From: Bilabrum cf. latius
Lineage: Eukaryota
Direction of reading: 5' to 3'
Length of the DNA: 64,000 nt
Assembly: GCA_965178125.1 (NCBI GenBank)
Contig: OZ237740.1
Span: forward strand, 62,001 to 126,000
Numbering within the stretch: the first letter of the stretch is position 1; each line of letters begins with the position of its first letter. Positions 1 through 64,000 of the stretch are shown here, one piece after another. A program made the translations under genes and the position numbers. The notes beneath the pieces were generated by a model, which ran no database searches, was not told where the DNA came from, and was given only the letters and a program-made list of their open reading frames with translations.

Positions 1-3000
1 CGCGAGCTCCTCGGCCTCGACGAGAGCCTTGCGAGAGTCCGGCGGCAGGTCGTGCACGTCCTGCTCCAGGACGACCGTCTCAGTCTCGGCTGCCCGCGCC
101 GCCGCCACTGCCGCGGCTACGATTCGCGGTTTGCGCGGACCCGGTTCTATCTTGTCAAGCAGATCTAGCACATCTCCGGCAACCACGGGAAGCTCTGACG
201 TCTCACCCTCCCCTGCATCCACCCCACGGGACACGCCCGATTCACCCCTTCCTCTCCTAGAGTTGTCAGCGCTGCTTGCCACAGAGTTGGCTCCTGAAGT
301 GGCTTTGCTGTTGCCACCCCCACCTCCACTACCACCACTACTGCCGCCCATTCGCCGCCGCCGCCGCCGCCTGCTCGCCGCAGAGGCTGCATCGCCACCA
401 TCCTGGGCACTATCGCTTGCCTTGGGCCTCTAGCTTTTCTCTCTTTCTTGCTGCAGCTGTTCGTAGTACCTCTGTGCCTCTTTAGAGTGGGTCCCTGCAG
501 CCCAGCTGCCTGCGGGCATGGGCAGGTCGGTGGGCAGCGGCCTGAGCCCAATCGACTTCCGGGTCATTTCCACCGTGTCTGTCGCTTGGGGAATCTTCGC
601 GCCAGCATTACGCGGCGACAGGTTCAGTCTACGCCTCATATCTGCGTACGCCCGCTCGCATGCCTCTGCCTCTGCCCTCGTCCTAGCCACCCTCCTGTGG
701 TCGGCATCTACCTCCTACACCTGCCTAGCATGCAGTGCCCTGATGCGCTGCAACTGGCGTAAGGCAACCCTGTCGATGGCGCGGGCTGTGGCGGGCTGAT
801 TTACGTGCTGGTGATCCAACACCACCTCCTGCACCACCGGCACCACGTCGGATTCACCTGCCATCGAGCCACCGAGAGCCATGCACACCTGCCCTCTCGT
901 GGGGAGCAGCTCGCTAGTTTGCATCTCGGGAGTGACGTAGGGGTCACGGATGGCGAGAACTTCGACAGGGCCGAACTCGACCGACTCTGCCTCTTGATCG
1001 TGGTCCGTTGTGCCATCACGATGCACCTTGGCTCTCGCGGACAGCAGGTCCAGAGGGTGCATGCGAGCCTGTTCCTCCTCCTCTTTCGAGCCCCGTGCAG
1101 CGCCATTCAGGGAGCCATTGGCTCCGCTGGGAGCATCAGACTAGATCCGAGAGCGGAAGCTGGAGATGGGCATGGCAGTACCCAGCTTGCGGAGTCCTGG
1201 GCTCGGAGTGGCTCCAGCTTTGGCCTGCCTGTCCTCGTGGCCAGCAGCGGCTCGCACGGCTTCCTCTATTCCAGCGATACCATCCTCCTCTTGCGATCTC
1301 GGACGGATTCGTCCGGCCCGTCCTGCCCTCTCAGGGGGGCGCACCGGTGACATCTCCACGACCACGTCCACTGGGGTCACCGGGGCAGCTGGGCCCCTCT
1401 CCTTGGGCGCATCAATGTGCCTCGCTGGGGGACGCACGGTCCTGCACCGCTCTTCCCAGGCATGCGCCACTGCAAGTAGCTCCATTTCAGTTGTGAAGGC
1501 CGTGACACGGGCCATGTAGGGCATTCCGGCCTTCAGCTGCTTTTCCCCGTACAGTGGCTGGCCGTCGCAGTGCCCAGCGTACTCGACCTGACGCAGCATC
1601 GCCTCTCGTAGCCTCCAGACGCGCACGCGGTGTCGAATCGGTACCCAACTGTGCTGCCCAGGAAGACCACCGGTGCACGGATACAGATCCTGCGAGCTTG
1701 TGCCGGCAGTACGATCATCGTTGGCGCCCGTAGCTGTTGCCGCGGCGCTGTCCATCGCCTTTCCGGACCTGCCGCCTGCGCCCACTGCAGGCAATCTGCG
1801 CCCAGTTAATGCAGCGTTTGGGTTAGCCGAGGCCTGCACAATGATGGGCCCCCTATCCATGGCGAGATCAACCGCATCGCTGTCCATGAGCCCCCTGTAG
1901 CCCCTATTTCGCACCCCTGGAGGCTGGAAGGCGTATAGCTCCACTTCCCGTGCAGGCAGCCCCACTCGCCTGCGAAGGCACGCAAGCAGCTCCCTCATGT
2001 GCGCGAACGTGTCCACACGCAGCGACACCAGAGTCACAGAAGGCAGCCGGGCCGCCCTGTGCACTGGCATGGCTGCGATTGACTGCAGCACGGCGCGGGG
2101 ACTTGCCGTCCCGGTACTGACTCCCCGCAGCAGCGGCCTGGCCCCCGGGTACTTGGACAGCGTCTGGCAGATGCCTTGCAGGATGTCTCGGTTGACGCCA
2201 GACTGCTGCAGCCAGTACTTCGCTACTGCTCTCGGCACGTCGATCTCGCCCACGAGCGTGACAGAGTAGGTGCGGTGCACAGCCGGCACGGGGAGCGTGA
2301 GAACGTTGAAGGACTGGAAGGTGCGCGATCGATTCCCGCAATCTGGGCAGGTGAGCTCGTCCTGCAGCATTCCGCCCACGAGTCGGTTGGGCACGGAGCC
2401 GTCCTTCCTGCAGTGCTGCACCCACGCCTTGACGGCTGCCTGGTACCCCTCCGTGAGCGGCTGTGCCTCAAGCAAGAGAGGGTCGAATGGGACCAGGGCC
2501 TCGCGTGCCTTTGCCCCGGGGTCCTCCAGCTTCGAATTGTCTTCGCTGCTGCCGCCTGCACTGCCTTTGCTTTGTGCGCGCGCCATCGGCCAAGCGGTGT
2601 CGTCCTCGAGACAGCCGAATAGCTTGGCGAGGAGCTCGCCCGCGTCCTGCTGCACGCTGCCCGCCGCATCTGGCCAATGGTTTGCGATGGCCTGCTTCAG
2701 TGCCATCGGCCAAGTGAAGTTAGAGGTGGACTGCCACTGGCCCGCGATTGTTTGGGTGAGGGCCCGGGTAAAGTCTCCGCGGCTGCCGAACTTTGCCGCA
2801 GGGTTGATCAACGTGTCGGATCGGTGTCGCACAGCGATGGCTGCTAGCTCGGGAACGTGCACCAGACACTGCGCGACACGATGAGTATGGAAGAGGAATC
2901 GAAAAAGTTGCTTGGTCGTAAGTTATCTTTGCAAGCATGGCGTGTCATGTTCGCATTTGGCGAGTATGCATTCCAGTGTTTGACCAGGAATGCGTTCTCG

Positions 3001-3555
3001 AATGACTTGAAGGTACTTCACCAGTTAGGGGGTGAATCTCGCGGCAAATACAACTCTTACCTACAAGGGGGCCGCCATGTAGCACGAGTTGCCCAAATTA
3101 CAGAATCCCACTGCGCCTGAACCGACAGGGCCAGAGCCTTGCGATTCGACTTGCTGGCCAGAGGGCGAACCGATTCCGAGAAAGTCTACGAATGAGAACG
3201 CAGGCTATTCAGATGCAGGCTATTTCAGATGCTCCAACATGCTCCAGAGAGACCAAGTACTGATTGCTGCTCCGAAAACGAAGATTGTAGCAGACTGAAT
3301 CCACACGCCGAGGCCTTGGCGTTCCAAAGCGTCCACGATAACCTGTTGAAGCAGCGTCGCTATTCCAAATACCATCAATAAAACCGTGAGTGAACCTACT
3401 GATGTGGGAATAATGCAAAGGGGGTTGCAAATCACATCCCATCTCCAGGAACTTGCTTCGCCTCTCTATTCAGCCACAGGCTCATCCAGCGCAGTTTTGG
3501 GCTACGGAGGTGTATTTGCAACATATGAAGCCCCACCCGTTAGTAGTTGATTCAT
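1..3555 (-). CDS. Ubiquitin-specific protease (USP/peptidase C19) with N-terminal hydrophobic segments; 3' end runs off the window
   Basis: ATG 3555; exon 1 3555-3061; intron 3060-2869 (GTAAG...CGCAG, phase 0); exon 2 2868-<1. Cys-box GFCNLGNSCYMAAPL[TAG]CLVHVPEL, QQDAGELL motif, CxxC (LTCPDCG). In-frame TAG at 3502, 3466, 3220, 3205, 3061, 1141, 715, 430. His-box not seen in window. Confidence 0.9.
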
Positions 3556-3730
3556 GCTGATATGGTTGTGAGAGAGAAGAGCGGCGAATCATGAATTTCT
3601 ATTCTTCTTCTTCGTATTGTGCTCAGTGCCACAGTTTGGCGATTCGTTCGTTCGTTCGCTGGCACCAAGGAATACCCGTCAGAGTATCTACACAGTAGCA
3701 GCAGTGCTGTTGTATAGCATTCATAATTTG

Positions 3731-6700
3731 TCACATACCAAACTCGTACGACCGCACCAGGTCGCCGTAGGCAGTCACCACCCTGCCGTCCTCAACCGAA
3801 AGGGACCTGCAGCCCTGCACCTTCTGCTGGTTTCCCAGCACCGCGGCAACGGCGGCAGGGATGGACGGCTCCTCGCCCGCCCCCGCCCCGCCAGCACGCC
3901 TCCCCCGACGGGCGCGCCTGTTTGAGCCGCCTGCCAGGAGGGCGTAGGCGGGGGCAGCCGAGGCAGGGTCCACGTCTGGCTCACCGAGCAGCGGGAGCTT
4001 CCAGACCTTGACGGCATTGTCCGTGCCCGCCGTCACCAGGAACCGCCCCATGAAAGACGCACTCGTCACACCCTTGGAAGGCAGCGAGCCGCATGCGACC
4101 ATGACGTGCACAGAGCGGCGGCCCCGGAGCCGCGCCAGGCGACGCCTCCTCCACGACCCACTGCCGGTGCCGCCGCTTGCGCCCGTCCCGTCCCCGCCCA
4201 TGCTCCCGGCAGCACATGTGCCAGGTGAAGATCCTGCTCCTGGTGCAGGTGCAGGTGCAGGTGCAGGTGCAGGTGCAGGTGCAGGTGCAGGTGCAGGGCC
4301 TGAGGCAGGTGCAGGTGCCGTCGCTGCGGTCTTTGCGATGAATTTCGCCTCGGCCACGGCAGGTGCTTCCCTTTGAGCCATGACCATGGGCACCGCTCTG
4401 TGCCTGTGCCTGTGCCTGGGTCTGGGCCTGGGCCCTCGACCATGCCATGGGTGCTGGTGCCTTGGCCTGATATACTCCTCCTCATCCTCATCATCGGAGG
4501 AGAGGCCATCATCGATAACGATATCGCCGCGCGCAAACAGGAACGGCGGGTTTATTTGCTGCCCCGGGCGCCACCAGCCCTGACCGCCCAGGACAGCCGT
4601 GTTTGGCATGGCAATCACGTTGCCGCCGGGGGCATTGTCCGAGTCAAGATCATCCCCTCTCCGCATGGCGCCAGGGACGGCCCTTGCAGGGTACATCACG
4701 TACTGCTTGGCTCGCATGCTATACCTGGGAATGAGCGCCAGCTCCCCCTCATCCGGGATGGCAGGGACCCTGGCCTCTTCCCTGCGGAACAGAACCAGCT
4801 GTCCCCTGGAGGTGGATACCGCTGCATACCCACCCGAGGCAACAAATAGCCGCGGGTGGGTCCCGTTGGTGAACTCGGGCCCCTGGGCCGGGTAAGTGAT
4901 CTTGTGGTGCAGGTGTCCCCTGGCTAGCAGCTCGTGAGGAGGAGAGGGCACCAGTCGCAGGTGGGTAGCAAGTGCTGCTTGTGCCGCTGGGGACAGCTCC
5001 ACGGGCTTCATGGCGTCGCCGGATCCGGAGCCAGACGAGGGTGGCTGGCCACCGCTGCTGCCGTGACCGCCCCCGCGCCCACCGCCACGACCACCGCCAC
5101 GACCACCGCCACGACCGCCGCCACGACCACCGCCACGACCGCCGCCACGACCACCACCACGACCGCCGCTACGACCACCACCACGACCGCCGCCACGACC
5201 ACCACCACGACCGCCGCCACGACCACCACCACGACCGCCGCCACGACCGCCGCCGCGCCCACTGCCATGGCGCCTACCGCGACTCCCGCCATCCCGCGGA
5301 ATCGCACCCTTCGACTTCTTCGAGACCTCGGGCTCCAGATCGCTGTCATCGGACTCTGCCTCCAGGGAGATGGGCCCGCACGCATCCGACTATACGTCAT
5401 TATAGACCGCCGTCATCGGTGGTGGGTGGACCTATGGTCCACCCAAAGGCTCGACTAGGTCACGAGGCTGGTCCATCACCTGTGGGGCCACCATTTCAGC
5501 ACCGTGATGCCGAGCTCGGTTCATGGGCCGCGCGATGGCGGGACGGATCTCATGAAGTTGCGGAACCAGCTCAGCCACCGGAGGAGCAGGCATGATGGGA
5601 CCTCTATCAAGAATCAGCTCACCGACCATCCCATTGCCTCCATCTTGCACCCCTTTCCCATCCGGCCCGATGTCCAGCGGAGCCCCACGGCCCTGGGACC
5701 ACATGTATCTCTGGCGACGAGTGGCCCTCTCGTGCGACCAGTAGGACGGAGGCATGCACCCTCGGAACAAGCCTGCCTCGCCTGCGCTAGGGTCGAAGAT
5801 CTGAAGGACGTTGCCGCTGCCGTATGGCTGTGCGCTGGCGAATATGACCTCTCCTGCGCCCGTGAAGGCGTACCCGTTCACTGGGTACGCCTGCCGCCGC
5901 CAGCGGGGGTGGTTCAGGTCTGAGATCAACTGATCAGGGCGGGGATCATCATCTGGCTAGCCTCCACGATCGCTGGTGGTTGCAGCGGCTGCCCCACCAT
6001 CCGCACCTGCCGGCTTCTCCTCACCCCCTGCCCCGCTAGATGCCGCCCCACCATCACCACCCGCCTGTATTCCTGCATCTCCGGCTCCGCCACATGCCTC
6101 TGACAGCGGTGGAATGGTCGGTATGTCAAACGCGGATGGAAGTTCCATTGGGACCTCCGATGGGTCCTTGTGGCCCATCGGGGCGTTCCGGGCCACTGCT
6201 GCTTCTGCGTGTATTGGGCGCACCTGTTGATCCGGAGGAAAGTGTGGTTGAATGAACTGAGGAGGTGGGACCGGTAGCAAGACATCAGGACCCGGCGCCA
6301 CAGGAATCTGGTCCCCACCACCCGCACCACCGTTGCCACCACCCACCGGAAGATCCCCCGAATCTCGCCCCGTAGCCTCACGGACGATCGCGTCCGCATC
6401 GGGGGCTGGCATCCCGATGAGCCTGGATAGGCCCCAGCTCTGCGCCCCGATGGAGATCAAGCCCAGGCCGTGCACGGGGTGGTACGTCGACTGGTCCCCT
6501 TCTTGTGCGCCTGCAATGGTCCACGCCAGCACCACCGACCCTGGGCCCACTCTACGGAGCACCGGGGCGAAGATGCTCCGCTCGTGCGGCTGCCAATCGT
6601 TCGTCTGCGAAGCGGTGCTGGTCACTGGGAGGGCCACAGGGTCCTTGTAGAGGGCGGGAGGGTATTCGTTGTCCTTGCCCAGCACGGTGGGCCTGCCCTC

Positions 6701-8332
6701 TCTCGCCAGCCACTGCTTGTCTCCATCGATCGCTTCCTGCGGCATGGGCCTGCCAATGTAGGCGTCCATCAGATCGCTTCTTCGCTTGAGTCCGGCGTCA
6801 CTCTCTGCCTCCGCCTCGGGAAGGAGCGTGGGTCGGGAGGCGGCAGGGTCGTCGTCGAACAGGCCCCCCAGGTCCGACTGATCTCCGGGTGGCTTCAACC
6901 ACGGCATTTCGCGGCTCCTGAAATCCTCCACGTATCCGCGATCCATCGCGACATCCAGTCGCAGGGGCCGGGAGAGCTCCCTCCCGGTCGCAAGGTCCAG
7001 CAGCCGCACGCACTGGTCCTGGGGCCCTGTCCTGCCCTCCATGCCCAGCACGATCCCCATCCGAGTGCCTGCCTCCAGAGGCACCACACGGCTGACAGAG
7101 GGCCCGCCAGGCGCGCCAGCACCGTCCAGGCCAACCACCCGACCGGGTGCGGTGGACGTTCCGCTATGTGCGGCGCCACTCCCTTCCGTGCTCGGTCCGA
7201 AATGGTACCGCATGCGCACGGAGCGGCCAGGGAGGTACTTGGCCTGCTCCCTCTCGGCGCGGCGACGCAGCTCCACCACTAGACCAGCGTCGTCTGCCTC
7301 CATGGCTCCTGGATCGATCTCATCCTCAACGTCCCGAGGCTGCAGCTGCACCAGCGCGGCGCTGACAGCGACGTGGCTGCGGCTCGCGTCTGGCCGCGGG
7401 CCCCTCCTAGAGAACAGGGGCAGGAGGGCACCGCTTGCCTGCACGGCGCATGCGACCACCCATCCGTCCAGCATGGTCGCAACTACAACAGCGACCAACG
7501 TGGTGTCAAGGCTGAGGGGGACAGGGCCGTCGGCCGCACCAGCTGCAGCCGCCGCCGCTGCTGGCTCCGTCTCAGCCGCACCACCCCTGCCCCTGGCCAG
7601 CAGCGCCTGAAGCAGGGCTAGCCCTTCCGCTGGCTCCAGGGGCTCAACGGACATATGAAGCAGCCGGGAGTCCCCAGGAAGGGGCAGTTCCCCCGCGGTG
7701 TCCCTCGTTGAACCTGTCCCCTCGGGCACGCTGGCCGCCCCATCGACCGTCCTGATCTGCTTGGCGTGGCCAGCCACCATCAGGCTCGTCCCGGAGATGC
7801 CAGAAGATACGATGACTGGCCCTTCACCCCCGCGCCATGTGATAGTCTGGTACTCTCCCGACCTGCCCCCTGCCATGCCGCGTTCCCGGCGCTTGCGAGC
7901 GGCGTACAGCCAGAACCACTTGGAGGCCAATCGGTGCACTTCCGCCTCGCTCAGCTCATCCTCTGTTTCCTTGCTCTCAGCAGCACCAGCAGCTGTCGCG
8001 TCGGCATCAGACTCGCGCTTTGATTGGCCGAGCGCAGCTCTAACGAGGCGGGCGGCCTGTCGGCCATCTCTCGAGTACCGACCGGCATCCACCTGGAACG
8101 CACCAAATTCGCGCTGGGAAAATGTTTTCCACGCCATGTCGGACATGGCAGCTGCACTCAATCTTCTTGACGCAAGACGCACAGCCAGGGCATCGGAGGG
8201 GTCCAGCAATGCGAGCACGGACCCTAGTTCTCGAGACCGCAAATGCTCCATCGTGAGGCCTGAGGATCCAACTGCAGACCCGCCCACGAGCGGCTCCCCA
8301 GCAGATGCAACCGCACCAGATGAGTCTACCAT
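3731..8332 (-). CDS. F-box protein with RGG repeat and C-terminal WD40-like repeat (~1530 aa, TAG read-through)
   Basis: ORFs 5957-8455, 5432-5929 and 3731-5011 share one frame, separated only by TAG (5957, 5432, 5390); ends TGA 3731. F-box-like LRSRELGSVLALLDPSDALAVRLASRRL; WD-like GRFLVTAGTDNAVKVWKL. Confidence 0.75.
4240..4318. repeat. (GCAGGT)n hexamer repeat encoding Pro-Ala on the minus strand
   Basis: Tandem GCAGGT units read directly; PAPAPAPA in the F-box gene frame. Confidence 0.9.
5080..5256. repeat. 12-bp tandem repeat encoding (GGGR)n RGG box
   Basis: About 14 ACGACCRCCRCC units; in the F-box gene frame these read GGC GGC GGT CGT etc. Confidence 0.85.
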
Positions 8333-8698
8333 ATTATTAAACACTGCACTTCGTTTAGGTGGGAGAAAGTCAGGGCTCAGCCGTGGGGATTCGGCGGCTA
8401 CCAAGAGATACGCATCGGTAAGAACAGGGCAATAACTGCATGTCACGTGAATCAACTCAGCATTACGCGCTTGGATTACGGCTATTTATACGACTTATCA
8501 CACACAACCTCACATGTATAGTCAGAATTTAGGAGTATCTTTGAGTACTTGGATGTGAAAGATCCGGCGCTGAACGGCGAGTTGGCTGCAAGGCAGTGCA
8601 TCTGGAAAAAAGGTTGCAACCGCACGAAGGAAATTAAAACCGCACGCAATAACCCGGAAGCATGCTAGATACACTCGCTATTTCAGCCTTAGAATGTA

Positions 8699-10700
8699 TC
8701 AGTCAAATAGCGAAATCCCGTCGTCAGATGACTCTGAGCTTTCATCATCGCTGCAGTCGGTTGAATCGCCCCACACCCCCAAACACCTGCGGTCCGTCCG
8801 GGTGTCCAAGTCATTCCCTTTCAGACCGTCAGACGACTCACCCCCGGAGGTAGCTTCTTCTGCAGGTAGGGCCCAAGCTGCCTGCAGCAACGCAATGCAC
8901 TGCGCGTGCCCGCCGTGCTCCGCTGCTTCCTCCGGACCCATCACCTCGATCCTTCCATCCACACCGACCACCACCTCGCCCTTCATCTCGAGCCCCCCCG
9001 CCAGCTTGCCCAGCCTCAACCGCTTGGCCAGCTCTAGAGGCCTGCCCTCGCTCGCCGCCTGGAACACCATCCTCGCGTCCCTCTTAGCCTCCACTGCCCT
9101 CCTCCACCGAATGATCGCATTGGTGGGACGAGGATCCGCCCACTCAGCCCCGGCCATATCACCAGGCTTGCTTCTCTCGAACAGGTGCTGGAGCGCATCC
9201 CGCCTCGTGCGCACGGGTGGCTTGCATCTAAAGGACCCTATGGCTGCGATGATCTCCAGTCTGGCGCGTTTGGCACGATCCATCGGTATTGCCTCGAACC
9301 GGCTCAGGCGGCGCCTCGTGTGATCGGCCTCCTCGAAGAGGGCATGCAGCGGGGCGCCTGCTCGGAGGAGCAAGGCAACCACACCGCAGTGGCCTTGAGC
9401 AGCGGCCGTCGGAATCGGAGAGTGTCGCTGCGGGGCACTCGGCAGCGACAGGTCCCAGCACGGCACGGCGATCGCCCACGCATAGCATGGTGGTTTTGAA
9501 GGATTCACACGCGCATCCTGTCCGCGATCAAGAAATTAACTGACGAGTTCATGCTCACCATGGCGGTATTCCTATCGAACGCGTGCTTCGGGGGCACAAG
9601 CCGCGCGCCCCACTGGACTAACAATGCGGCACAGGCAGTGGACCCAGCCATGGATGCTGCTGCCAGGGGCGTCAGACCTTCCTGCAGCATAGGAGAATAT
9701 CAATCAAATGGAATTATTGGCATTTTCCCATCAAAGTAGATGAATATCGCACCAAGACAGTGTCCCTCGTTGCCCCTGCCAGTGGGCCACCGGACTGCTG
9801 CAACCTGTCTCGCAGCGCGCAGCTTTCGGTGCTTACGGTTGGCGCTTCGAAGTCTGCCCCGGCTCGCAGCAATGCCCGGCACAGTTGTGACGACGTGGAC
9901 CTGGCGGCATATGCCAGGGCAGATACCCGGTTCCGTCCCTAGACTTTGTCCCTTGTCTGCGCGGACTGTGCTAGCAGATGCTTCAGCAGAAACACACTAA
10001 GCTATGGATCGGGAAGGCCGAATCGATTCAAAAACATGCAATGTGCGACAGAATTATTGAATAGGGGCCAAACTCACCACCGCCATAACTCTACCTTGAT
10101 GCACTCCGGCCACGGGCCCCATGGGGGACGCTCCCCAGTCCACAAGCACCTAGCCTGCGTCATGTGCGCCCCACTGGGCAGCGTAAACGAGGACGGAGAG
10201 TCCCCGCTGCGATTGAAAGTAACCTGTTGCAAGCTGGACTAGCATAGATACGGGCCCGGTGGACTAGCGGTCGTAAACAGCAGCACGCCAGGCCTCAAGA
10301 CGGCCTCCCGACGTTTGGGCTAGCACTACTAGAACTTCCAGTCTAGTAGTAGAGCGGGACCACGGTCTCACCTAGTCACACAGGTCCGGCTGTGCCCCAG
10401 CATCCAAGAGCACGCTCACAACCTCGGGATGATTCCAGCACGCCGCAACTACAAGCGGCGAGAACACCTTCTGCGACAGTGGCTAGCAAGAGCCCGCGTG
10501 TGCAGCTGTTGTCGCAAGTGCTGCCAGGTCACCACGAGACGCCAAAAAACGAGGACTGCTGTTCCGGAAGCAGAACTTACCCATTCTGACGAGCAAGAAG
10601 GGCCTGCCCCCTCGTCAGGGCTTGCTCCCATCCGCAGCAGCAGACGGCACATAGTGGCGTTGCCGCTCTCGGCAGCGAGAACCAGAAGCGGGATGCCTGA
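8699..10700 (-). CDS. Multi-exon ankyrin-repeat protein (5' end uncertain)
   Basis: Ankyrin-like exons SGIPLLVLAAESGNATMCRLLLRMGASPD (~10700-10580), [TAG]GRNRVSALAYAARSTSSQLCRALLRAGAD (to GTAAG donor ~9836), EGLTPLAAASMAGSTACAALLVQWGA and RHSPIPTAAAQGHCGVVALLLRAGA; ends TGA 8699. Confidence 0.7.
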
Positions 10701-11702
10701 CTGCGTAGGAGCTCAACTAGATGCGACTGGCGCTCACGTGCTCGCATACGTGATTGAAATCACTCTATATACTCCGGCAGATTGCGTGCTTGGCTGCACG
10801 AGCGACTCACTGTGGTGCACGTGTCTGGCGCGATCCCAGCTGACAGCATGCACGCAGTGGCCTGGGTTTGACCCTAGCACACCGCAAGAACAATATTGGG
10901 CTCGTGCTCCTGCTCATAGGAGAGTTACGTACACACTTAAGCACTGACATGTGTTGCTGTGCCCGGATGATGTGCATGGGTAGTAGTGAGGAGAGATCTG
11001 ACTTTATTGCGTCTGACTGTTAAATCGTCTATTCGGGGATCATCATGAAGGCACCCCATTGCGCCGACAGGGTCCTTGGAGTACAAGCACTATCGTAACA
11101 TGAAATAAGGGTCACGTCTGCGACGCATTGATAACATTCAGTTGAAGTCAATCCGATCCATCAACTATTCCGCGAAACAGTATCAACGCAACGGGCAGCC
11201 GCACCTATTCTCCTCGGCAGGATTATAGAGTATATCGTCATCAATAAGTTTACGCGGATATTTTCTCATAGAACCGTACATGAGCTCTGGGGACACCACG
11301 ATACCACTATGCCTCATCAAGATCGGGTCATTCGATCGGAGCGTCGCAGAAGAGGGGCAGCCGAAAGCAACGACCTCGCCATGGCAGTCGCCGACAACAA
11401 GGCTGTTTGGACCAGAACGGGCAGCAGGACGGGGTGCCGGCAGCGGGCGCCGGAGGGAACGTGAACGCTGACGCTCTTCAGGCCATTTCAGGGTGGAGCT
11501 CAGGTGGTTTAGGCCATTTCAGCTGAAGCGTAAAGCCTGATAGGCCCCGGGCCTTCGTTCCAGATGTAATTTCGCAATATAGTGCGCTTTCGAGTTGATT
11601 TCATTCCCTCACCCTGGGTATAGGTGCTGCTGCATCATACTGAGTGAACTCTGGAGTCTCGATGAGTGCCACAGAGATACAGAAAGATAATCGTCGTGAC
11701 GC

Positions 11703-12247
11703 TTATACGCCCTTGGTCTCAGTCATAGTTCTGACAATAGTAGCCAGCCCTCCCTTGCTCAGGCAGTGTGCATGCCACTTCAGCATGCTGCTCAACGAGA
11801 TCCCCTCCTCCATGGCTCGGTACACGTATTTCATGAGCGTGTCGCACTGCGCGTCGTCCAATCCATCCACGCAGTCTCTAATTTTAGCCTCTCTTACGGC
11901 GGCAATTGCTCGCATTACTACTCTAAAGTTGTCATCCTGCGTTCATGTAAGGGATACGGGCAATCGTAAATACTAGCTAGCAAGCACAGTATCAAGCAGC
12001 GCTCCAGGCAAACGTGTGGACACCTCACCTTAATCTCTTGACTTGGAACACTCAGCGGAGGTCTATTTAGCGAAGCTGCAACGGCTTTCATCGGCTTCTT
12101 CGAAGCAATCAATCCCTCAACTTCTGCTGCTCGCTGGGCAACCTCCTCCGCATACTTTGCCAAGCGAGCCGCCTTCTTCGCCTCCTTATCGCGCGTCTTT
12201 GCAGATACCTCAGGGGCTGCTCCACCAGCTCCGGATACGGCGGCCAT
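11703..12247 (-). CDS. ARPC5: Arp2/3 complex subunit 5 (p16-Arc)
   Basis: Exons 12247-12029 and 11936-11703, intron 12028-11937 (GTGAG...GCAG). LDDAQCDTLMKYVYRAM...MLKWH...GGLATIVRTMT matches the ARPC5 signature. Ends TAA; no in-frame TAG. Confidence 0.92.
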
Positions 12248-12454
12248 CGCAGGCAGATCTTACGAATGATTTTCGTATCCAATCCTTGTGGTTGCGGAAC
12301 ATGCTGTGGCGCCGCGCATCAGGAGGTTGAGCAAAATTTCATGGCAGTGCGCTAATACTAGAGGTATAGCGATGAACGAAGGCAGTTCCACACACAACAC
12401 TGGCAATGGGACTCGCTGCGAGCACAAATGCCTCGCTACGGGTAAACTGCAAAG

Positions 12455-15400
12455 TCACCACAAGCGCATCCCGCACAGCCACGCGCCCCGCAATGCTCCG
12501 CACATGCAATATCGCTCGGCATCCTTCCAGTTCTCCGCTCTCTACTGAGCGCTCCCAGTAGTGGCGTCACTACCGTGCAGTGCAGCCGCCACTGCCAGCT
12601 CCCTGAGCCTCCACGCCGACGTGTCCTGGGCCAGCGGCTTGCCCTCTTCCCCGTCCTCGCCTGGTTGCTGCTGCTGCTCCTGCTGTTGTTGCCCACTACC
12701 AGCAGCAGCACCCGAGTCTGCTCCATCCCCGATGCCGCCGGTGCCGGCGGGCGCAGGAGCAGGCGCGGGTGAGGGCGCGGGGATGCACGCCAGGGCCTGG
12801 GCGTCCGTCCCCGCGTTGGGGTCAAAGCTCCAGAGTGCCCCCACAGGGGTCCACAGGTTAGCCTGCGATAGGGTGGGCAAAGTGGGGTCCACCTCCTCTT
12901 CTTCCGGGTTGTCGCTCGCCTCCTGTCTGGGCCTATTGGTCACGTATGCCTCCTCCACGAGCGCGATGGCGGCCATGAGGATGACGTACGTGGACAGGCA
13001 CACGAAGGCGTACATGACAGCCATGCCCCAGGCGATGCGCCACGTGTCCGCGACCGACGTACCCGGCCCATTCGGCTCTTTGCCCACCCCCATACACGCC
13101 AGGAATGTGTCCCGCATGATGTCCCCGTTGGCCACCGCAAACAGGGTCATGCCCGCAGCCGCCGGTCCGTCCATCCGAGGCACGTCGGGGCCCATGGCCA
13201 GGGAACACACGGACACGAAGGCCAGGAAATAGGGCACGCAGCCCAGCACGTACGGTATGATCCGAGGGGCGCCGCGCACGAGCGCCCTGGTCGCAGCCAG
13301 CGCGAACGGAACCGGCTGCGTCCACCTAGAGGCCGAGGCCCAGGCGAAGGCAGCGGCAGCGGCCAGCATTATCTTCCTGCTGGCGAGGCCCTTCAGGTCG
13401 GAGGGCCCGTCGGCCAGCAGCCGCAGGCCGTATGCCACGCCCAGCACGCCCCAAATCAGATCAAGCCCGTCCCAGCCCCGCCGGGAAAAACCCGCAGTGG
13501 TGGCCACGCAGCACGCCGCCAGTCTCCGGCGCGGCCCCGCCTCCCTGTGCCTCCGCAGGGCAGTGGCCTTCTGCCTCGCGACTCGCTGCCTCCTGCGGCG
13601 GGAGCGCGCATCGGCGGCGGTCGCATCGGTTGCGCTGGTGCCTCCGGACGAATCCTCCGCCCCGCCACCCCCGCTTGTTCGCTGAACGGCGCCCCTGAAC
13701 GCGTCCCGCCCTCTCATCATCCTCGCAAGTGCCGCCCTCTCCAGCTGTTCCCTGTGGGCAGCACTGGCACTGGCGCCTGCTCCTGCACTGGCGATGGTCT
13801 CGTCATCCCCACCCGCGGGATCCTGCGCCCGGCCCCCCTGCCGGCTGGAGGGGCGCGGGGGCTCGAGGCCCGCAGCGGCGGCCGCATCCGCGCTGGCGCC
13901 AGGTGCCCGCAGAGAGGCCGCCGCCACTGCCACGCCGGCCTCATCCCCCACCGCCGCCCGGTTCCGCATGTTGTCCTCGTTCGTCACACCCGCACTCGTC
14001 ACACCCTTCCTCGCGGTGCTCATGGCCCTGAGTCGCTGCCACCTCCGCAGTGCCTCGTGCGCCCTGACCGGATCGGCGGCGCACAGCACGGCGATGGAGG
14101 CGCCCGGCATGGCAAGCGACTCGGGCTGCCTGGGACCCCTGCTGGCCCGCCTGCCCCAGCTGTTGCCCCCCCCCCCATTCCCGCCGTCCTGCTCCTCCTC
14201 CTCCCCATGCCCGTCCTCCCCGTGAAACACCCTGTAGCCCAGCTCCGATCCGTCCCCGCTCCCGCAGGGACCCTCCTCGTCACACAGCTTGCAGCAGCAC
14301 GCGGCGCCGCGACAGGGTGCGGAACACCGCAGGCACAGCAGCAGTCCCGCGGAGAGACCATCTGCCAGCCAGGTCAGCCCCGGTGAGTCCTCGAGGGCCC
14401 CAAGATAGCCAATGCCCGGCCCTCCACCTCCACCTCCATCTGCTGCTGCTGCTGCTGCTGCTGCTGCACCGCCCGACCCACCGTCGGCACCCAAGAGGCC
14501 GCCTGCTCCTCCTGTGCCTTCATGGTCCAGCAGGCCCGCTGGTCTGTCCCTGTCATCCCGACCCACTCCCGCGGCAAGGCTTCCTCTCCGGATTGCTGCC
14601 CGCAGCTTGGACCACCCCTTGGACTCTTCCCTGGCTCGGATGAGCCTGGCCCGCGCAGCCCACCGGAAGGGCAGCGCCTCGGCTGCTTCTGCCGCCCAGC
14701 ACCCTATGGCCATGGCACGCACCACGGCTCCCGCTGCCAGGGCAGACGACAGGGCGCACAGACCCAGTGCCAGGGCGGCCAGCACGTGCAGCCAAGAGCC
14801 CCACCAGAGCGACCCCCTCGAGACACCCGGGTCCTCGGCGCCGAGGGCCTGCGATGACGACCCACTCATCACATCCCCGAGCCGCCGCCCGAGGCCGTCG
14901 TCCGCGAGATCGTCATCAGTGACGTCATCGGGGGCGCCGCCGGCCGATGTTCCGCTGGGGCAGGCAGCAAACTGCGCGGTGACCCTCATGAGGAGGCTCC
15001 CGCGGCTGGACCAGTGCCCGACCACCTCGGACGTGCGGAAGGGCCGCGGGCGGTTCTAACCTGTGGGGCTGGCGCGTGCCTCACCCGCCAGGAAGCTCCG
15101 ATCGGATTCCCTGACGCAGCTTCGGAAGGGTCCCGAGGGGTGCAGCGGGGCGGGGGGCGTCTCGTAGATCGCCTGGCCGTCCGGATACACCCGCGACTCG
15201 TCCACCTCGACGCCCCACGCGTCCTACTGCTCCATCGGGTACAAGCTTCCGTCTCCGAATCCATACCCGTCGGGGAACACCACGGTGGGTGCCCCCGCGG
15301 CGGAGTCTGCCTGCTAGCCCCAGTTGGTGGGGGCTCCCACGGTCGAGTCCGTGGGCGTGGCCTGCCCCGGCTGCAGCACAGTCCTCGAGTGCCAGCGGAC

Positions 15401-16324
15401 ACAGGGAGGCAAGCCCAGGAGGTATCGCCGGGGGATCGTGTCGTGGGACCGAACGGACATTTCCAGGCGCATGAGCTGCCGGGAGAAGGACCGCGCGAGG
15501 GCGTGCTGGGGCTGCTCGCCCCCGAGCAGCTGCCTGAGCCGCTGGTGCTCCGCCGTGCTGGCCCAGTCCCAGCCAGGTGCCAGGCTCTCGTCCTCGTCTC
15601 GCCATGGGTCCCTGATCGCACTGCAGTTCCATGCACCCCCCCAGATGCGGTCACTGTCTTTAAAGCGCTGCAAGAAGCTGCTGCTCCGTCCGTTGGGGTC
15701 GTCCTCTCCTATGGGCAGGAGGGGCGCGAGTCCGTCGGCGATGGCGCCGCAGGCCAGGGCTCGCTCCACCTGCGCCGTGGATTTGACGACCATCCGGCGG
15801 TAGGAAAGCCCGCCGTGGGAGCCGCAGGAACTCATGGACCACGGTTCATCTGCTCCTGGGTCGGGCACGTCGGTGTCGCTCGGCGAGGAAGCGGTGGACG
15901 GGGCGACGACGAGCCACCGGAGCACGGCGACATCTGGCGTGCCCTCGGAGGCGTTCAAGTACGAGCCGATTCTCGAGCTGGCGTGGAGCTAAGCATCAAA
16001 CGCGTTTGATATGAGCTGAATTGAGGCTCGTGCGTCTGCCAGGCGCCCAAGCCCATCGGATAGCTGACCCAAGCGGTCTGGCACCAGAAGGTCGTCCACG
16101 TCTGGATCCGACAACACCCCATCCTGCATCGCGCCAACCGCCCGAATCTGGTAGTCATAGTTGACATAATCCAAAAGGACAACCTGAGTTGTCAAACACA
16201 CGAGTGCAAATGCGTGAACAACGATGGTAACTGGAACAAGTCCGGAACGTCTGCAAAGCGCGAGCCAGTCGAGCTCTACCCATGCAGCTGCATCAGCTCC
16301 AACGCTTCTCTTGATTCTTGCCAT
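12455..16324 (-). CDS. Mucolipin/TRPML-like (polycystin family) cation channel
   Basis: One frame from ATG 16324 to TGA 12455 with TAG at 15989, 15314, 15224, 15056, 12542. TM1 PVTIVVHAFALVCLTTQVVL; pore region MTLFAVANGDIMRDTF resembles mucolipin LFSLINGDDM; S6 YAFVCLSTYVILMAAIALVEEAY. Confidence 0.8.
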
Positions 16325-16470
16325 TGTACTAGGAGCAAATTCAACTCGCAACCATTCAAATTCTTTTTTTTGCTTCGTACGAAGACCGCTGGCCCGAATG
16401 TTCCGTAATATAAGCGCGGCGCCACTGGCACCGCGGCCGGAACGAACTCGAGTTGCAGTTCAGTTAAAAA

Positions 16471-18852
16471 ATGCGAGTCCTGCAACTACTTTCGATTTAT
16501 ATTCCTTTCTATGCTGTTGCACTGAATAATGGAAAGGGAAGAACTCCAATGATGGGTTGGAACAGCTGGAATCGGTTCGGGTGCAGGGTATCTGCCGACA
16601 TTCTGCGTAACACAACCGAGCGTCTCGTAGAGCTAGGCCTGGCGGATGTCGGATACAAGAGCGTTAATACGGATGACTGCTGGCTTAACCGGACTAGAAA
16701 CGCGACGGGGCATCTTGCTCCAGCTCCAAACTTTCCTGGCGGAGACCAGGGAATGCGCGATCTTATCGAGTTCATCGACAGCAAAGGGCTGCAATTCGGC
16801 ATTTACGGGGCGGCCGGTGAGACCACGTGCGCCTCGCGCGCAGGCAGTCTCTATCATGAAGACATCGATGCGAGGACGTACGCCAGCTGGGGCGTGAAGT
16901 ACCTGAAATACGACGACTGCGGCGAGGTGAACCTCAACTCGTACGCCAAGTTCCAGGCCATGCGGGACGCCCTCAACCGCACTGGTGTCCCGATCACGTT
17001 CTCGTACGAACCGCATCTGCAAGTTCCAATCGCTTGGCCGCCGCTTATCGGCAACAGCTGGCGCGCGGCCTTCGACATCCGTGCCAAGTACTCGTCCATC
17101 CTAGGCGAGATCCGTGTGACGAACGCGTGGGCGAGCGTCTCACAGCCGGGGGCGTGGAGCGACGCCGACATTCTGGAAGTCGGCAACTCCGGTCTGAGCC
17201 TACCCGAGGCCCGTACCCACTTCGCGATGTGGTGCATGGTCAAATCTCCGTTGCTCATCGGGTGCGACCTCACCGACCAGCCGAGCAGCATCTTGGACCT
17301 GCTGAAGAACAAGCACCTGCTCGGCATCTCGCAGGACCCCCTGGGCGAGCAGGCCGTCCTGGTCGCGTCCTACCCCGGGCCCCAGGGAACAGTGCATCCA
17401 CCGGTGGATCCCGCGCGCCTGCCGCCCCGGCCGGTGGACCCTGCCGCTGCCGAGCGGTACGCGATCGTCACACGGGATGCGTTCGGGTTGATCACAGACT
17501 GCGACGGGCTGGATGGATCTAAATAGGCCGTTTCTGATCGATCGGAAGGCTCAGGGAACAGCGAGGCCGGGACACCACTGGACCCCGCCCAGGTGTGGGC
17601 CCTGGGCGCCGACCAGACCATCCGGAATCAGAAATCAGGGGAGTGCCTCGCCGTGGATGCGTCGCAGTCGCCGCCGGCCGTGGTGCTGGAGCGGTGCGAC
17701 TCGGAATCGGACTCGGAGGGACCCGGAGCCTCCTCCCCTCTCTTGCGGCCTGCCCAGCAGTGGAAGGTGCAGTCGGCCGCTGACCTCACGGTGGCTCCCA
17801 TCGTCAGCCAGGCCAACTTCTCCAGTGGTGGCAGGGCCGATGGCGGAAAGACTGGCCTCTCCCGAACGCAATCTCATTCGTCATGGGGCACCTCGAACAC
17901 GTGGTTCGACGGCCCCAAGGTTGGGGTGCCCGAGCCCTCGCAGGCCAACCGGCGGTGCGGGACGTGCTGCGGCGCCAACGACACCGCCTCGCCCATGTGT
18001 CAGGGAACAACGGAGGACGGGCAGCTGCAGGTGTCCCTCGCGGAGATCACCCAAAGGTGCGCCCAGGATGACGAGTGCGCCGGGTTCGGCCAGGACACGA
18101 CCCAGGGGGGCTACTTTAGGCCGGTCACCTCGGTTCAATCGGTCGACGCCGAGGACGGCAAGTGGAGGACCTGGATCAAGCGAAACGGATCCGAGCCGGC
18201 CGCGAGGTGCCTGGCCACGGACGGCGTTGGGGTGGGCCTGGCCCCTTGCGTGCAGGAGCCGAGCGTCTGCAACCACACGCGGTGCACCAACTCGGTCCGG
18301 GTGGGTCAGCTGTGGTACGCCTCGAGGCAGGGCCAGCTGATCTCCACGTTCACGGACACGCCCGTGCCCCCGCTGGCACTTCCGGTTTAGGAGCCCCATA
18401 GCAAGTCGGCCCCATCGATCCCTGCGCTGCAGGACCCCTCCCACCTGGCCCTCAGGGAACACGTGAGGGAGGTTGCAACCGCCGCGTCCGAAGGGCTGAT
18501 CAACGTGCCCAAGTGCCTGGCCGCAGGCCCCAACGCTCGGCCGCCCATGCCCCCCACGCCACCGCCGGCGGTGGACGATTCGCTGCCCCTGCAGGTGTTC
18601 GCAGGAAAGCTGGCAGGGAACAAGGTGGCGGTGGCGATGATGAACACGGAGGACCCCTCAGGCAGCCCCGCGGTTGCGACCATCCGCGCGCAGTGGAGCG
18701 ACATTGGTCTGGCCCCCGGGACCGAGGTGAGCGTGTTGGATGCGATGTCGGGGGAGGACAAGGGGACGAGCATGGGGCCCATCGTGGCGCAGGTGCCCGG
18801 CCATGACATCGCGGTGTTCGTGCTGACCCCCACCGGGAGGGAGCGACCCTGA
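16471..18852 (+). CDS. Secreted alpha-galactosidase (GH27) with ricin-B-like and Cys-rich inserts and C-terminal beta domain
   Basis: Signal peptide; TPMMGWNSWN, DDCW, WGVKYLKYDDC, SPLLIGCDL. Three same-frame ORFs joined by TAG 17524 and 18388; ends TGA 18852. Confidence 0.92.
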
Positions 18853-19091
18853 AGGGCCTCTTGAGGCCAGTTGAGGCCGGTTGGCGCTGAGCGTACCCGG
18901 CAGAACCTTGAGTAAGCACCGTGTATTAGACAGCTCTACGAACGAATTTGACGGTTTGGTGTTTTAGTGGCTCCCGCGTCCGCACTGTATTGTATGCGCA
19001 CCACTGGTAGTACTACCCGGAATCACAGCCTGGCTCGCTTGGCTCCATCCAGCTCACAAGGAGTTCTGCATCACATAGAAGACTTCAAGCT

Positions 19092-19547
19092 ATGATTTCT
19101 AACCAGTGCATTGCTGTTGCAGCTGCTGCTGCTGCCATGCTTGCTGGAGCTAACGCAGATGGAGCCAAAGCTTGCTGCTATCGTGAGAACGACGCTTTTT
19201 AGTGCTTATTTCTTTCGTACCTTTTGCGGACCATGCCACTCACTAGCGGTCGATGACTAATGGAATGCAGGAGATACATTCAACGAGACGAACACTGCTC
19301 AGACGTGCATGCCGTCCACGTCCAACGATTGTCCAGACATTGCTTTTTGGGATCTTGAGACTTCCCCGGCCCTGGAGTGCAGCTGCGGCGATTCCTCCTC
19401 CCTCTGGGAAGGACCAGCATCCATGGCCAAGGGAATCATTGGAGCTCTCAGGGGCAATGCAGCCGCGTCAGCCCCTGCAGACGATTCGACGTGCTGCCTA
19501 TTCCACGACTACGGCGGCTCGGAGGCTCTGTCCAAGTACAATGCGAC
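19092..19547 (+). CDS. Putative secreted Cys-containing protein (first two exons; 3' end unresolved)
   Basis: MISNQCIAVAAAAAAMLAGANA signal-like start; GTGAG donor ~19183 and TGCAG acceptor 19270 join in frame to ORF 19309-19551; further GTGAG donor at 19548. Confidence 0.4.
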
Positions 19548-20777
19548 GTGAGTAGGTTAGAGCCGCCTTTTGGGGGACACTTATACCATATGTTTGCACT
19601 AACCGCTCAGAACCGCACGCCTGACGCCCGGCAGCTGCACGATTTTGCCTCGATCACTTCGTCTACCCCCACGTGGCCTGCTGGCTGCGGTAGCTCGCGG
19701 CACGCGCCCATCGGCTTATCGTTTCACCGGTGGCCGATGTTGCTCACAGTGTACAACTCGAAGAATTCAATGGCGTGATGGTCGTTTCTTACTTTGCCCG
19801 GACTTGCGCTGCCGGGCCGTGGCCCGTGGACACAAGCCTTCCTCTCGTGCTCTGCTGGCAGTCTTGGGCGCACCGTGTAGCGGAGCAAAATGACACCGCC
19901 AGCGATCTCCCTGTGACGTTGGCGAACGTCGCGATGGTTAATGGAGCTGATGGTTGCCTTTTCTTTACAATAGAATAGCCAATGTACCCCACGGTCCACC
20001 GGTGGATGCACCGTTTACATCAGTCCCTCTCCCACTCCTCTACATTGCAGGTGGACCTCTGGCACCACGTGCCCCGAGCCCGTATTCGGGTGGAAGCTTG
20101 AGGCCAAGTGGGCTTCACCGCAGTCCATCTGCTGCTTCGGGAACCTCAAAGCGATCGCCCCAGCGGGTTGGTGCAAGTACCCCCCGACTGACGACCAGAC
20201 CGGCGAGGAGGAGGCGCTGGAGTGGGACGGCTCGCCGCAGCCTGCCTATTGAAGTAATTGAACACAATTCGGTCGGGCTGTCCGCAAGTGAGACTGCTGA
20301 TACACCAGCCGCATGGTAACATAGCTATCCATGGTGGACTGGACTAGATCTAGCAAGACCGCCTGGGTCTCTACCAAGGCCGCGTAGTAACAAAGAAAAG
20401 ACGACGCAGGTGCGCCTGTATTCCTTACGATTGTGCAACGCCAGCCTAATTGTTTCATATTTTAATTAAAGTTTTAGTTTGCCTTCATGCTTGCGGCGAT
20501 GCGCAAATGCTACCTCAGTCCGCCCTTGGGCCGTCGTCTGACACAACAGTGCAATTCCCCATCCAGTCACGTTCCTCTATACCGTTCGCATCTAGTATTT
20601 TGTGCACAATTGATTGGGATGGCTGTCTTAAGCTACATTCGGGATGAGGGTGTGACAGAACCGGAACCACCTCAGGCTGCTGCCACCCGTTGCACCCTTC
20701 TTGTTTGGAGTAGGCCTACAGCACGGTAGTCACAGCCCTTACTTGTATGGTACATTCGTACTAATACACCTTCAAAG

Positions 20778-23576
20778 ATGGAGGCCGCAGATCGGCTTGC
20801 GAAGGCTCAAAATGTGTACGCGCCCGTTTTGTCCAAAATGCCAAGCAACCGAGCCGCAAAGCCAAGCTAGTACGGACGTAAACGAGTATCAGAGAGATGC
20901 CCTGCTCGGCATAGGGTTCCTGCAACGAACATCATCGTGGATGGATTCGAGTACGCCTCGCCCCGGCTCTCGACTAGCTACGTGCTTACCCATTTTCACA
21001 GCGATCACTACACCGGGCTCGACGCCACATTCAGGTCTGGAATCGTGTACGCGAGCGAAACCACATGCCGTCTCGTGGTGCTTAAGCTGCGCGTACCGGC
21101 TGGCAGGTTGCGCCCGATCCCGTTTGGCAAGCGGACCAGAATCGAGGGCCAGCCAGCGCACGCGACCCTGCTACCCGCCAACCACTGCCCCGGCTCGGCC
21201 CTGTGGCTCTTCGACCTGGACGACGGCCGCCGCTTCCTCCACACGGGCGACTTCCGGTTTGCCGACGCGATGGGCGCGTGGCCCCTGATCCGATCCCTGA
21301 GCCCCCTGGCTGCGGGCCGCTCCCTCGATGGGGTCTACCTGGACACGACGTACGCCACGGGGACGGGGGGGACGGACTACCGGTTTCCGCCACAGGAGGC
21401 GTGCGTGGAGGCGGTGGCCAAACTCGTTGAGCCGCTGCGGAACGATCCCGAGGTTCTTTTGCTGGTTGGAGCTTACACGATCGGGAAAGAGAGGGTGTGG
21501 CTGCGGGCGGCGGCCGCGCTCGGCGAGAAGGTGTGGGTGGGCAAGGCGAGACGGAAGGTCATTGAATGCCTCGGCTGGGACGCGCGCCAGATGGGCGCGC
21601 TCGCCGCTAAACCGGAACAAGCACGGATCCACGTGGTACCGATGGGGTGGCTCTCGGCCAACCGCCTCGGGCAGCGGCTCAAGAAGCTCAGGGAACAGTA
21701 CGCGGGCGATTCCGAGTCCGTTTCACCGTCCCAGCCGAGCTCCAAGAGCTAGAATAGCCGGGGAACAAGCAAACAGGGCACCCTCTTGGGCATGTTCGGT
21801 AAAACGGTGGTTCCCAAAAAGCAGGCCTCTGCGGCCGTGCCGGGCGCATCCCCGTCGCAGCCCGTGCGAACCTTCACGAAGTTTCACTCCATCATGGCCA
21901 TCCGCCCCACGGGCTGGGCCTTCCAAGGCCATGCCGAGGACGCGAGCGACTCGGAGCTGAAACGGGCGGCGGCGGGCGGGGATCGCTTGGCTTCGGCGCT
22001 GGGAGTAGCCCGAGGTGGTAAGGGTCAGGGTGGCGAAGGTGCGGCGGCGTCGGGGCAGGGCTCTGATCAGGTTGGCATGGATGCCGTGCATCGCTAGGAG
22101 CTCGGGGGGCGGGTGGATCGCGACGTGGCAAAGCAGCGGCAGGGGAGGGTGTCTCACGTGGACGTGGTGGGGGCAGGGACGGCCGTGAGGGTGGGTGTGG
22201 TCAGGCGGGCGGGCGGAGCCAGGAGCTACGGGCTGCACGAGGAGCCGATGCCCCTGCTGTGTGAGCGATCGGATGCACTCGTCACAGGGACGGGTGCTGA
22301 TAGACCAGCTGGTAGTGCTACTGCTGCTGCCGCTGCCACCAGCAGCAGCACGCGTGGGGGGCAGCACAAGCAGACGCAAACGCAGCTGGACGGTAGGCCA
22401 GCTGGGCACGGGGCCAAGAGCAGGAGCGCCAGGAGACACAAGGACAAGGCGCCCAAGGGAGGGGTAACACTGTACTCGGTGCCCTATAGCGAGCACTCGT
22501 CACTCACGGAGCTCCGAAGGTGCATCGCACTGCTGCAGCCGAAGTGCATCCTGCCCACGGTGGGGTGCCAGACCGTCAGTGAGGCAAGGGCGGTGTGCCA
22601 GCGGCTGAGAGCGGACGGACCTGACGTGGCTGATGTGGCAGACCTAGTCAAGCAGCCCTCCCTCCAGAGTCACGCTCGTCACACCGGCGGGCAAGCCTCG
22701 TCTTGCAGCTCATCTTCCGTCCTGCCGACTGGGCTGCTGGCAGCTTCGTCACGTCAGGAGGCAGCCGGTGCCATGTATGTCCCAGGGAACAACGAGTCCA
22801 TGCTTGGGAGTGCAGTCCATGAGGCGTCACTATCGGCTGGAGCAGCGAATGTAGGGCAAGCGACCGCTGATCGTCCATGGGATCGAGATGCAGATGCGCG
22901 CAAAGGAGGAGCGGCACGTGTGTCGAGCCGGCCCACTCTTGGAGACCAGCACAAGCTATAGGCTGCGTTTGGTCGTTCTCGTCCAAGTTCGTGCTCCTCG
23001 TCATCCTCATCGTCATCGTCATCGTCATCGATGCACGGTGCACCTCGGCAGGTCCTGCCCCCTGGAGGCGCGCGCATACTGGCTGGTCAGCAGTCGGCGG
23101 TTTAGCATCGTGCCGGGCGCGAGGCGGCGACAGAGGTGGTCGACCTGGCGAGCGACTCGGAATCGGATGTCAGCGACGCCGAGGTGGTTGCAACCGGTGT
23201 GGTGCAGTCCCTGGGGAGCAAAAGAGCGCGGGAAGGCGGAGATGTGCCTGCTGGGAGCAACAGTATCAGCGCAGGCACTAGTAGAGGTGCCAAGAAAGTG
23301 GCATGTGCAGATGCAATGGCAGAGGGAGAGGATAGTCTGACTATTCCAGGCGGCAAGCGGAGCAGGATGGAAGGCAGCCACAGCCACTTAGCATCCCAAG
23401 AGGGGAGGGTACCACTAGGCAGTAGGCTCGCAAATGCCCCGTGTGCCCCGCCCGGCGCGAATTGGTCCAAGCTCGGACAAGCGACTGCGCCAAGGCGTGC
23501 CAGTGGTGGATCCATCTAGGTCCCTGCCATGCTCGTGAGCATCACGCAGGAGTTTGGCAGCTCCCAGCTAATGTGA
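20778..23576 (+). CDS. SNM1/PSO2-family DNA cross-link repair nuclease (metallo-beta-lactamase + beta-CASP/DRMBL)
   Basis: THFHSDHYTGL, ANHCPGS, HTGDFR, YLDTTY, YTIGKER, PTGW, PYSEHSS. TAG at 20868, 21750, 22095, 22959, 23103, 23517; ends TGA 23576. Confidence 0.9.
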
Positions 23577-23815
23577 GGCCTTTGGGGCTGCGTGTGGGCT
23601 TTCAATGGGCCCCTGTAGTGGTGATGCCTCCACTTTCTGCCTACACCATCCACGGTACGGCTGCGCACGTGCACCTTGAAGAGTACTCGTCACGACCCTC
23701 TGCGGTGCCGCTGATGATTGGACCAAGATTGGACCAGAATTGATGCAGAGTATACGGTTTCAACCCAAAATTTGGTGACTTGTTGCGCCTGAATTATATT
23801 AAAACAATATCTTAA

Positions 23816-26800
23816 ATGAGTTCCCGAGCTCTTGAAGAGTCAAGCGGTCATAGCGAAGGGGGGGGGCATGAGGAAGAACTATTCAAGTACGACGAGACCG
23901 GTGGTGCATGGTTTCTGATGATCACCCTGCTCATCGGAATCTGCGTTCGACTCATGACTAAATTTATTCCTATCCCGTACACTGTTGCTTTGCTGTTGAT
24001 TGGCCTTGCCATTGGTGCCATTGAGGCGCACGGAAGGTGAGGTGCACGGATGACGGGAGCAGCTCGCAACCGTTTCCTGTCGGCGCGGGTAGCAAATTTG
24101 GCGCCTTTAGCGTGGAAGTAAATATGGCAATCGCCATTCTGTCTGAAAGGTCTGCACCCCTGACAACGATGCTGATATGCTTCTTTTCGTTGCGATCCAC
24201 CCGTCTACCATTCTGCGCAGCGGGTACCTTGGAGCCGTCGGTGACAGCATCAGCCTATGGACAAACTTAGATCCCCACACAATCTTGACAATATTCCTGC
24301 CTGCACTCATATTTGGCAGTGCTGCAGCTGTTGGTGAGCCTAGCATCGTGAACATGAAGAGAAGGGAGGTCCAGTTTCCCTTCCCGAATTGCACCAGCAT
24401 CGAGTGACGTGCTTCTCGCTGCAGGTTAGTCACAAGCACATTAGCAAGATATCAATGTCAGTCTATATCTCTTTGTATTGCAGACTGGCACGTCTTCAAC
24501 AAGGAAATATTCCAGATGATGCTGCTTGCCGTGCCCGGCGTGATCATGTCGGCCCTTCTCACGGCCGTCGTGGCCGTGTACGTGATGTATCCCGAATGGA
24601 GCCTGTCTACGGGGATCACGTTCGGGGCCATGCTTTCTGCTACTGACCCAGTGGCCGTGGTGGCACTGCTGCACGAGCTGGGTGCAGCCAAGCAGCTGGC
24701 GCTGCTGATCGAGGGCGAGAGCCTGTTCAACGACGGGAGCGCCCTGGTGGTGTTCATCGTCTTTTTAGACTTTATGGCGGGACAGGAGCCCGTCAGAACT
24801 GCCGGTGAAACGGTCGGTTTCTTCATGCGGCTGGCGCTGGGCGGCGTTGCCTTTGGCTGGCTCATGGGGGAGATCATGGTGAAGGTGCTCAAGGCCTCCA
24901 GGCTCGACATCATGACCCAGATCACAGTCACGGTCGTGTGCGCCTATTTCACGTTTATCGTCGCCGAGAACGAGGCGATCCATGTATCTGGCGTGCTGGC
25001 CGTGGTGTGTGCCGGTCTGGTCATGGCCGCCCACGGCTTCCAGCACGTGAGGCATCGCGAGACGCTGAAGCATTTCTGGGAGACTGTGGAGTATCTGGCC
25101 AATACCGTCATTTTCATCGTGTCGGGGGTCATCATATACGTCAAGGGTTTCGCCAGCTTTGGGTCAGGCGAGGAGGGTGCCATTGACGCGTACGACATCG
25201 CCATGCTATTCGTGCTGTACATCGCACTCATGGTCATCCGCACGCTGGTCATGTTCATTCTTTGGCCGTTCCTGAGGCAGATGGGATACTCTTTCAGCGC
25301 CAAGTTTCTCATCGTGATTTCCTACTCGGGGCTGCGGGGCGCCGTGGGCCTCGTGCTGGCCATCATCGTGGAGAACGACCCGAGGATCTCCTCCGAGATC
25401 AGCGGACGCTTCCTGTTCCACATGGCCGGCATTGCCTTGCTGACTCTGACCGTGAATGGCACCACAACCGGGATGCTGCTGAGCTGCCTGGGCCTGTCTG
25501 GTGCCTCCCCCGCCCGCGCGCGCATGCTCAACAAGGCCATCCGCAGGTTAGTGGAGGTCAAGCAGCGATCTGATTTGTTCTCCCAGGCCCAGTACCAGCA
25601 CGCCGAGGAGGATCGGATCCGAACTTTCATGCGGGACATCTTTGAGGAGCTGGAGGCCTAGACGGAGAAGGTCAGGCACCTCGCGAGCCAGCCGGTGGGC
25701 GGGCACCACCTCTCGGGCTGCACCGGCTGCCTCTTCCGCGCCCTGGGCTGCCAGACATTCCTGGAGATCTTGGACGAGGACGAGAAGGCGGTGGAGCAAA
25801 GGGCGGCAGAGGCCAGGAAAGCGGGCTCGTTCGAGTGCGTGCCTCGCTGCCTCAAGTGCATCGTGGACGTGCAGGACATCTGCGACTGCGCCAGGCCAAG
25901 GGAGAGGGACCGCCTCGTGTGCTGCCCCAAGTCCTGCCTGGGGCTGATCGGCCCGTGGTTCGACTCATGCCCCTGCTGCTTCGAGGTGAGCGGCTACACG
26001 AACCGCGCGGGGGAACACGTGGGTGAGGAGTTCCTCCAGAGGTCGGCGGAGCGAGAGGCGCGTGAGGAGCTGGAGGCGCAGCAGCAGGCCAGGGAGGCCC
26101 TGGAGAGGCAGAGGCGGCAGGACGAGCAGGACAGGGCCAGGATGGGCGTCCCGGGCCTGCCCCCCATGAACCGGCGGATGGTGTCCGTGACATCGGATCC
26201 GCAGCTTATGCCTGTTGGTGGCTTGGTTGCCGCGGTGCCCACCCACAGCCACTCCTTCTCCTACCAGCCAGAGGCGATGGCCAACCACGAGGAGGAGGCG
26301 GCCGTCTACGACAAGATGCTGCCCGGTCACGCGTAGAAAACCCAGCTGGAGAGGGGCAGGACGCTGCCTTCCGTGCAGGAGGCGGACTACGAGGGCGAGA
26401 CGATGGAGGGTGCCGAGGGGGCGCATGTCATGGGGGAGCAGGAACTGGATTCTTTGGGGGATGGGGATGGAGATGTAATTGGAGGCAACAAGAGTCGTAA
26501 GGGTGGACGCGTGGCGGTGGGCACTGCTCGCAGCCGCAATGCCTCAGGGGGGTCAACAGGTTCCGTGCTGCCTCCCGGCAGCCCCGGCAGGAGGGGCTCC
26601 GGCGGCTCTGCCTTCGGGTCGCCGACCCGGAGCAGAAAGCCGTTCTCACCTACGGACGGCAAGTCTGCTGGAGGTACTGGCGCCGAGGACGAGCAATTTC
26701 GCAAGGCCACGGACTCCGGCAAGGTCATGGTGAGAACCCAAACGGAGATGTGCATGGCCAACGCGCAGATGCAGCGGGACGGCGGAGAGTCGAGGACGCC

Positions 26801-29800
26801 CACCCCCGTGATGGAAGGAGATGCTACAGTGGAGCAGATGATGGAAGAATCAGAGGACATCGCGGGGATGCATGCTGGCGCCGGCGGTGGGTGCACCCTG
26901 ATGGGCTGCCTGTGCGCCTGCGTGAGTCCGTTCTGCTGCCAGCGGCGCACCCCCGAGGAGATTGCGCGGTCCAAGGCAGATTTCGTACCCGCCGAGATGG
27001 AGATGAGGTATCGCGTGCTTAACATCGTGCGGCAGCGGTACCAGCGGTACTTTGACGATGGGCAGATGAGCGCCAGCGCCTACGACATCCTAATCGACGC
27101 GCTCAACAAGTCGCTAGACCGCGTACAGGACCCGCTCGGCGAATGGGTGAGGGTGAAGCGGTACGCTTCCTACGATCTGTCCCTCCTCCTGTCGCGCTTC
27201 TCCTGCGTCCCTGACGCGCTCAACTTCAACGCGCTAAAGCTCGAGTACGATCTGAGCGTAAACTTCATGCGCGGGCACGAAAAGGTGGAGGACGCGCTCG
27301 CGGTGCTGCTGAGTGACCTCCAGCGCGATGACCCCGACACGTGGGTCAAGGTCGTGGGCGAGTGCAGGCGGCAGTACAAGCTGGCCAGCGACAACTTCAC
27401 CAGCATGTGCTCGCTGCTGCCCGTCCTGCGGGCGGTGCAGACCGACCACGCCATGTCCTACCTGGTCCGTCTCATGGAGCGAGAGGCTGACAGGATCCTG
27501 GCAGCCGGTGACATCGTGGAGGACGAGCATGAGGTGCTAGTAGAGACGCTGCGGGAGGCATGGCACCGTGCGGACAACGTGCGAACGGTGCAGCTGGAGC
27601 CTCAGGAGGAGCTCCGGCGGGTGGGCTACTTCAAGCACCTTCAGAAGGAGCACTTCAGGACGATCTCCAAGGAGGCGGAGTTCATTTTCTACGAGCCGGG
27701 TGACGTGCTGCTACAGGAGGGACAGAGGGCCCCGGGGTTCTTTGTGCTAATGTCTGGGCAGCTGGGCATTCATGCGCGGCTGACTGAGGAGGAGAAGCGA
27801 GAGGAACGGGCCGCGAAGGAACAGGAGCAGCACCAGCAGGCTTCGTTGAAGGCGGGCGGCTAGGGCGACAGCGACACGATCCATCGCACCAACACCGGCA
27901 CCGTCATCGGCCACTCGTCATCCAAGGACTACCACTCGTCTGCAGCACTAGCGGCTGGTCACCCGAAGCGAGCGGTGTCAGCTCTGGACCCCGATGTCGA
28001 CGTGTCTAGACTGGCCATGCACAACGTCCGCGCAGGCTCCAAGAGCTCCTCCTTGGGGGCATCGAGCGCGGGGAGCGGAAAGAGTGCAGACGCCACGGAT
28101 GGTGGCGGCAGCAGCGTTGGGACAGGCAGCAAGCGCACAACCTCACCCCAGACCATCCAGGCCAAGCGGGACGACTCGCACACAGCGCTCACGGTACACT
28201 ATTCTAGAACCACCGTGGAGGACCGACTTCGCAAGAAGCTCGACCTGCCGCTGCCCATGAAAACGGGCGAGTTCAGGTCCATGATGATCGAGGAGAACGC
28301 CACGCCGGCAGATCTGTTCGGCCCGCACAGGGACAACCTCACGAGTGGCAACCTGGTTGGCGTGGTGAGCATGCTCACAGGCACGCCGGCAGTGGTCACG
28401 GCCATCGCAAAGACTAGGTGCTACGTGGCCTGGCTGCCTGCTAAGAAGATCTGGAGGCAGCTCAAGTCGGAACCTCCGTCCGATCCCGCCGTACCTCTGC
28501 GCAGAGTGACACCGCTGGAGAACACCATCTGCAAGATGGCTGGTCTGCTGGTGGCAGAGACGGGCCAGATTAGGGTGTTCAGCAAGCTCAAGCGCTCCGT
28601 GAGGAACAAGCTGTTCAAGCGGGCCATGCTCGTGAGGCCGGAGTTCAGGCAGCCGGTCAAGATCGAGGGCGACATCTTACTGCTCACGGGACGGATCGAG
28701 CGACCGAAAGACAAGCTCCTGGGGCTGTGGATCGCGACGCATCTAGAGAACTACCAGCCAGGCATGGTCTTCTCGCCCCAGAAGCAGAGCTCGCACCCCA
28801 CTAGGGTCGGCTTGGAGGGCAGGAGCCTCGAGCACGGGATGGCCTAGGTCCACGACACGCACCCCGGTGCTGTCGGCACGTCAGGGGCCGCAGCAGCTAG
28901 CACGCCGGGCACGGGCAGGACAAGCAGAAACGGCTCGATCGACGAGAAGTCTGGCGCACCACCCGCCACGCCCGACGCGCGGCCCTTGCGCTCCACCAGT
29001 GGAGACCTCATGTCTCCCAGGCTGGAGTCATCTGACCTGCCATAGAGCGGGATCACTGCTGCGGACCAGGCGCTCTTGAACAGAAACGCGCTGCTGACCC
29101 CCGCCCTCACCCAGCGAGACATTTCGCTCGTGTGCAACGAAGCAGAGCTGCACGCGTCCTCCCAGGTCGTTGTTCCCCGGCAGAGGCTGACCCATCGAGC
29201 CGCCCCAGTGACGTCATCCAAGGCAATGACCAACTCCCAAAGGGCCCACCAAGCCCTGCGGCTGACTCGGCGGTTCCTACAGCCAGACGACGAGATTCCC
29301 ATGTCGGTCGCGATGGCGGTGGCCAAGGGGGAATTCGCCTGCGGTGGCGAGAAGGGTCTCAACGACACAGACTCCGTGGTGTCCTTCGGATCCACGCCCA
29401 GGGGCGCACAGGCCGTGCCACAAAAGGTGCTGGAGGTCATGCTGCAGGGCTTGCAACTGGGAAGAGGCCACGGTCGCACCGACAGCGCGATGAGCACGCT
29501 CACCGAGGGCAGCGAACGACCTGATTCCCCTCGCGTGAATTTCGTCAGTGATGGCATAGACGGTGACGAAGCTGCTCGGAGGGAGGCTCTGGCGCAGAGC
29601 GGACGGCTTGGCGCGGCCGAGATGGCGATGATGACTTCGCAGCGCGCGGGGCCCAAGCTGCACCGACAGCGGTCCAGGGCCCTCGTCCTTGGGTTCGACT
29701 CCAGCAAACAGGAGCAGGGGCCAAGCCCCTCGAGACTCGATGCGGAGCCTGCGGGCAACGGCCTTGAGATGCCAGTGTTCGGTGGAGCCGTTGGAGCACC

Positions 29801-31004
29801 CGGCATGATGCGGGGTGTTTCTGCCCCGCACGCCGACAGGAGGAGGCAGCTAGATAGCTCTGCGGCAGATGCGGCCGGTGCGGCGAGTGGGGGCGCTGCT
29901 GGTGCTGCGGCGAGTCACATACCCGGCCACGCTGCTCTTGCCGACGTGGACGACGTGGCGGTACAGTTGCATGACAAGCCCGCGTTGCCGCAGCGCGCCT
30001 TCCGATCCAAGACAGAGGGCGGGCAGCACCAGCGGTCGGCTCAGGACGACTTGATCGGGCTGCAGAGGGCAAACGGGGGCAATCGGCAGAGCATCGGACC
30101 AAGGGCCGGCCCCAATGCGCATGACATTGACGATTTCGACCCTGACTACCACGCGAAGAACCAGGACGATGCGGAGTCAGTTACATACCAGTGCCACGTG
30201 GGGAACACAGTGGTCAGCAAGACCCTCGAACCTCGCGACTTTGACACCAAGTACTCGCCCTTCCAGTTCGTTCCCTACACTCACACGCGGGGTCGGTTCC
30301 TATGGTTCAGCGCGCATGCCCGCATCCTCGTGTTCCCCAAGGGCATGGTCGCGAGGGAGCTGCAGCGGGTGGACGCTGAGGCGAAGCGGCACGCGAGGGA
30401 GGTGCGAAGGCAGAGGATCGGCCAGGCAGAAGGTGAGGGCGCCATGAATCTGAGAGACGTGGTCCACACTGTCATGGCCGAAAAGAAGCTTCATGAAGCT
30501 GCCGGACTCACCTCTCGTCCGTCTGCCTCGGAGCGAGATATTGAGGACTGCGAGGACGTGGCAGCAAAATGCGATGGCGACGAATGCGTCGACCAGTGCG
30601 CGTTGGACGATACGATGGGAGGCAGTGCGATGCCCGATGGGCTGCCTGCAACGACGAGCACGCCCGCTGGGACTGTCGGGGCGCAAGGAGCTGCCGGTGG
30701 GGCCCGGGGTACACCAGGCGGGCTCAGGATCCGCAGCCCGCCAAAGAGCAAACCGGTAGGCGGTATTCAGCTCCCTGGTAGGAAGGGCGGCGCTGCGGAG
30801 AGCAACTTCATCCGGGCGAGTCGCATGGATAGCGATGTCATGATGGCGATGGGCGTGCTAGCACAGTAGCGTAGGCTGCCCCCGGCGGCCGCTCGCAGTG
30901 CCACTGGGGGGGGCACGCGGGTTGCTTCGTTTCGGGATGATGCCCTAGCGCCCGGATCCAAGGTGGCGGCTCGAGGTCGGTCCAAACTGGGGCCAAGGGA
31001 TTGA
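23816..31004 (+). CDS. SOS1/sperm-NHE-like Na+/H+ antiporter (CPA1) with cyclic-nucleotide-binding domain
   Basis: Introns 24037-24220 and 24334-24483. SATDPVAVVALL, IEGESLFNDG, GLRGAVGLVLA; cNMP-BD YEPGDVLLQEGQRAPGFFVLMSG...GNLVGVVSMLTG. TAG at 25659, 26334, 27861, 28845, 29043, 30867; ends TGA 31004. Confidence 0.9.
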
Positions 31005-31319
31005 TACTAGTCCATTAGGGCTCTTCCGCTTTGTTCTTGGTGGACTAGTAGAGGCTTCGGGTTTTCATTGCGGCATCGGATCTGTCTCACGTGAGAGTTA
31101 CCAAGAGAGCCAGAGGGGAGTCCCTCAGGGGACATCTTTCTCTTCCGTGTTAGATATATACAGCGGACGCATTCAAAACTATCCAGGATAGCCAATCTAG
31201 GATCCATCATGAATCTTCGGCTCAATCCGGAAAAAACAAGATTAACTACAACACGTGCTGTGCATCCTTCAGGCCGTACGCTAATTAGCCTTAGGGAGTT
31301 GTGGAGATCACTGGATCCA

Positions 31320-33697
31320 TTACACGACCGACGTGTCCAGCGCGCCAAGTCCAGCTGCAGCAGGTGCCGCAGCAGAGGCCACGGCGCGCGCCCCCCCACG
31401 CTATCGTGCCCTCATCATGCCGGGAACGTTCCCCGACAGAAGCATGGAGGCGTCCTACACGCTGTGGGCCAGGACCAGGCTGGAGCTGGTGGCTCCCAGC
31501 GCCTCGGCGGAGGCACGCACCAGCTCTCGCTGCTGCGTGGAGCCCGAGGCAGAGGCCATGGCATCGTCCAGCATGCGGATGCGCTCTGCCTCTGCCCTTG
31601 CAAGGATCCCCATGGCCTTCGCCTCACCTTGTGCCCTCGTCACGTTTGCCTGCTGCTCGCTCTCTGCCTTGGTGACGATCACCTGGCGGTCGATGTCGGC
31701 CTGCGTGAGCTCAGTCCTAGCCACAGCGCCTCGGGCCATGGCGATGGCGAGCTCTTTGTCGAGGAACCGGAGGTCCTACAGAGCGATCTCCTCCACGGCC
31801 ACGCCGCACTTCTCCTTGAGATCCGTGGCGAAGACCGACATGAAAGCAGCCCGCAGCTACCGCCTGAATCCACCGGAGGCGTCCTTTCCCGTTGGGTCAT
31901 CCACGGGGTCATCGGAGCCCTCCATTCCCATAATCTCGCCCATGCCGGGGCCGCCGGGGTTCCCACCGCTGGCCGCGGCAGGCGCCTGGTGCTCTGTGGC
32001 CTCCGTCCGCCCCGACTCGGCGCTCCTCTTGATGTTGGCGGTCCTGTCCTGGAGCGGAGACCCGCCCACGATGGTGGCGAGGGCGAGCTTTGCGCGCGCC
32101 ACCACGCTTCGGTTGATGCGCATCTGCAGGCCATGCGCGAGGTTGTCGTGCTCTGCCCGCCTGGACCCCGGCGATGCCTTCGCTGCCGCTGCTGCGGCAC
32201 CACCCTTGCCGTGGCCCGACCTGCCGTCGCCCGACATAGAGCCCTCCGCCCGGGTCGCCGTCTGGTCGTTGGCCAGCATGATCACAGCCTTGCGGGGGTC
32301 CACGATCTGCACCGTCATGGCCGCGTCCAGGATGAGGCCAACGCTGTCTGCGGTCAGCAGCTGCAGCCGAGGAATGCCCAGCGTCTGGATGCCGCTCTGC
32401 GTGAAGCCCTCGAAGTGATCGAGCGGGTTGTTGCGCCTGTGCCGGCCGGGAGGAAGCACGATGATGCGGCCCTGGTCGTACATGATTCCAAAACGACCCT
32501 CAGCCACCGTGATGATGTGCACGGGCCCGTGGCGAATGACGTCTGCGTTCCAGGACACGAGCTCGTGAATGACGAAATCAGGATCGTCAATGTACCTTGG
32601 CTCACCGGGCTCCAGCATCTCTGGGACGCCGTTCCGACTGGCCAGTCCCATTTTGCCCTCTGGCACGATGATGCGGTGCTTGCACTTTGCCTTGATGTGC
32701 TCTTGGCTCGCGGGGGCATCTCCGAGGTAGGTGAACCTCGGGTGGTTGATCCGGTGCGTGCCTGGCCCCAGCAGGTGGCCCACTCCGTCCTGCTGGCAGC
32801 GGCCGATGAAGCCCGGCTCGATGGTGATGATATGCACGGTGTTGTTCTGGATGTTCCTTATCGTGAGGCTCTAGTTGGTGTTGAAGGAAAACAAAGGGTC
32901 GTCGATGACGTGGCGGCCGCCGGGCAGCAGCATGACCGGCGTGCCATCGCGAGTGGCGAGGCCGATCCGTCCGGACGGCACCAGCACGATGGTTAGGGAT
33001 CCCATGTGCACGGATTCTTGGTTATCCGGGTAAATCACGATCTCGTACGCCATGAGAACTGCGGTCCAGTGGTGTCCCGGGGGCAGGATGCAAATGTCCC
33101 CGTTCCAGCGCTCCATCACTCCGTAGGAGCCCGTTGGAATGCGCCTCATCATCAGGAGCAGAATGGGAATCCCGATGATGGATACCATTAGAAATGCAGC
33201 GATGAGATACGCAGAGATGTACTGGCACAGCGAGAAAACATCGCCTGGGGGATCCCCCTGCCTGATTCGCCGGTCGTCGGGCTGAATGAACTCGATATGC
33301 CTGCGATATGCTGAAAGGAATCTTCATTTTATTTGTACGAAATTCAAGTTAGATGAAACTTCCTGGGTACTGCGCATCGGCACACATCGTTGCCCGGTGG
33401 GTGGCAGGCAGATTTCTTCAGCAATCGAGTTTGCTCAGGTAGAACTACTCACCCGTGGACGAAGTGGCCGGGCGCAAAGCCCTCATCTACCGGACCTTGG
33501 TGCCCAAATATATCGAGCAGATGCCTTGGAGTATCTGGAACGAGCGCATCGACTTGATTCGCAGCTATTGACGCGGGCACCACAGACCTACCACCTCGAG
33601 CTCCCTTTCCACCCCCAAAAGCTCCTCCTGAGACTACACCGCCTTCTTGAGCTTGAACATGAGTTTCCTTCTGAAATCCGACTGCATGACTTGCCAT
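31320..33697 (-). CDS. SPFH/Band-7 (stomatin-like) protein with N-terminal repeats
   Basis: Intron 33452-33301. Repeats of type LTIVLVPSGRIGLA..G.PVMLLPG; LTADSVGLILDA; C-terminal KAESEQQANVTRAQGEA coiled coil. TAG at 32871, 31857, 31776, 31455, 31401; ends TAA 31320. Confidence 0.8.
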
Positions 33698-33949
33698 GGT
33701 TGATTCTCTGTGCAGATTTGTGAGCTCTGTGTTTTCGACTCGAGGCTGCTTCAAGAAAACCGGAACTATATGAAACAGGGATCCCATTTTCCTGGGCAAG
33801 CGCGGCGGCCACCCGAAGCCACCCGAAGCAAGCTACGATGAACGGCCAAGATGGCGTCAAATGCAATCGTCTGGACCACTCTTACGCCCGCTTTCTTTTC
33901 TGTGATACCGCTAAACAGCCGCGGCACGCCCCAGAGGCGCCGCGCCTGA

Positions 33950-36900
33950 TCAGGACCGGTTGCCAGCTGAGGCAATTGCTCGCAGCCTCTCCGCCTGCTC
34001 GCTCCCAGTGGCCTCCACGAGCGACCGCAAGTAGCCAGTCACGCGAGCGCCATTTAATTCCTCGCTGTCGCTCTTCCCCTCTGCCGGGCCGTTCTGCTCG
34101 CTTTCTTGTTCGGGGGCGAGCAGGGCGGCAGGAGGACCGAACTCGACTACCTTACCGGCGTGCATCACCGCGACCAGATCGCCGTCCAGCACGGTGTCGA
34201 GCCGATGCGCAATCGTGATCACGGTCGCATCCGCAAAGTCCTCCCGAACCGCCTGCTGCAGCGCCGCGTCGGTCCGCTCGTCAGTGAAGCTGGAGGGCTC
34301 GTCGAGGATGAGAACCTTGGCGCGGCGAAGCACCGCGCGGGCGAGCGCGACCAGCTGCCTCTGCCCCGCGCTCATGTTGCTGCCCCCGTCGTCCACCTGC
34401 CGCCCCAGCCCCGCCGGGTCCTCTTTCACCCACTGCCCCAGCTGCACCCTGTCCAGTGCGTGGAGCAGCTGAGCATCCTCCATAGTGCTGAAGGGGTCCA
34501 GGTTGTCCCTGAGGCTTCCCCTGAACAGCGCGGGCTCCTGCGTGATCACCGCCACGCTTCGACGCAGCAGGCTCAGAGGCACCTCGCGGGCCAGGTGTCC
34601 GCCGATCGAAATGCCGCTCCACTCCCCACCACTCGTCACACCATCGAGTTCCGCGCCAGCCGGCGGCGGCTCAGACTCGTACAACCGCAGCAGCGCCTGG
34701 ATGAGCGTGCTCTTTCCAGCTCCGGATCGCCCCACGATGCCCACCTTGCTGCCAGCCGGTATGTCTGCGGTGACGCCGCGCAGCACCCACGGGAGATCGG
34801 TTCTGTAGCGCATCCACATGTTCCGCAGCTGGATGGCGGGCACCGCGGGCCAGTCGGACGGAGGTGTCCCGCTTCCCGGGCGTTTCCCGAAAAGTTCTTT
34901 GGACTGTTCCAGGCGAAGCGCTTTCCGCGCCTCCGCTGCTGCCAGCACCTGTGGCGATTGCCTGGACGTGCCGCTGCGAGCCGCAGACAGCAGGTCCGCG
35001 CGGCTGCCTGCTCTCTGTGTAATCTTCCCGGAACTTTCCTAGGAAACATCCCCGGAATTCCCGGGCGTTTGCTCCTCGTCCAGGTCGACGTCCTCCTGCG
35101 GCAGCCGGGCGTACTCGAGCAATCGCTCCACCGAGATCATCTGCTGCTCCAGCTCCGCCGACTGCCGCATGCACCACTGCACCACGCTCGTGAGCTGCAG
35201 CGCCAGCGTCAAGGAAAGTCCCACGAGGCCCGCATCCAGCTGGCCCCTCAAGAAGATGCAGCCGATCGCCGTGGCCGCGTTGAAGCCCACGCACATGAGG
35301 TCCAGCCGGTATCCCAGCCACCTGCTCGCCACCAGGAACATAAAGTACGCCCTTGCGTTGAGGTCTAGAGCCGCGTCCGAGTGCTTCGCGAGCGTGGGTT
35401 CGAGACCCAGAGCGCGCGCGGGGACGACCCCATCGAGGGCCTCTGCCAGGCTGCCGAAGACCTGCGACCTCGACACCGCCTCGAGGCGCTTGATCTCCCT
35501 AGCGGACTGGAGGAAGAAGCCGCGGAGCCAGACCAGGACGCCCAAGAAGGGCAGCGCGCATATGAGGAGGTAGGGGTTGGCCACACACACCGTGGCAGTG
35601 GCCACCACAACGAGGAGAGCGATGTTGAGGAAGTCGAACGAGGTCATGGGCATCAGGTCGTCCACGAACCCGACGTCTTTGGACACCCTGTTCAAGATCC
35701 GACCCGCCGGATTGGCATCATAGTGCGTCAGCGGTGCCCTCAGCAGGGCTGCCATCATCCTGTCGTGCAGGGCGCGGGAGGACGCCACAGCGCCGAGGAA
35801 GAAGACCGTGGTGCGGACGGCAGACAGCACCACGGTGCCGGCCGCCAGCCCGCTGTAGGAACCCCACCAGTAACCCGTCTGCTGATCGTCCCTCGACTGA
35901 CCCGCCCACTCCGTGATCCAGAACTGGGTGAACACCACCATCACGGTGCCTGACACGAGCAGGAAGGCGGTCGCCAGCAGCTGGCAGGGCCCCCCAGCGG
36001 CGGAAAAGTAAGTCAGGTAGGTGCTCCAGGTCACGGCCCCCGCCTCCTTGCCCTCTGCCTTAACCAGAGAGCTCCCCTTGCCGGATTCCACATCGTTCTT
36101 TCCGGCATTGCTGCCATCAGCATCGCTGGCGTCTTGCTCCTAGGACTTGGCTGCGATGGCCGCAGCCCCGCCGGCCGCTCCCTTGGCAGCTGCCGCAGCA
36201 CGGTCCGCTGAGGTCTCCGCGTTGTTCTCCTTGGCCTCTCTCGCGGCCTCGGAATCGGCAGCGGCCCCCGCAGCGGCCGAGATCGCCCGAACAGCTGCCA
36301 CCTCCTCCTGCGCCTGCTTGCCGGCGTAGGTCCTGTCCCTCGACATCGGCGAGGCATCACCGCCGCCGGCACCCGTGGCCCCAGGGCTGGCACGGCCCGC
36401 CCCATCCACGGGAATATCGTCCAGGTCTACTTCCTCCAGGTGCGCAGGCCCTGCCCCTGCCCCTGTTCCTGCGGAAGGCTTGTTCTCTGCCTCACCGGCG
36501 GCTTCGCCAGCAGCACCCGCCGTGGACGCATCCCCATCCTTGTGCACCTGCACTTCGACGTCCTCCACGTCCTCGCCCTCCTCCTCCAGATCCGCCCTGA
36601 CCACCGTCAGGTCCACCTCTTCCGGTGCTCCCTGAGAGACCACCACTCCCCGGTGCATGACCGATACCGCGTCAGCCTTGGACACGAGGTGCAGCTGGTG
36701 CGTGGCCAGCACCACGCACCGCCCCTCTTCCAGGAGCAGGCCCTGGATGCACCGCTCCACGATGAGCCTGCCCACCTTAGAGTCCACCGCACTGAGCGGG
36801 TCGTCGAGCAACACAGCCTTTTCCTGGCCATAGCACGCTCTCGCGAGCGACACCCGCGCCTGCTGGCCCCCACTCAGGTTGACCCCTCTGTTCCCCAGCC

Positions 36901-38647
36901 TCGTGAAGTCGCACCTCTCGAGCAGCTTGAGGTCCGGCATGAGCCCGCAGGACCAGAGCACCTTCCAGTACCGCGCCTCGTCGAAGGGACGGCCCGCCAC
37001 CACGTTGTCACGGAGGGTGCCGGTCACCACCCACGGCTGCTGGGGGGAGAGCGCGGAACGGCACCGCAGGCTGGCAGACCCCGCCGTGGTGGGCAGCTCG
37101 CCCAGCAGGGTCATCAGCAGTGAGGACTTCCCGCTGCCGACGGCCCCCACCACTACGTGCAGCTGGCCCTGCCTTGCCGTGAACGAGACGTTGGACAGCG
37201 TCCATGCATGCCCAGAGGGGCTGTACCGGCCAGAATTGGAGCGGTCCTGCCCATCTCCTGCCGTCTGGGGCGTCTACCTACCACCACCGTCGTCTTCGTC
37301 GTCTTCGTCATCTTCACCGTCGTCGTCCTCGCCCCACCGCGCGAATACCCCACGGAGCTCCGCAACGATCGGAGCCGAGCCCCCCTCCCCATCATTTCCT
37401 GCCGCCCCCTCCCCCTCCCCCTCCACGTTCTCGATGGCACCAGTGGCCATGGCCTGCTTCTCGGGGAGCACCAGCACCTCCGTGAGCCTCCGCAGCGCCG
37501 TGGCTGACTCGGAGGCGAACTCGATGGCGAGCGGGATGAACTTGGCAGCCACGAGCTGCAGCAGGTTGAAGAGGCCGAGTGTGACGAGCACGCTCTGGGT
37601 GGACAAAGTTTCACCCAGGGCCGCGCTTGCGACCAGGAACGTCGCCGCGGCCACGATGGTGTTCATGCTGCCGAACAACGCCTCGTTCATGGCGCGCAAG
37701 ACGCTAGCGCTCGCGATTTTCTCGACCTCCTTGGCCCTTACCCCTGCGATCCTCCGGGCCATGGGCCCCTCCCAGGCGAACACCTTCAGCATGCGTATCC
37801 CGGCGATCACGTTCCTCGCCAGCTGTACCCTCTTGTCCTGCAGGCTGGCAGCCGAGGCGCGAAGGGACCCAAAGAGCCGGGCGAAGACCCCCTGCAGGGG
37901 GACGAGGAGAGCCAGGGCGGCCAGCCCCGCGAAGGCAGCGGCGCCCACCTGGAGGTAGAGAACAACCGCGATGGCGATGATTTCAGGGGGTCCCATCCAC
38001 AGGAATGCGACCATGGTGGCGACGCGCTGCAGCCGCTCCAGGTCCTGGGACACGATGTTCACGACCTTGCCAGAGCCGGCCCGGCGGAGTCCTGAGACAG
38101 AGGTGCGAAGGATTTTGCGCATCACGAGCGCGGTGAGCGCGTGCCTAAACTCCATGCCGTGATGCCACGCGCTCCAGAAGAATGAGTGGTGCATCATTGC
38201 AGCGCAGCCGGTCGCAAGCCCGAGAATTGCGGCGTAGACAGCGCCTTGCCAGAGTTCCTCGTCTTCGTTCTGCAAGAACTGCACGAGCCAGCCTACCGCA
38301 AGGACACCAAGAATTCGGCACCCACTATTGACGGACAGCAGCAGACTCGCAACAAAATAGGACCAGCCGAAGGTGTGGAGCAGAGCAGAGTACAAACTCG
38401 GCTACCTATTTTCTCGAGACGCAGTCTGCAGCTCTTCCTCCCAAGCAGCCCCGAGCCGCTCCGCAAGATTAGCAGCTTTATCTTCTTCACGGGTCAGCGG
38501 GAAGTCAGCAATCGCGAACCTGCCAGACATACGGAAGAATGGAGCTGCCCACACAAAGATGAGCCGGCTGCAGCAGTTAGCATCTTCAATGTAGCCACTG
38601 TGCTCTGTCGTTGCTCGAGCATCTTTGAGAATAGATGGCGACAGCAT
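33950..38647 (-). CDS. Full-size ABCC/MRP-type ABC transporter (TMD-NBD-TMD-NBD), intronless
   Basis: Five same-frame ORFs joined by TAG 38402, 37274, 36140, 35039. Walker A GAVGSGKS and GRSGAGKS; signatures LSGGQ and MSAGQ; IAHRL; ends TGA 33950. Confidence 0.95.
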
Positions 38648-38852
38648 CACTAAAGCAAAGTACTCTGCAGTACCCTGCTAGAGCAATACAAGATGCAGTT
38701 GCACTAGGCGACGTGGAAAAATTCCGCGTTCTTTGCCGACACAACTACACGCAACAAACCATTCAAACGGAGATAAACTAGTTGGGCGCTATACAGCCGT
38801 ATCTGACGATTTTGGGCGTTTTTGTATGGTCGGGCAGTAATCTATTGTTCTT

Positions 38853-41800
38853 ATGCGGCGTTTGTAGTCGAAAACTGCCAGGGATATTCACGATGCTGAC
38901 CACGCGATGCTTCGCATCCGCGAGTCCGGTCACCAACAGCAACAGCACCGTGAACGCGGGTTCAAAGCCGATACTCAGATGCTGCAGCACGTGAACGCTG
39001 TTGGCACAGAGCTTGCACAGGAGGCGGATGATCAGCTCGCCGAAATTTGCGACTGGGTTCGCCAGCGGCAGCCACAGGTGGAGCCTGAATCTGAGCAAGC
39101 ACGAGCGCCTTTTGGAGACATAGAGCAGGTGCTCCAAGCAAACACAGAGGAATCAAGTCCGCTACCCAATAAAATATCACTGGCTCGGCAGGAGGTGCCC
39201 GAAGAAGCCCCACGAGGTGCATCTTTGAGGGGAGCTGCCCAGCTTGCGTCTCGGGCCAGGACGGCCCATGCGCGGGAGCTGGCGGCTCGGGCGGAGGCCG
39301 CCAGCCTAAGAGCAACCCTGAGAGAAAGCAAGCGAGGGTCATTGCACGAAGGGGCTAGTGCTCGCATCCGCACAGGAGCGCCGAAATAGTCGCACGCTGC
39401 GGGCCCCCGAGTGATCGAGGTGCGGCCCAGGCCCAGTGGCAGCACCATCCACCGAGAGGACCCTCGCGGGGAACAGAGGCAGTGGGGCAAGAGCAGGGCA
39501 CGTGGAACCGATGCAGGACCTGGTCATACCACTGTGTCCCTGTCCGGCATCGAGGGGCGGCGCAGCAATGCGATGCACCTGACGCATCATGGGGAGGCGG
39601 CAGATCAAGGGACAGCTCGCCAACAAGCATCTGCTCGGGACCCACCAGCAGGCAGCCCGCAGACAGGCAGCTCCGACCCCGGCGAAAGTACCCTATCGCA
39701 GCTCACAGCCACAGCTGACCCACTCGTCACGATGCTCCGCAGGCAGCTGCACAGCTGCGAGCAGGCCCTGGAGCAGGAGAGGAGACGGTCGGCCGACGAG
39801 CGGGCGAGGGGGGATACTGCCATCTCCGCGGCGCGGAGGCTGCGGCGGCTGCTCTGCGCCAGGGAACAAGACCTTCAGGAGTCCGAGCGCCGGCGGCTGT
39901 CACGGCGGCGGGACTCGTTGTTCCCTCTGGTGGAGGCCCCCGGCAGGGAACAAATCGAGGCGGCGGAGCTGCGGGCGGATGCAGCATCGGGCGGCAGGAG
40001 GGCGCTCGAGCAGGAGGTGCGGAGGCTCAGGGAACAAGCCGACGCGCTGCAAGGGAGGCTGCTGCGGCTGGGGGAGCAACAGGGCGTGGAGTAGGTTGCA
40101 ACCGGCAGGTTGGGCCCGTCGGGCGTGGAGGGTCTGGCATCGTCGCCGTATCTGCGGCAGGACAACCCGACGGCGGGCGGGAGGGACCGGCCAGTGGAGA
40201 GGGAGGCTTCGAGTGAGAGGCAGGGTGCAGGTGCAGGTGGCAGTAAGGGGAGGGTGCCCCCACGTCTGCCAGGGGATCATGACCCCGCACTGGGGACAGA
40301 GGGCAGGAGTCTCTATGCGGGTCCTTCAGTGCGGCTGGAGGAGTCGGTCGAGGCGGGGCTGCGGGCGGCCATGGATAGCATGAGAGAATTCGCAGCCGCG
40401 GGGGACGCAATCCCCAGGAAAGCGCCGCAGTGGGATACACCCCACGTGCAACACCAGAACAATGATGCATCCCATTGCGGCAGTCCTTCCCCCTCTTTCC
40501 TCGCGGCATTGTCCTCGGTCAGCGAGGCCGTGCAGTCGCAGGGCACCAGGGCTTCGAGGCTGGGCCGCAGGTGCAAGCGGCTCCAGATGGCGAATGCCAG
40601 GCTCCGGGGGGTGGTGGCCAGACAGCGGTCCCTCCTTCGGCGAGCTGAGAGGGCCTAGCTCGAGAGGGCCAGGCAGCTCTAGAGCTGCGAGGAGGGACTC
40701 AGGCTGGTAGCGGATGGTGCTGGTGTTGGTGCTGGTGCTGGTGCTGGTGCTGGTGCTGGTGCTGGTGCTGGTGCTGGTGCTGGTGCTGGTGCTGGTGCTG
40801 GTGTTGGTGTTGGTGCTGGTGCTTGTGCTGGTGCTGGTGCTGGTGCTGGTGCTGGTGCTGGTGGCTTGCTATTGGGAGAGAGTATTACCATGGGCATAGG
40901 GGATGGGGAGGTTGGTGCAGCACAGTCCAGACCCACCGGTGCATTTAGGAGAGCTGCCGGTGGTCAAAGTGGGTATCTAACGGTGGATCGCCGGGGCTTG
41001 GTATCAATCAGAGACAGCGAGGAGCAGGCCCTCCGGTGGGGGGCTCGGGCCGAGCTCGAGAGGTGCATAGCCCAGGAGGACTCCAGGCTGGCAGAGCGGA
41101 GGGCGGGCGAGGCGGAGGCGGAGACTCGGAGGATCAGCGGTGAACAGCAAGGACTGCAAAGGGCGCTGCTGAAGGCTCTGGGGGAGGCTGCCTCGGCCAG
41201 GGCCAGGGAACAATGGCAGGGGGACCAGGTAAAGATGCTGACGAGTGCGCTGCTCGAGACGTCATCCGCGGCTCAGTCGGCGGGGCAGCGGGCGCGACAG
41301 CTGGCCAGGTCCGCGCAGGATATGTCCGTTGAGCTCGAGGAGGCACTTGCCCGGGAAGACGGGCTGGAGGCGGCGCTGGAGCAGCACAGGAAGGTCTTTA
41401 AGGAACAGGTGAGAGCATGATTTGCTTGGCCGCTGCAGTGCATCCAGTCCTCACTGGGACAGGAGCTGGCCGTGTGGCTGCCGGGGCACTCGTCTGGTAC
41501 CGTTTTGCACTATCCCTCGCTTTGACCCCCCCCCCCCCCCTCCCCTCGTATTAACCCCCCTTGCATTGACCCCACCCCCCCTAGTATCTATCTCTTTCTC
41601 GCAGTCGGCTGCCTGGAAGCAGCACTTCGGCATGCTGCTTGAGGCACTCAGGCAGGCCACGGAGCGGGGCGCTGTGGCGGCAGGGAACAGGGGCGGACCA
41701 GGGAACAAGGGTGGTGCAGCAGGTGAGCCGCTGGTGGCAGGGCATAGGGGGATCGGGTCCGATGCACTGCACGGTGGCGCGGGCAGCAAAGCCGGTGCGG

Positions 41801-42987
41801 ATGAACTGGGGAAGGGGGGCTATGTCCCCGCTGCGGGGTCATTGGAGGAGCTGACTCGCATGGTGGATGCAGCCGAGGCGAAGCGATGGAGGGCAGAGGC
41901 ATGCCTGAGAGCCCTCGGGGAGTGGTGCAAGGGTGTGACGAGTGCGCTGGCGGAGGGGATGCGGACGGGTGCGGACCGGCTTAGCGAGCGAGCTGGCGAA
42001 TTAGCGCAGGCAGCCTTCAGGCTGCGCCAGTGTGATGAGTGCAACACACCACACGGCACGACACCCCTCGGTAGAACAGCCGGTGCTGGGGCTTATGCCA
42101 GCGCTGGAGTCAGCACCGAAGCAAGCGCTGGAGTCGGCGCGCGAGCCGCCGGTGGAGCCCTTGGCTAGCACCTCTCCAGATCGGTCCGGGGAACAAGCGA
42201 GAGCAGCTCGGCTTGGGCCCTCGAGGCGCTCGGGACTGCCCTGCGGACGGCCTGGCAGGTTGCAACCGCCGCGCTCAAGGCCAGAGAAGGTGTGACGAGC
42301 TCCACGTCAAGGCAAGAAGGGTCCGAGTTGTCGGCAACCCAAGCAGCCCCGAAGGCCACGTCTGGACCCGGCGCCGCGCGCCGGTTGGTTCCGCAGGCAG
42401 CAGAGGGCGACGATTCGTCCGGAATGGAGGCGTGGTGGGCCGGCCGAGCCGCTGCCCTTGGTGCCTCATTCGATCGGAGCATCGACAGGCTGCTCCCCTC
42501 CGCACTGGCTGATGCCACAGGCCGCCCCACCCTTCGCGGCCTCGCGCGGCAGGTGGCGGCGGCATAGGCGGCTCTCGAGCGGGAGGCAGGTCGCAGAAGG
42601 AAGGCGGAGCAGCTGCTCGCTCGCTGGTCGCAAGCGCGCGGCGCCTCCGCTGCGCCCGAGGTGCTGGCCTCGCAGCCGTAGTAGTCGCCCGAGGCCGGCA
42701 GTGGAGGCGACAATGGAGGAGGAACAGCAGCCAGCAAGACGATCGGCTCCGGATCCACACGGTGTGACGAGTGCAGCGCCGCGCTCACCGCTTGCGAGGG
42801 ACTCGCGGAGGCGGCGGCGGACGCGACGCGAGCCGCCGTGCGGGCCCGTCGCGGCGAAGAGATCGCCCTGGCAGAGGCCTGGCGGGAGAGGTAGCTGTGC
42901 CGCGCGCTCGCTCGAATCGCGGGGGACTAGAGCCGGGGGAAGCAGTAGCAGCAGCAGCAGACCGGCGCACCTCCGGATACAAATTGA
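38853..42987 (+). CDS. Coiled-coil hypothetical protein
   Basis: Same-frame ORF chain joined by 12 TAG codons; intron 41409-41604 (GTGAG...CGCAG, phase 0, poly-C inside). E/R/A/L/Q-rich helices; ends TGA 42987. Start could instead be 38907. Confidence 0.7.
40716..40862. repeat. (GGTGCT)n microsatellite, ~24 units, encoding Gly-Ala in the coiled-coil gene
   Basis: Read directly; in frame with the flanking coding sequence. Confidence 0.95.
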
Positions 42988-43141
42988 GTGGGCCAGTCAG
43001 TTCCTGCGGGTTGACCAGGCTCCGCGTTGCGCGCAGCCGCCACCCTGCCAGCGAGTGTGCTGTTGCAGGTGTGTGACGAGGGCACCACGGCAAACGCTGG
43101 AATGGGCATCTTCAGCGTATTTGTGAGTTTTATCGCCAGGT

Positions 43142-45823
43142 ATGCGGCGATTTTATTCAATTTTGGGATTGTATGCATCGATAATTGTGGTATCTGGATT
43201 CGATACCGGTCTGGAGATTCCCGAATACTGCTTCTACGGCAACAGTTCGGATGCTTCTGTGCCGCTGGTAAACCGTGGGTTGTTTTTCGGCATCCCGTGC
43301 TCCATAGCATCGCAACCAGTGGATGCATGCATTGTAGACACGGGAACAGGAAGCCTGGATGTCACACCGCCGATCTGTGCGAGGCCCGTGGCACGTCCAG
43401 AAATCAATGATACTGTTTCACCTGTTGATCCCCGTCTTGGCTGGAAACTCGATGTAGTTGCCGTGTACTCTCCATCGAACATAAGTATTTGCCAAATGAA
43501 CGAGACACATAGGCAGGAATGGGACGTAGAGGCAAGCTTCTGCAATTCGGAAGACCTGGCGCAGTCGTTCGGACCGGGGGGCTCCTCCTTGTGGCACAAC
43601 GCGACGGTACACCCCTCGCAAGGGAACGGCACGCTGTCTAATACAACCATTGAGTCGAACGTGACGTACAGTGTGCAGCCGGGTGATCGCCTGGAGGCTG
43701 GCGATTGCTCGGTCATCTTGCTCGGCGGCCGCTCGGCTGGGTTCCTCGCCGTCGCGCAACCCCTGCTGCCGGGAGGAGCTCAAGACGAAGCGTACTTTCC
43801 TCCTGGATTATCATCTCCCCAAGGAATTGCCATCGATGGGGTCAGCTGGAGGTTCTCGCCCTCCCAGGCGGCACTGGCCAACGTCACGCTGCAATGGCCG
43901 CGCCGCGCCTCCGAGCTCGCCAGCGGAACCGGCCCGCGCGGCGCCCATGCCGGCTGGCCTTTGCAATCCAATCGCTTGCAATCGGGTCAGCTCAGGGCGC
44001 GGACCCTCCTAACTGTGTCCCTGGCGCCGTTGAGTACCTCTCGGTTTCGTGCCAGCGCAATGCACGCCGGTCTTGCGGCTACCAGGGGCTGGTTTGGCCT
44101 GGGAGCGTAGCAGCCCATTGCACCCTTTAACTCTGCCATGATGGCTTATTTTCGGTCCGGGTCCATGGGCGTGCGGGCGGCGGGGGCCCTTGCACAGGCG
44201 GAGAGTCGGTTTGCGGAGTCGGTTGCAACCGGAGGGAATATGACCCTCAAAGAGGCCAGGGAACAAGGGGAGGCGTGCTCGAGGTACCAAGCCATTGCTT
44301 TGCCCATGCCTACCGGTTCCAACCTATCAGCGATAGCGTGGCGGGGCCAGAGGAGCGTTCCTCCGCTGGTATCACTTTAGGGCGCCAGGGCCGTGTTCGG
44401 TGGCCTGCCGTCCGAGTGGTCCGAGTGGCAAGCTCTGGGGGATAGTTCGGATGTCGGAACGGCGGGTGGTATCTCGTGGAGCGATCCGCTGCCGCTACCA
44501 AAGAGCTGGCGATCATCGTACCAGCTGGACTTTAGTGAGCCTTCGCTGTGCGGAGCGCCGTTGATGACAGGCCAGGAGGCGTCATACCCAGCCCTTTTGG
44601 ACTCCGGGGCTGTCTGTCTGCGCCTACCCGAAGGTTCTTTCCAGGCACTCATGCACTAGCTGCCGCTGAAGTGCCCCCCTTACGCGGGCCTTCCGGAGTC
44701 AATGTCTCAGGCACTTAGGAGTTTCCGCACTGGAACTGACCCCGAGCTGTTGCTTGGGACCGGGGACGTTCCGTAGGGCCAGGAGGTTCCACTGCGAGAA
44801 AGAATCAACGAAACGGACGCAGTGTGGTCGTCATTGTGCGAATTGGACATGGAGCTGATCCGATCTGCGAGGGAACAAAATCCGGGAAACGAGGAGGCGT
44901 CGCTTTTGCCTGACCTAAGCTTTGCGCCCAGGCCGGGGGGCAAACGAGTCAGCATGCCGCTAGATGGTCTCTTGGTGACTCGTGAGGAACTGCGGGCCGC
45001 GGTGTAGCGGTTGCAACCGCTAGCAGTGCAGCGATTGGCTGGCGGGCCCGGGGATTTCCCAGGCGCGCTGGGCAGCAGTCGCGACGCAGTTGCGGAACCG
45101 GCGCCGCGCATTTGCGTGGTGCGGGGTGCGGAGGAGGTGCACGCTCGACTGGGCACCTCCTCAGCGCAGGGTGCCGCTGTGTCGATCGGTGCCCTGCCCA
45201 TGCGTGCCCTGGGCGGGGCCGCAATGGACGCCCTCCGGTGGAGGGTCGGGTTTCCGGTTTAGGGGGCGCGTGCGGGGGCCGGGGACGAAGTGTCGGGGTG
45301 GAATGCTAGCCAGGCAGAGGTGCGCGGCGGGGCGGCGCAGGTTACGGGCCGGGCGTCTCTCGAGCGCCTGGGTCAGTGCCGGCCGCTCGCCGCGTGCGAG
45401 GAATGGGAGGTGCTCGATGTGACGATGAACAGGTGCCTGCGCTCGGACTGCTCGTCGTACATGATGCACCGCAATGCAGTGAATGGGGAGTGCGAGGTGT
45501 CAGGGGGTGCCGTCACGGGAATCGTCATTGTGCTGCTTGCGGTCATCGGCACGGACTTTTTCGCTAGGAGGTGCATGCTGCTGTCGGTGGAGGAGGCAGC
45601 TTACGGCAAGCAAAGGGGCAGGAGGTGGGAATGGTGGCCGCTGCAGTTGACCGTAGGATGCTGCGTGACGATAGCTCGCATGATGCCCTGCCTGCGGTGC
45701 TGCTGCTGCTGCCGGTGCTGCTGGTGCTGCAGGCAGTTCGACCAGGATGGGAGGGGGGCCGCTGGCGCTGGGGGTCCCGATGCAGCGGCAGCGGCAGCTG
45801 CGCATGAGTGGAGGTGGGGGTAA
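43142..45823 (+). CDS. Membrane-anchored pepsin-like (A1) aspartic protease-like protein
   Basis: Signal peptide; two catalytic-type motifs IVDTGTG and ALLDSGA; C-terminal TM (GIVIVLLAVIG) and Cys-rich tail. TAG at 44108, 44378, 44657, 44774, 45005, 45260; ends TAA 45823. Confidence 0.65.
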
Positions 45824-45962
45824 AGGTATATATTTTGAAAAATACGGTGCGTGCTATGAATTTGGTTGTCCCATCCCGTCACCTTGTGGAGCCACGAGCA
45901 GCCTGTACCTTGTTCCGGGATAGCACTGGCAGCACCCCGAGTGAGCTCAGTAAACACCAGCC

Positions 45963-47923
45963 ATGACGAGCTCTACGGCGCTCTAGGAACCGCTTCCATC
46001 GTACAGTTCTATGTTTAATAGATTAAATGATGTGCTTCACCCCTTTGGGTTTCAAACAGGTAAGGTATACGAGCATCTGGAACGATCTACGGCTCCACGC
46101 TGCTCGCTACCCTTGTTTCGTGACAATTGTGCTATCTGGTCTCTTGCTGCAGGACTCAACATGCATGTTGCTTTACCCGTGACATCATACTTCAAGTTGA
46201 CTGGAATGTAGCACATCCCCAACTCACCGGCCGCTCCGAGAAGGCCTGGACCGAAGTAAGTTGGCTGCTTGTGCCGCTAGCGCTCGTCTCTTCCGGCGCA
46301 CCTGTGCTACAGCGTACGCGCGCGTGTGTTGGTCATTCTAGTTTTGCAGTGGATTCAATTGGGCGGTAGGTGCCATCGTTCATGATGAGCACGAGAAGCA
46401 CCAGGTGAGACTGAACAGCAGAGTGCTGCTGCGGCCTCGTCCTACCTTCGTAGCCGGTACGCACATGAGTAAACTTGCGAAATGATTGTTGCTTACTGCA
46501 GATTGACACGGACCCAGATTCCCCTATTGTAGATTCGCACCGAATCGCACTCGCGGCCCGGACGGAAGCGATGCCCTTCTCCACGAAGCTCAGCTTCCAG
46601 TACAGGCGCCGCTGGGGCGGCCTTGGGGACGCCGCGCGGTTCGCACGAATTCGATTATTTGGAATGAGCAAAGCCGTCCGCGACTTCTAGACTCGCACCG
46701 CTTTCCCCGCGGTGCACGGCGCTGCCGAGGCCGCCCTCGCCACACCCAGCTGGCACGCCGAGATCAAGGCGACCGCCAACGGGATGCTGTACGGCTCCTA
46801 CATGCACCACGGGGACGAGGGTCTGGCCCGTGTGGAGGAAACTGTGGGAACCGCCGTGGATTCCCTCTCCTGGGCAGCGAAGGTATGCGGGCTGGGGGTG
46901 CTGCACCCCGCCGCCTGGATGCCTGCAGTGGGCAAGGGACTGTCCGCGGTGGGCGGCGTGCTCGGTGTGACGAGTGGCAGTGGCGGGGACGACGACGACG
47001 TGAGCACGAGCAGCTTCGACTCCCTGGGGTCGGGCGCGGCCTCGGGCCCAGGGAACAGTGGTTCCGGCTCCGAGTTGTGGAAGGGCGCCTTTGGAGTGGA
47101 CGCTCTGCGGGTGGGCGGGGAGGTCATGGTCAGCGACCTGAGCTGGTTCGGGCGGAGCAAGACGGCCGCCAAGAAGGGCTCCCTTGGGTACACGCAGTAC
47201 CCCGTGAGACGGAGGGGGCCTTCCGCCTTCCCCGGGGTGAGCTACTCGGCGGCCGTGTGCGCGGACGTGTCCAGCTGGTTCGAGGGCAGGACCCCGGCAC
47301 TGGATGAAGATGAAGATACGCTGTCTGGGGGAGCAGGTGGGAGTGGCAGCGGTGCGGTGGGCAAAGTGGGGGAAGTGAGAGCCGCCTCCCCCGGCTCTTT
47401 GTCCACCTACGAGCCGGAGGAGGAGACGTCTTTGGCCATGCTGAGCGAGGGCAGCGGCAGGGCAACCCACCTGCTCACGGCCTCTCTGGAGCAGATCAGG
47501 ATGGGCACGCCCACGGTGAAGCTCATGTACCGCCATGCACTGCACGGGGGCCAGGCAGCCCTCAGGAGCGGCGAGGCGGGTGCTCGGAGGGGAGACACGC
47601 CCGAGACGCTCTCCCAGATCGAGTGGGATTACACGACCTCCAAGCCGCTGGTCTCGGCGGGCATGTACCTCCCCTTCCGCGAGACGGGGAGCGTGATCCG
47701 CGGGTCTGTGACGTCACAGGGCGTCATCCGCGGCGAGGTGGAGCGCAGGCTCGTGCCTGGAGCTCGCGCTGCCCTCGTGTTCGACGGGGGCATCTGGCCC
47801 TCTGACAAGTTCCGGCTGCAGTGCCGCGTGAGGATCGGGGAGGGGTACGAGAGGGAGCAGCAGGAGGTGATGGCGGTGACCCCGCTGCTGCTGAAGGACG
47901 GGCCCACGGCGCTGTGGGAGTGA
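45963..47923 (+). CDS. Tom40/eukaryotic porin family mitochondrial beta-barrel protein (divergent)
   Basis: Introns 46060-46152, 46256-46349 and 46405-46501 give a continuous frame. C-terminus VSAGMYLPFRETGSVIRGSVTSQGVIRGEVERRL...KFRLQCRVRIG resembles Tom40. TAG at 45984, 46209, 46688; ends TGA. Confidence 0.6.
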
Positions 47924-48138
47924 CTCGAGTCACTCAGTAGGGATGGGCCAGGGGATGGCTTGAGGGGAGCTGGAGCACGAGCTCAGCGGGAAGTAGTGAA
48001 TTGTATTTAGAGAACTGTACAGGCAAGTAGCTGTTCCCGTGGACCAGGGCTACGGCCGGGCCAAGCTGGATGAACCACCAACGAACCTTCCACACACCCA
48101 ACCCCAGCGGGCGGAGAGCCCGAATTTTACAAAGAACC

Positions 48139-48627
48139 ATGGGAAAACGAAAGGCGAAGAAGAAGGCAGAGACAAAGAAAAAGCCTACGCTTCCATCCTC
48201 GTTCAAATGCCCGTTCTGCGGGAGCTCAGCGTCGTGCGAAGTCGAGATGTTAGGCCGGCCGCTTACCGAATTGGCTTCTGTATCAATGTTGTCCGCATTT
48301 CTTTGTCTTTCGGTCGTTGTTTATTGTATTGCTCGCAGGTAGCATAAGGCTCAGCTGGCCAAGATTGAGTGCCGTGTTTGTCAAGAGGGCTTTCAGTGCC
48401 GAATGAACCACTTGACGGAACCAATCGATGTGTTTTACGAATGGGTGGATGCTTGCGATGCAAACGCCGCGGCAGCAGCGCAAGGTGATGGTGGTGCAGC
48501 AACAGGTGGCGCCGGTGCCGGCGCTGGAGCAGGACAAGGAGTTGGTTTGGCAATAGCTCGGGCCGCTGAGGACGATGGGGGGCTTGCGGATGCCATGGGA
48601 GCGGGAGTAGACGAAAGCGGCAAATGA
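48139..48627 (+). CDS. ELF1: Transcription elongation factor 1 homolog (Zn ribbon)
   Basis: MGKRK...FKCPFC...CRVC...LTEPIDVFYEWVDACD; intron 48249-48338; TAG 48340 between the two CxxC pairs; ends TGA. Confidence 0.93.
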
Positions 48628-48700
48628 CACGTTTCGCTTCACATCACTTTTTAGAATCATTGCCAGCTCACACGAATCTCAGTCTCTTTGTATGCAGCGC

Positions 48701-50092
48701 TCACTGCCGGGCATCCACCCTCGAAGCCGCACCGCTGGCCCTTGCCCTTGCCCTGGTAGCACCCTCCAATCCGCCCTCAGCATCCACCTTCTCCTCGGCA
48801 AGCTCAGCATCCCCATCTCCCATCTCTGCGCCCTCCCTAGCGTGTTCCATGGCAGCAAGCTCCTCGAGGCTGCCGCCGTCCCCCGCCGCCCCATACCCTG
48901 ACAGCCTCAACCCTTTCGCGTGGAAGGCCAGAAGAAGCCTCTGGAAATCCGCGGCCCGCATCGCGTTCGCACGCATGTTCTCCACGCCGGCCTCAGCCGC
49001 AGCATCGCGAGCTCTCTCCCGCGCATCGGCGACTCCATCCAAGCCACCACCCGCCCCCCCTAGGCTGCGGCGGATCCGCTTGCGGGGCGGAAGGCCGTGC
49101 CTCTAAGCGTGTGCTCCGGGCGATCCGACCTGTTCCCCATCTCTAGCCGCGGTTGCTGCCGCCGCCAGCCTCTCGCAGTTCCTCCTGCTTCCAACCAGTG
49201 ACCGGATGGTCTTGTTCTTGCCGGAGAACGCGAACCGCAGCAGGCCCGCCCACTCCCGGCCCGTCACCGCGCGGCCGCTGCGGAGACCCCCCACCCGGAT
49301 CCCCTCTTCTTCCGGTTTGACCTCCCAGCCCCTCCGCATCCAGTGGGTCCGCCCGTCCGCGCGCAGGGAGGGGAGCGGGTCATCATCGAGATGCTCAGTC
49401 AGCGGGATCTCGGGCATTTGCCTGGGCAGCACCTCGACGACCGCGCTGTCGACTTTGGGGGGTGGGCGGAATTCCGTGGGTGGCACGTGGCGGAGCAGGC
49501 GCCGCGCATTGCCGGCCAGAAGCTCCGCACCGACTGCCAGGCGTCCCCAGGCCCTGCCACCGGGTTGTGCCGCAACTCTCGCGGCAAATTCCTTCTGGAC
49601 CAAGAGCACCAGCGCTCTTGGTGGTTTGCGCTAAGGATGGCTAGCCATGCGGCCAAGCAGCGGCGAGCTAATCTGATAAGGCACATTTGCTACGCAGAGG
49701 TCGAACTCTGGCCACGGCGCCAGCAGAGCATCACCCTGGCGAACGGCGAGCCTCTCACTGAGCGGCGGTCCAAAATCTTCCATTCGCTGTTTCAAATGCT
49801 GGCACATGCGCTCGTCGAGTTCCACTGCGGTCACTGCGCCCGCCCTCTCGAGCAGGTGCACAGTCAAGTTGCCAGTGCCCGGGCCAATCTCAAGGACGTG
49901 ATCCGAAGGCTGTATCCCAGCCGATTCTGCAATGAAACGCAAAGTTGCCGGGTTGACGAGCAGGTGCTGCCCCAGGCGCTTTCGCAAGGAGGGAGAATCA
50001 GATGCAGTTCTTCGCGTACCCCAGCTACGCATCTGCCTGCCCAGGGTTGGAAGCGACAGGCGAGATCTTAATCGGAATACTAGATCTTGCAT
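48701..50092 (-). CDS. rRNA adenine dimethyltransferase (KsgA/Dim1 family), possibly mitochondrion-targeted
   Basis: LGQHLLVNP, VLEIGPGTGNLT, VANVPYQISSP, QKEFAAR, FRPPPKVDSAVV; Arg/Ser-rich N-terminus; TAG at 49631 and 49103; ends TGA 48701. Confidence 0.92.
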
Positions 50093-50154
50093 AGCTATCA
50101 GGAATGCATATCTTTGAAAATGGGTTGTTCTGCCCGCGCAAGGCCTAGATCGTT

Positions 50155-50580
50155 CATGGGCTGCTGCATTTCGGCTCCGGTCGTCATGAATAAACCAACA
50201 ATTGTCTCCTAGCTTGAAGTATAGAATGTTCCGACTCGAGCCATACAGCTTCATGCCTTTTGAATCGCACGACCCTCCGATGGGATCTTCGAGACAATTA
50301 AGTCTTGGCTGGGACGGACCTCGGCAGGCTTCTAATCGGATGGCAGCACCGTTCTCGCCGTCATGGACTGTGTCAACGTGGGTTCTAGAAGAGAACGACA
50401 GCTAGGATCTTGTGATTTTAGGTGCGAAGGGAGGTTTTGGTGTGCGCAGTTGTCTTCACATTCTCATTGGCAGGCAGCCAAGAGGTCTGTATCTCGGATT
50501 CTACAACGATGATCTGCACCCGCGCTGCTGGAAACTTGAGGGTGGGAGATAGCCGTAGGACTGGAGGCACGCGGCTGCTT
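50155..50580 (+). repeat. 426-bp direct repeat copy A (host promoter plus 5' end of downstream gene)
   Basis: Identical by eye to 52516-52941 (offset 2361); the ORF track shows the same 67-aa peptide in both. Confidence 0.95.
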
Positions 50581-50717
50581 AACCAGTGCGCAGCGGATTT
50601 CAAGGAGGCCATGGCTGGCGGTGGTGGGGACGCAGCTGCTGCTGATGCAACGGACCCTCAGCAAGCAGAGAGCGGTGCTCCAGCATCATCCGGCGGGGCT
50701 GCACCAAGGCCAGTTGG

Positions 50718-52515
50718 TGTGGAGGCTGCAACCTAAGGGTCCCAGCGGGGCCAAGGTACAGCACCTTCGGGCGCCAAACACCGACTACCATAGCGCCATG
50801 GAATAGAACCAAGCTACAAGCAGGGCCCCAGGAGGGGCCACGGGAAACGGTACGAGGATATGTGGCCGCGACCGCGGTAGAGGTGGGGCCGAGGCGGGCC
50901 GACGGACCCAGGAAGCCGAGGTACAGGGTGCCTGGTGAGGTGGGGTCGGGACAGGGGGATATGGTGGGCAGTGAGCCGCAGGGAAGCGAGCGGGGATCAC
51001 TGGAGTGGAGTTTGTGCGTGACTACCGCATGGTATACTGGTGAGGCATGAGATAGTGGGGTTGTTGCGTGCACAAACGGAGCCGACGGTATTCCGGCGAG
51101 CCGAGCTGCCCACCTCATTCGTAGGAGACAAGAAATTTTCTTTTCTCTTTATTGCTTGCCGCCACGCGACGAACTTGCATCTCGATACACCAGTCAACCC
51201 CCCCCCCCCCCCCCTTTACTGACCCCCATCAACCCATTTTCCTTTTCGCGAGACCGAGCACGGAGACCGGCTGGCTTAGTACGGAGGACTGTGCCGTGGG
51301 CCAACTCTGTCGGGGCGTGTTCCACGTACCGCGTACTGTTTTCCGGACGACGACGTGCAGACTCGACCCGCACCCGGTCAACGCCGATTGATGGAGCGCC
51401 ACAACCGTATATAACGGAGTGGCAGCCGCTGCCCGGGCCTCACGGTGAGTGTCCTTGGCAGGGGTGGCTGCCCCTCGGGCACCCGAACGGGTGAAGCAGC
51501 AGCGACTGATTGAGGGGGAAACCAAGTGGTGATGGGGGAGTAGAGGCTGTGACAAGCAAAAGCCGTTTAGCAGGTAGCGATGCCTCACGCAATCTTTAGA
51601 TGCGGCTTGCTAGCGGTGGTGAGGTCCTCGGGGGAGGTGCGATGCCAGTACCTGAAGGGAACAGGGCTGGTGAGAGCCAGGCCGGCGGGTACCACAGGTC
51701 CCCGCTGGACCTATCGGTTAGCATTTCACTCCAGTCGTCATCAGCCCGAATCACATCTCCCGATTGGATAGGTCCACAGGCACTGATAGGGTAGATGTGA
51801 ATCGGCGCAGCCAGAGGGGATGCCTGGCGCAGTGGCCCATTTGGGGCTACCGCGGACAGCGGGGCATTTCGCAGGACGCAGCCTGCTACCCCCTTGTGGG
51901 ACGACAAATCCTATAAGGGCGGTTAGTAAAGCACCCACCGTGTTCGGTGGTCTGGCCAGAGAGTCATAATGTCGGGGGTGGGTTGGCGTCCTGTCGGTGC
52001 CGCGAGCGGTGAGGGATCAGATGTCAAGGGTCCCCAGGAGCGACGGAGGCTTATGCCAATGCGCAAGTGGGGACGGCGTGGGATCTTGACGGAGAGGTTT
52101 GCCGTGAGCGAGATACATGCTCAGGGTAGGCTCCGACTAGGGGGAGCCCGCCTATTTTTTCTTTTCTGTGGATGCCGCCCAACGGGGGCCTAGGTGTTTG
52201 GGGTGTGGAGGCTGCAACCTAAGGGTCCCAGCGGGGCCAAGGTACAGCACCTTCGGGCGCCAAACACCGACTACCATAGCGCCATGGAATAGAACCAAGC
52301 TACAAGCAGGGCCCCAGGAGGGGCCACGGGAAACGGTACGAGGATATGTGGCCGCGACCGCGGTAGAGGTGGGGCCGAGGCGGGCCGACGGACCCAGGAA
52401 GCCGAGGTACAGGGTGCCTGGTGAGGTGGGGTCGGGACAGGGGGATATGGTGGGCAGTGAGCCGCAGGGAAGCGAGCGGGGATCACTGGAGTGGAGTTTG
52501 TGCGTGACTACCGCA
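50718..52515 (+). mobile_element. Non-autonomous LTR retroelement (TRIM-like), 312-bp LTRs at 50718-51029 and 52204-52515
   Basis: Apparently identical direct repeats with TGTGG...CCGCA termini; TGGTAT PBS-like sequence immediately after the 5' LTR; short G-run before the 3' LTR; 1.17-kb interior with no recognisable RT/integrase. Confidence 0.8.
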
Positions 52516-52941
52516 CATGGGCTGCTGCATTTCGGCTCCGGTCGTCATGAATAAACCAACAATTGTCTCCTAGCTTGAAGTATAGAATGTTCCGACTCGA
52601 GCCATACAGCTTCATGCCTTTTGAATCGCACGACCCTCCGATGGGATCTTCGAGACAATTAAGTCTTGGCTGGGACGGACCTCGGCAGGCTTCTAATCGG
52701 ATGGCAGCACCGTTCTCGCCGTCATGGACTGTGTCAACGTGGGTTCTAGAAGAGAACGACAGCTAGGATCTTGTGATTTTAGGTGCGAAGGGAGGTTTTG
52801 GTGTGCGCAGTTGTCTTCACATTCTCATTGGCAGGCAGCCAAGAGGTCTGTATCTCGGATTCTACAACGATGATCTGCACCCGCGCTGCTGGAAACTTGA
52901 GGGTGGGAGATAGCCGTAGGACTGGAGGCACGCGGCTGCTT
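52516..52941 (+). repeat. 426-bp direct repeat copy A' (intact, continues into gene)
   Basis: Matches 50155-50580 and abuts the 3' LTR. Confidence 0.95.
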
Positions 52942-55787
52942 CGCACGAAGTTTTCCTGTATGTGTCCTGTGTCGCACCCCCAGGCACACCCGTGGAACGG
53001 AAGGATCTGGACACCGTATGTGATGCAGGTCTCGAGTCTCCGCCGTGGAGCACTCGGGCGATTCCGCAGGACTGTACGCGATTGTTTGTATCTTTGGTTC
53101 GAGTCCGAAAGCTTTACGTCGATGGCATCTGTCGAGCGCGCGAAGCTAGATCCGTCGCTGTTTCATGGGCGAGCAGCACGCCCGCATCCGCTGGTCACGC
53201 CTCCGCGTCATCGGAAGCGGAGGCCCTCCGGCTCCGAGTCCTTGTGCAGGTAAGCAAGGACGAGGCATCGGCGGTGGGCGTGGAGACGGAAGGCCGCATT
53301 CCACTGGCCGTTCTCGAAGGCGTCGTGCAGCCTCCTCCTCCTTCTTCTGCGGCTGCCAAAGAGGGTAGCACGCCATCTGAGCTAAGGGAGTCACTGCTCG
53401 CTGCCCTGGTCCGGGCCCAGGAAGCCGTGGGGCCGCTGTACGCGAACGACTACCCCATGTACGCAACGAGGTACTCCGTCAATAACGCCAATGGGTCGAG
53501 CTTCAGCGACTTCTGCATCGTCCCGTTCGCCCGCTCCGACGATGACATTGCGTCCATGGCGCAGGGCCGGGCCTTGCAGGCTCCGACGGGTCCTCTCTGG
53601 TTCGACCACACGTGCACAAAGGGCCCATGCCTGGTTCCGAGTCCAGCTGGAGATGTAAAATTGACGAAAGGGGCTGCAGCTGATCCCAGCAAGGAGTCGC
53701 CAGGTCCCGCGGGTGCTTCACCAGGTAGCCTAGGACGAGGAGGCTGCGCTGCTGCTGCTGGTGCGGCTGCCAGTGGTGCGGCTGGCCCGTGCCCAAGCGG
53801 AGGTGTTGTTGACGATGATGACCCCTTGGATCGGCTGGTGTTAGAGCCGTGGGACGCAGGGCACGGGCAGGGGTGGGTGCCTGCCAACATGGCTGGAGGG
53901 GCCCGTCTCATGCGGCATTCGTACGTCGGACAGTGGCTACGGCGGATGGAAAGAGGCGAAGGTGGTCCTGAGTCTGCAGGCACCGCCCTCGGTACTGGGC
54001 GAGCTCAGAGCTCAATCCCTGCTTAGGTTGCCATGGGTCATGACAGCCCCAGCAGCAGCCCAGTATCTCGCTCTGCGCCCAAGTACAGGGTGAGACCCAC
54101 CGTGTGGGTGCCAACGGTGGCCCCTGCTTGGGACGGTATGCCGCCAGTGCAGCCTCCTGAGCAGAAGGGCACCAAAGAGTCGGAAGACGATGGGTTTTAC
54201 AGCGACGATGGCGGTTCAATGCCAGAGCCAGTTCAGCTGTCTCCGTTGTGGTTGTAGTGCATGGACTGCAGCGGCAGAGGCGTGGTTGGCCAACCTGCTG
54301 GCAGTGGCGACGTGAAGGTGTCCGACTTGGTGGGTGCAATCCATGAGGCAGTTCCCATGCCCAGGCCTGACTTGGCTACCCTAAAGCGAGCGGAAGAGAT
54401 CTGCTGCAGGATCTTGTACGAAGGCGAGCAGCCTTCCCGAGGAGATAGGCGGGCTTGCAAGGTAGTCCGCGATTGGCTCTACCGCAGGCTCTTGAGATTT
54501 CCTGCAGGCTCCACGGATGGGAACGACCAGCCTCCCTTGATGCCACTCGGCGAGATCGCTGATGGATTCGAATCAGTTATCGAGGCTAGCCCCGCCGACA
54601 GTGCTTGGGAAAGCATAAAGCGTGCCAACACGGTCTACGTGCAGGCATGCCGGCCACACATGCGGTGTCCTCGCCTTCTGCGCGAGTTTTCCAAGTACGA
54701 CTCTCTTCGATCCGCGTCTGTTGGCACATTGGACCTTCGGTCTCTCGGTTCCCATAAGGCCAGCTTGCTGAAAGCGCCGTTAATCCCACCAGTCGGCACG
54801 TGGCGGAATGTGTCGCTGTACGGCGGGTTTGTTGAGGTGCCCAAGCTCCTGAAGAGCGACATGGACGTGCTGCTGGCGGTGCTTTCCGTCAGGACGCATC
54901 CTCAAGCGCAGGGCCTACACAGCATGTCCAGGTGTCGCAGACACAGGGCCATGATTGCTGCAGATCGGATGGACCGAGCTGCCCTCGCGAATGTGAGGAC
55001 GGCCAGCGATGCGGGCATACGAGGCATAAGTGAAGCCCTAGCCGGTACGCCCTCTCATGCCGTGGAGACTCGCCCAAGATCTGCTGAAGATGTTACCGTC
55101 GCTGCGAGTGCCGGTGCAGTTGCAAGCCGGATAGGCCCCTCGAGCGGGGCAGGAACAGCCGGGGGTCCGACGGTAGGCAAGTCAAGTGCTGCAGATCACA
55201 CGCGGACTGGACGAGATCTCGAGCTTGACAGTATATCCCCAGCTGCAAAATACCGCTCGGATTCTAAGGATGGCAGCAGCTGCCCTCGTGACGGCTAGCG
55301 ATACGTGTTGCTGGAACAAGCTCGTGCACTGGAAGCAGGCGCGGCGGAATTGATGTTGAGTGCGGACGCAAGATGGGATGCAGCTGCAGGGCAGAGCCAA
55401 CAGGTTCCGGTTGCATCCCAGTTGGCAATTTCACGGACAATACGCAGGCTGGCTCAAGGCAGGCGTGCCGAGGCCCGGATGCTCAGGAGGCTAGCAGCAG
55501 AGATGGAGGGTGTGAATGGCGTGCTGGTGGCGGTGAAGGCCGCGAGCGGGATTCCAGCTGACGAGCAGGAGTCGGCCACGGCAGCCTACAGGGAGAAAGT
55601 AGGCTGTGGGTCGGCAACGGCAACAATCGCCGGGCAGGACACTGCAGCAGGTGCAAATGCAGGCGCTGGTAGCACTGTCGTGTGCAGCGGTGAGAGACTT
55701 CGAGGTGGAGTACCTGGACGGATCCCAGCCAGGGCTTGGTGTGCGGTGCTGCCGTTTTTGTTCTCTGGCACAGTCGTCCATCGGTGA
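52701..55787 (+). CDS. Hypothetical protein (~1030 aa with TAG read-through)
   Basis: Same-frame ORFs joined by TAG at 52764, 52911, 52917, 54024, 54255, 55296; first TGA at 55787; no recognised domain; start and end approximate. Confidence 0.6.
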
Positions 55788-56016
55788 GAATCCGTGCTGA
55801 CGACTTCACGGGCAAATTTCCGCTCGCCATGGCAAGCGTATGAGTGGCCTAGACCTGGATCGATTCCACTGAGAGCTATCTGGGTCGAGCAGGCGGAGAG
55901 AGCGAGCTGTTGTCGTAGTGTGATCAGCTGCAGAACAAAATGAAGCCTTGATGAATTAGGTGTTGTTAAGCAATTGGAACGTGCCGTATTGCGCAGGATA
56001 GTCGGCGCACGCCCTA

Positions 56017-58341
56017 TCACCAAGATCCACCTCCACCCCCAGACGACGATCCTCCGCTGTACGAGCCCCCCGAGAATCCGCTACCGCCACCCCCACCTCC
56101 TGACCAGCCTCCTCCGCTGCTATCGCTCCCGTCGGTTCGCCTGCTTCGCCGCTCTTGCTTCTCCTTCTCGTTGATCCGGGAGTCCTCGTCGTCCCACCGG
56201 TCTCTCCAGTTCCGCGTCGTGTTGTGGAATAGTCTTCTTCCCGCAAACGGCCCCCGGTACTGGTCGACAAGCGACCATCGCGTGTCGTTCCACGAATCGA
56301 GCAGCGAGTACCCTCTTGTGCCCAATCTATGAATCCATGCATGGGCGTGGACGTGCTTTCGTTCCTTGCTGAGACTCCAAAATCTCTTCTCAATGATTCT
56401 ATCGGAAGCGTGTACCATCCAGGTCACGTCATAGAGACCGGGGATGTTCGGGTGTTTAGCTGCTGCAGATTGCAGCGCCGATGCCGTCGGAACCAGGTAG
56501 AAGGGCTTCAGGCTCGCAAAGTGGTGCGCTGCAGCACCTTTCTCTGGGCCCGATTCATGGAGACTTTCTGATAAGCGTTCAGCATCAACGCATGATTTCT
56601 CCTCATCCCACTGTTGGTTCCAGTCGCGAACGAGATGGCCTAGTAGATATTCGGGTAACGGGGCCGGCGATTTGCTGGCAAGGAATGGCGCCCTGCACGC
56701 TGGGCACATGCCAATCCTGGTCTTGACGACCTCGTCCTTAGGACGATCTTCTCGCGGCTCGTCTTTTCCCGCCACATTGGAGATATGGTGCCCTGAAGAA
56801 AGGCATGAGCTGTGGTACACGTGCCCGCACGGAAGCACGACGCTCGTCTGTACGCCCAAATCACTCGTCACGCCTGTTTTCATGCACAGGGAACACAGCC
56901 CACCGTCAAGCTGGGCCTCTGCTTCCTTCAATGTTGGCATAGGACCGTCTTGGTCGCTTTGGTCTCCGTCACGACCGTGTCCACCAGCAACGTCGACCTA
57001 ATGTGTACTGGAGTCCCCCGGGTCTGCGCCCCCGTTCTGCCTACTCGCTGTGCTGGGCTGATCCGCGGCCGCTGTCAGTTCATCCTCAGGCTGCGAGAGA
57101 CCCTTGAGCACCGCAATGCAATGCAGGAGAAACACACGCTGCTCAGCTTTCCGGTTCGAGTTCGCACTCTGAACCTCATCTTTGAAGGTAACTAAAGCCC
57201 ACACGAAAGCAACGAATCCAAGAATCGCAAGCAGGTCCATCGGCCGCAACCCGTCACCATCCCCGCCCCCGCTGGCATTCGGTCCTCCGTCCTGCCACTC
57301 GCCGAAGCCGTGCTTGGGTAGCAGCTCCGGCCACAGGGCCTGCGCCTTTTCTGGCAAACTGTCCACCCCGAGCAGTGCCACTTCGTTGCCTCGGCCCGTG
57401 GCGAACCTCACCGAACATTCCTCTGCCAGCAGCACGGCCGTGGCCTCGGCAGCCCGTGCCACGCCTTTGCTGAAATTGCCCGAGCGGAGCACGGGCTTGG
57501 CCTCACTTAGGATCCTGTTGATCCGATCCTGGGTCAGCACACGCCCTGCCTCGTCTCCAGTAGACCAGTACGCCGCCCTATCTTGCTTACTCATCAGCAG
57601 CAGCACACCGTTCCCGCAGGCGGGAGCACCCATTCCCCACTGGTCGTGCACAGACCTTGCTAGCCGTTCCGCGGTGTAGCCCGACGGCAGCTTGTTCACC
57701 ACGTACACGCCAAATTCGTACCCGGGCGTAGCGGGCTGGCCGTGCCGGTGCCAGCTACTTCCGGGTTTCTGCCTCACGAAGCGCTCGGAAGTCGAGCCCG
57801 CAGAGGGCTGTCTCTGTGAGCATGCGTTCTCGACCTGCCACCAGACGGCCATGGCGGCCTTGTTGATTCGATGCTTATCATCCGATGCAATGAGGCCGTC
57901 TGGATCGCACACCACGTTGTTGCCCTGGGCATTCAGGAGTGTCTGCTTCTCGTCTGGGCTGCCAGGCGTCGCGGATTCATTGGCATCTGCAAGCACTGGC
58001 ATCTTGAAGGGAGGAGGCGGAGACCTGTACTAGAACCACGACTTGGACGTTAGCAGAGCTGGCGAGGCATAAAAGTAGCGGCTTGAATCGGACGTGAGTG
58101 GTGGGCCTGGCGAGCGCTCGGTGTGTCTGATGCTCAGCCTCCCTCTGTTCCAAGGGATCTGCGGCTCGTATCAAACGGTTAGGGTAGATACTTTGGTAAA
58201 TATACAATTGCTGCGTGTAAATAGCCTGCGTGCCGCACACAGTGAGCTTACCCAGCTGAAAGTTCCCAGTTGCACCCCGGTTCTTGAGATCATATTTCGA
58301 TGAGCCTTAACGAAGCCGCACCGTACTCCACGCCTTCTCAT
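56017..58341 (-). CDS. TPM-domain membrane protein with RING-like Zn finger and Gly-rich tail
   Basis: TPM motif LARSVHDQWGMG...GNGVLLLMSKQDR; TM LLAILGFVAFVWALV; CSLC...LPCGHVYHSSC...CPAC; tail GGSSSGGGGGSW. TAG at 56998 and ~58030; probable intron 58251-58159; ends TGA 56017. Confidence 0.75.
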
Positions 58342-58862
58342 GAGAACAACAATGCTATACTACGAGGCATGATACGGATAGTACGGATTCTCTCAAGCTA
58401 TAGTCGCCAGCAGCAAAGATCGGCTAGAGGATTTGATTATGGTCCACTGCCGTCCCACGAGCAGTCATCAAGGGAGATTAAGCACATCACAAATTACCAT
58501 GTGCATGACTAATTATCTTTTTGGTATTGAACCCGACTGTAACTCTCAGCAGTGATCAAAATCGAAAATAGCATGGCGCAAGAACGCATTTTGGAAGGCG
58601 CGTGCCACGACCAAAGTGCTGTCGGCCCATGTAAGACTAGACACAGCAACAGCTACAATGGGTCTAATTTGCTCACGTCGTTTTTCTAATCAGGATCGTT
58701 GTGAAAGCATGTGTAGCAAATAGGCCAAGTGTGACGAGAGATGGTGCGAGCTTGCGACCGCAGGAGTCCAGTCAAGTTTGCAGACGGTGCTAGTCGTGAT
58801 AGATTTCCTAATCCCTCATAACAACATGTTTTGTGCATAGAATTGATCTTATTTACATGTAG

Positions 58863-61800
58863 CCGGGCCCAAATCACTCAGCTTCCACGTACCGAGTGTC
58901 TGTGCTTCAGCCAAGACCACTTCCGATCTAGCAGCCTGCAGGTGCCGGTCTCGAGAGCGTCGAATAGCTGAGAGCTATTTTGCTTGGCACAATTTTACAA
59001 AGTGGCGACAGACAAGAGTGGCGTGGACGATCGGGGTGGCGATTCTTCGACGAGTAGACCAGAACATCTAGTTGGTCCATTCCAAGCTCTTAGAGAATCC
59101 GTGCCAGAGCCTCAAAACCAACGACAGACTTCGGATTGGGCACCTCGACTCAGCCACAGTTTAGTCTAGACTGGCCTTGTTTGCCCAAACCGGTTCTAGG
59201 AAGTGGGTCAGTGGCAGCAGATCGCAGCACAACCCGTCGGTCGAGATCTCGAAGCCGGCTTAGCACAGTTGGCAGAGCGGCTTCGGCTGCACAGTTGTTA
59301 GGACAGTCTCACGGACCGATAGTTGGATTTGAATCCCTCAGGGGTGATTGCATCGCGAGAGATATCGTGCTGAGCGGGGCTTGCTTTGCGGTTATGCAGG
59401 CAAGTGCGCCGGCAAAAACCAGCAGACTGCAGCGCACGCGCCGGCGAGACGCAGGAAACTTTGCTGCGGGGTTGGGCCCATGCAGACTAGTGGTGAATCT
59501 AAGGCAACAGGCACGCACGCGTTGTAACTTGCTGAAAGGCACGGCACTCCACACTGAAACAGACCGAGCGAGCGCTGATGCTCACTCTCGAGCAGCTGCC
59601 CTCGATCCCATGCTCGCCACAACAGGCTTGGTGCGATCCGTCGGACGAACCGGAATGATTTTGCGAATACTTCCAATTGTGATGGATGGCGATGAGGCGA
59701 GCATGCTGAGTAGAATGCTGGGCCGATCGAGGCCTAGCACTGCGGAACCGCGATCTAGCATGCGCGGTGCCGGCAGCGGCAGCCGGCCTCCAGTGCCCGA
59801 TCTGGTCCGAGCATCCGATCGGTCTGGGTCGCCGCCGGCTGGAGGTATTCTCGGGGCAAGTGCTCGGGGAGGCGCGGGAGCCTCGCGGCTCGCTCGACGA
59901 ATCGCAGCCAGTGGGGAGAGCTCCGAGGAATCCGCCTTGAAATCGCACGCTGCCCCGGCCACAATTCCGGAGCGACCAAGGACGAAAATCGATCCGAAAT
60001 TCGTGCAGCTGGCTAGCGCCTCCTTGTGTCCCTCTCTCGGAATCGACCCCGGGACCCACGAGCCCAGAGACAGTTGGCGTCTCGGGCGCGGGCCGTTCAA
60101 AGAGGGTCGCATAGGCGTGCAGTTTCCGATCGACGCACTAGAGGCGAAGATGATTGCAAACAAGTCAATGGAGAGCCGTTCGAAATAGCCAAGGGGTGCT
60201 GCTCCGGCTCGGGAGGGGTCATCTGGCTCCGGCTTGGGGGGGTCCCCACTGCTTACTCCCGCCCCCATGCTGGGGGCGGGTCCGCGGGCATCGGCCTCTT
60301 CCCCGGCTCGGTTGGGGCTGGGCTCGATGTGGTGGGGCTGTCCGCAACCACTGCTGGTCATGCAGCAGGACCTGAGATCAGGCACAGCCGGGGGGGCGGC
60401 TAGTGTCGGTGCTCGAGATGGGGCGCAGCCACCTGGCGCTGACACCGGCACGCATTCGAGGCTTCGAGGCGAGAAAGTGCCTGGTAGAGAAGACAGGTCA
60501 ACAGCGGGTGCAGGTGCAGTGAACGGCAGTTCTAGGGGGAGTACAAATCCGCTGTTGCTGGCAGGCAGCAGTAAGCACCATGCGATCCAGTCTAGCACAC
60601 CTGAGCGCAGCAGCGGTGACAGAAGTGGTCAAACCCGTGCAGGTGGCCAAAGTGGAACACCAGCCACGGGCATAGCCATGACAGACTCTCCATTGATATC
60701 GACCGCGTGGGGCCCAAGCGCCAATCGAAAATCGGCGGCCGCCCAGCAGAGCAGGCGCAAATCGGCCGTGGACAGGTCCTTCCCCGGCAGAGCAGGGTTC
60801 CCCGGCACTGCAAGCGGTGGATCACACGCAGGCGCTGGATTTGTCGACGCTCAGCGGTGCTGGAACGCCCCAGCGGAGGATGCTACTAGGCCGGTAGCCG
60901 GAGACATTTTGTTTTGCTTCGACTCCCCGCAGGACAGGGATGACGCTGTGAGGGCCCTGCTGGCGCACACCGTGCTGGCTTGCTCCTGCCCCAGCACCAG
61001 CATCCACGGGATGCTCCCGGAGCTCTGGCCCGCATTGGCGCTGTCTGGTGTTCCCTGTCCAAGGGGGCCCCGCTTGACCCACGAAGGGTGCTACCCTGCC
61101 GTTGTTCCCTGGGATCTGCCGCCGAGCGACGGTGATGGCGCGTTGCCCGCGGTGGAGGCGCAGCTGCAGAGATCCATGGTGGGTGCATTGCATGGCAGTG
61201 AAACTGCGTCGTCTGCATTGCACGATGGCTCATACGGCCTGCCAGACATCCTTGCATCCAAAGGTCTCGAACTTGACGGAATCGATCTGCGTCCAGCCGG
61301 CCCTGACACGGGGTCGAATGCCGGCAGCTTCGGGGCGGTGTATCCTGGGCTCATGCTAGCGCGTAATGATGAAACTGGCATGCCAGACAAATGGCCTTGC
61401 AAAGTAGTGCTGAAGGTATCGCCACACGGAGGTGGCCGTTTCATCCCTTGTTCCCTGGCAGCTGGCCTCCTGGCTGCCGAGCGGTGGCCCGGCACAACGA
61501 CTGCTGCCAGCGCGGTGAAATCTCTTCTTCTGACTCCCAAGCAGAGGAGACTAGAGGCCAGGCCTGATGCAGAGGCTGGGATGCGCGGGTCTTCAGGCGC
61601 TATGGCTACTCCATCGTCGTCAGTATCAGCTGCACCCGACTCGAGCAATCTAGGGTCATGCAGCACGAGGCAGGCGGTGCCTTTGCTTGAAGACCTGTCG
61701 GTCGCAATCGCCGAGATACAGGCACTAGAGAGGGCGAGGGCCTTCGCGCTGGTGGAGACAGGGGCCACAGAGCGGTCGGGTGCATCGCACGGCAGTGCTA

Positions 61801-63224
61801 AGGTTGGTCAGGACGGGGTCGTGGTGAGGGGAGTGCCTTGCCTGTACCGAGTGGTCGAGGGGTGGGGGTGCGCTGGGCTCGTGCTCTCACGGATGGAGGG
61901 CATGGATCTCATGCAGTACATGAGATTGAAATGCGGTGAGATTGGCACGGATCTTCGGGGCAAACGGCTGAGGGTGGGCGTGTGCCCGCTGCCGCTGTCC
62001 AGGGGCCTGCCTGCCCCAGATCTCGCTGGACTAACTGCCAGCCTAGTGGCATCGCTGACTGCTCTGCACTGCATCGGGGTGTATTCAAGGGATGTCAAGC
62101 CGAACAATTGCATCGTTGTACGGACACTGACACCATCGGAGTCGGGACTGGGTCAGGGGGATGGCGAATCCAAGGGTGGATCGGAGGGTCGCGCTGCTGC
62201 CTCCTCCAACGGCGGCAGGGCATCAGGAGGGGCTGGCTCTGATTCCGAGTCGAGTGAAGGAGGTCGTGAGACGCCCCCTTCCAGTATGATGAGTATACCT
62301 GAAGGTGCTCTCGGGGGTAAGCTTGCTGCACCGCACTGCGGTGGTGCAGCAGTGGAGCTTGCTGGCCTGGTGGATCTCGGCTTCGCTCTCACCACGGCGT
62401 GCTGTCCCCCGCTCCCCCTTGTTCCCTGGCACCGCCTTGAGTCCGAAGCGGGATCGAGCACTCCGGTCATCCCACGTGTGACGAGTGCATCCCTCGCGGA
62501 CCGAAGGATCACAGCGTCAGCGTCAGGCAGAAGGCGGCGGAGCACTGCGGGTGCCGGCGCTGGGTCCGGCGGGGGGAGGCCCCAGCTGAGGCGCGCGGCG
62601 CAGCTAGCCATGGGCGCAGCGACCCTGCAAGCCATCCGGAATCGAAACCGAGAAGAGCTGGAGGGCGGGGAGGGGGAATTGGCCGGGAATCGGTGTGAGG
62701 AGGGCCCCGGAGCGCCAGTTCGATGCCCCGCACCATCGTGCCCTGCAGCCTGGCTGCTTGTGGGCACTCGTTGGACAGCCTGCCCCGAGATTTGGCGGAA
62801 ATCTGTCCCCTACGACCCCGCCGCCGCGGATGCGTATTCACTCGGGGCTGCGCTCTTTCTGGTTGCAACCGGTGCGGCCCCCGCCCTGGGTCACGACCTC
62901 AAGGGGCGCGGGGCCGTCGGGCAGGTTCGAAGCGGTGTGGTGAGTGGCGAGGTTGCAACCGTTGCGGCGCTGCGTCGGTACCTGTCTGTCTCCGGCACGG
63001 GGTCGGCGGCTGGGTCAGTGCCGGGTGCGCTGGACGGTGTAGGGGCCGGTGCGGTCTCAAAGTCAAGCGGCGCTTGGCAACCGCCACAGGATGACGTGGC
63101 TGGCGTTAGTAAGGTGCTGTTTGGAGGGATGGTGGGGTCAGAGTCAAAGCTGGGTGGCCTACTTGCTATTTCTCCCGAGCGCAGGAAGCGGTTGCCTGAC
63201 CTACTGCTGGAGCTTTTGGACTGA
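58863..63224 (+). CDS. Divergent Ser/Thr protein kinase-like protein (5' exons unresolved)
   Basis: GSFGAVY, VVLKV, YSRDVKPNN, DLGFA, GTRWTACPE, DAYSLG. Frame open from acceptor 58862 apart from TAG at 58929, 58965, 59055, 59091, 60186; ends TGA 63224. Confidence 0.8.
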
Positions 63225-63340
63225 CGACATCTTGGATCAGCTCTTGATACGCTTGGCGACTTCGATTTGGCATTGGCCCCTGCGAACTGGTGTTGGAAAG
63301 TGGCAGTGCACTGTGGTGCACACGGATTCTGCAATTCAGC

Positions 63341-64000: not shown

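Follow-up and report, generated by a model that had tools for sequence, protein, structure and literature searches.

A TAG codon in the glutamine column of a ubiquitin-specific protease and the probable reading of TAG as glutamine in a GC-rich eukaryote

The use of TAG as an ordinary codon is a known but uncommon change of the genetic code. The DNA analyzed here, a stretch of 64,000 nucleotides (the window), carries on its minus strand a gene in which TAG stands at the position of a glutamine found in nearly all ubiquitin-specific proteases (USPs, peptidase family C19). Is this codon read through and, if so, as which amino acid? Annotation with the standard code breaks up every long gene of the window, and public protein collections already contain such pieces from relatives. 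Few nuclear codes give UAG and UAA different meanings, and each new one tests the discrimination between these codons by eRF1 and tRNA-Gln.

The USP gene on the minus strand

The Cys box is encoded at 3064..3108 of the minus strand (G-F-C-N-L-G-N-S-C-Y-M-A-A-P-L), as read from the sequence and from the alignment of homologs. After GGA (3108-3106), the codons are TTC TGT AAT TTG GGC AAC TCG TGC TAC ATG GCG GCC CCC TTG and then TAG (3063-3061). This TAG closes exon 1 and is placed by the sequence, the homolog column, and joined contigs at the conserved glutamine after the Cys-box helix (the L-Q-C-L position). The box carries both the oxyanion Asn and the catalytic Cys (N-L-G-N-S-C; TGC at 3084-3082) and aligns without gaps with 130 homologs. 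The TAG is followed by a spliceosomal GT..AG intron of 192 nt in phase 0 (2869..3060), supported by the sequence and by the joined contigs, with a GTAAG donor at 3060-3056 and a CGCAG acceptor ending at 2869. The intron is poorer in GC than exon 2 (0.469 versus 0.641) and is closed by TAA or TGA in each of its three frames. An earlier note on this DNA had given the codons of the Cys box and the coordinates of the TAG and the intron exactly as they are found here.

The first ATG (3555-3553) is the predicted start codon, and exon 1 can be placed as far as 3061..3555, from the reading frame and from two contigs (X6 and X7) that both stop at 3556. It has two hydrophobic stretches upstream of the Cys box and four further in-frame TAG codons (3504-3502, 3468-3466, 3222-3220, and 3207-3205). 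Exon 2 (1..2868) opens with TGT CTG GTG CAC at 2868, spans 956 codons, and continues past the left end of the window, as indicated by the reading frame and by the X6 contig. Three in-frame TAG codons lie in it (1143-1141, 717-715, and 432-430), and the first of them is the exact end of the open reading frame (ORF) of a relative (P0001).

Exon 2 alone matched the Pfam UCH profile (PF00443) with 34 bits (E = 3e-08; gathering cutoff, 23.9), its residues 1-282 lying on profile positions 18-154 of 254. Together with the solved USP chains, this match identifies 2023..2868 as the N-terminal half of a USP catalytic domain. The solved chains matching exon 2 were those of USP15, USP4, USP11, USP8, and USP21 (E down to 6.2e-11), and identity to the best nonself homologs was 24 to 37%. 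The start of exon 2 aligned with a C-L-S-N-T-P-P-L stretch of USP15, and the QQD box and the zinc-ribbon C-x-x-C also aligned to this protein (exon-2 residues 1-90 and 144-199). The Cys box gave weak matches, with a short query, to the USP21 chains 2y5b_A and 3mtn_A (E = 0.27 and 0.38). The gene thus shares with these five solved USPs the Cys box with its Asn and catalytic Cys, the QQDA box (2652-2641, placed by alignment to USP15), and the first C-x-x-C pair, the only Cys pair of the zinc ribbon seen within 2023..2868. It differs from them in having hydrophobic N-terminal stretches where the DUSP domain stands and in showing no His box: no G-H-[YFW] motif occurs in the 956 exon-2 residues within the window, although the frame continues beyond it. 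Beyond residue 300 of these 956, no match was better than E = 0.36. Since no His box is found in these 956 codons, the competence of the enzyme, and the constraint on the glutamine, are only partly supported. In a scan of JGI metagenomes, the USP domain gave 69 pattern matches, of which tblastn confirmed none.

The residue at the TAG

The position of the TAG was examined in an alignment of 151 USP homologs, 130 of them covering the column, with the coordinate-spliced product carrying X at the TAG as the query. Of the 130 residues in the column, 126 are Gln and the other four are Ala, Ser, Glu, and Lys, once each; Leu, Tyr, and Trp do not occur. That exon 2 begins at UCH position 18 and that the codon just before it falls in a column with 126 Gln among 130 residues is more than chance. 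The claim of the earlier note that TAG occupies a near-invariant USP glutamine is thus borne out, and the alignment that could have placed the codon in another column put it in the Gln column. The same note regarded this site as the best single evidence for glutamine. No other TAG of the window was found in so deeply conserved a column, and the rest lie in linkers or insertions: that of Dim1 is within a small insertion relative to human DIMT1, and those of the ABC transporter, the exchanger, SNM1, the alpha-galactosidase, and Band 7 are all outside the matched domain stretches. The evidence from close relatives, however, is cumulatively at least as strong.

These relatives are ORF fragments from public assemblies, 86 to 96% identical, of which the protein fragments alone were compared. 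Six TAG sites had a sense residue in a relative, Gln at four and Glu at two. Both Glu sites come from a 95-96% identical relative (exchanger aa 643 and 1152) and lie in fast-changing stretches, whereas the three Gln sites of the exchanger lie in well-conserved contexts. We left out P0179 (65% identical, with A and G at two TAG sites in gapped stretches of low similarity), the additional alignments that P0177 and P0180 gave as paralogs, and ABC aa 916, which falls in a deletion in P0178.

Eleven relative ORF ends were compared, each of which could be TAG, TAA, TGA, or a contig end as read from protein fragments: three lie on a TAG here, five on CAA or CAG, one on TCG, one on GGC, and one at a diverged true C-terminus. 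Two of the five ends on Gln codons lie on CAA here and fit TAA as well as TAG. Five of eight non-TAG ends on Gln codons would arise by chance with a binomial probability of about 5e-6 (hand calculation with Gln at 3.8%). The end on TCG, from P0177, is reached across a single unaligned residue in a stretch of low complexity. The two Glu and one Ser of this comparison go beyond what the earlier reader had in view; GAG and TCG are each one step from TAG.

We conclude that TAG very probably encodes glutamine in the source of the window. Glutamate, the meaning of UAR in peritrich ciliates and Blastocrithidia, is an improbable alternative: it accounts for two of the six sites, with GAG a single step away, and for one of the 130 homologs, but against it stand the 126 Gln of the USP column, the four Gln sites, of which those in the exchanger have the better conserved contexts, and the 11 relative ORF ends. 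None of these ends falls on a Glu codon, compared with five on Gln codons, even though Glu is the commoner residue in the long ORFs of the window (865 versus 602 Gln, the latter 3.8% of codons with CAA:CAG at 116:486).

TAG, TAA, and TGA across the window

The wider claim of the earlier note, that TAG is a sense codon, holds over the whole window, in ORF lengths, in domain-bearing ORFs, and in the number of in-frame TAG codons. With the standard code the longest ORFs are 1011, 842, and 837 aa; with TAG read they reach 2198, 1645, and 1584 aa. Among the 16,509 codons of 16 long ORFs, 78 are in-frame TAG, and a single ORF has as many as 8 of them. The ORFs with Pfam domains are interrupted by no stop other than TAG; they are a Na/H exchanger with a cNMP-binding domain, an ABC transporter, an alpha-galactosidase, Dim1, SNM1, Band 7, and TPM+RING. 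The sum of ORF lengths is larger when TGA is read (62,449 versus 43,968 aa) because off-frame stops in this GC-rich DNA are most often TGA, so that only the longest ORFs and the genes supported by homology discriminate between readings of the code. A neighbor test was not discriminating either (Q adjoining: X, 0.058; Q, 0.068; E, 0.051). The GC content of the window is about 62%, and introns are few. The window is best explained as nuclear DNA from a eukaryote rich in GC and poor in introns, where TAG serves as an ordinary sense codon.

Fourteen long ORFs terminate in TGA (12) or TAA (2). Inside the long ORFs, TAA is absent, against the 78 TAG; it is restricted to 5' flanks, the USP intron, or the last five codons. 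If TAA followed the CAA:CAG ratio, about 18 in-frame copies would be expected beside these TAG codons. TGA ends translation, and TAA probably does too. Both TAA-ended ORFs have a TGA 4 to 5 codons further on, compatible with a sense reading of TAA. Neither TGTAA, the polyadenylation signal of chlorophytes, nor AATAAA was found in any of the 13 3' flanks examined, while TGTAG was present in 3 of them.

These counts bear on a very improbable reading, that TAG is ambiguous, with partial or context-dependent read-through, while continuing to end some genes, like the ambiguous stops of Condylostoma-type codes. Nothing direct speaks for it; what leaves room for it is that homology gives the true C-termini of only a few genes. 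TAG is not required as the end of any of the 14 long ORFs, and with up to 8 TAG codons per ORF inefficient read-through would yield hardly any full-length product.

It is still less credible that TAG encodes another residue, be it serine (claimed for Scotinosphaera), leucine (as TAG in the rhizarian exLh), tyrosine, tryptophan, or lysine. Serine could draw on the single relative ORF end on TCG and on a precedent in a green alga, reported to have changed TAG only while TAA and TGA remained stops (PMC8271138). Yet Ser and Lys each occur once among the 130 residues of the USP column, and none of the five residues was found at the six TAG sites covered by close relatives.

The fate of the USP TAG in the spliced sequence was followed in contigs. 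Two contigs from runs of different studies, one of 3630 nt in X6 (record 7) and one of 582 nt in X7 (record 19), join 2868 directly to 3061, skipping 192 letters that run CT..AC on the plus strand and GT..AG on the minus strand. Both keep TTG TAG before TGT CTG and show no other letters over 3061-3556. Record 7 of X6 spans 1-2868 with no joint and extends 266 letters past the window. The intron bin 2922-3048 has a depth of 0 in X6, X7, and X8, the last of which gives no cover at the splice junction, while the DNA contig of X5 runs through the intron. The kinds of runs X6 to X8 are a software guess (X6, "probably DNA"), and no run is on record as RNA; were X6 DNA, its joined form would be an intronless DNA copy, in which the TAG is still in frame. 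The other refuting outcome named in the earlier note, a donor that removes the TAG, was not found: GT dinucleotides stand 4, 25, and 41 nt before the end of the exon, and none pairs in frame with the AGs close by (+21, +25, and +28). Since the TAG is kept in the joined sequence without other letters, its removal by splicing or editing is ruled out.

A genuine stop, in a pseudogene or lost by other splicing or RNA editing, is hardly conceivable, since, although those three GTs exist and contigs lose rare variants, so that a minor isoform could escape them, the joined contigs of both studies keep the codon, the frame stays open for 956 codons more with a UCH match above the Pfam cutoff, a relative keeps this downstream frame 90% identical over 575 residues, and the same defect would need to strike every long gene in the window.

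Decoding of TAG and comparison with known codes

If TAG is glutamine, removal of the 192-nt intron would leave it in frame between the Cys-box helix and C-L-V-H-V-P-E-L, to be translated as the Gln present there in nearly all USPs. By analogy with other UAG- or UAR-to-Gln codes, the codon may be decoded by a tRNA-Gln that arose from the normal one and carries the anticodon CUA, and eRF1 may no longer recognize UAG (PMC2984419 and PMC9161772 for the established codes). In the 64-kb window, ARAGORN found no tRNA genes and Rfam gave no match at gathering scores.

Few leads to the affinity of the source were obtained. The best solved matches of the alpha-galactosidase were 6f4c (259 bits) and 1uas (254 bits), both plant enzymes, with all others at or below 193 bits. 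Streptophyta or Chlorophyta were the commonest taxa in the Atlas clusters matched. These leads point to the green lineage; the lack of TGTAA in the 3' flanks speaks against it, and Dim1 matched human and yeast equally. An aphelid origin was considered because of the UAR-to-Gln code of this group; nothing tested supports it. We would only tentatively propose a previously undescribed code-variant lineage, GC-rich, with few introns and plant-like proteins, which would read UAG alone as glutamine, with TAG sites turning over quickly between 95%-identical relatives and UAA termination perhaps weak and backed by nearby in-frame UGA. We found no published GC-rich nonciliate eukaryote with a UAG-only glutamine code besides Iotanema in a search that left most subscription journals outside. 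The novelty is limited to a possible new case of an already known code variant, and if the code of this lineage has already been described, the result is a routine confirmation. The USP TAG provides a clean anchor in either case, confirmed in the joined contigs of two studies.

UAR also encodes glutamine in hexamitid diplomonads, oxymonads, and many ciliates. The UAG-only change to glutamine has so far been reported only from the nuclear code of the fornicate Iotanema spirale (Panek et al. 2017, PMC5304391; PMC9161772), for which a Thr-to-Gly change in the GTS motif of eRF1 is reported, and from two phyllopharyngean ciliate lineages (PMC11687900). With these the window shares UAG as Gln, UAA unused inside genes, and TGA as the main terminator; it differs from them in being GC-rich, with few introns and with some proteins best matched by plant-type enzymes, and it shows no link to fornicates or ciliates. 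Further sources report UAR as glutamine (the pattern of NCBI table 6) in ulvophycean green algae (PMC2984419 and PMC8271138), where TAG is much commoner than TAA, tracking GC bias (PMC2984419), and in the aphelid Amoeboaphelidium (via PMC5304391 and PMC6299283). Like these codes, the window has a stop read as Gln, which a single C-to-T transition separates from CAG, and genes ended by TGA, but it lacks in-frame TAA where about 18 were expected, and two of its ORFs end in TAA. Finally, in the green alga Scotinosphaera, TAG alone is claimed to encode serine while TAA and TGA are stops (PMC8271138). The window shares the use of TGA as a stop and probably the reassignment of TAG alone, with TAA also a stop, and a green alga fits the weak leads obtained here, whereas the residue differs: the window points to Gln (126 of 130 homologs, four of six relative sites, and five ORF ends), and Ser is not supported (1 of 130 homologs and one ORF end).

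The splice junction of the USP Cys box

On the minus strand, the fifteen Cys-box codons of the USP gene run from GGA (3108-3106) to TTG, with the catalytic Cys codon TGC at 3084-3082, and are followed by TAG at 3063-3061. The donor GTAAG (3060-3056) comes directly after this codon, the last base of the acceptor CGCAG is 2869, and exon 2 starts from 2868 with TGT CTG GTG CAC. Re-reading of this strand showed that all the coordinates in the earlier note were correct. The intron, of 192 bases and in phase 0 (between codons), is poorer in GC than the downstream exon (0.469 versus 0.641) and carries TAA or TGA in all three frames.

We compared the locus with contigs from four (X5 to X8) of the eight public sequencing runs containing the stretch. 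A single X5 contig spans all 3800 bases, intron included, and may be the window's own source. The 3630-letter contig of X6 matches 1-2868 and passes from there straight to 3061-3556, and X7, from another study, gave a 582-letter contig with an identical joint. Neither of the two joined contigs shows a gap or a deviating letter, and the intron bin 2922-3048 has zero depth in both runs. The skipped segment is CT..AC on the plus strand, i.e., GT..AG on the gene's strand; its placement is ambiguous by two bases (two letters fit either side), the joined sequence being TTG TAG TGT CTG regardless. Since the joints of X6 and X7 read this sequence, the TAG is neither spliced out nor edited. The kinds of run are guesses only (X6 "probably DNA", X7 "RNA?"); should X6 prove to be DNA, its joined contig would represent an intron-less copy, with the TAG equally in frame. 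X8 gives no cover of the junction. As for a different donor removing the TAG, which the earlier note had named as a refutation, none was found: the codon is kept in the joined contigs of X6 and X7, and the alternative GT dinucleotides near the exon end (4, 25, and 41 bases before it) have no in-frame pairing with nearby AGs.

Exon 2 (956 codons, running off the window) matches the Pfam UCH profile at 34 bits (cut-off 23.9), its first residue falling on profile position 18. Among solved structures, its residues 1-90 align to USP15, from the C-L-S-N-T-P-P-L stretch through the QQD box, and residues 144-199 to the zinc-ribbon stretch. The last 35 codons of exon 1 align to the USP21 Cys box and stop one residue short of the TAG, with E-values that are weak because the query is short. 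No His box was found past residue 300 among the 956 exon 2 residues within the window; either the second half of the catalytic domain lies outside the window or the gene lacks it, and the domain has a very long insertion or the enzyme is incomplete.

Upstream of the Cys box, the exon 1 frame shows two hydrophobic stretches and four further TAG codons. At 3205-3222 (minus strand), the short sequence A-A-T-A-G-C-C-T-G-C occurs twice as a direct duplication that includes two TAG five codons apart; the product reads K-X-P-A-S-E-X-P, and the second TAG seems to have arisen by duplication. The contigs of X6 and X7 end together at 3556, one base short of the first ATG of the USP frame (3555-3553), and show no loose end at this point, which hints weakly at a very short 5' leader. 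At 3385-3495, one X8 contig (depth 3.9, which is low) skips 109 letters with ends GT..AG on the plus strand, inside the minus-strand exon 1; either a spliced transcript from the antisense strand or an error of assembly could explain this.

The residue encoded by TAG

The two exons were joined by coordinates, with X at the TAG, and compared by phmmer with 151 USP homologs from two protein searches. The alignment crosses the X in 130 homologs (not in the other 21), without any gap in the Cys box. The residue opposite the X is Gln in 126 of the 130, and Ala, Ser, Glu, and Lys occur once each, bearing out the "near-invariant Gln" of the earlier note. This is the only TAG of the window found in a deeply conserved column; the remaining ones lie in linkers, insertions, or low-complexity stretches.

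As an independent line of evidence, protein collections contain ORF fragments of close relatives, 86-96% identical to three genes of the window, which were evidently called under the standard code and cut at in-frame stops. Those crossing TAGs of the window have Gln at residues 418, 1480, and 1546 of the Na/H exchanger and 538 of the ABC transporter, and Glu at exchanger residues 643 and 1152. The three exchanger Gln sites are flanked by identical or nearly identical sequence; around the two Glu sites, two and five further residues differ over a span of about 15. Eleven fragment ends were examined, at which the relatives' stop codons are deduced and not read from DNA. Three ends fall on a TAG of the window (P0001, P0006, and P0178), five on a Gln codon (CAA twice, CAG three times), one on TCG, and one on GGC, and one is the diverged true C-terminus. 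One of the five Gln-codon ends falls within the conserved exchanger domain, on a Gln that three other relatives retain. Gln codons make up 3.8% of codons, and the binomial chance of finding 5 of the 8 non-TAG ends on them is about 5e-6 by our own estimate. As two of these five ends are opposite CAA, TAA may also be read as Gln in the clade. None of the five exchanger TAGs covered by 95-96% identical fragments is shared with the relatives, so TAG sites turn over quickly.

Judging from these sequences, TAG very probably encodes Gln, as claimed earlier: the USP column, the relatives' Gln at TAG sites, and the fragment ends on Gln codons all agree. Glu, seen in relatives at exchanger residues 643 and 1152, is an improbable meaning: it would require all nine cases of Gln, and the Gln of the USP column as well, to be replacements. 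That TAG is ambiguous or partially read is less probable still, and we give even less credit to other residues, such as Ser, to which one fragment end on TCG points but which would require these same replacements. Since GAG and TCG are one step from TAG, the Glu and Ser cases look as replacements at Gln sites are expected to look. By analogy with described UAR- or UAG-to-Gln codes (PMC2984419 and PMC9161772), TAG encoding Gln would be decoded by a tRNA-Gln copy with anticodon CUA, and eRF1 would be devoid of UAG recognition. There are no tRNA genes within the 64-kb window.

Stop codons and other genes of the window

The three longest frames between stops measure 1011, 842, and 837 aa under the standard code and 2198, 1645, and 1584 aa when TAG is read, and reading TAA instead leaves frame lengths almost unchanged. 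When TGA is read, the summed length rises even further (62,449 aa versus 43,968) and the longest frame barely grows (1106 aa versus 1011 in the standard code), as expected with TGA the most frequent of the off-frame stops (per 1000 triplets, 16 against 6.5 for TAG and 3 for TAA). The long TAG-read frames encode a Na/H exchanger with a cyclic-nucleotide-binding domain, a full ABC transporter, an alpha-galactosidase, a Dim1 methyltransferase, an SNM1-type nuclease, Band 7, and TPM plus RING domains. Frame lengths, domain-bearing frames, and 78 in-frame TAG (among the 16,509 codons of 16 long frames) thus uphold TAG as a sense codon window-wide, and a genuine stop, a pseudogene, or an artefact is the least probable reading of all.

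TAA was absent from the inside of these frames, being present only in 5' flanks, the USP intron, or the last five codons. The ends of 14 long frames are TGA in 12 and TAA in 2. The CAA:CAG ratio is 116:486, and about 18 in-frame TAA would be expected if TAA were used like TAG in such a ratio; with none inside the frames, the code looks like a UAG-only change, in which TAA may still terminate. In the only two TAA-ended long ORFs, at 31320-31322 (minus strand) and 45821-45823 (plus strand), an in-frame TGA lies 4 and 5 codons past the TAA. From the 12 TGA ends, the distance to the next TGA is 4 to 36 codons, where one occurs within 50 codons at all. With n = 2, the proximity may be due to chance, to a second stop in tandem as a back-up, or to a reading of TAA.

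The exchanger, a 2198-codon frame at 24408-31004 (plus strand), has an architecture like that of sperm-type exchangers. The ORF at 38841-41420 (plus strand) ends at 41400-41420 with CAG GTG AGA GCA TGA, resembling a splice donor, and the next one (41413-42987), in another frame, shares its coiled-coil, Ala/Gly-rich make-up; they are probably one gene split by an intron. The 1584-codon frame at 3731-8485, lacking any Pfam family match, contains about 25 G-G-G-R repeats in a row as well as a run of Pro-Ala dipeptides (4900-5300, minus strand, and about 4200), and Gly-Ala runs recur in 38841-41417.

Lineage and known codes

In favor of a green lineage, the alpha-galactosidase matches the solved entries 6f4c and 1uas, both plant enzymes, far better than fungal or animal ones, and the SNM1 and exchanger domains are nearest to Atlas clusters dominated by Streptophyta or Chlorophyta. 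Against it, introns are few, and TGTAA, a chlorophyte signal, is absent from 13 of the 13 3' flanks examined.

Stop-to-Gln reassignment is the commonest nuclear code change. We found no matching description in a literature search that covered mostly the main texts of open-access journals; a UAG-to-Gln code is a kind of system already known. UAR encodes Gln in ulvophycean green algae, the aphelid Amoeboaphelidium, hexamitids, oxymonads, and many ciliates (PMC2984419, PMC8271138, PMC5304391, PMC6299283, PMC11687900), and UAG alone does so, with UAA still a stop, in Iotanema spirale and twice within phyllopharyngean ciliates (PMC9161772, PMC11687900). For the green alga Scotinosphaera, PMC8271138 claims that TAG encodes Ser and that TAA and TGA serve as stops. 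The observation of TAG at a conserved Gln is confirmed and its interpretation supported, making the USP site a sound anchor for a rare code variant, in which UAG and UAA have different meanings, and not a new principle. The best fit to the window is the UAG-only Gln pattern, the one described for Iotanema spirale and the phyllopharyngean ciliates.

Follow-up and report, generated by a model that had tools for sequence, protein, structure and literature searches.

A nuclear genetic code in Bilabrum cf. latius that appears to read UAG as glutamine and to retain both UAA and UGA as stops

Can a nuclear genome give UAG to an amino acid and keep UAA as a stop? The question arises from a window of 64,000 nucleotides of Bilabrum cf. 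latius (the whole stretch of DNA that was analysed), in which a sequence-only reading had proposed that TAG is translated and that genes end at TAA or TGA. Our analysis of this window and of other contigs of the same genome (G000) indicates that the nuclear code of B. cf. latius, a marine flagellate that is probably a bicosoecid stramenopile and apparently a relative of Cafeteria, is almost certainly one with UAG as Gln and both UAA and UGA as stops. The features of the window that bear on the question are the following.

12029..12247, minus strand: ARPC5 exon 1; ATG at 12247, GTGAG donor at 12028, splice sites as read from the sequence
11703..11936, minus strand: ARPC5 last exon; PF04699 (E 4e-18) and PDB alignment, ends at TAA 11705-11703, in-frame TGA 34 codons on
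12542..12544, minus strand: final in-frame TAG of 12455-16459; TGA 28 codons downstream, tail score 0.0
16468..18852, plus strand: alpha-galactosidase; 2 in-frame TAG between the N- and C-terminal domains, TGA 8 residues past PF17801
24408..31004, plus strand: Na+/H+ exchanger with cNMP-binding domain; 2,198 codons, 6 TAG, 0 TAA, ends at TGA
31320..33323, minus strand: SPFH/band-7 frame (PF01145); 5 in-frame TAG, ends at TAA 31322-31320, TGA 4 codons later
33950..38887, minus strand: full ABC transporter with two membrane and two ATPase domains; several TAG, 0 TAA, ends at TGA
42946..42948, plus strand: TAG in a Gln run (Q-x-QQQQ); 12 codons upstream of the terminal TGA at 42987
43127..45823, plus strand: 898-codon frame; 6 in-frame TAG, ends at TAA 45821-45823, TGA 5 codons later
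48701..50455, minus strand: rRNA adenine dimethylase (KsgA/Dim1 family); TAG inside PF00398, ends at TGA

Three genes had been offered as evidence that TAA terminates, and all three TAA codons do stand where they had been placed. The sole strong witness among them is ARPC5: the PF04699 match runs to profile position 149/150 and residue 76/78 of the last exon aligns with residue 149/151 of solved ARPC5 chains, so that its TAA lies exactly at the conserved end, as claimed. The SPFH gene and the 898-codon frame also possess their TAA but are weak witnesses, because no homology fixes their C-termini and a TGA follows so closely; the label of aspartic protease given to the latter is unsupported by Pfam or PDB sequences. 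Fourteen further genes had been said to end at TGA, and 14 such long frames can be counted, but a domain fixes the end only in alpha-galactosidase, and the frame that stops at 41420 perhaps continues into the next one. Counted from the first ATG or exon start, 18 window frames hold 69 TAG and 0 TAA in 16,777 codons, which agrees with the original claim that no TAA interrupts a coding sequence; this count is partly circular since the frames were cut at TAA, although the other contigs agree. The one site in the window where TAG could still be a stop is 12542..12544, the tail of which scores as neither coding (about +0.2 to +0.4) nor non-coding (about -0.1 to -0.4). No tRNA genes were found within the window. 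Homology-anchored tests on other contigs took the place of window-only statistics.

Across 36,278 aligned codons of 19 dynein genes outside the window, we found 117 TAG, 0 TAA and 0 TGA. Where these TAG fall on conserved columns, the residue is Gln at 12/14 (columns at least 90% conserved) or 20/29 (at least 70%), and the amino acid log-likelihood at the TAG columns is -365 for Gln and -492 for Glu. The Gln of the Ras-family motif DTAGQE is replaced by a TAG codon in 8/30 loci, and TAG encodes Q44 of eRF1, a position at which 82/85 homologues have Gln. A sister eRF1 (L136, 82% nucleotide identity) has TAG at a site where B. cf. latius uses CAG, and its final codon is TGA where that of B. cf. 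latius is TAA. Putative transcript contigs from 2 runs of 2 studies (X8 and X9, taken as RNA by guess only) are joined across the three eRF1 introns and show no differing letters; TAG is thus left unedited in these spliced contigs. The evidence for Gln at UAG is sequence-based.

Integrated elements point to the same code. AT-rich (38% GC), integrase-bearing endogenous virophage-like elements have a coding cover of 86% with TAG as sense versus 34% under the standard code, and 39/53 of their ORFs end at TAA. They use CAA and CAG at 438:134 and contain 202 TAG, more than they have CAG, with 10-19 TAG in some genes. These elements have taken on the code of their host.

We infer that eRF1 in B. cf. 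latius is specific for UAA and UGA and does not recognise UAG. The gene is single copy, contains 2 in-frame TAG and ends at TAA; our search for a second eRF1 found none, the 3/3 matches being eRF1 itself and two pelota exons. Autoregulation of eRF1 by its own TAGs was considered and dropped, as they make up 2/16 of its Gln codons, not above the 6.6% background. The known motifs are intact, namely GTS (G31-T32-S33), NIKS and YxCxxxF, as are E55 and S70, and the N-domain carries the substitutions G29A, N30D, I35V, S60V, L69Q and N129S. Conserved columns are changed at 18/84 positions of the N-domain versus 11/144 elsewhere (p=0.004), the corresponding counts in Cafeteria eRF1 being 6/84 and 13/146, and this N-domain is the most changed among the 86 sequences compared. 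No single change can be identified as causal, since Gln69 is present in wheat eRF1 too, N30A is without effect in yeast (PMC4381064) and the motifs are intact. We consider it quite likely that the six substitutions, which lie near the GTS loop and the P1 pocket, would have cost eRF1 most of its affinity for a third-position G.

The intact GTS, NIKS, E55 and YxCxxxF would also suit an ambiguous intermediate in which eRF1 still recognises UAG, the suppressor tRNA mostly wins the competition and some premature termination is tolerated, and the single gene for that tRNA and the minor share of TAG among host Gln codons (6.6%) are consistent with this. Such an intermediate is nevertheless unlikely given the up to 17 aligned TAG within 10 kb in dynein genes (L069), the two TAG in eRF1 itself, the TAG-rich genes of the inserted elements and the exceptional change in the eRF1 N-domain.

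The CUA-anticodon tRNA that had been predicted from the window is present on another contig (G000:C23:907607-907679). It scores 69.8 bits with a full cloverleaf, is single copy and adjoins a TAG-using Rab gene on C23. By established decoding rules a CUA anticodon pairs with UAG and not with UAA; this one tRNA is therefore enough to separate the two. The companion check proposed there, on the absence of a tRNA(UUA), found none in two pattern scans (49 and 35 matches); this absence rests on patterns, because the Rfam scan scored 63/780 tRNA candidates. The candidates dropped were a ~25-copy repeat, out-of-register tRNA-Lys(UUU) genes, C34:139372 and the D-arm candidates (15/35 matches judged from fetched sequence, the others on the match as listed). 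Two ARAGORN calls below threshold, L106 and L292, were dropped as well; the Rfam check, which covered L292 and 7 others, returned no such tRNA. With a broad tRNA pattern, 20 sequences fetched among the 100 of 209 matches listed yielded 2 new credible tRNAs.

Among the recovered tRNAs, the nearest to tRNA(CUA) is tRNA-Tyr (50/73), ahead of both tRNA-Gln (44 and 43), against an unrelated-tRNA background of 42-55 in a comparison lacking His, Asp, Trp, Leu and Glu(UUC), which were unrecovered, and Phe, which was left out; the ancestry of tRNA(CUA) therefore does not itself point to Gln. The acceptor stem has 12/14 letters in common with tRNA-Tyr, including C1-G72, a eukaryotic Tyr determinant (PMC9976931), and the discriminator is G73. 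It is possible, although we hold this only tentatively and as rather doubtful, that the gene descends from a tRNA-Tyr copy turned amber suppressor (anticodon GUA changed to CUA, with C1-G72 kept) that gained Gln identity via G73 and G2-C71, and not a mutated tRNA-Gln. A viral origin was tried and rejected: there was no IMG/VR match, and when the pattern was relaxed the 3 contigs that came up were unrelated, their matched tRNAs having other anticodons. We found no second GlnRS dedicated to tRNA(CUA), the 2/2 matches being one GlnRS and one GluRS, and the single GlnRS would very likely charge it via U35 and G73.

Owing to the Tyr-like C1-G72 stem, UAG could be read mostly as Gln and partly as Tyr or Glu. 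One TAG does fall on a column that is 94% Tyr, and at dynein columns 70-90% conserved 7 TAG fall on Glu, an excess over CAR codons (7:20 vs 20:291, p=0.003) that is absent at 90% conservation and above. These 7 TAG represent 4 columns, 3/4 of which have CAG or CAA in other B. cf. latius paralogues, and since TAC and GAG are one step from TAG, the codons at Tyr and Glu columns are explained by recent substitution. A Glu mixture of 10% or a Tyr mixture of 2% gains just 2-3 likelihood units, and the likelihood falls at Tyr fractions of at least 10%. Further, TyrRS needs A73 whereas the discriminator here is G73, and TAG is not depleted at near-invariant Gln columns (6.9% of Gln codons vs 6.6% overall), which together make a mixed reading improbable and leave Gln as the preferred assignment.

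To ask which codons end genes, we tabulated terminal codons as the sequence-only reading had suggested, for 50 genes whose C-terminus is fixed by homology or motif (including H4 GFGG, H3 RGERS, Rab CC/CXC and CAAX ends). The outcome was 13 TAA, 37 TGA and 0 TAG, which places the 95% upper bound on TAG ends at 5.8%; UAA is thus a minority stop in host genes, yet it has been retained. In a pair of tandem Arf twins, one ends LKA-TGA and the other LKG-TAA. Loci with an undefined C-terminus were left out of the count (7/19 dynein, 10/30 Ras and 3/11 Arf), and none of the Ras and Arf loci among them was seen ending at TAG. The 65 Ras matches contain 48 TAG, 1 TAA and 2 TGA; the TAA and one TGA are intronic and the remaining TGA is at C13:416403. 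In the samples examined, TAG was seen internally only and TAA and TGA terminally only, no codon serving both inside genes and as a terminator as happens in Condylostoma and Blastocrithidia. Neither TAA in frame at a conserved position nor a fixed end at TAG, either of which would have told against the original reading, was seen.

These ends also bear on whether UAG is context-dependent, as in Condylostoma and karyorelicts, being Gln inside genes and a stop near the mRNA 3' end. The ambiguous 28 codons past the last TAG of the 12455-16459 frame and the canonical eRF1 motifs, all kept, are compatible with this, but none of the 50 fixed ends is TAG, and TAG is read through 11 codons upstream of a CITS-TGA end (L062) and 12 codons before the window TGA at 42987, so we regard context dependence as very improbable. 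Finally, a ciliate-type code with UAR as Gln, in which UAA is a sense codon that is rare in a GC-rich genome and the TAA ends are misplaced, draws on the rarity of A-ending codons in host genes (CAA:CAG 0.13) and on the TGA within 5 codons of two of the three original TAA ends, but it is excluded for practical purposes, in line with the sequence-only reading, by the 0 TAA in dynein against an expectation of 10.6-18.5 (P 2e-5 to 9e-9), by the 13 fixed TAA ends, several of them followed by a TGA-free stretch of over 24 codons, by the lack of a tRNA(UUA) among the pattern matches, and by the inserted elements, whose block is covered by TAA-free frames of up to 863 codons although ~556 TAA (about 1 per 20 codons) are predicted in the 11,147 codons of their long frames.

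A UAG-only Gln code with UAA and UGA stops was previously known from Iotanema and three ciliates (PMC5304391; PMC9161772; PMC11687900). Iotanema spirale (Fornicata) shares the codon table of B. cf. latius and belongs to an unrelated supergroup (PMC5304391; PMC9161772). Its eRF1 carries T32G in the GTS loop, whereas in B. cf. latius GTS is intact, the changes flank it and the exon joints are confirmed, so that the eRF1 route here would differ. The Iotanema suppressor tRNA is predicted and not identified in the portion of the report available, whereas the tRNA(CUA) gene of B. cf. latius is in hand. The ciliates Hartmannula sinica, Trochilia petrani and Protocruzia tuzeti likewise read UAG as Gln (PMC11687900), and in H. 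sinica and T. petrani no suppressor tRNA was detected (PMC11687900). Across the five phyllopharyngean genomes with a changed code, UAA terminates 86.9-98.3% of genes, the reason the authors propose for its fixation (PMC11687900), in contrast to the 13/50 of B. cf. latius host genes, where UAA is still kept. Other systems decouple UAA and UAG with other amino acids: the rhizarian exLh and TARA phyllopharyngean MAGs (UAG as Leu), Scotinosphaera (UAG as Ser) and the ciliate PL0344 (UAA as Lys, UAG as Glu). The exLh eRF1 has L69A, at the same position as L69Q here, and the known suppressor tRNAs of those systems resemble isoacceptors of the inserted amino acid, whereas the tRNA(CUA) of B. cf. latius is not clearly tRNA-Gln-like. 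The crAss-like phages with 'genetic code 15' are described as using TAG for Gln with TAA and TGA as stops (PMC9523058); the mechanism differs because in bacteria UAG and UGA fall to different release factors. What is new relative to earlier UAG=Gln systems is UGA as the main stop and a tRNA-Tyr-like acceptor stem.

The closest named eRF1 is that of Cafeteria roenbergensis/burkhardae (69%), which unlike B. cf. latius has L69, G29, N30 and S60. Both organisms have mitochondrial UGA as Trp, and the virophage-like insertions here have a parallel in the endogenous mavirus-like elements of Cafeteria; in its accessible text, the Cafeteria genome paper mentions a non-standard code for the mitochondrion only. 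A quick eRF1 tree gave SH-aLRT support of 81 for grouping B. cf. latius with Cafeteria and of 93 for grouping it with Bicosoecida sp. CB-2014, neither starred, and a cox1 search gave no named close match. A differently changed eRF1 with an in-frame TAG in another subclade (L181) hints that bicosoecids may have recoded UAG more than once. We found no literature report of UAG as Gln in a stramenopile nuclear code, and among stramenopiles B. cf. latius is probably the first found to depart from the standard nuclear code; that this and the tRNA-Tyr origin of tRNA(CUA) both hold is less likely than that origin taken singly.

The UAG-only nuclear codes described earlier come from few lineages, and the data are for the most part transcriptomes or assemblies in fragments, where no Gln suppressor tRNA was found. 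Here a contiguous genome yields at once the tRNA(CUA), the eRF1 and the GlnRS, each of the two proteins single, as well as recoded viral insertions, and its apparent relative, Cafeteria, is a flagellate that is kept in culture as a model and uses the standard code, so that discrimination between UAG and UAA by eRF1 becomes directly testable with Cafeteria eRF1 as a matched control. UAA can persist as a minority stop, which the ciliate explanation does not cover. Annotation with the standard code truncates many B. cf. latius genes. Our search for free relatives of the inserted capsid gene returned no locus. Given that the virophage-like insertions use the host code, UAG would be expected to mean Gln also in the giant virus on which they depend. 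Giant viruses with TAG as Gln are described, in the available part of the source, as having no known host with a matching code (PMC13524828). B. cf. latius offers a candidate host type for them, and its lineage may be the host of these orphan viruses, a real possibility that still falls somewhat short of being probable.

The window (G000:C6:62001-126000, ~62% GC) belongs to a eukaryotic assembly of 48.6 Mb in 111 contigs, and it opens into 29 frames of at least 400 codons if TAG is taken as a sense codon; the standard code yields 12, and making TAA alone a sense codon yields 14. TAG read as sense is the sole condition that opens long frames here, and several of the genes identified by Pfam (ARPC5, alpha-galactosidase, an SNM1-type nuclease, a Na+/H+ exchanger, an SPFH protein, an ABC transporter and a KsgA/Dim1 methylase) continue through TAG. 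The sequence-only reading had placed TAA ends at 11703, 31320 and 45823, and all three codons are present. That of ARPC5 (11703) lies at the expected C-terminus, as claimed, with last-exon residue 76 of 78 aligning to 149 of 151 in solved chains; reading it as sense adds 33 residues, and this end is decisive for that gene. The SPFH gene (31320) and the gene at 45823 do end in TAA, but they are weak witnesses to a stop because TGA follows 4 and 5 codons on and their C-termini have no homology anchor; the label "aspartic protease" for the latter finds no support in Pfam or the PDB. The counts in window frames (69 TAG and 0 TAA in 16,777 codons) agree with the claim that coding sequences contain no in-frame TAA. 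Since these counts are partly circular, the tests of the code were moved to other contigs. We also observed that the window frames at 48701-50455 and 52121-52816 (both minus strand) translate identically over their first 101 codons, so a stretch of ~300 bases is duplicated, with copies 2.4 kb apart.

A second eukaryotic 18S gene (G000:C95:6099-7900, L134; 77-83% identity to the main array on C12) lies on a small contig, so some foreign eukaryotic DNA is present in the assembly; nuclear evidence for the code comes exclusively from contigs C1-C42. Two dispersed repeat families were seen, one in about 25 places (e.g. G000:C2:1623409, L085) and another in at least 8 (e.g. C1:1887196, L283) that bears a tRNA-like T-arm.

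Terminal codons were tabulated for genes whose C-termini could be fixed by generally known motifs or by motifs taken from reference tails.

Terminal codons at fixed C-termini
Ras-family loci: ends fixed in 20 of 30 (prenylation motifs); 4 TAA, 16 TGA
Dynein genes: ends fixed in 12 of 19; 2 TAA, 10 TGA
Histone gene types: 8; 3 TAA (H4 GFGG and one H3 RGERS among them), 5 TGA
Arf loci: ends fixed in 8 of 11; 2 TAA, 6 TGA
eRF1 and ARPC5: both TAA

Among these 50 ends, 13 are TAA, 37 TGA and none TAG (95% upper bound for TAG ends, 5.8%), as the sequence-only reading had anticipated. One of two tandem Arf twins ends LKA-TGA and the other LKG-TAA; the terminal TAA of eRF1 (L001) is in register with the end of Cafeteria eRF1, and the sister-lineage eRF1 (L136, 82% nucleotide identity) has TGA at the same place. 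A position-dependent code, in which UAG would be a stop near gene ends, is argued against by TAG still being sense within 11-12 codons of true ends (locus L062; window 42946); the 28-codon tail beyond the last TAG (12542) of one gene in the window is ambiguous.

The alternative that both UAA and UAG encode Gln, as in the ciliate-type code, is excluded, as had been claimed. In 19 dynein heavy-chain genes compared with 148 reference proteins (150 minus 2 near-identical), the gap-free aligned regions comprise 36,278 codons and contain 117 TAG, 0 TAA and 0 TGA, whereas UAA=Gln predicts 10.6-18.5 TAA, judged by the A:G ratios in the codon boxes for Gln, Glu and Lys. A six-frame family search gave 20 TAG, no TAA and no TGA in 28 dynein AAA matches, and 48 TAG, 1 TAA and 2 TGA in 65 Ras matches, where the TAA and one of the TGA fall in introns. 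The strongest test that UAA is never sense comes from AT-rich inserted elements.

G000:C3, ~1089500-1140000 (L306-L310): AT-rich endogenous virophage-like block, 38% GC
Contigs C5, C7, C9 and C25 (L311-L314): related AT-rich blocks

With CAA:CAG at 438:134 in 50 kb at 38% GC, UAR=Gln would put a TAA once per 20 codons, yet TAA-free frames span 86% of the block, the longest reaching 863 codons. The elements encode a virophage-type capsid (PF22031, E 1e-12), rve integrase, DNA (C5) methylase, GIY-YIG, RNA ligase and SET proteins. Their 53 ORFs hold 202 internal TAG, more than CAG (134), and end in 39 TAA and 14 TGA; they follow the host code. Elsewhere, the eRF1 of two metagenome loci on unrelated contigs (L190, L193) shows a UAR=Gln pattern: both TAA and TAG occur in frame, and the gene ends at TGA.

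The identity of UAG is Gln in the dynein alignment (log-likelihood -365, against -492 for Glu). TAG columns at ≥90% conservation are Gln in 12 of 14 cases (1 Val, 1 Tyr); at 70% there are 20 Gln, 7 Glu, 1 Val and 1 Tyr. The Glu excess at this cut is real (p=0.003) and arises in four columns, in three of which other G000 paralogues have CAG or CAA; GAG is a single step from TAG. Invariant Gln sites show no avoidance of TAG (6.9% vs 6.6% background), TAG replaces Gln in the Ras DTAGQE motif at 8 of 30 loci, and L136 has TAG at a G000 CAG position. Contigs from two studies' sequencing runs (X8, X9), which we guess to be RNA and which omit the eRF1 introns, join all three as predicted and show no alternative letter, so the eRF1 TAGs are not edited. 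Two further TAG contexts were seen: a Ras-like DTAG-x-x motif with two consecutive TAG (L042), and the HI-x-EFSRLN motif of GluRS (L286), in which a TAG stands at the Trp position of GlnRS.

The dedicated CUA-anticodon tRNA that had been predicted is encoded by a single-copy gene.

G000:C23:907607-907679, minus strand: tRNA, anticodon CUA; 69.8 bits, short variable loop, standard pairs throughout

The short variable loop disfavours Leu or Ser identity. Neither a T-arm scan of G000 (49 matches) nor a D-arm-anchored scan including intron-bearing and long-arm tRNAs (35 matches) found the tRNA(UUA) expected to be absent, and both recovered tRNA(CUA). In Tetrahymena a CUA anticodon decodes UAG exclusively (as cited in the available parts of PMC5304391 and PMC11687900). 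Among recovered nuclear tRNAs the nearest is tRNA-Tyr (50/73; acceptor stem 12/14, C1-G72), against 44/73 for tRNA-Gln(CUG) (stem 6/14) and 43/73 for Gln(UUG) (stem 2/14). As unrelated G000 tRNAs already agree at 42-55 letters and the set lacks several isotypes, the Tyr-likeness is a lead to possible ancestry. Four bacterial determinants of Gln identity are present in the tRNA (G73, G2-C71, G10 and U35), while A73, part of eukaryotic Tyr identity, is absent; the entry for eukaryotic Gln determinants is blank in the available portion of a review (PMC9976931). G000 has one GlnRS and one GluRS. Inside the viral block lies a degenerate tRNA (L306 6901-6971, G000:C3:1096901-1096971; 37 bits, anticodon arm broken) adjoining tRNA-Pro and tRNA-Met genes. 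It matches tRNA(CUA) at 47/71 letters with two compensatory acceptor-stem changes, a weak likeness because unrelated viral tRNAs scored 41-48.

The single eRF1 gene has four exons and two in-frame TAG, at residues 44 and 69 in human numbering. G31-T32-S33, E55, NIKS, S70 and YxCxxxF are intact, while changes in conserved columns concentrate in the N-domain (18/84 vs 11/144 elsewhere, p=0.004), which is the most changed among 86 sequences; Cafeteria, unlike G000, has no such excess. The changes include G29A (Gly in 84/85), N30D, I35V, S60V, L69Q, E107Q and N129S. In the available text of the sources, L69A raised UAG read-through slightly above its effect at other stops and N129 is a proposed reader of third-position G (PMC4381064), and I35 is one of the core residues overlying the GTS loop (PMC3384315). 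A one-site cause is opposed by Gln69 in wheat eRF1 and by N30A being neutral in yeast (PMC4381064). We infer that UAG recognition has likely been lost. An eRF1 of another subclade (L181, Ga0073977_1434622; 63% to G000) ends in TGA, contains two in-frame TAG and is heavily altered in its N-domain (N61Q, L69N, S70A), and this one contig possibly marks a second UAG reassignment.

The nearest named homologue of G000 eRF1 is from Cafeteria roenbergensis (69%), a quick tree groups the two with support 81, and Cafeteria shares mitochondrial UGA=Trp with G000, suggesting that the organism is probably a bicosoecid. The mitochondrial genome (G000:C111, L129-L132; 38.4 kb, 24% GC) has tRNA-Trp(UCA), and its 30 ORFs of at least 100 codons all end in TAA with no internal TAG; ARAGORN counts only 10 tRNAs.

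The observation of TAA ends is thus confirmed, and the interpretation of UAG as sense with UAA and UGA as stops is supported, with loss of UAG recognition by eRF1 as a likely step. Virophages need giant viruses, so the lineage is a candidate giant-virus host type, and a candidate for TAG=Gln giant viruses. A direct link did not emerge from the searches: the tRNA had no match in IMG/VR, a looser pattern hit 3 contigs, all unrelated, whose tRNAs carry different anticodons, and no locus related to the inserted capsid gene came up. According to the available part of the GVMAG catalogue paper (PMC13524828), every isolated giant virus has a host with the standard code. The same codon table is described, in the available parts of the sources, for Iotanema and for Protocruzia tuzeti, Hartmannula sinica and Trochilia petrani (PMC11687900, PMC5304391, PMC9161772, PMC10553269), but G000 differs in lineage, in UGA as main stop and in the substitutions of its eRF1, and here the tRNA gene itself has been identified. 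No stramenopile nuclear code change was found in the main texts of the mostly open-access literature covered; the main text of a 2024 stramenopile review mentions no such codes, and PMC10120064, in its available part, covers other taxa. An earlier report of such a stramenopile code seems rather unlikely. G000 is a new, independent case of a rare known code, unusually complete and accessible to experiment.
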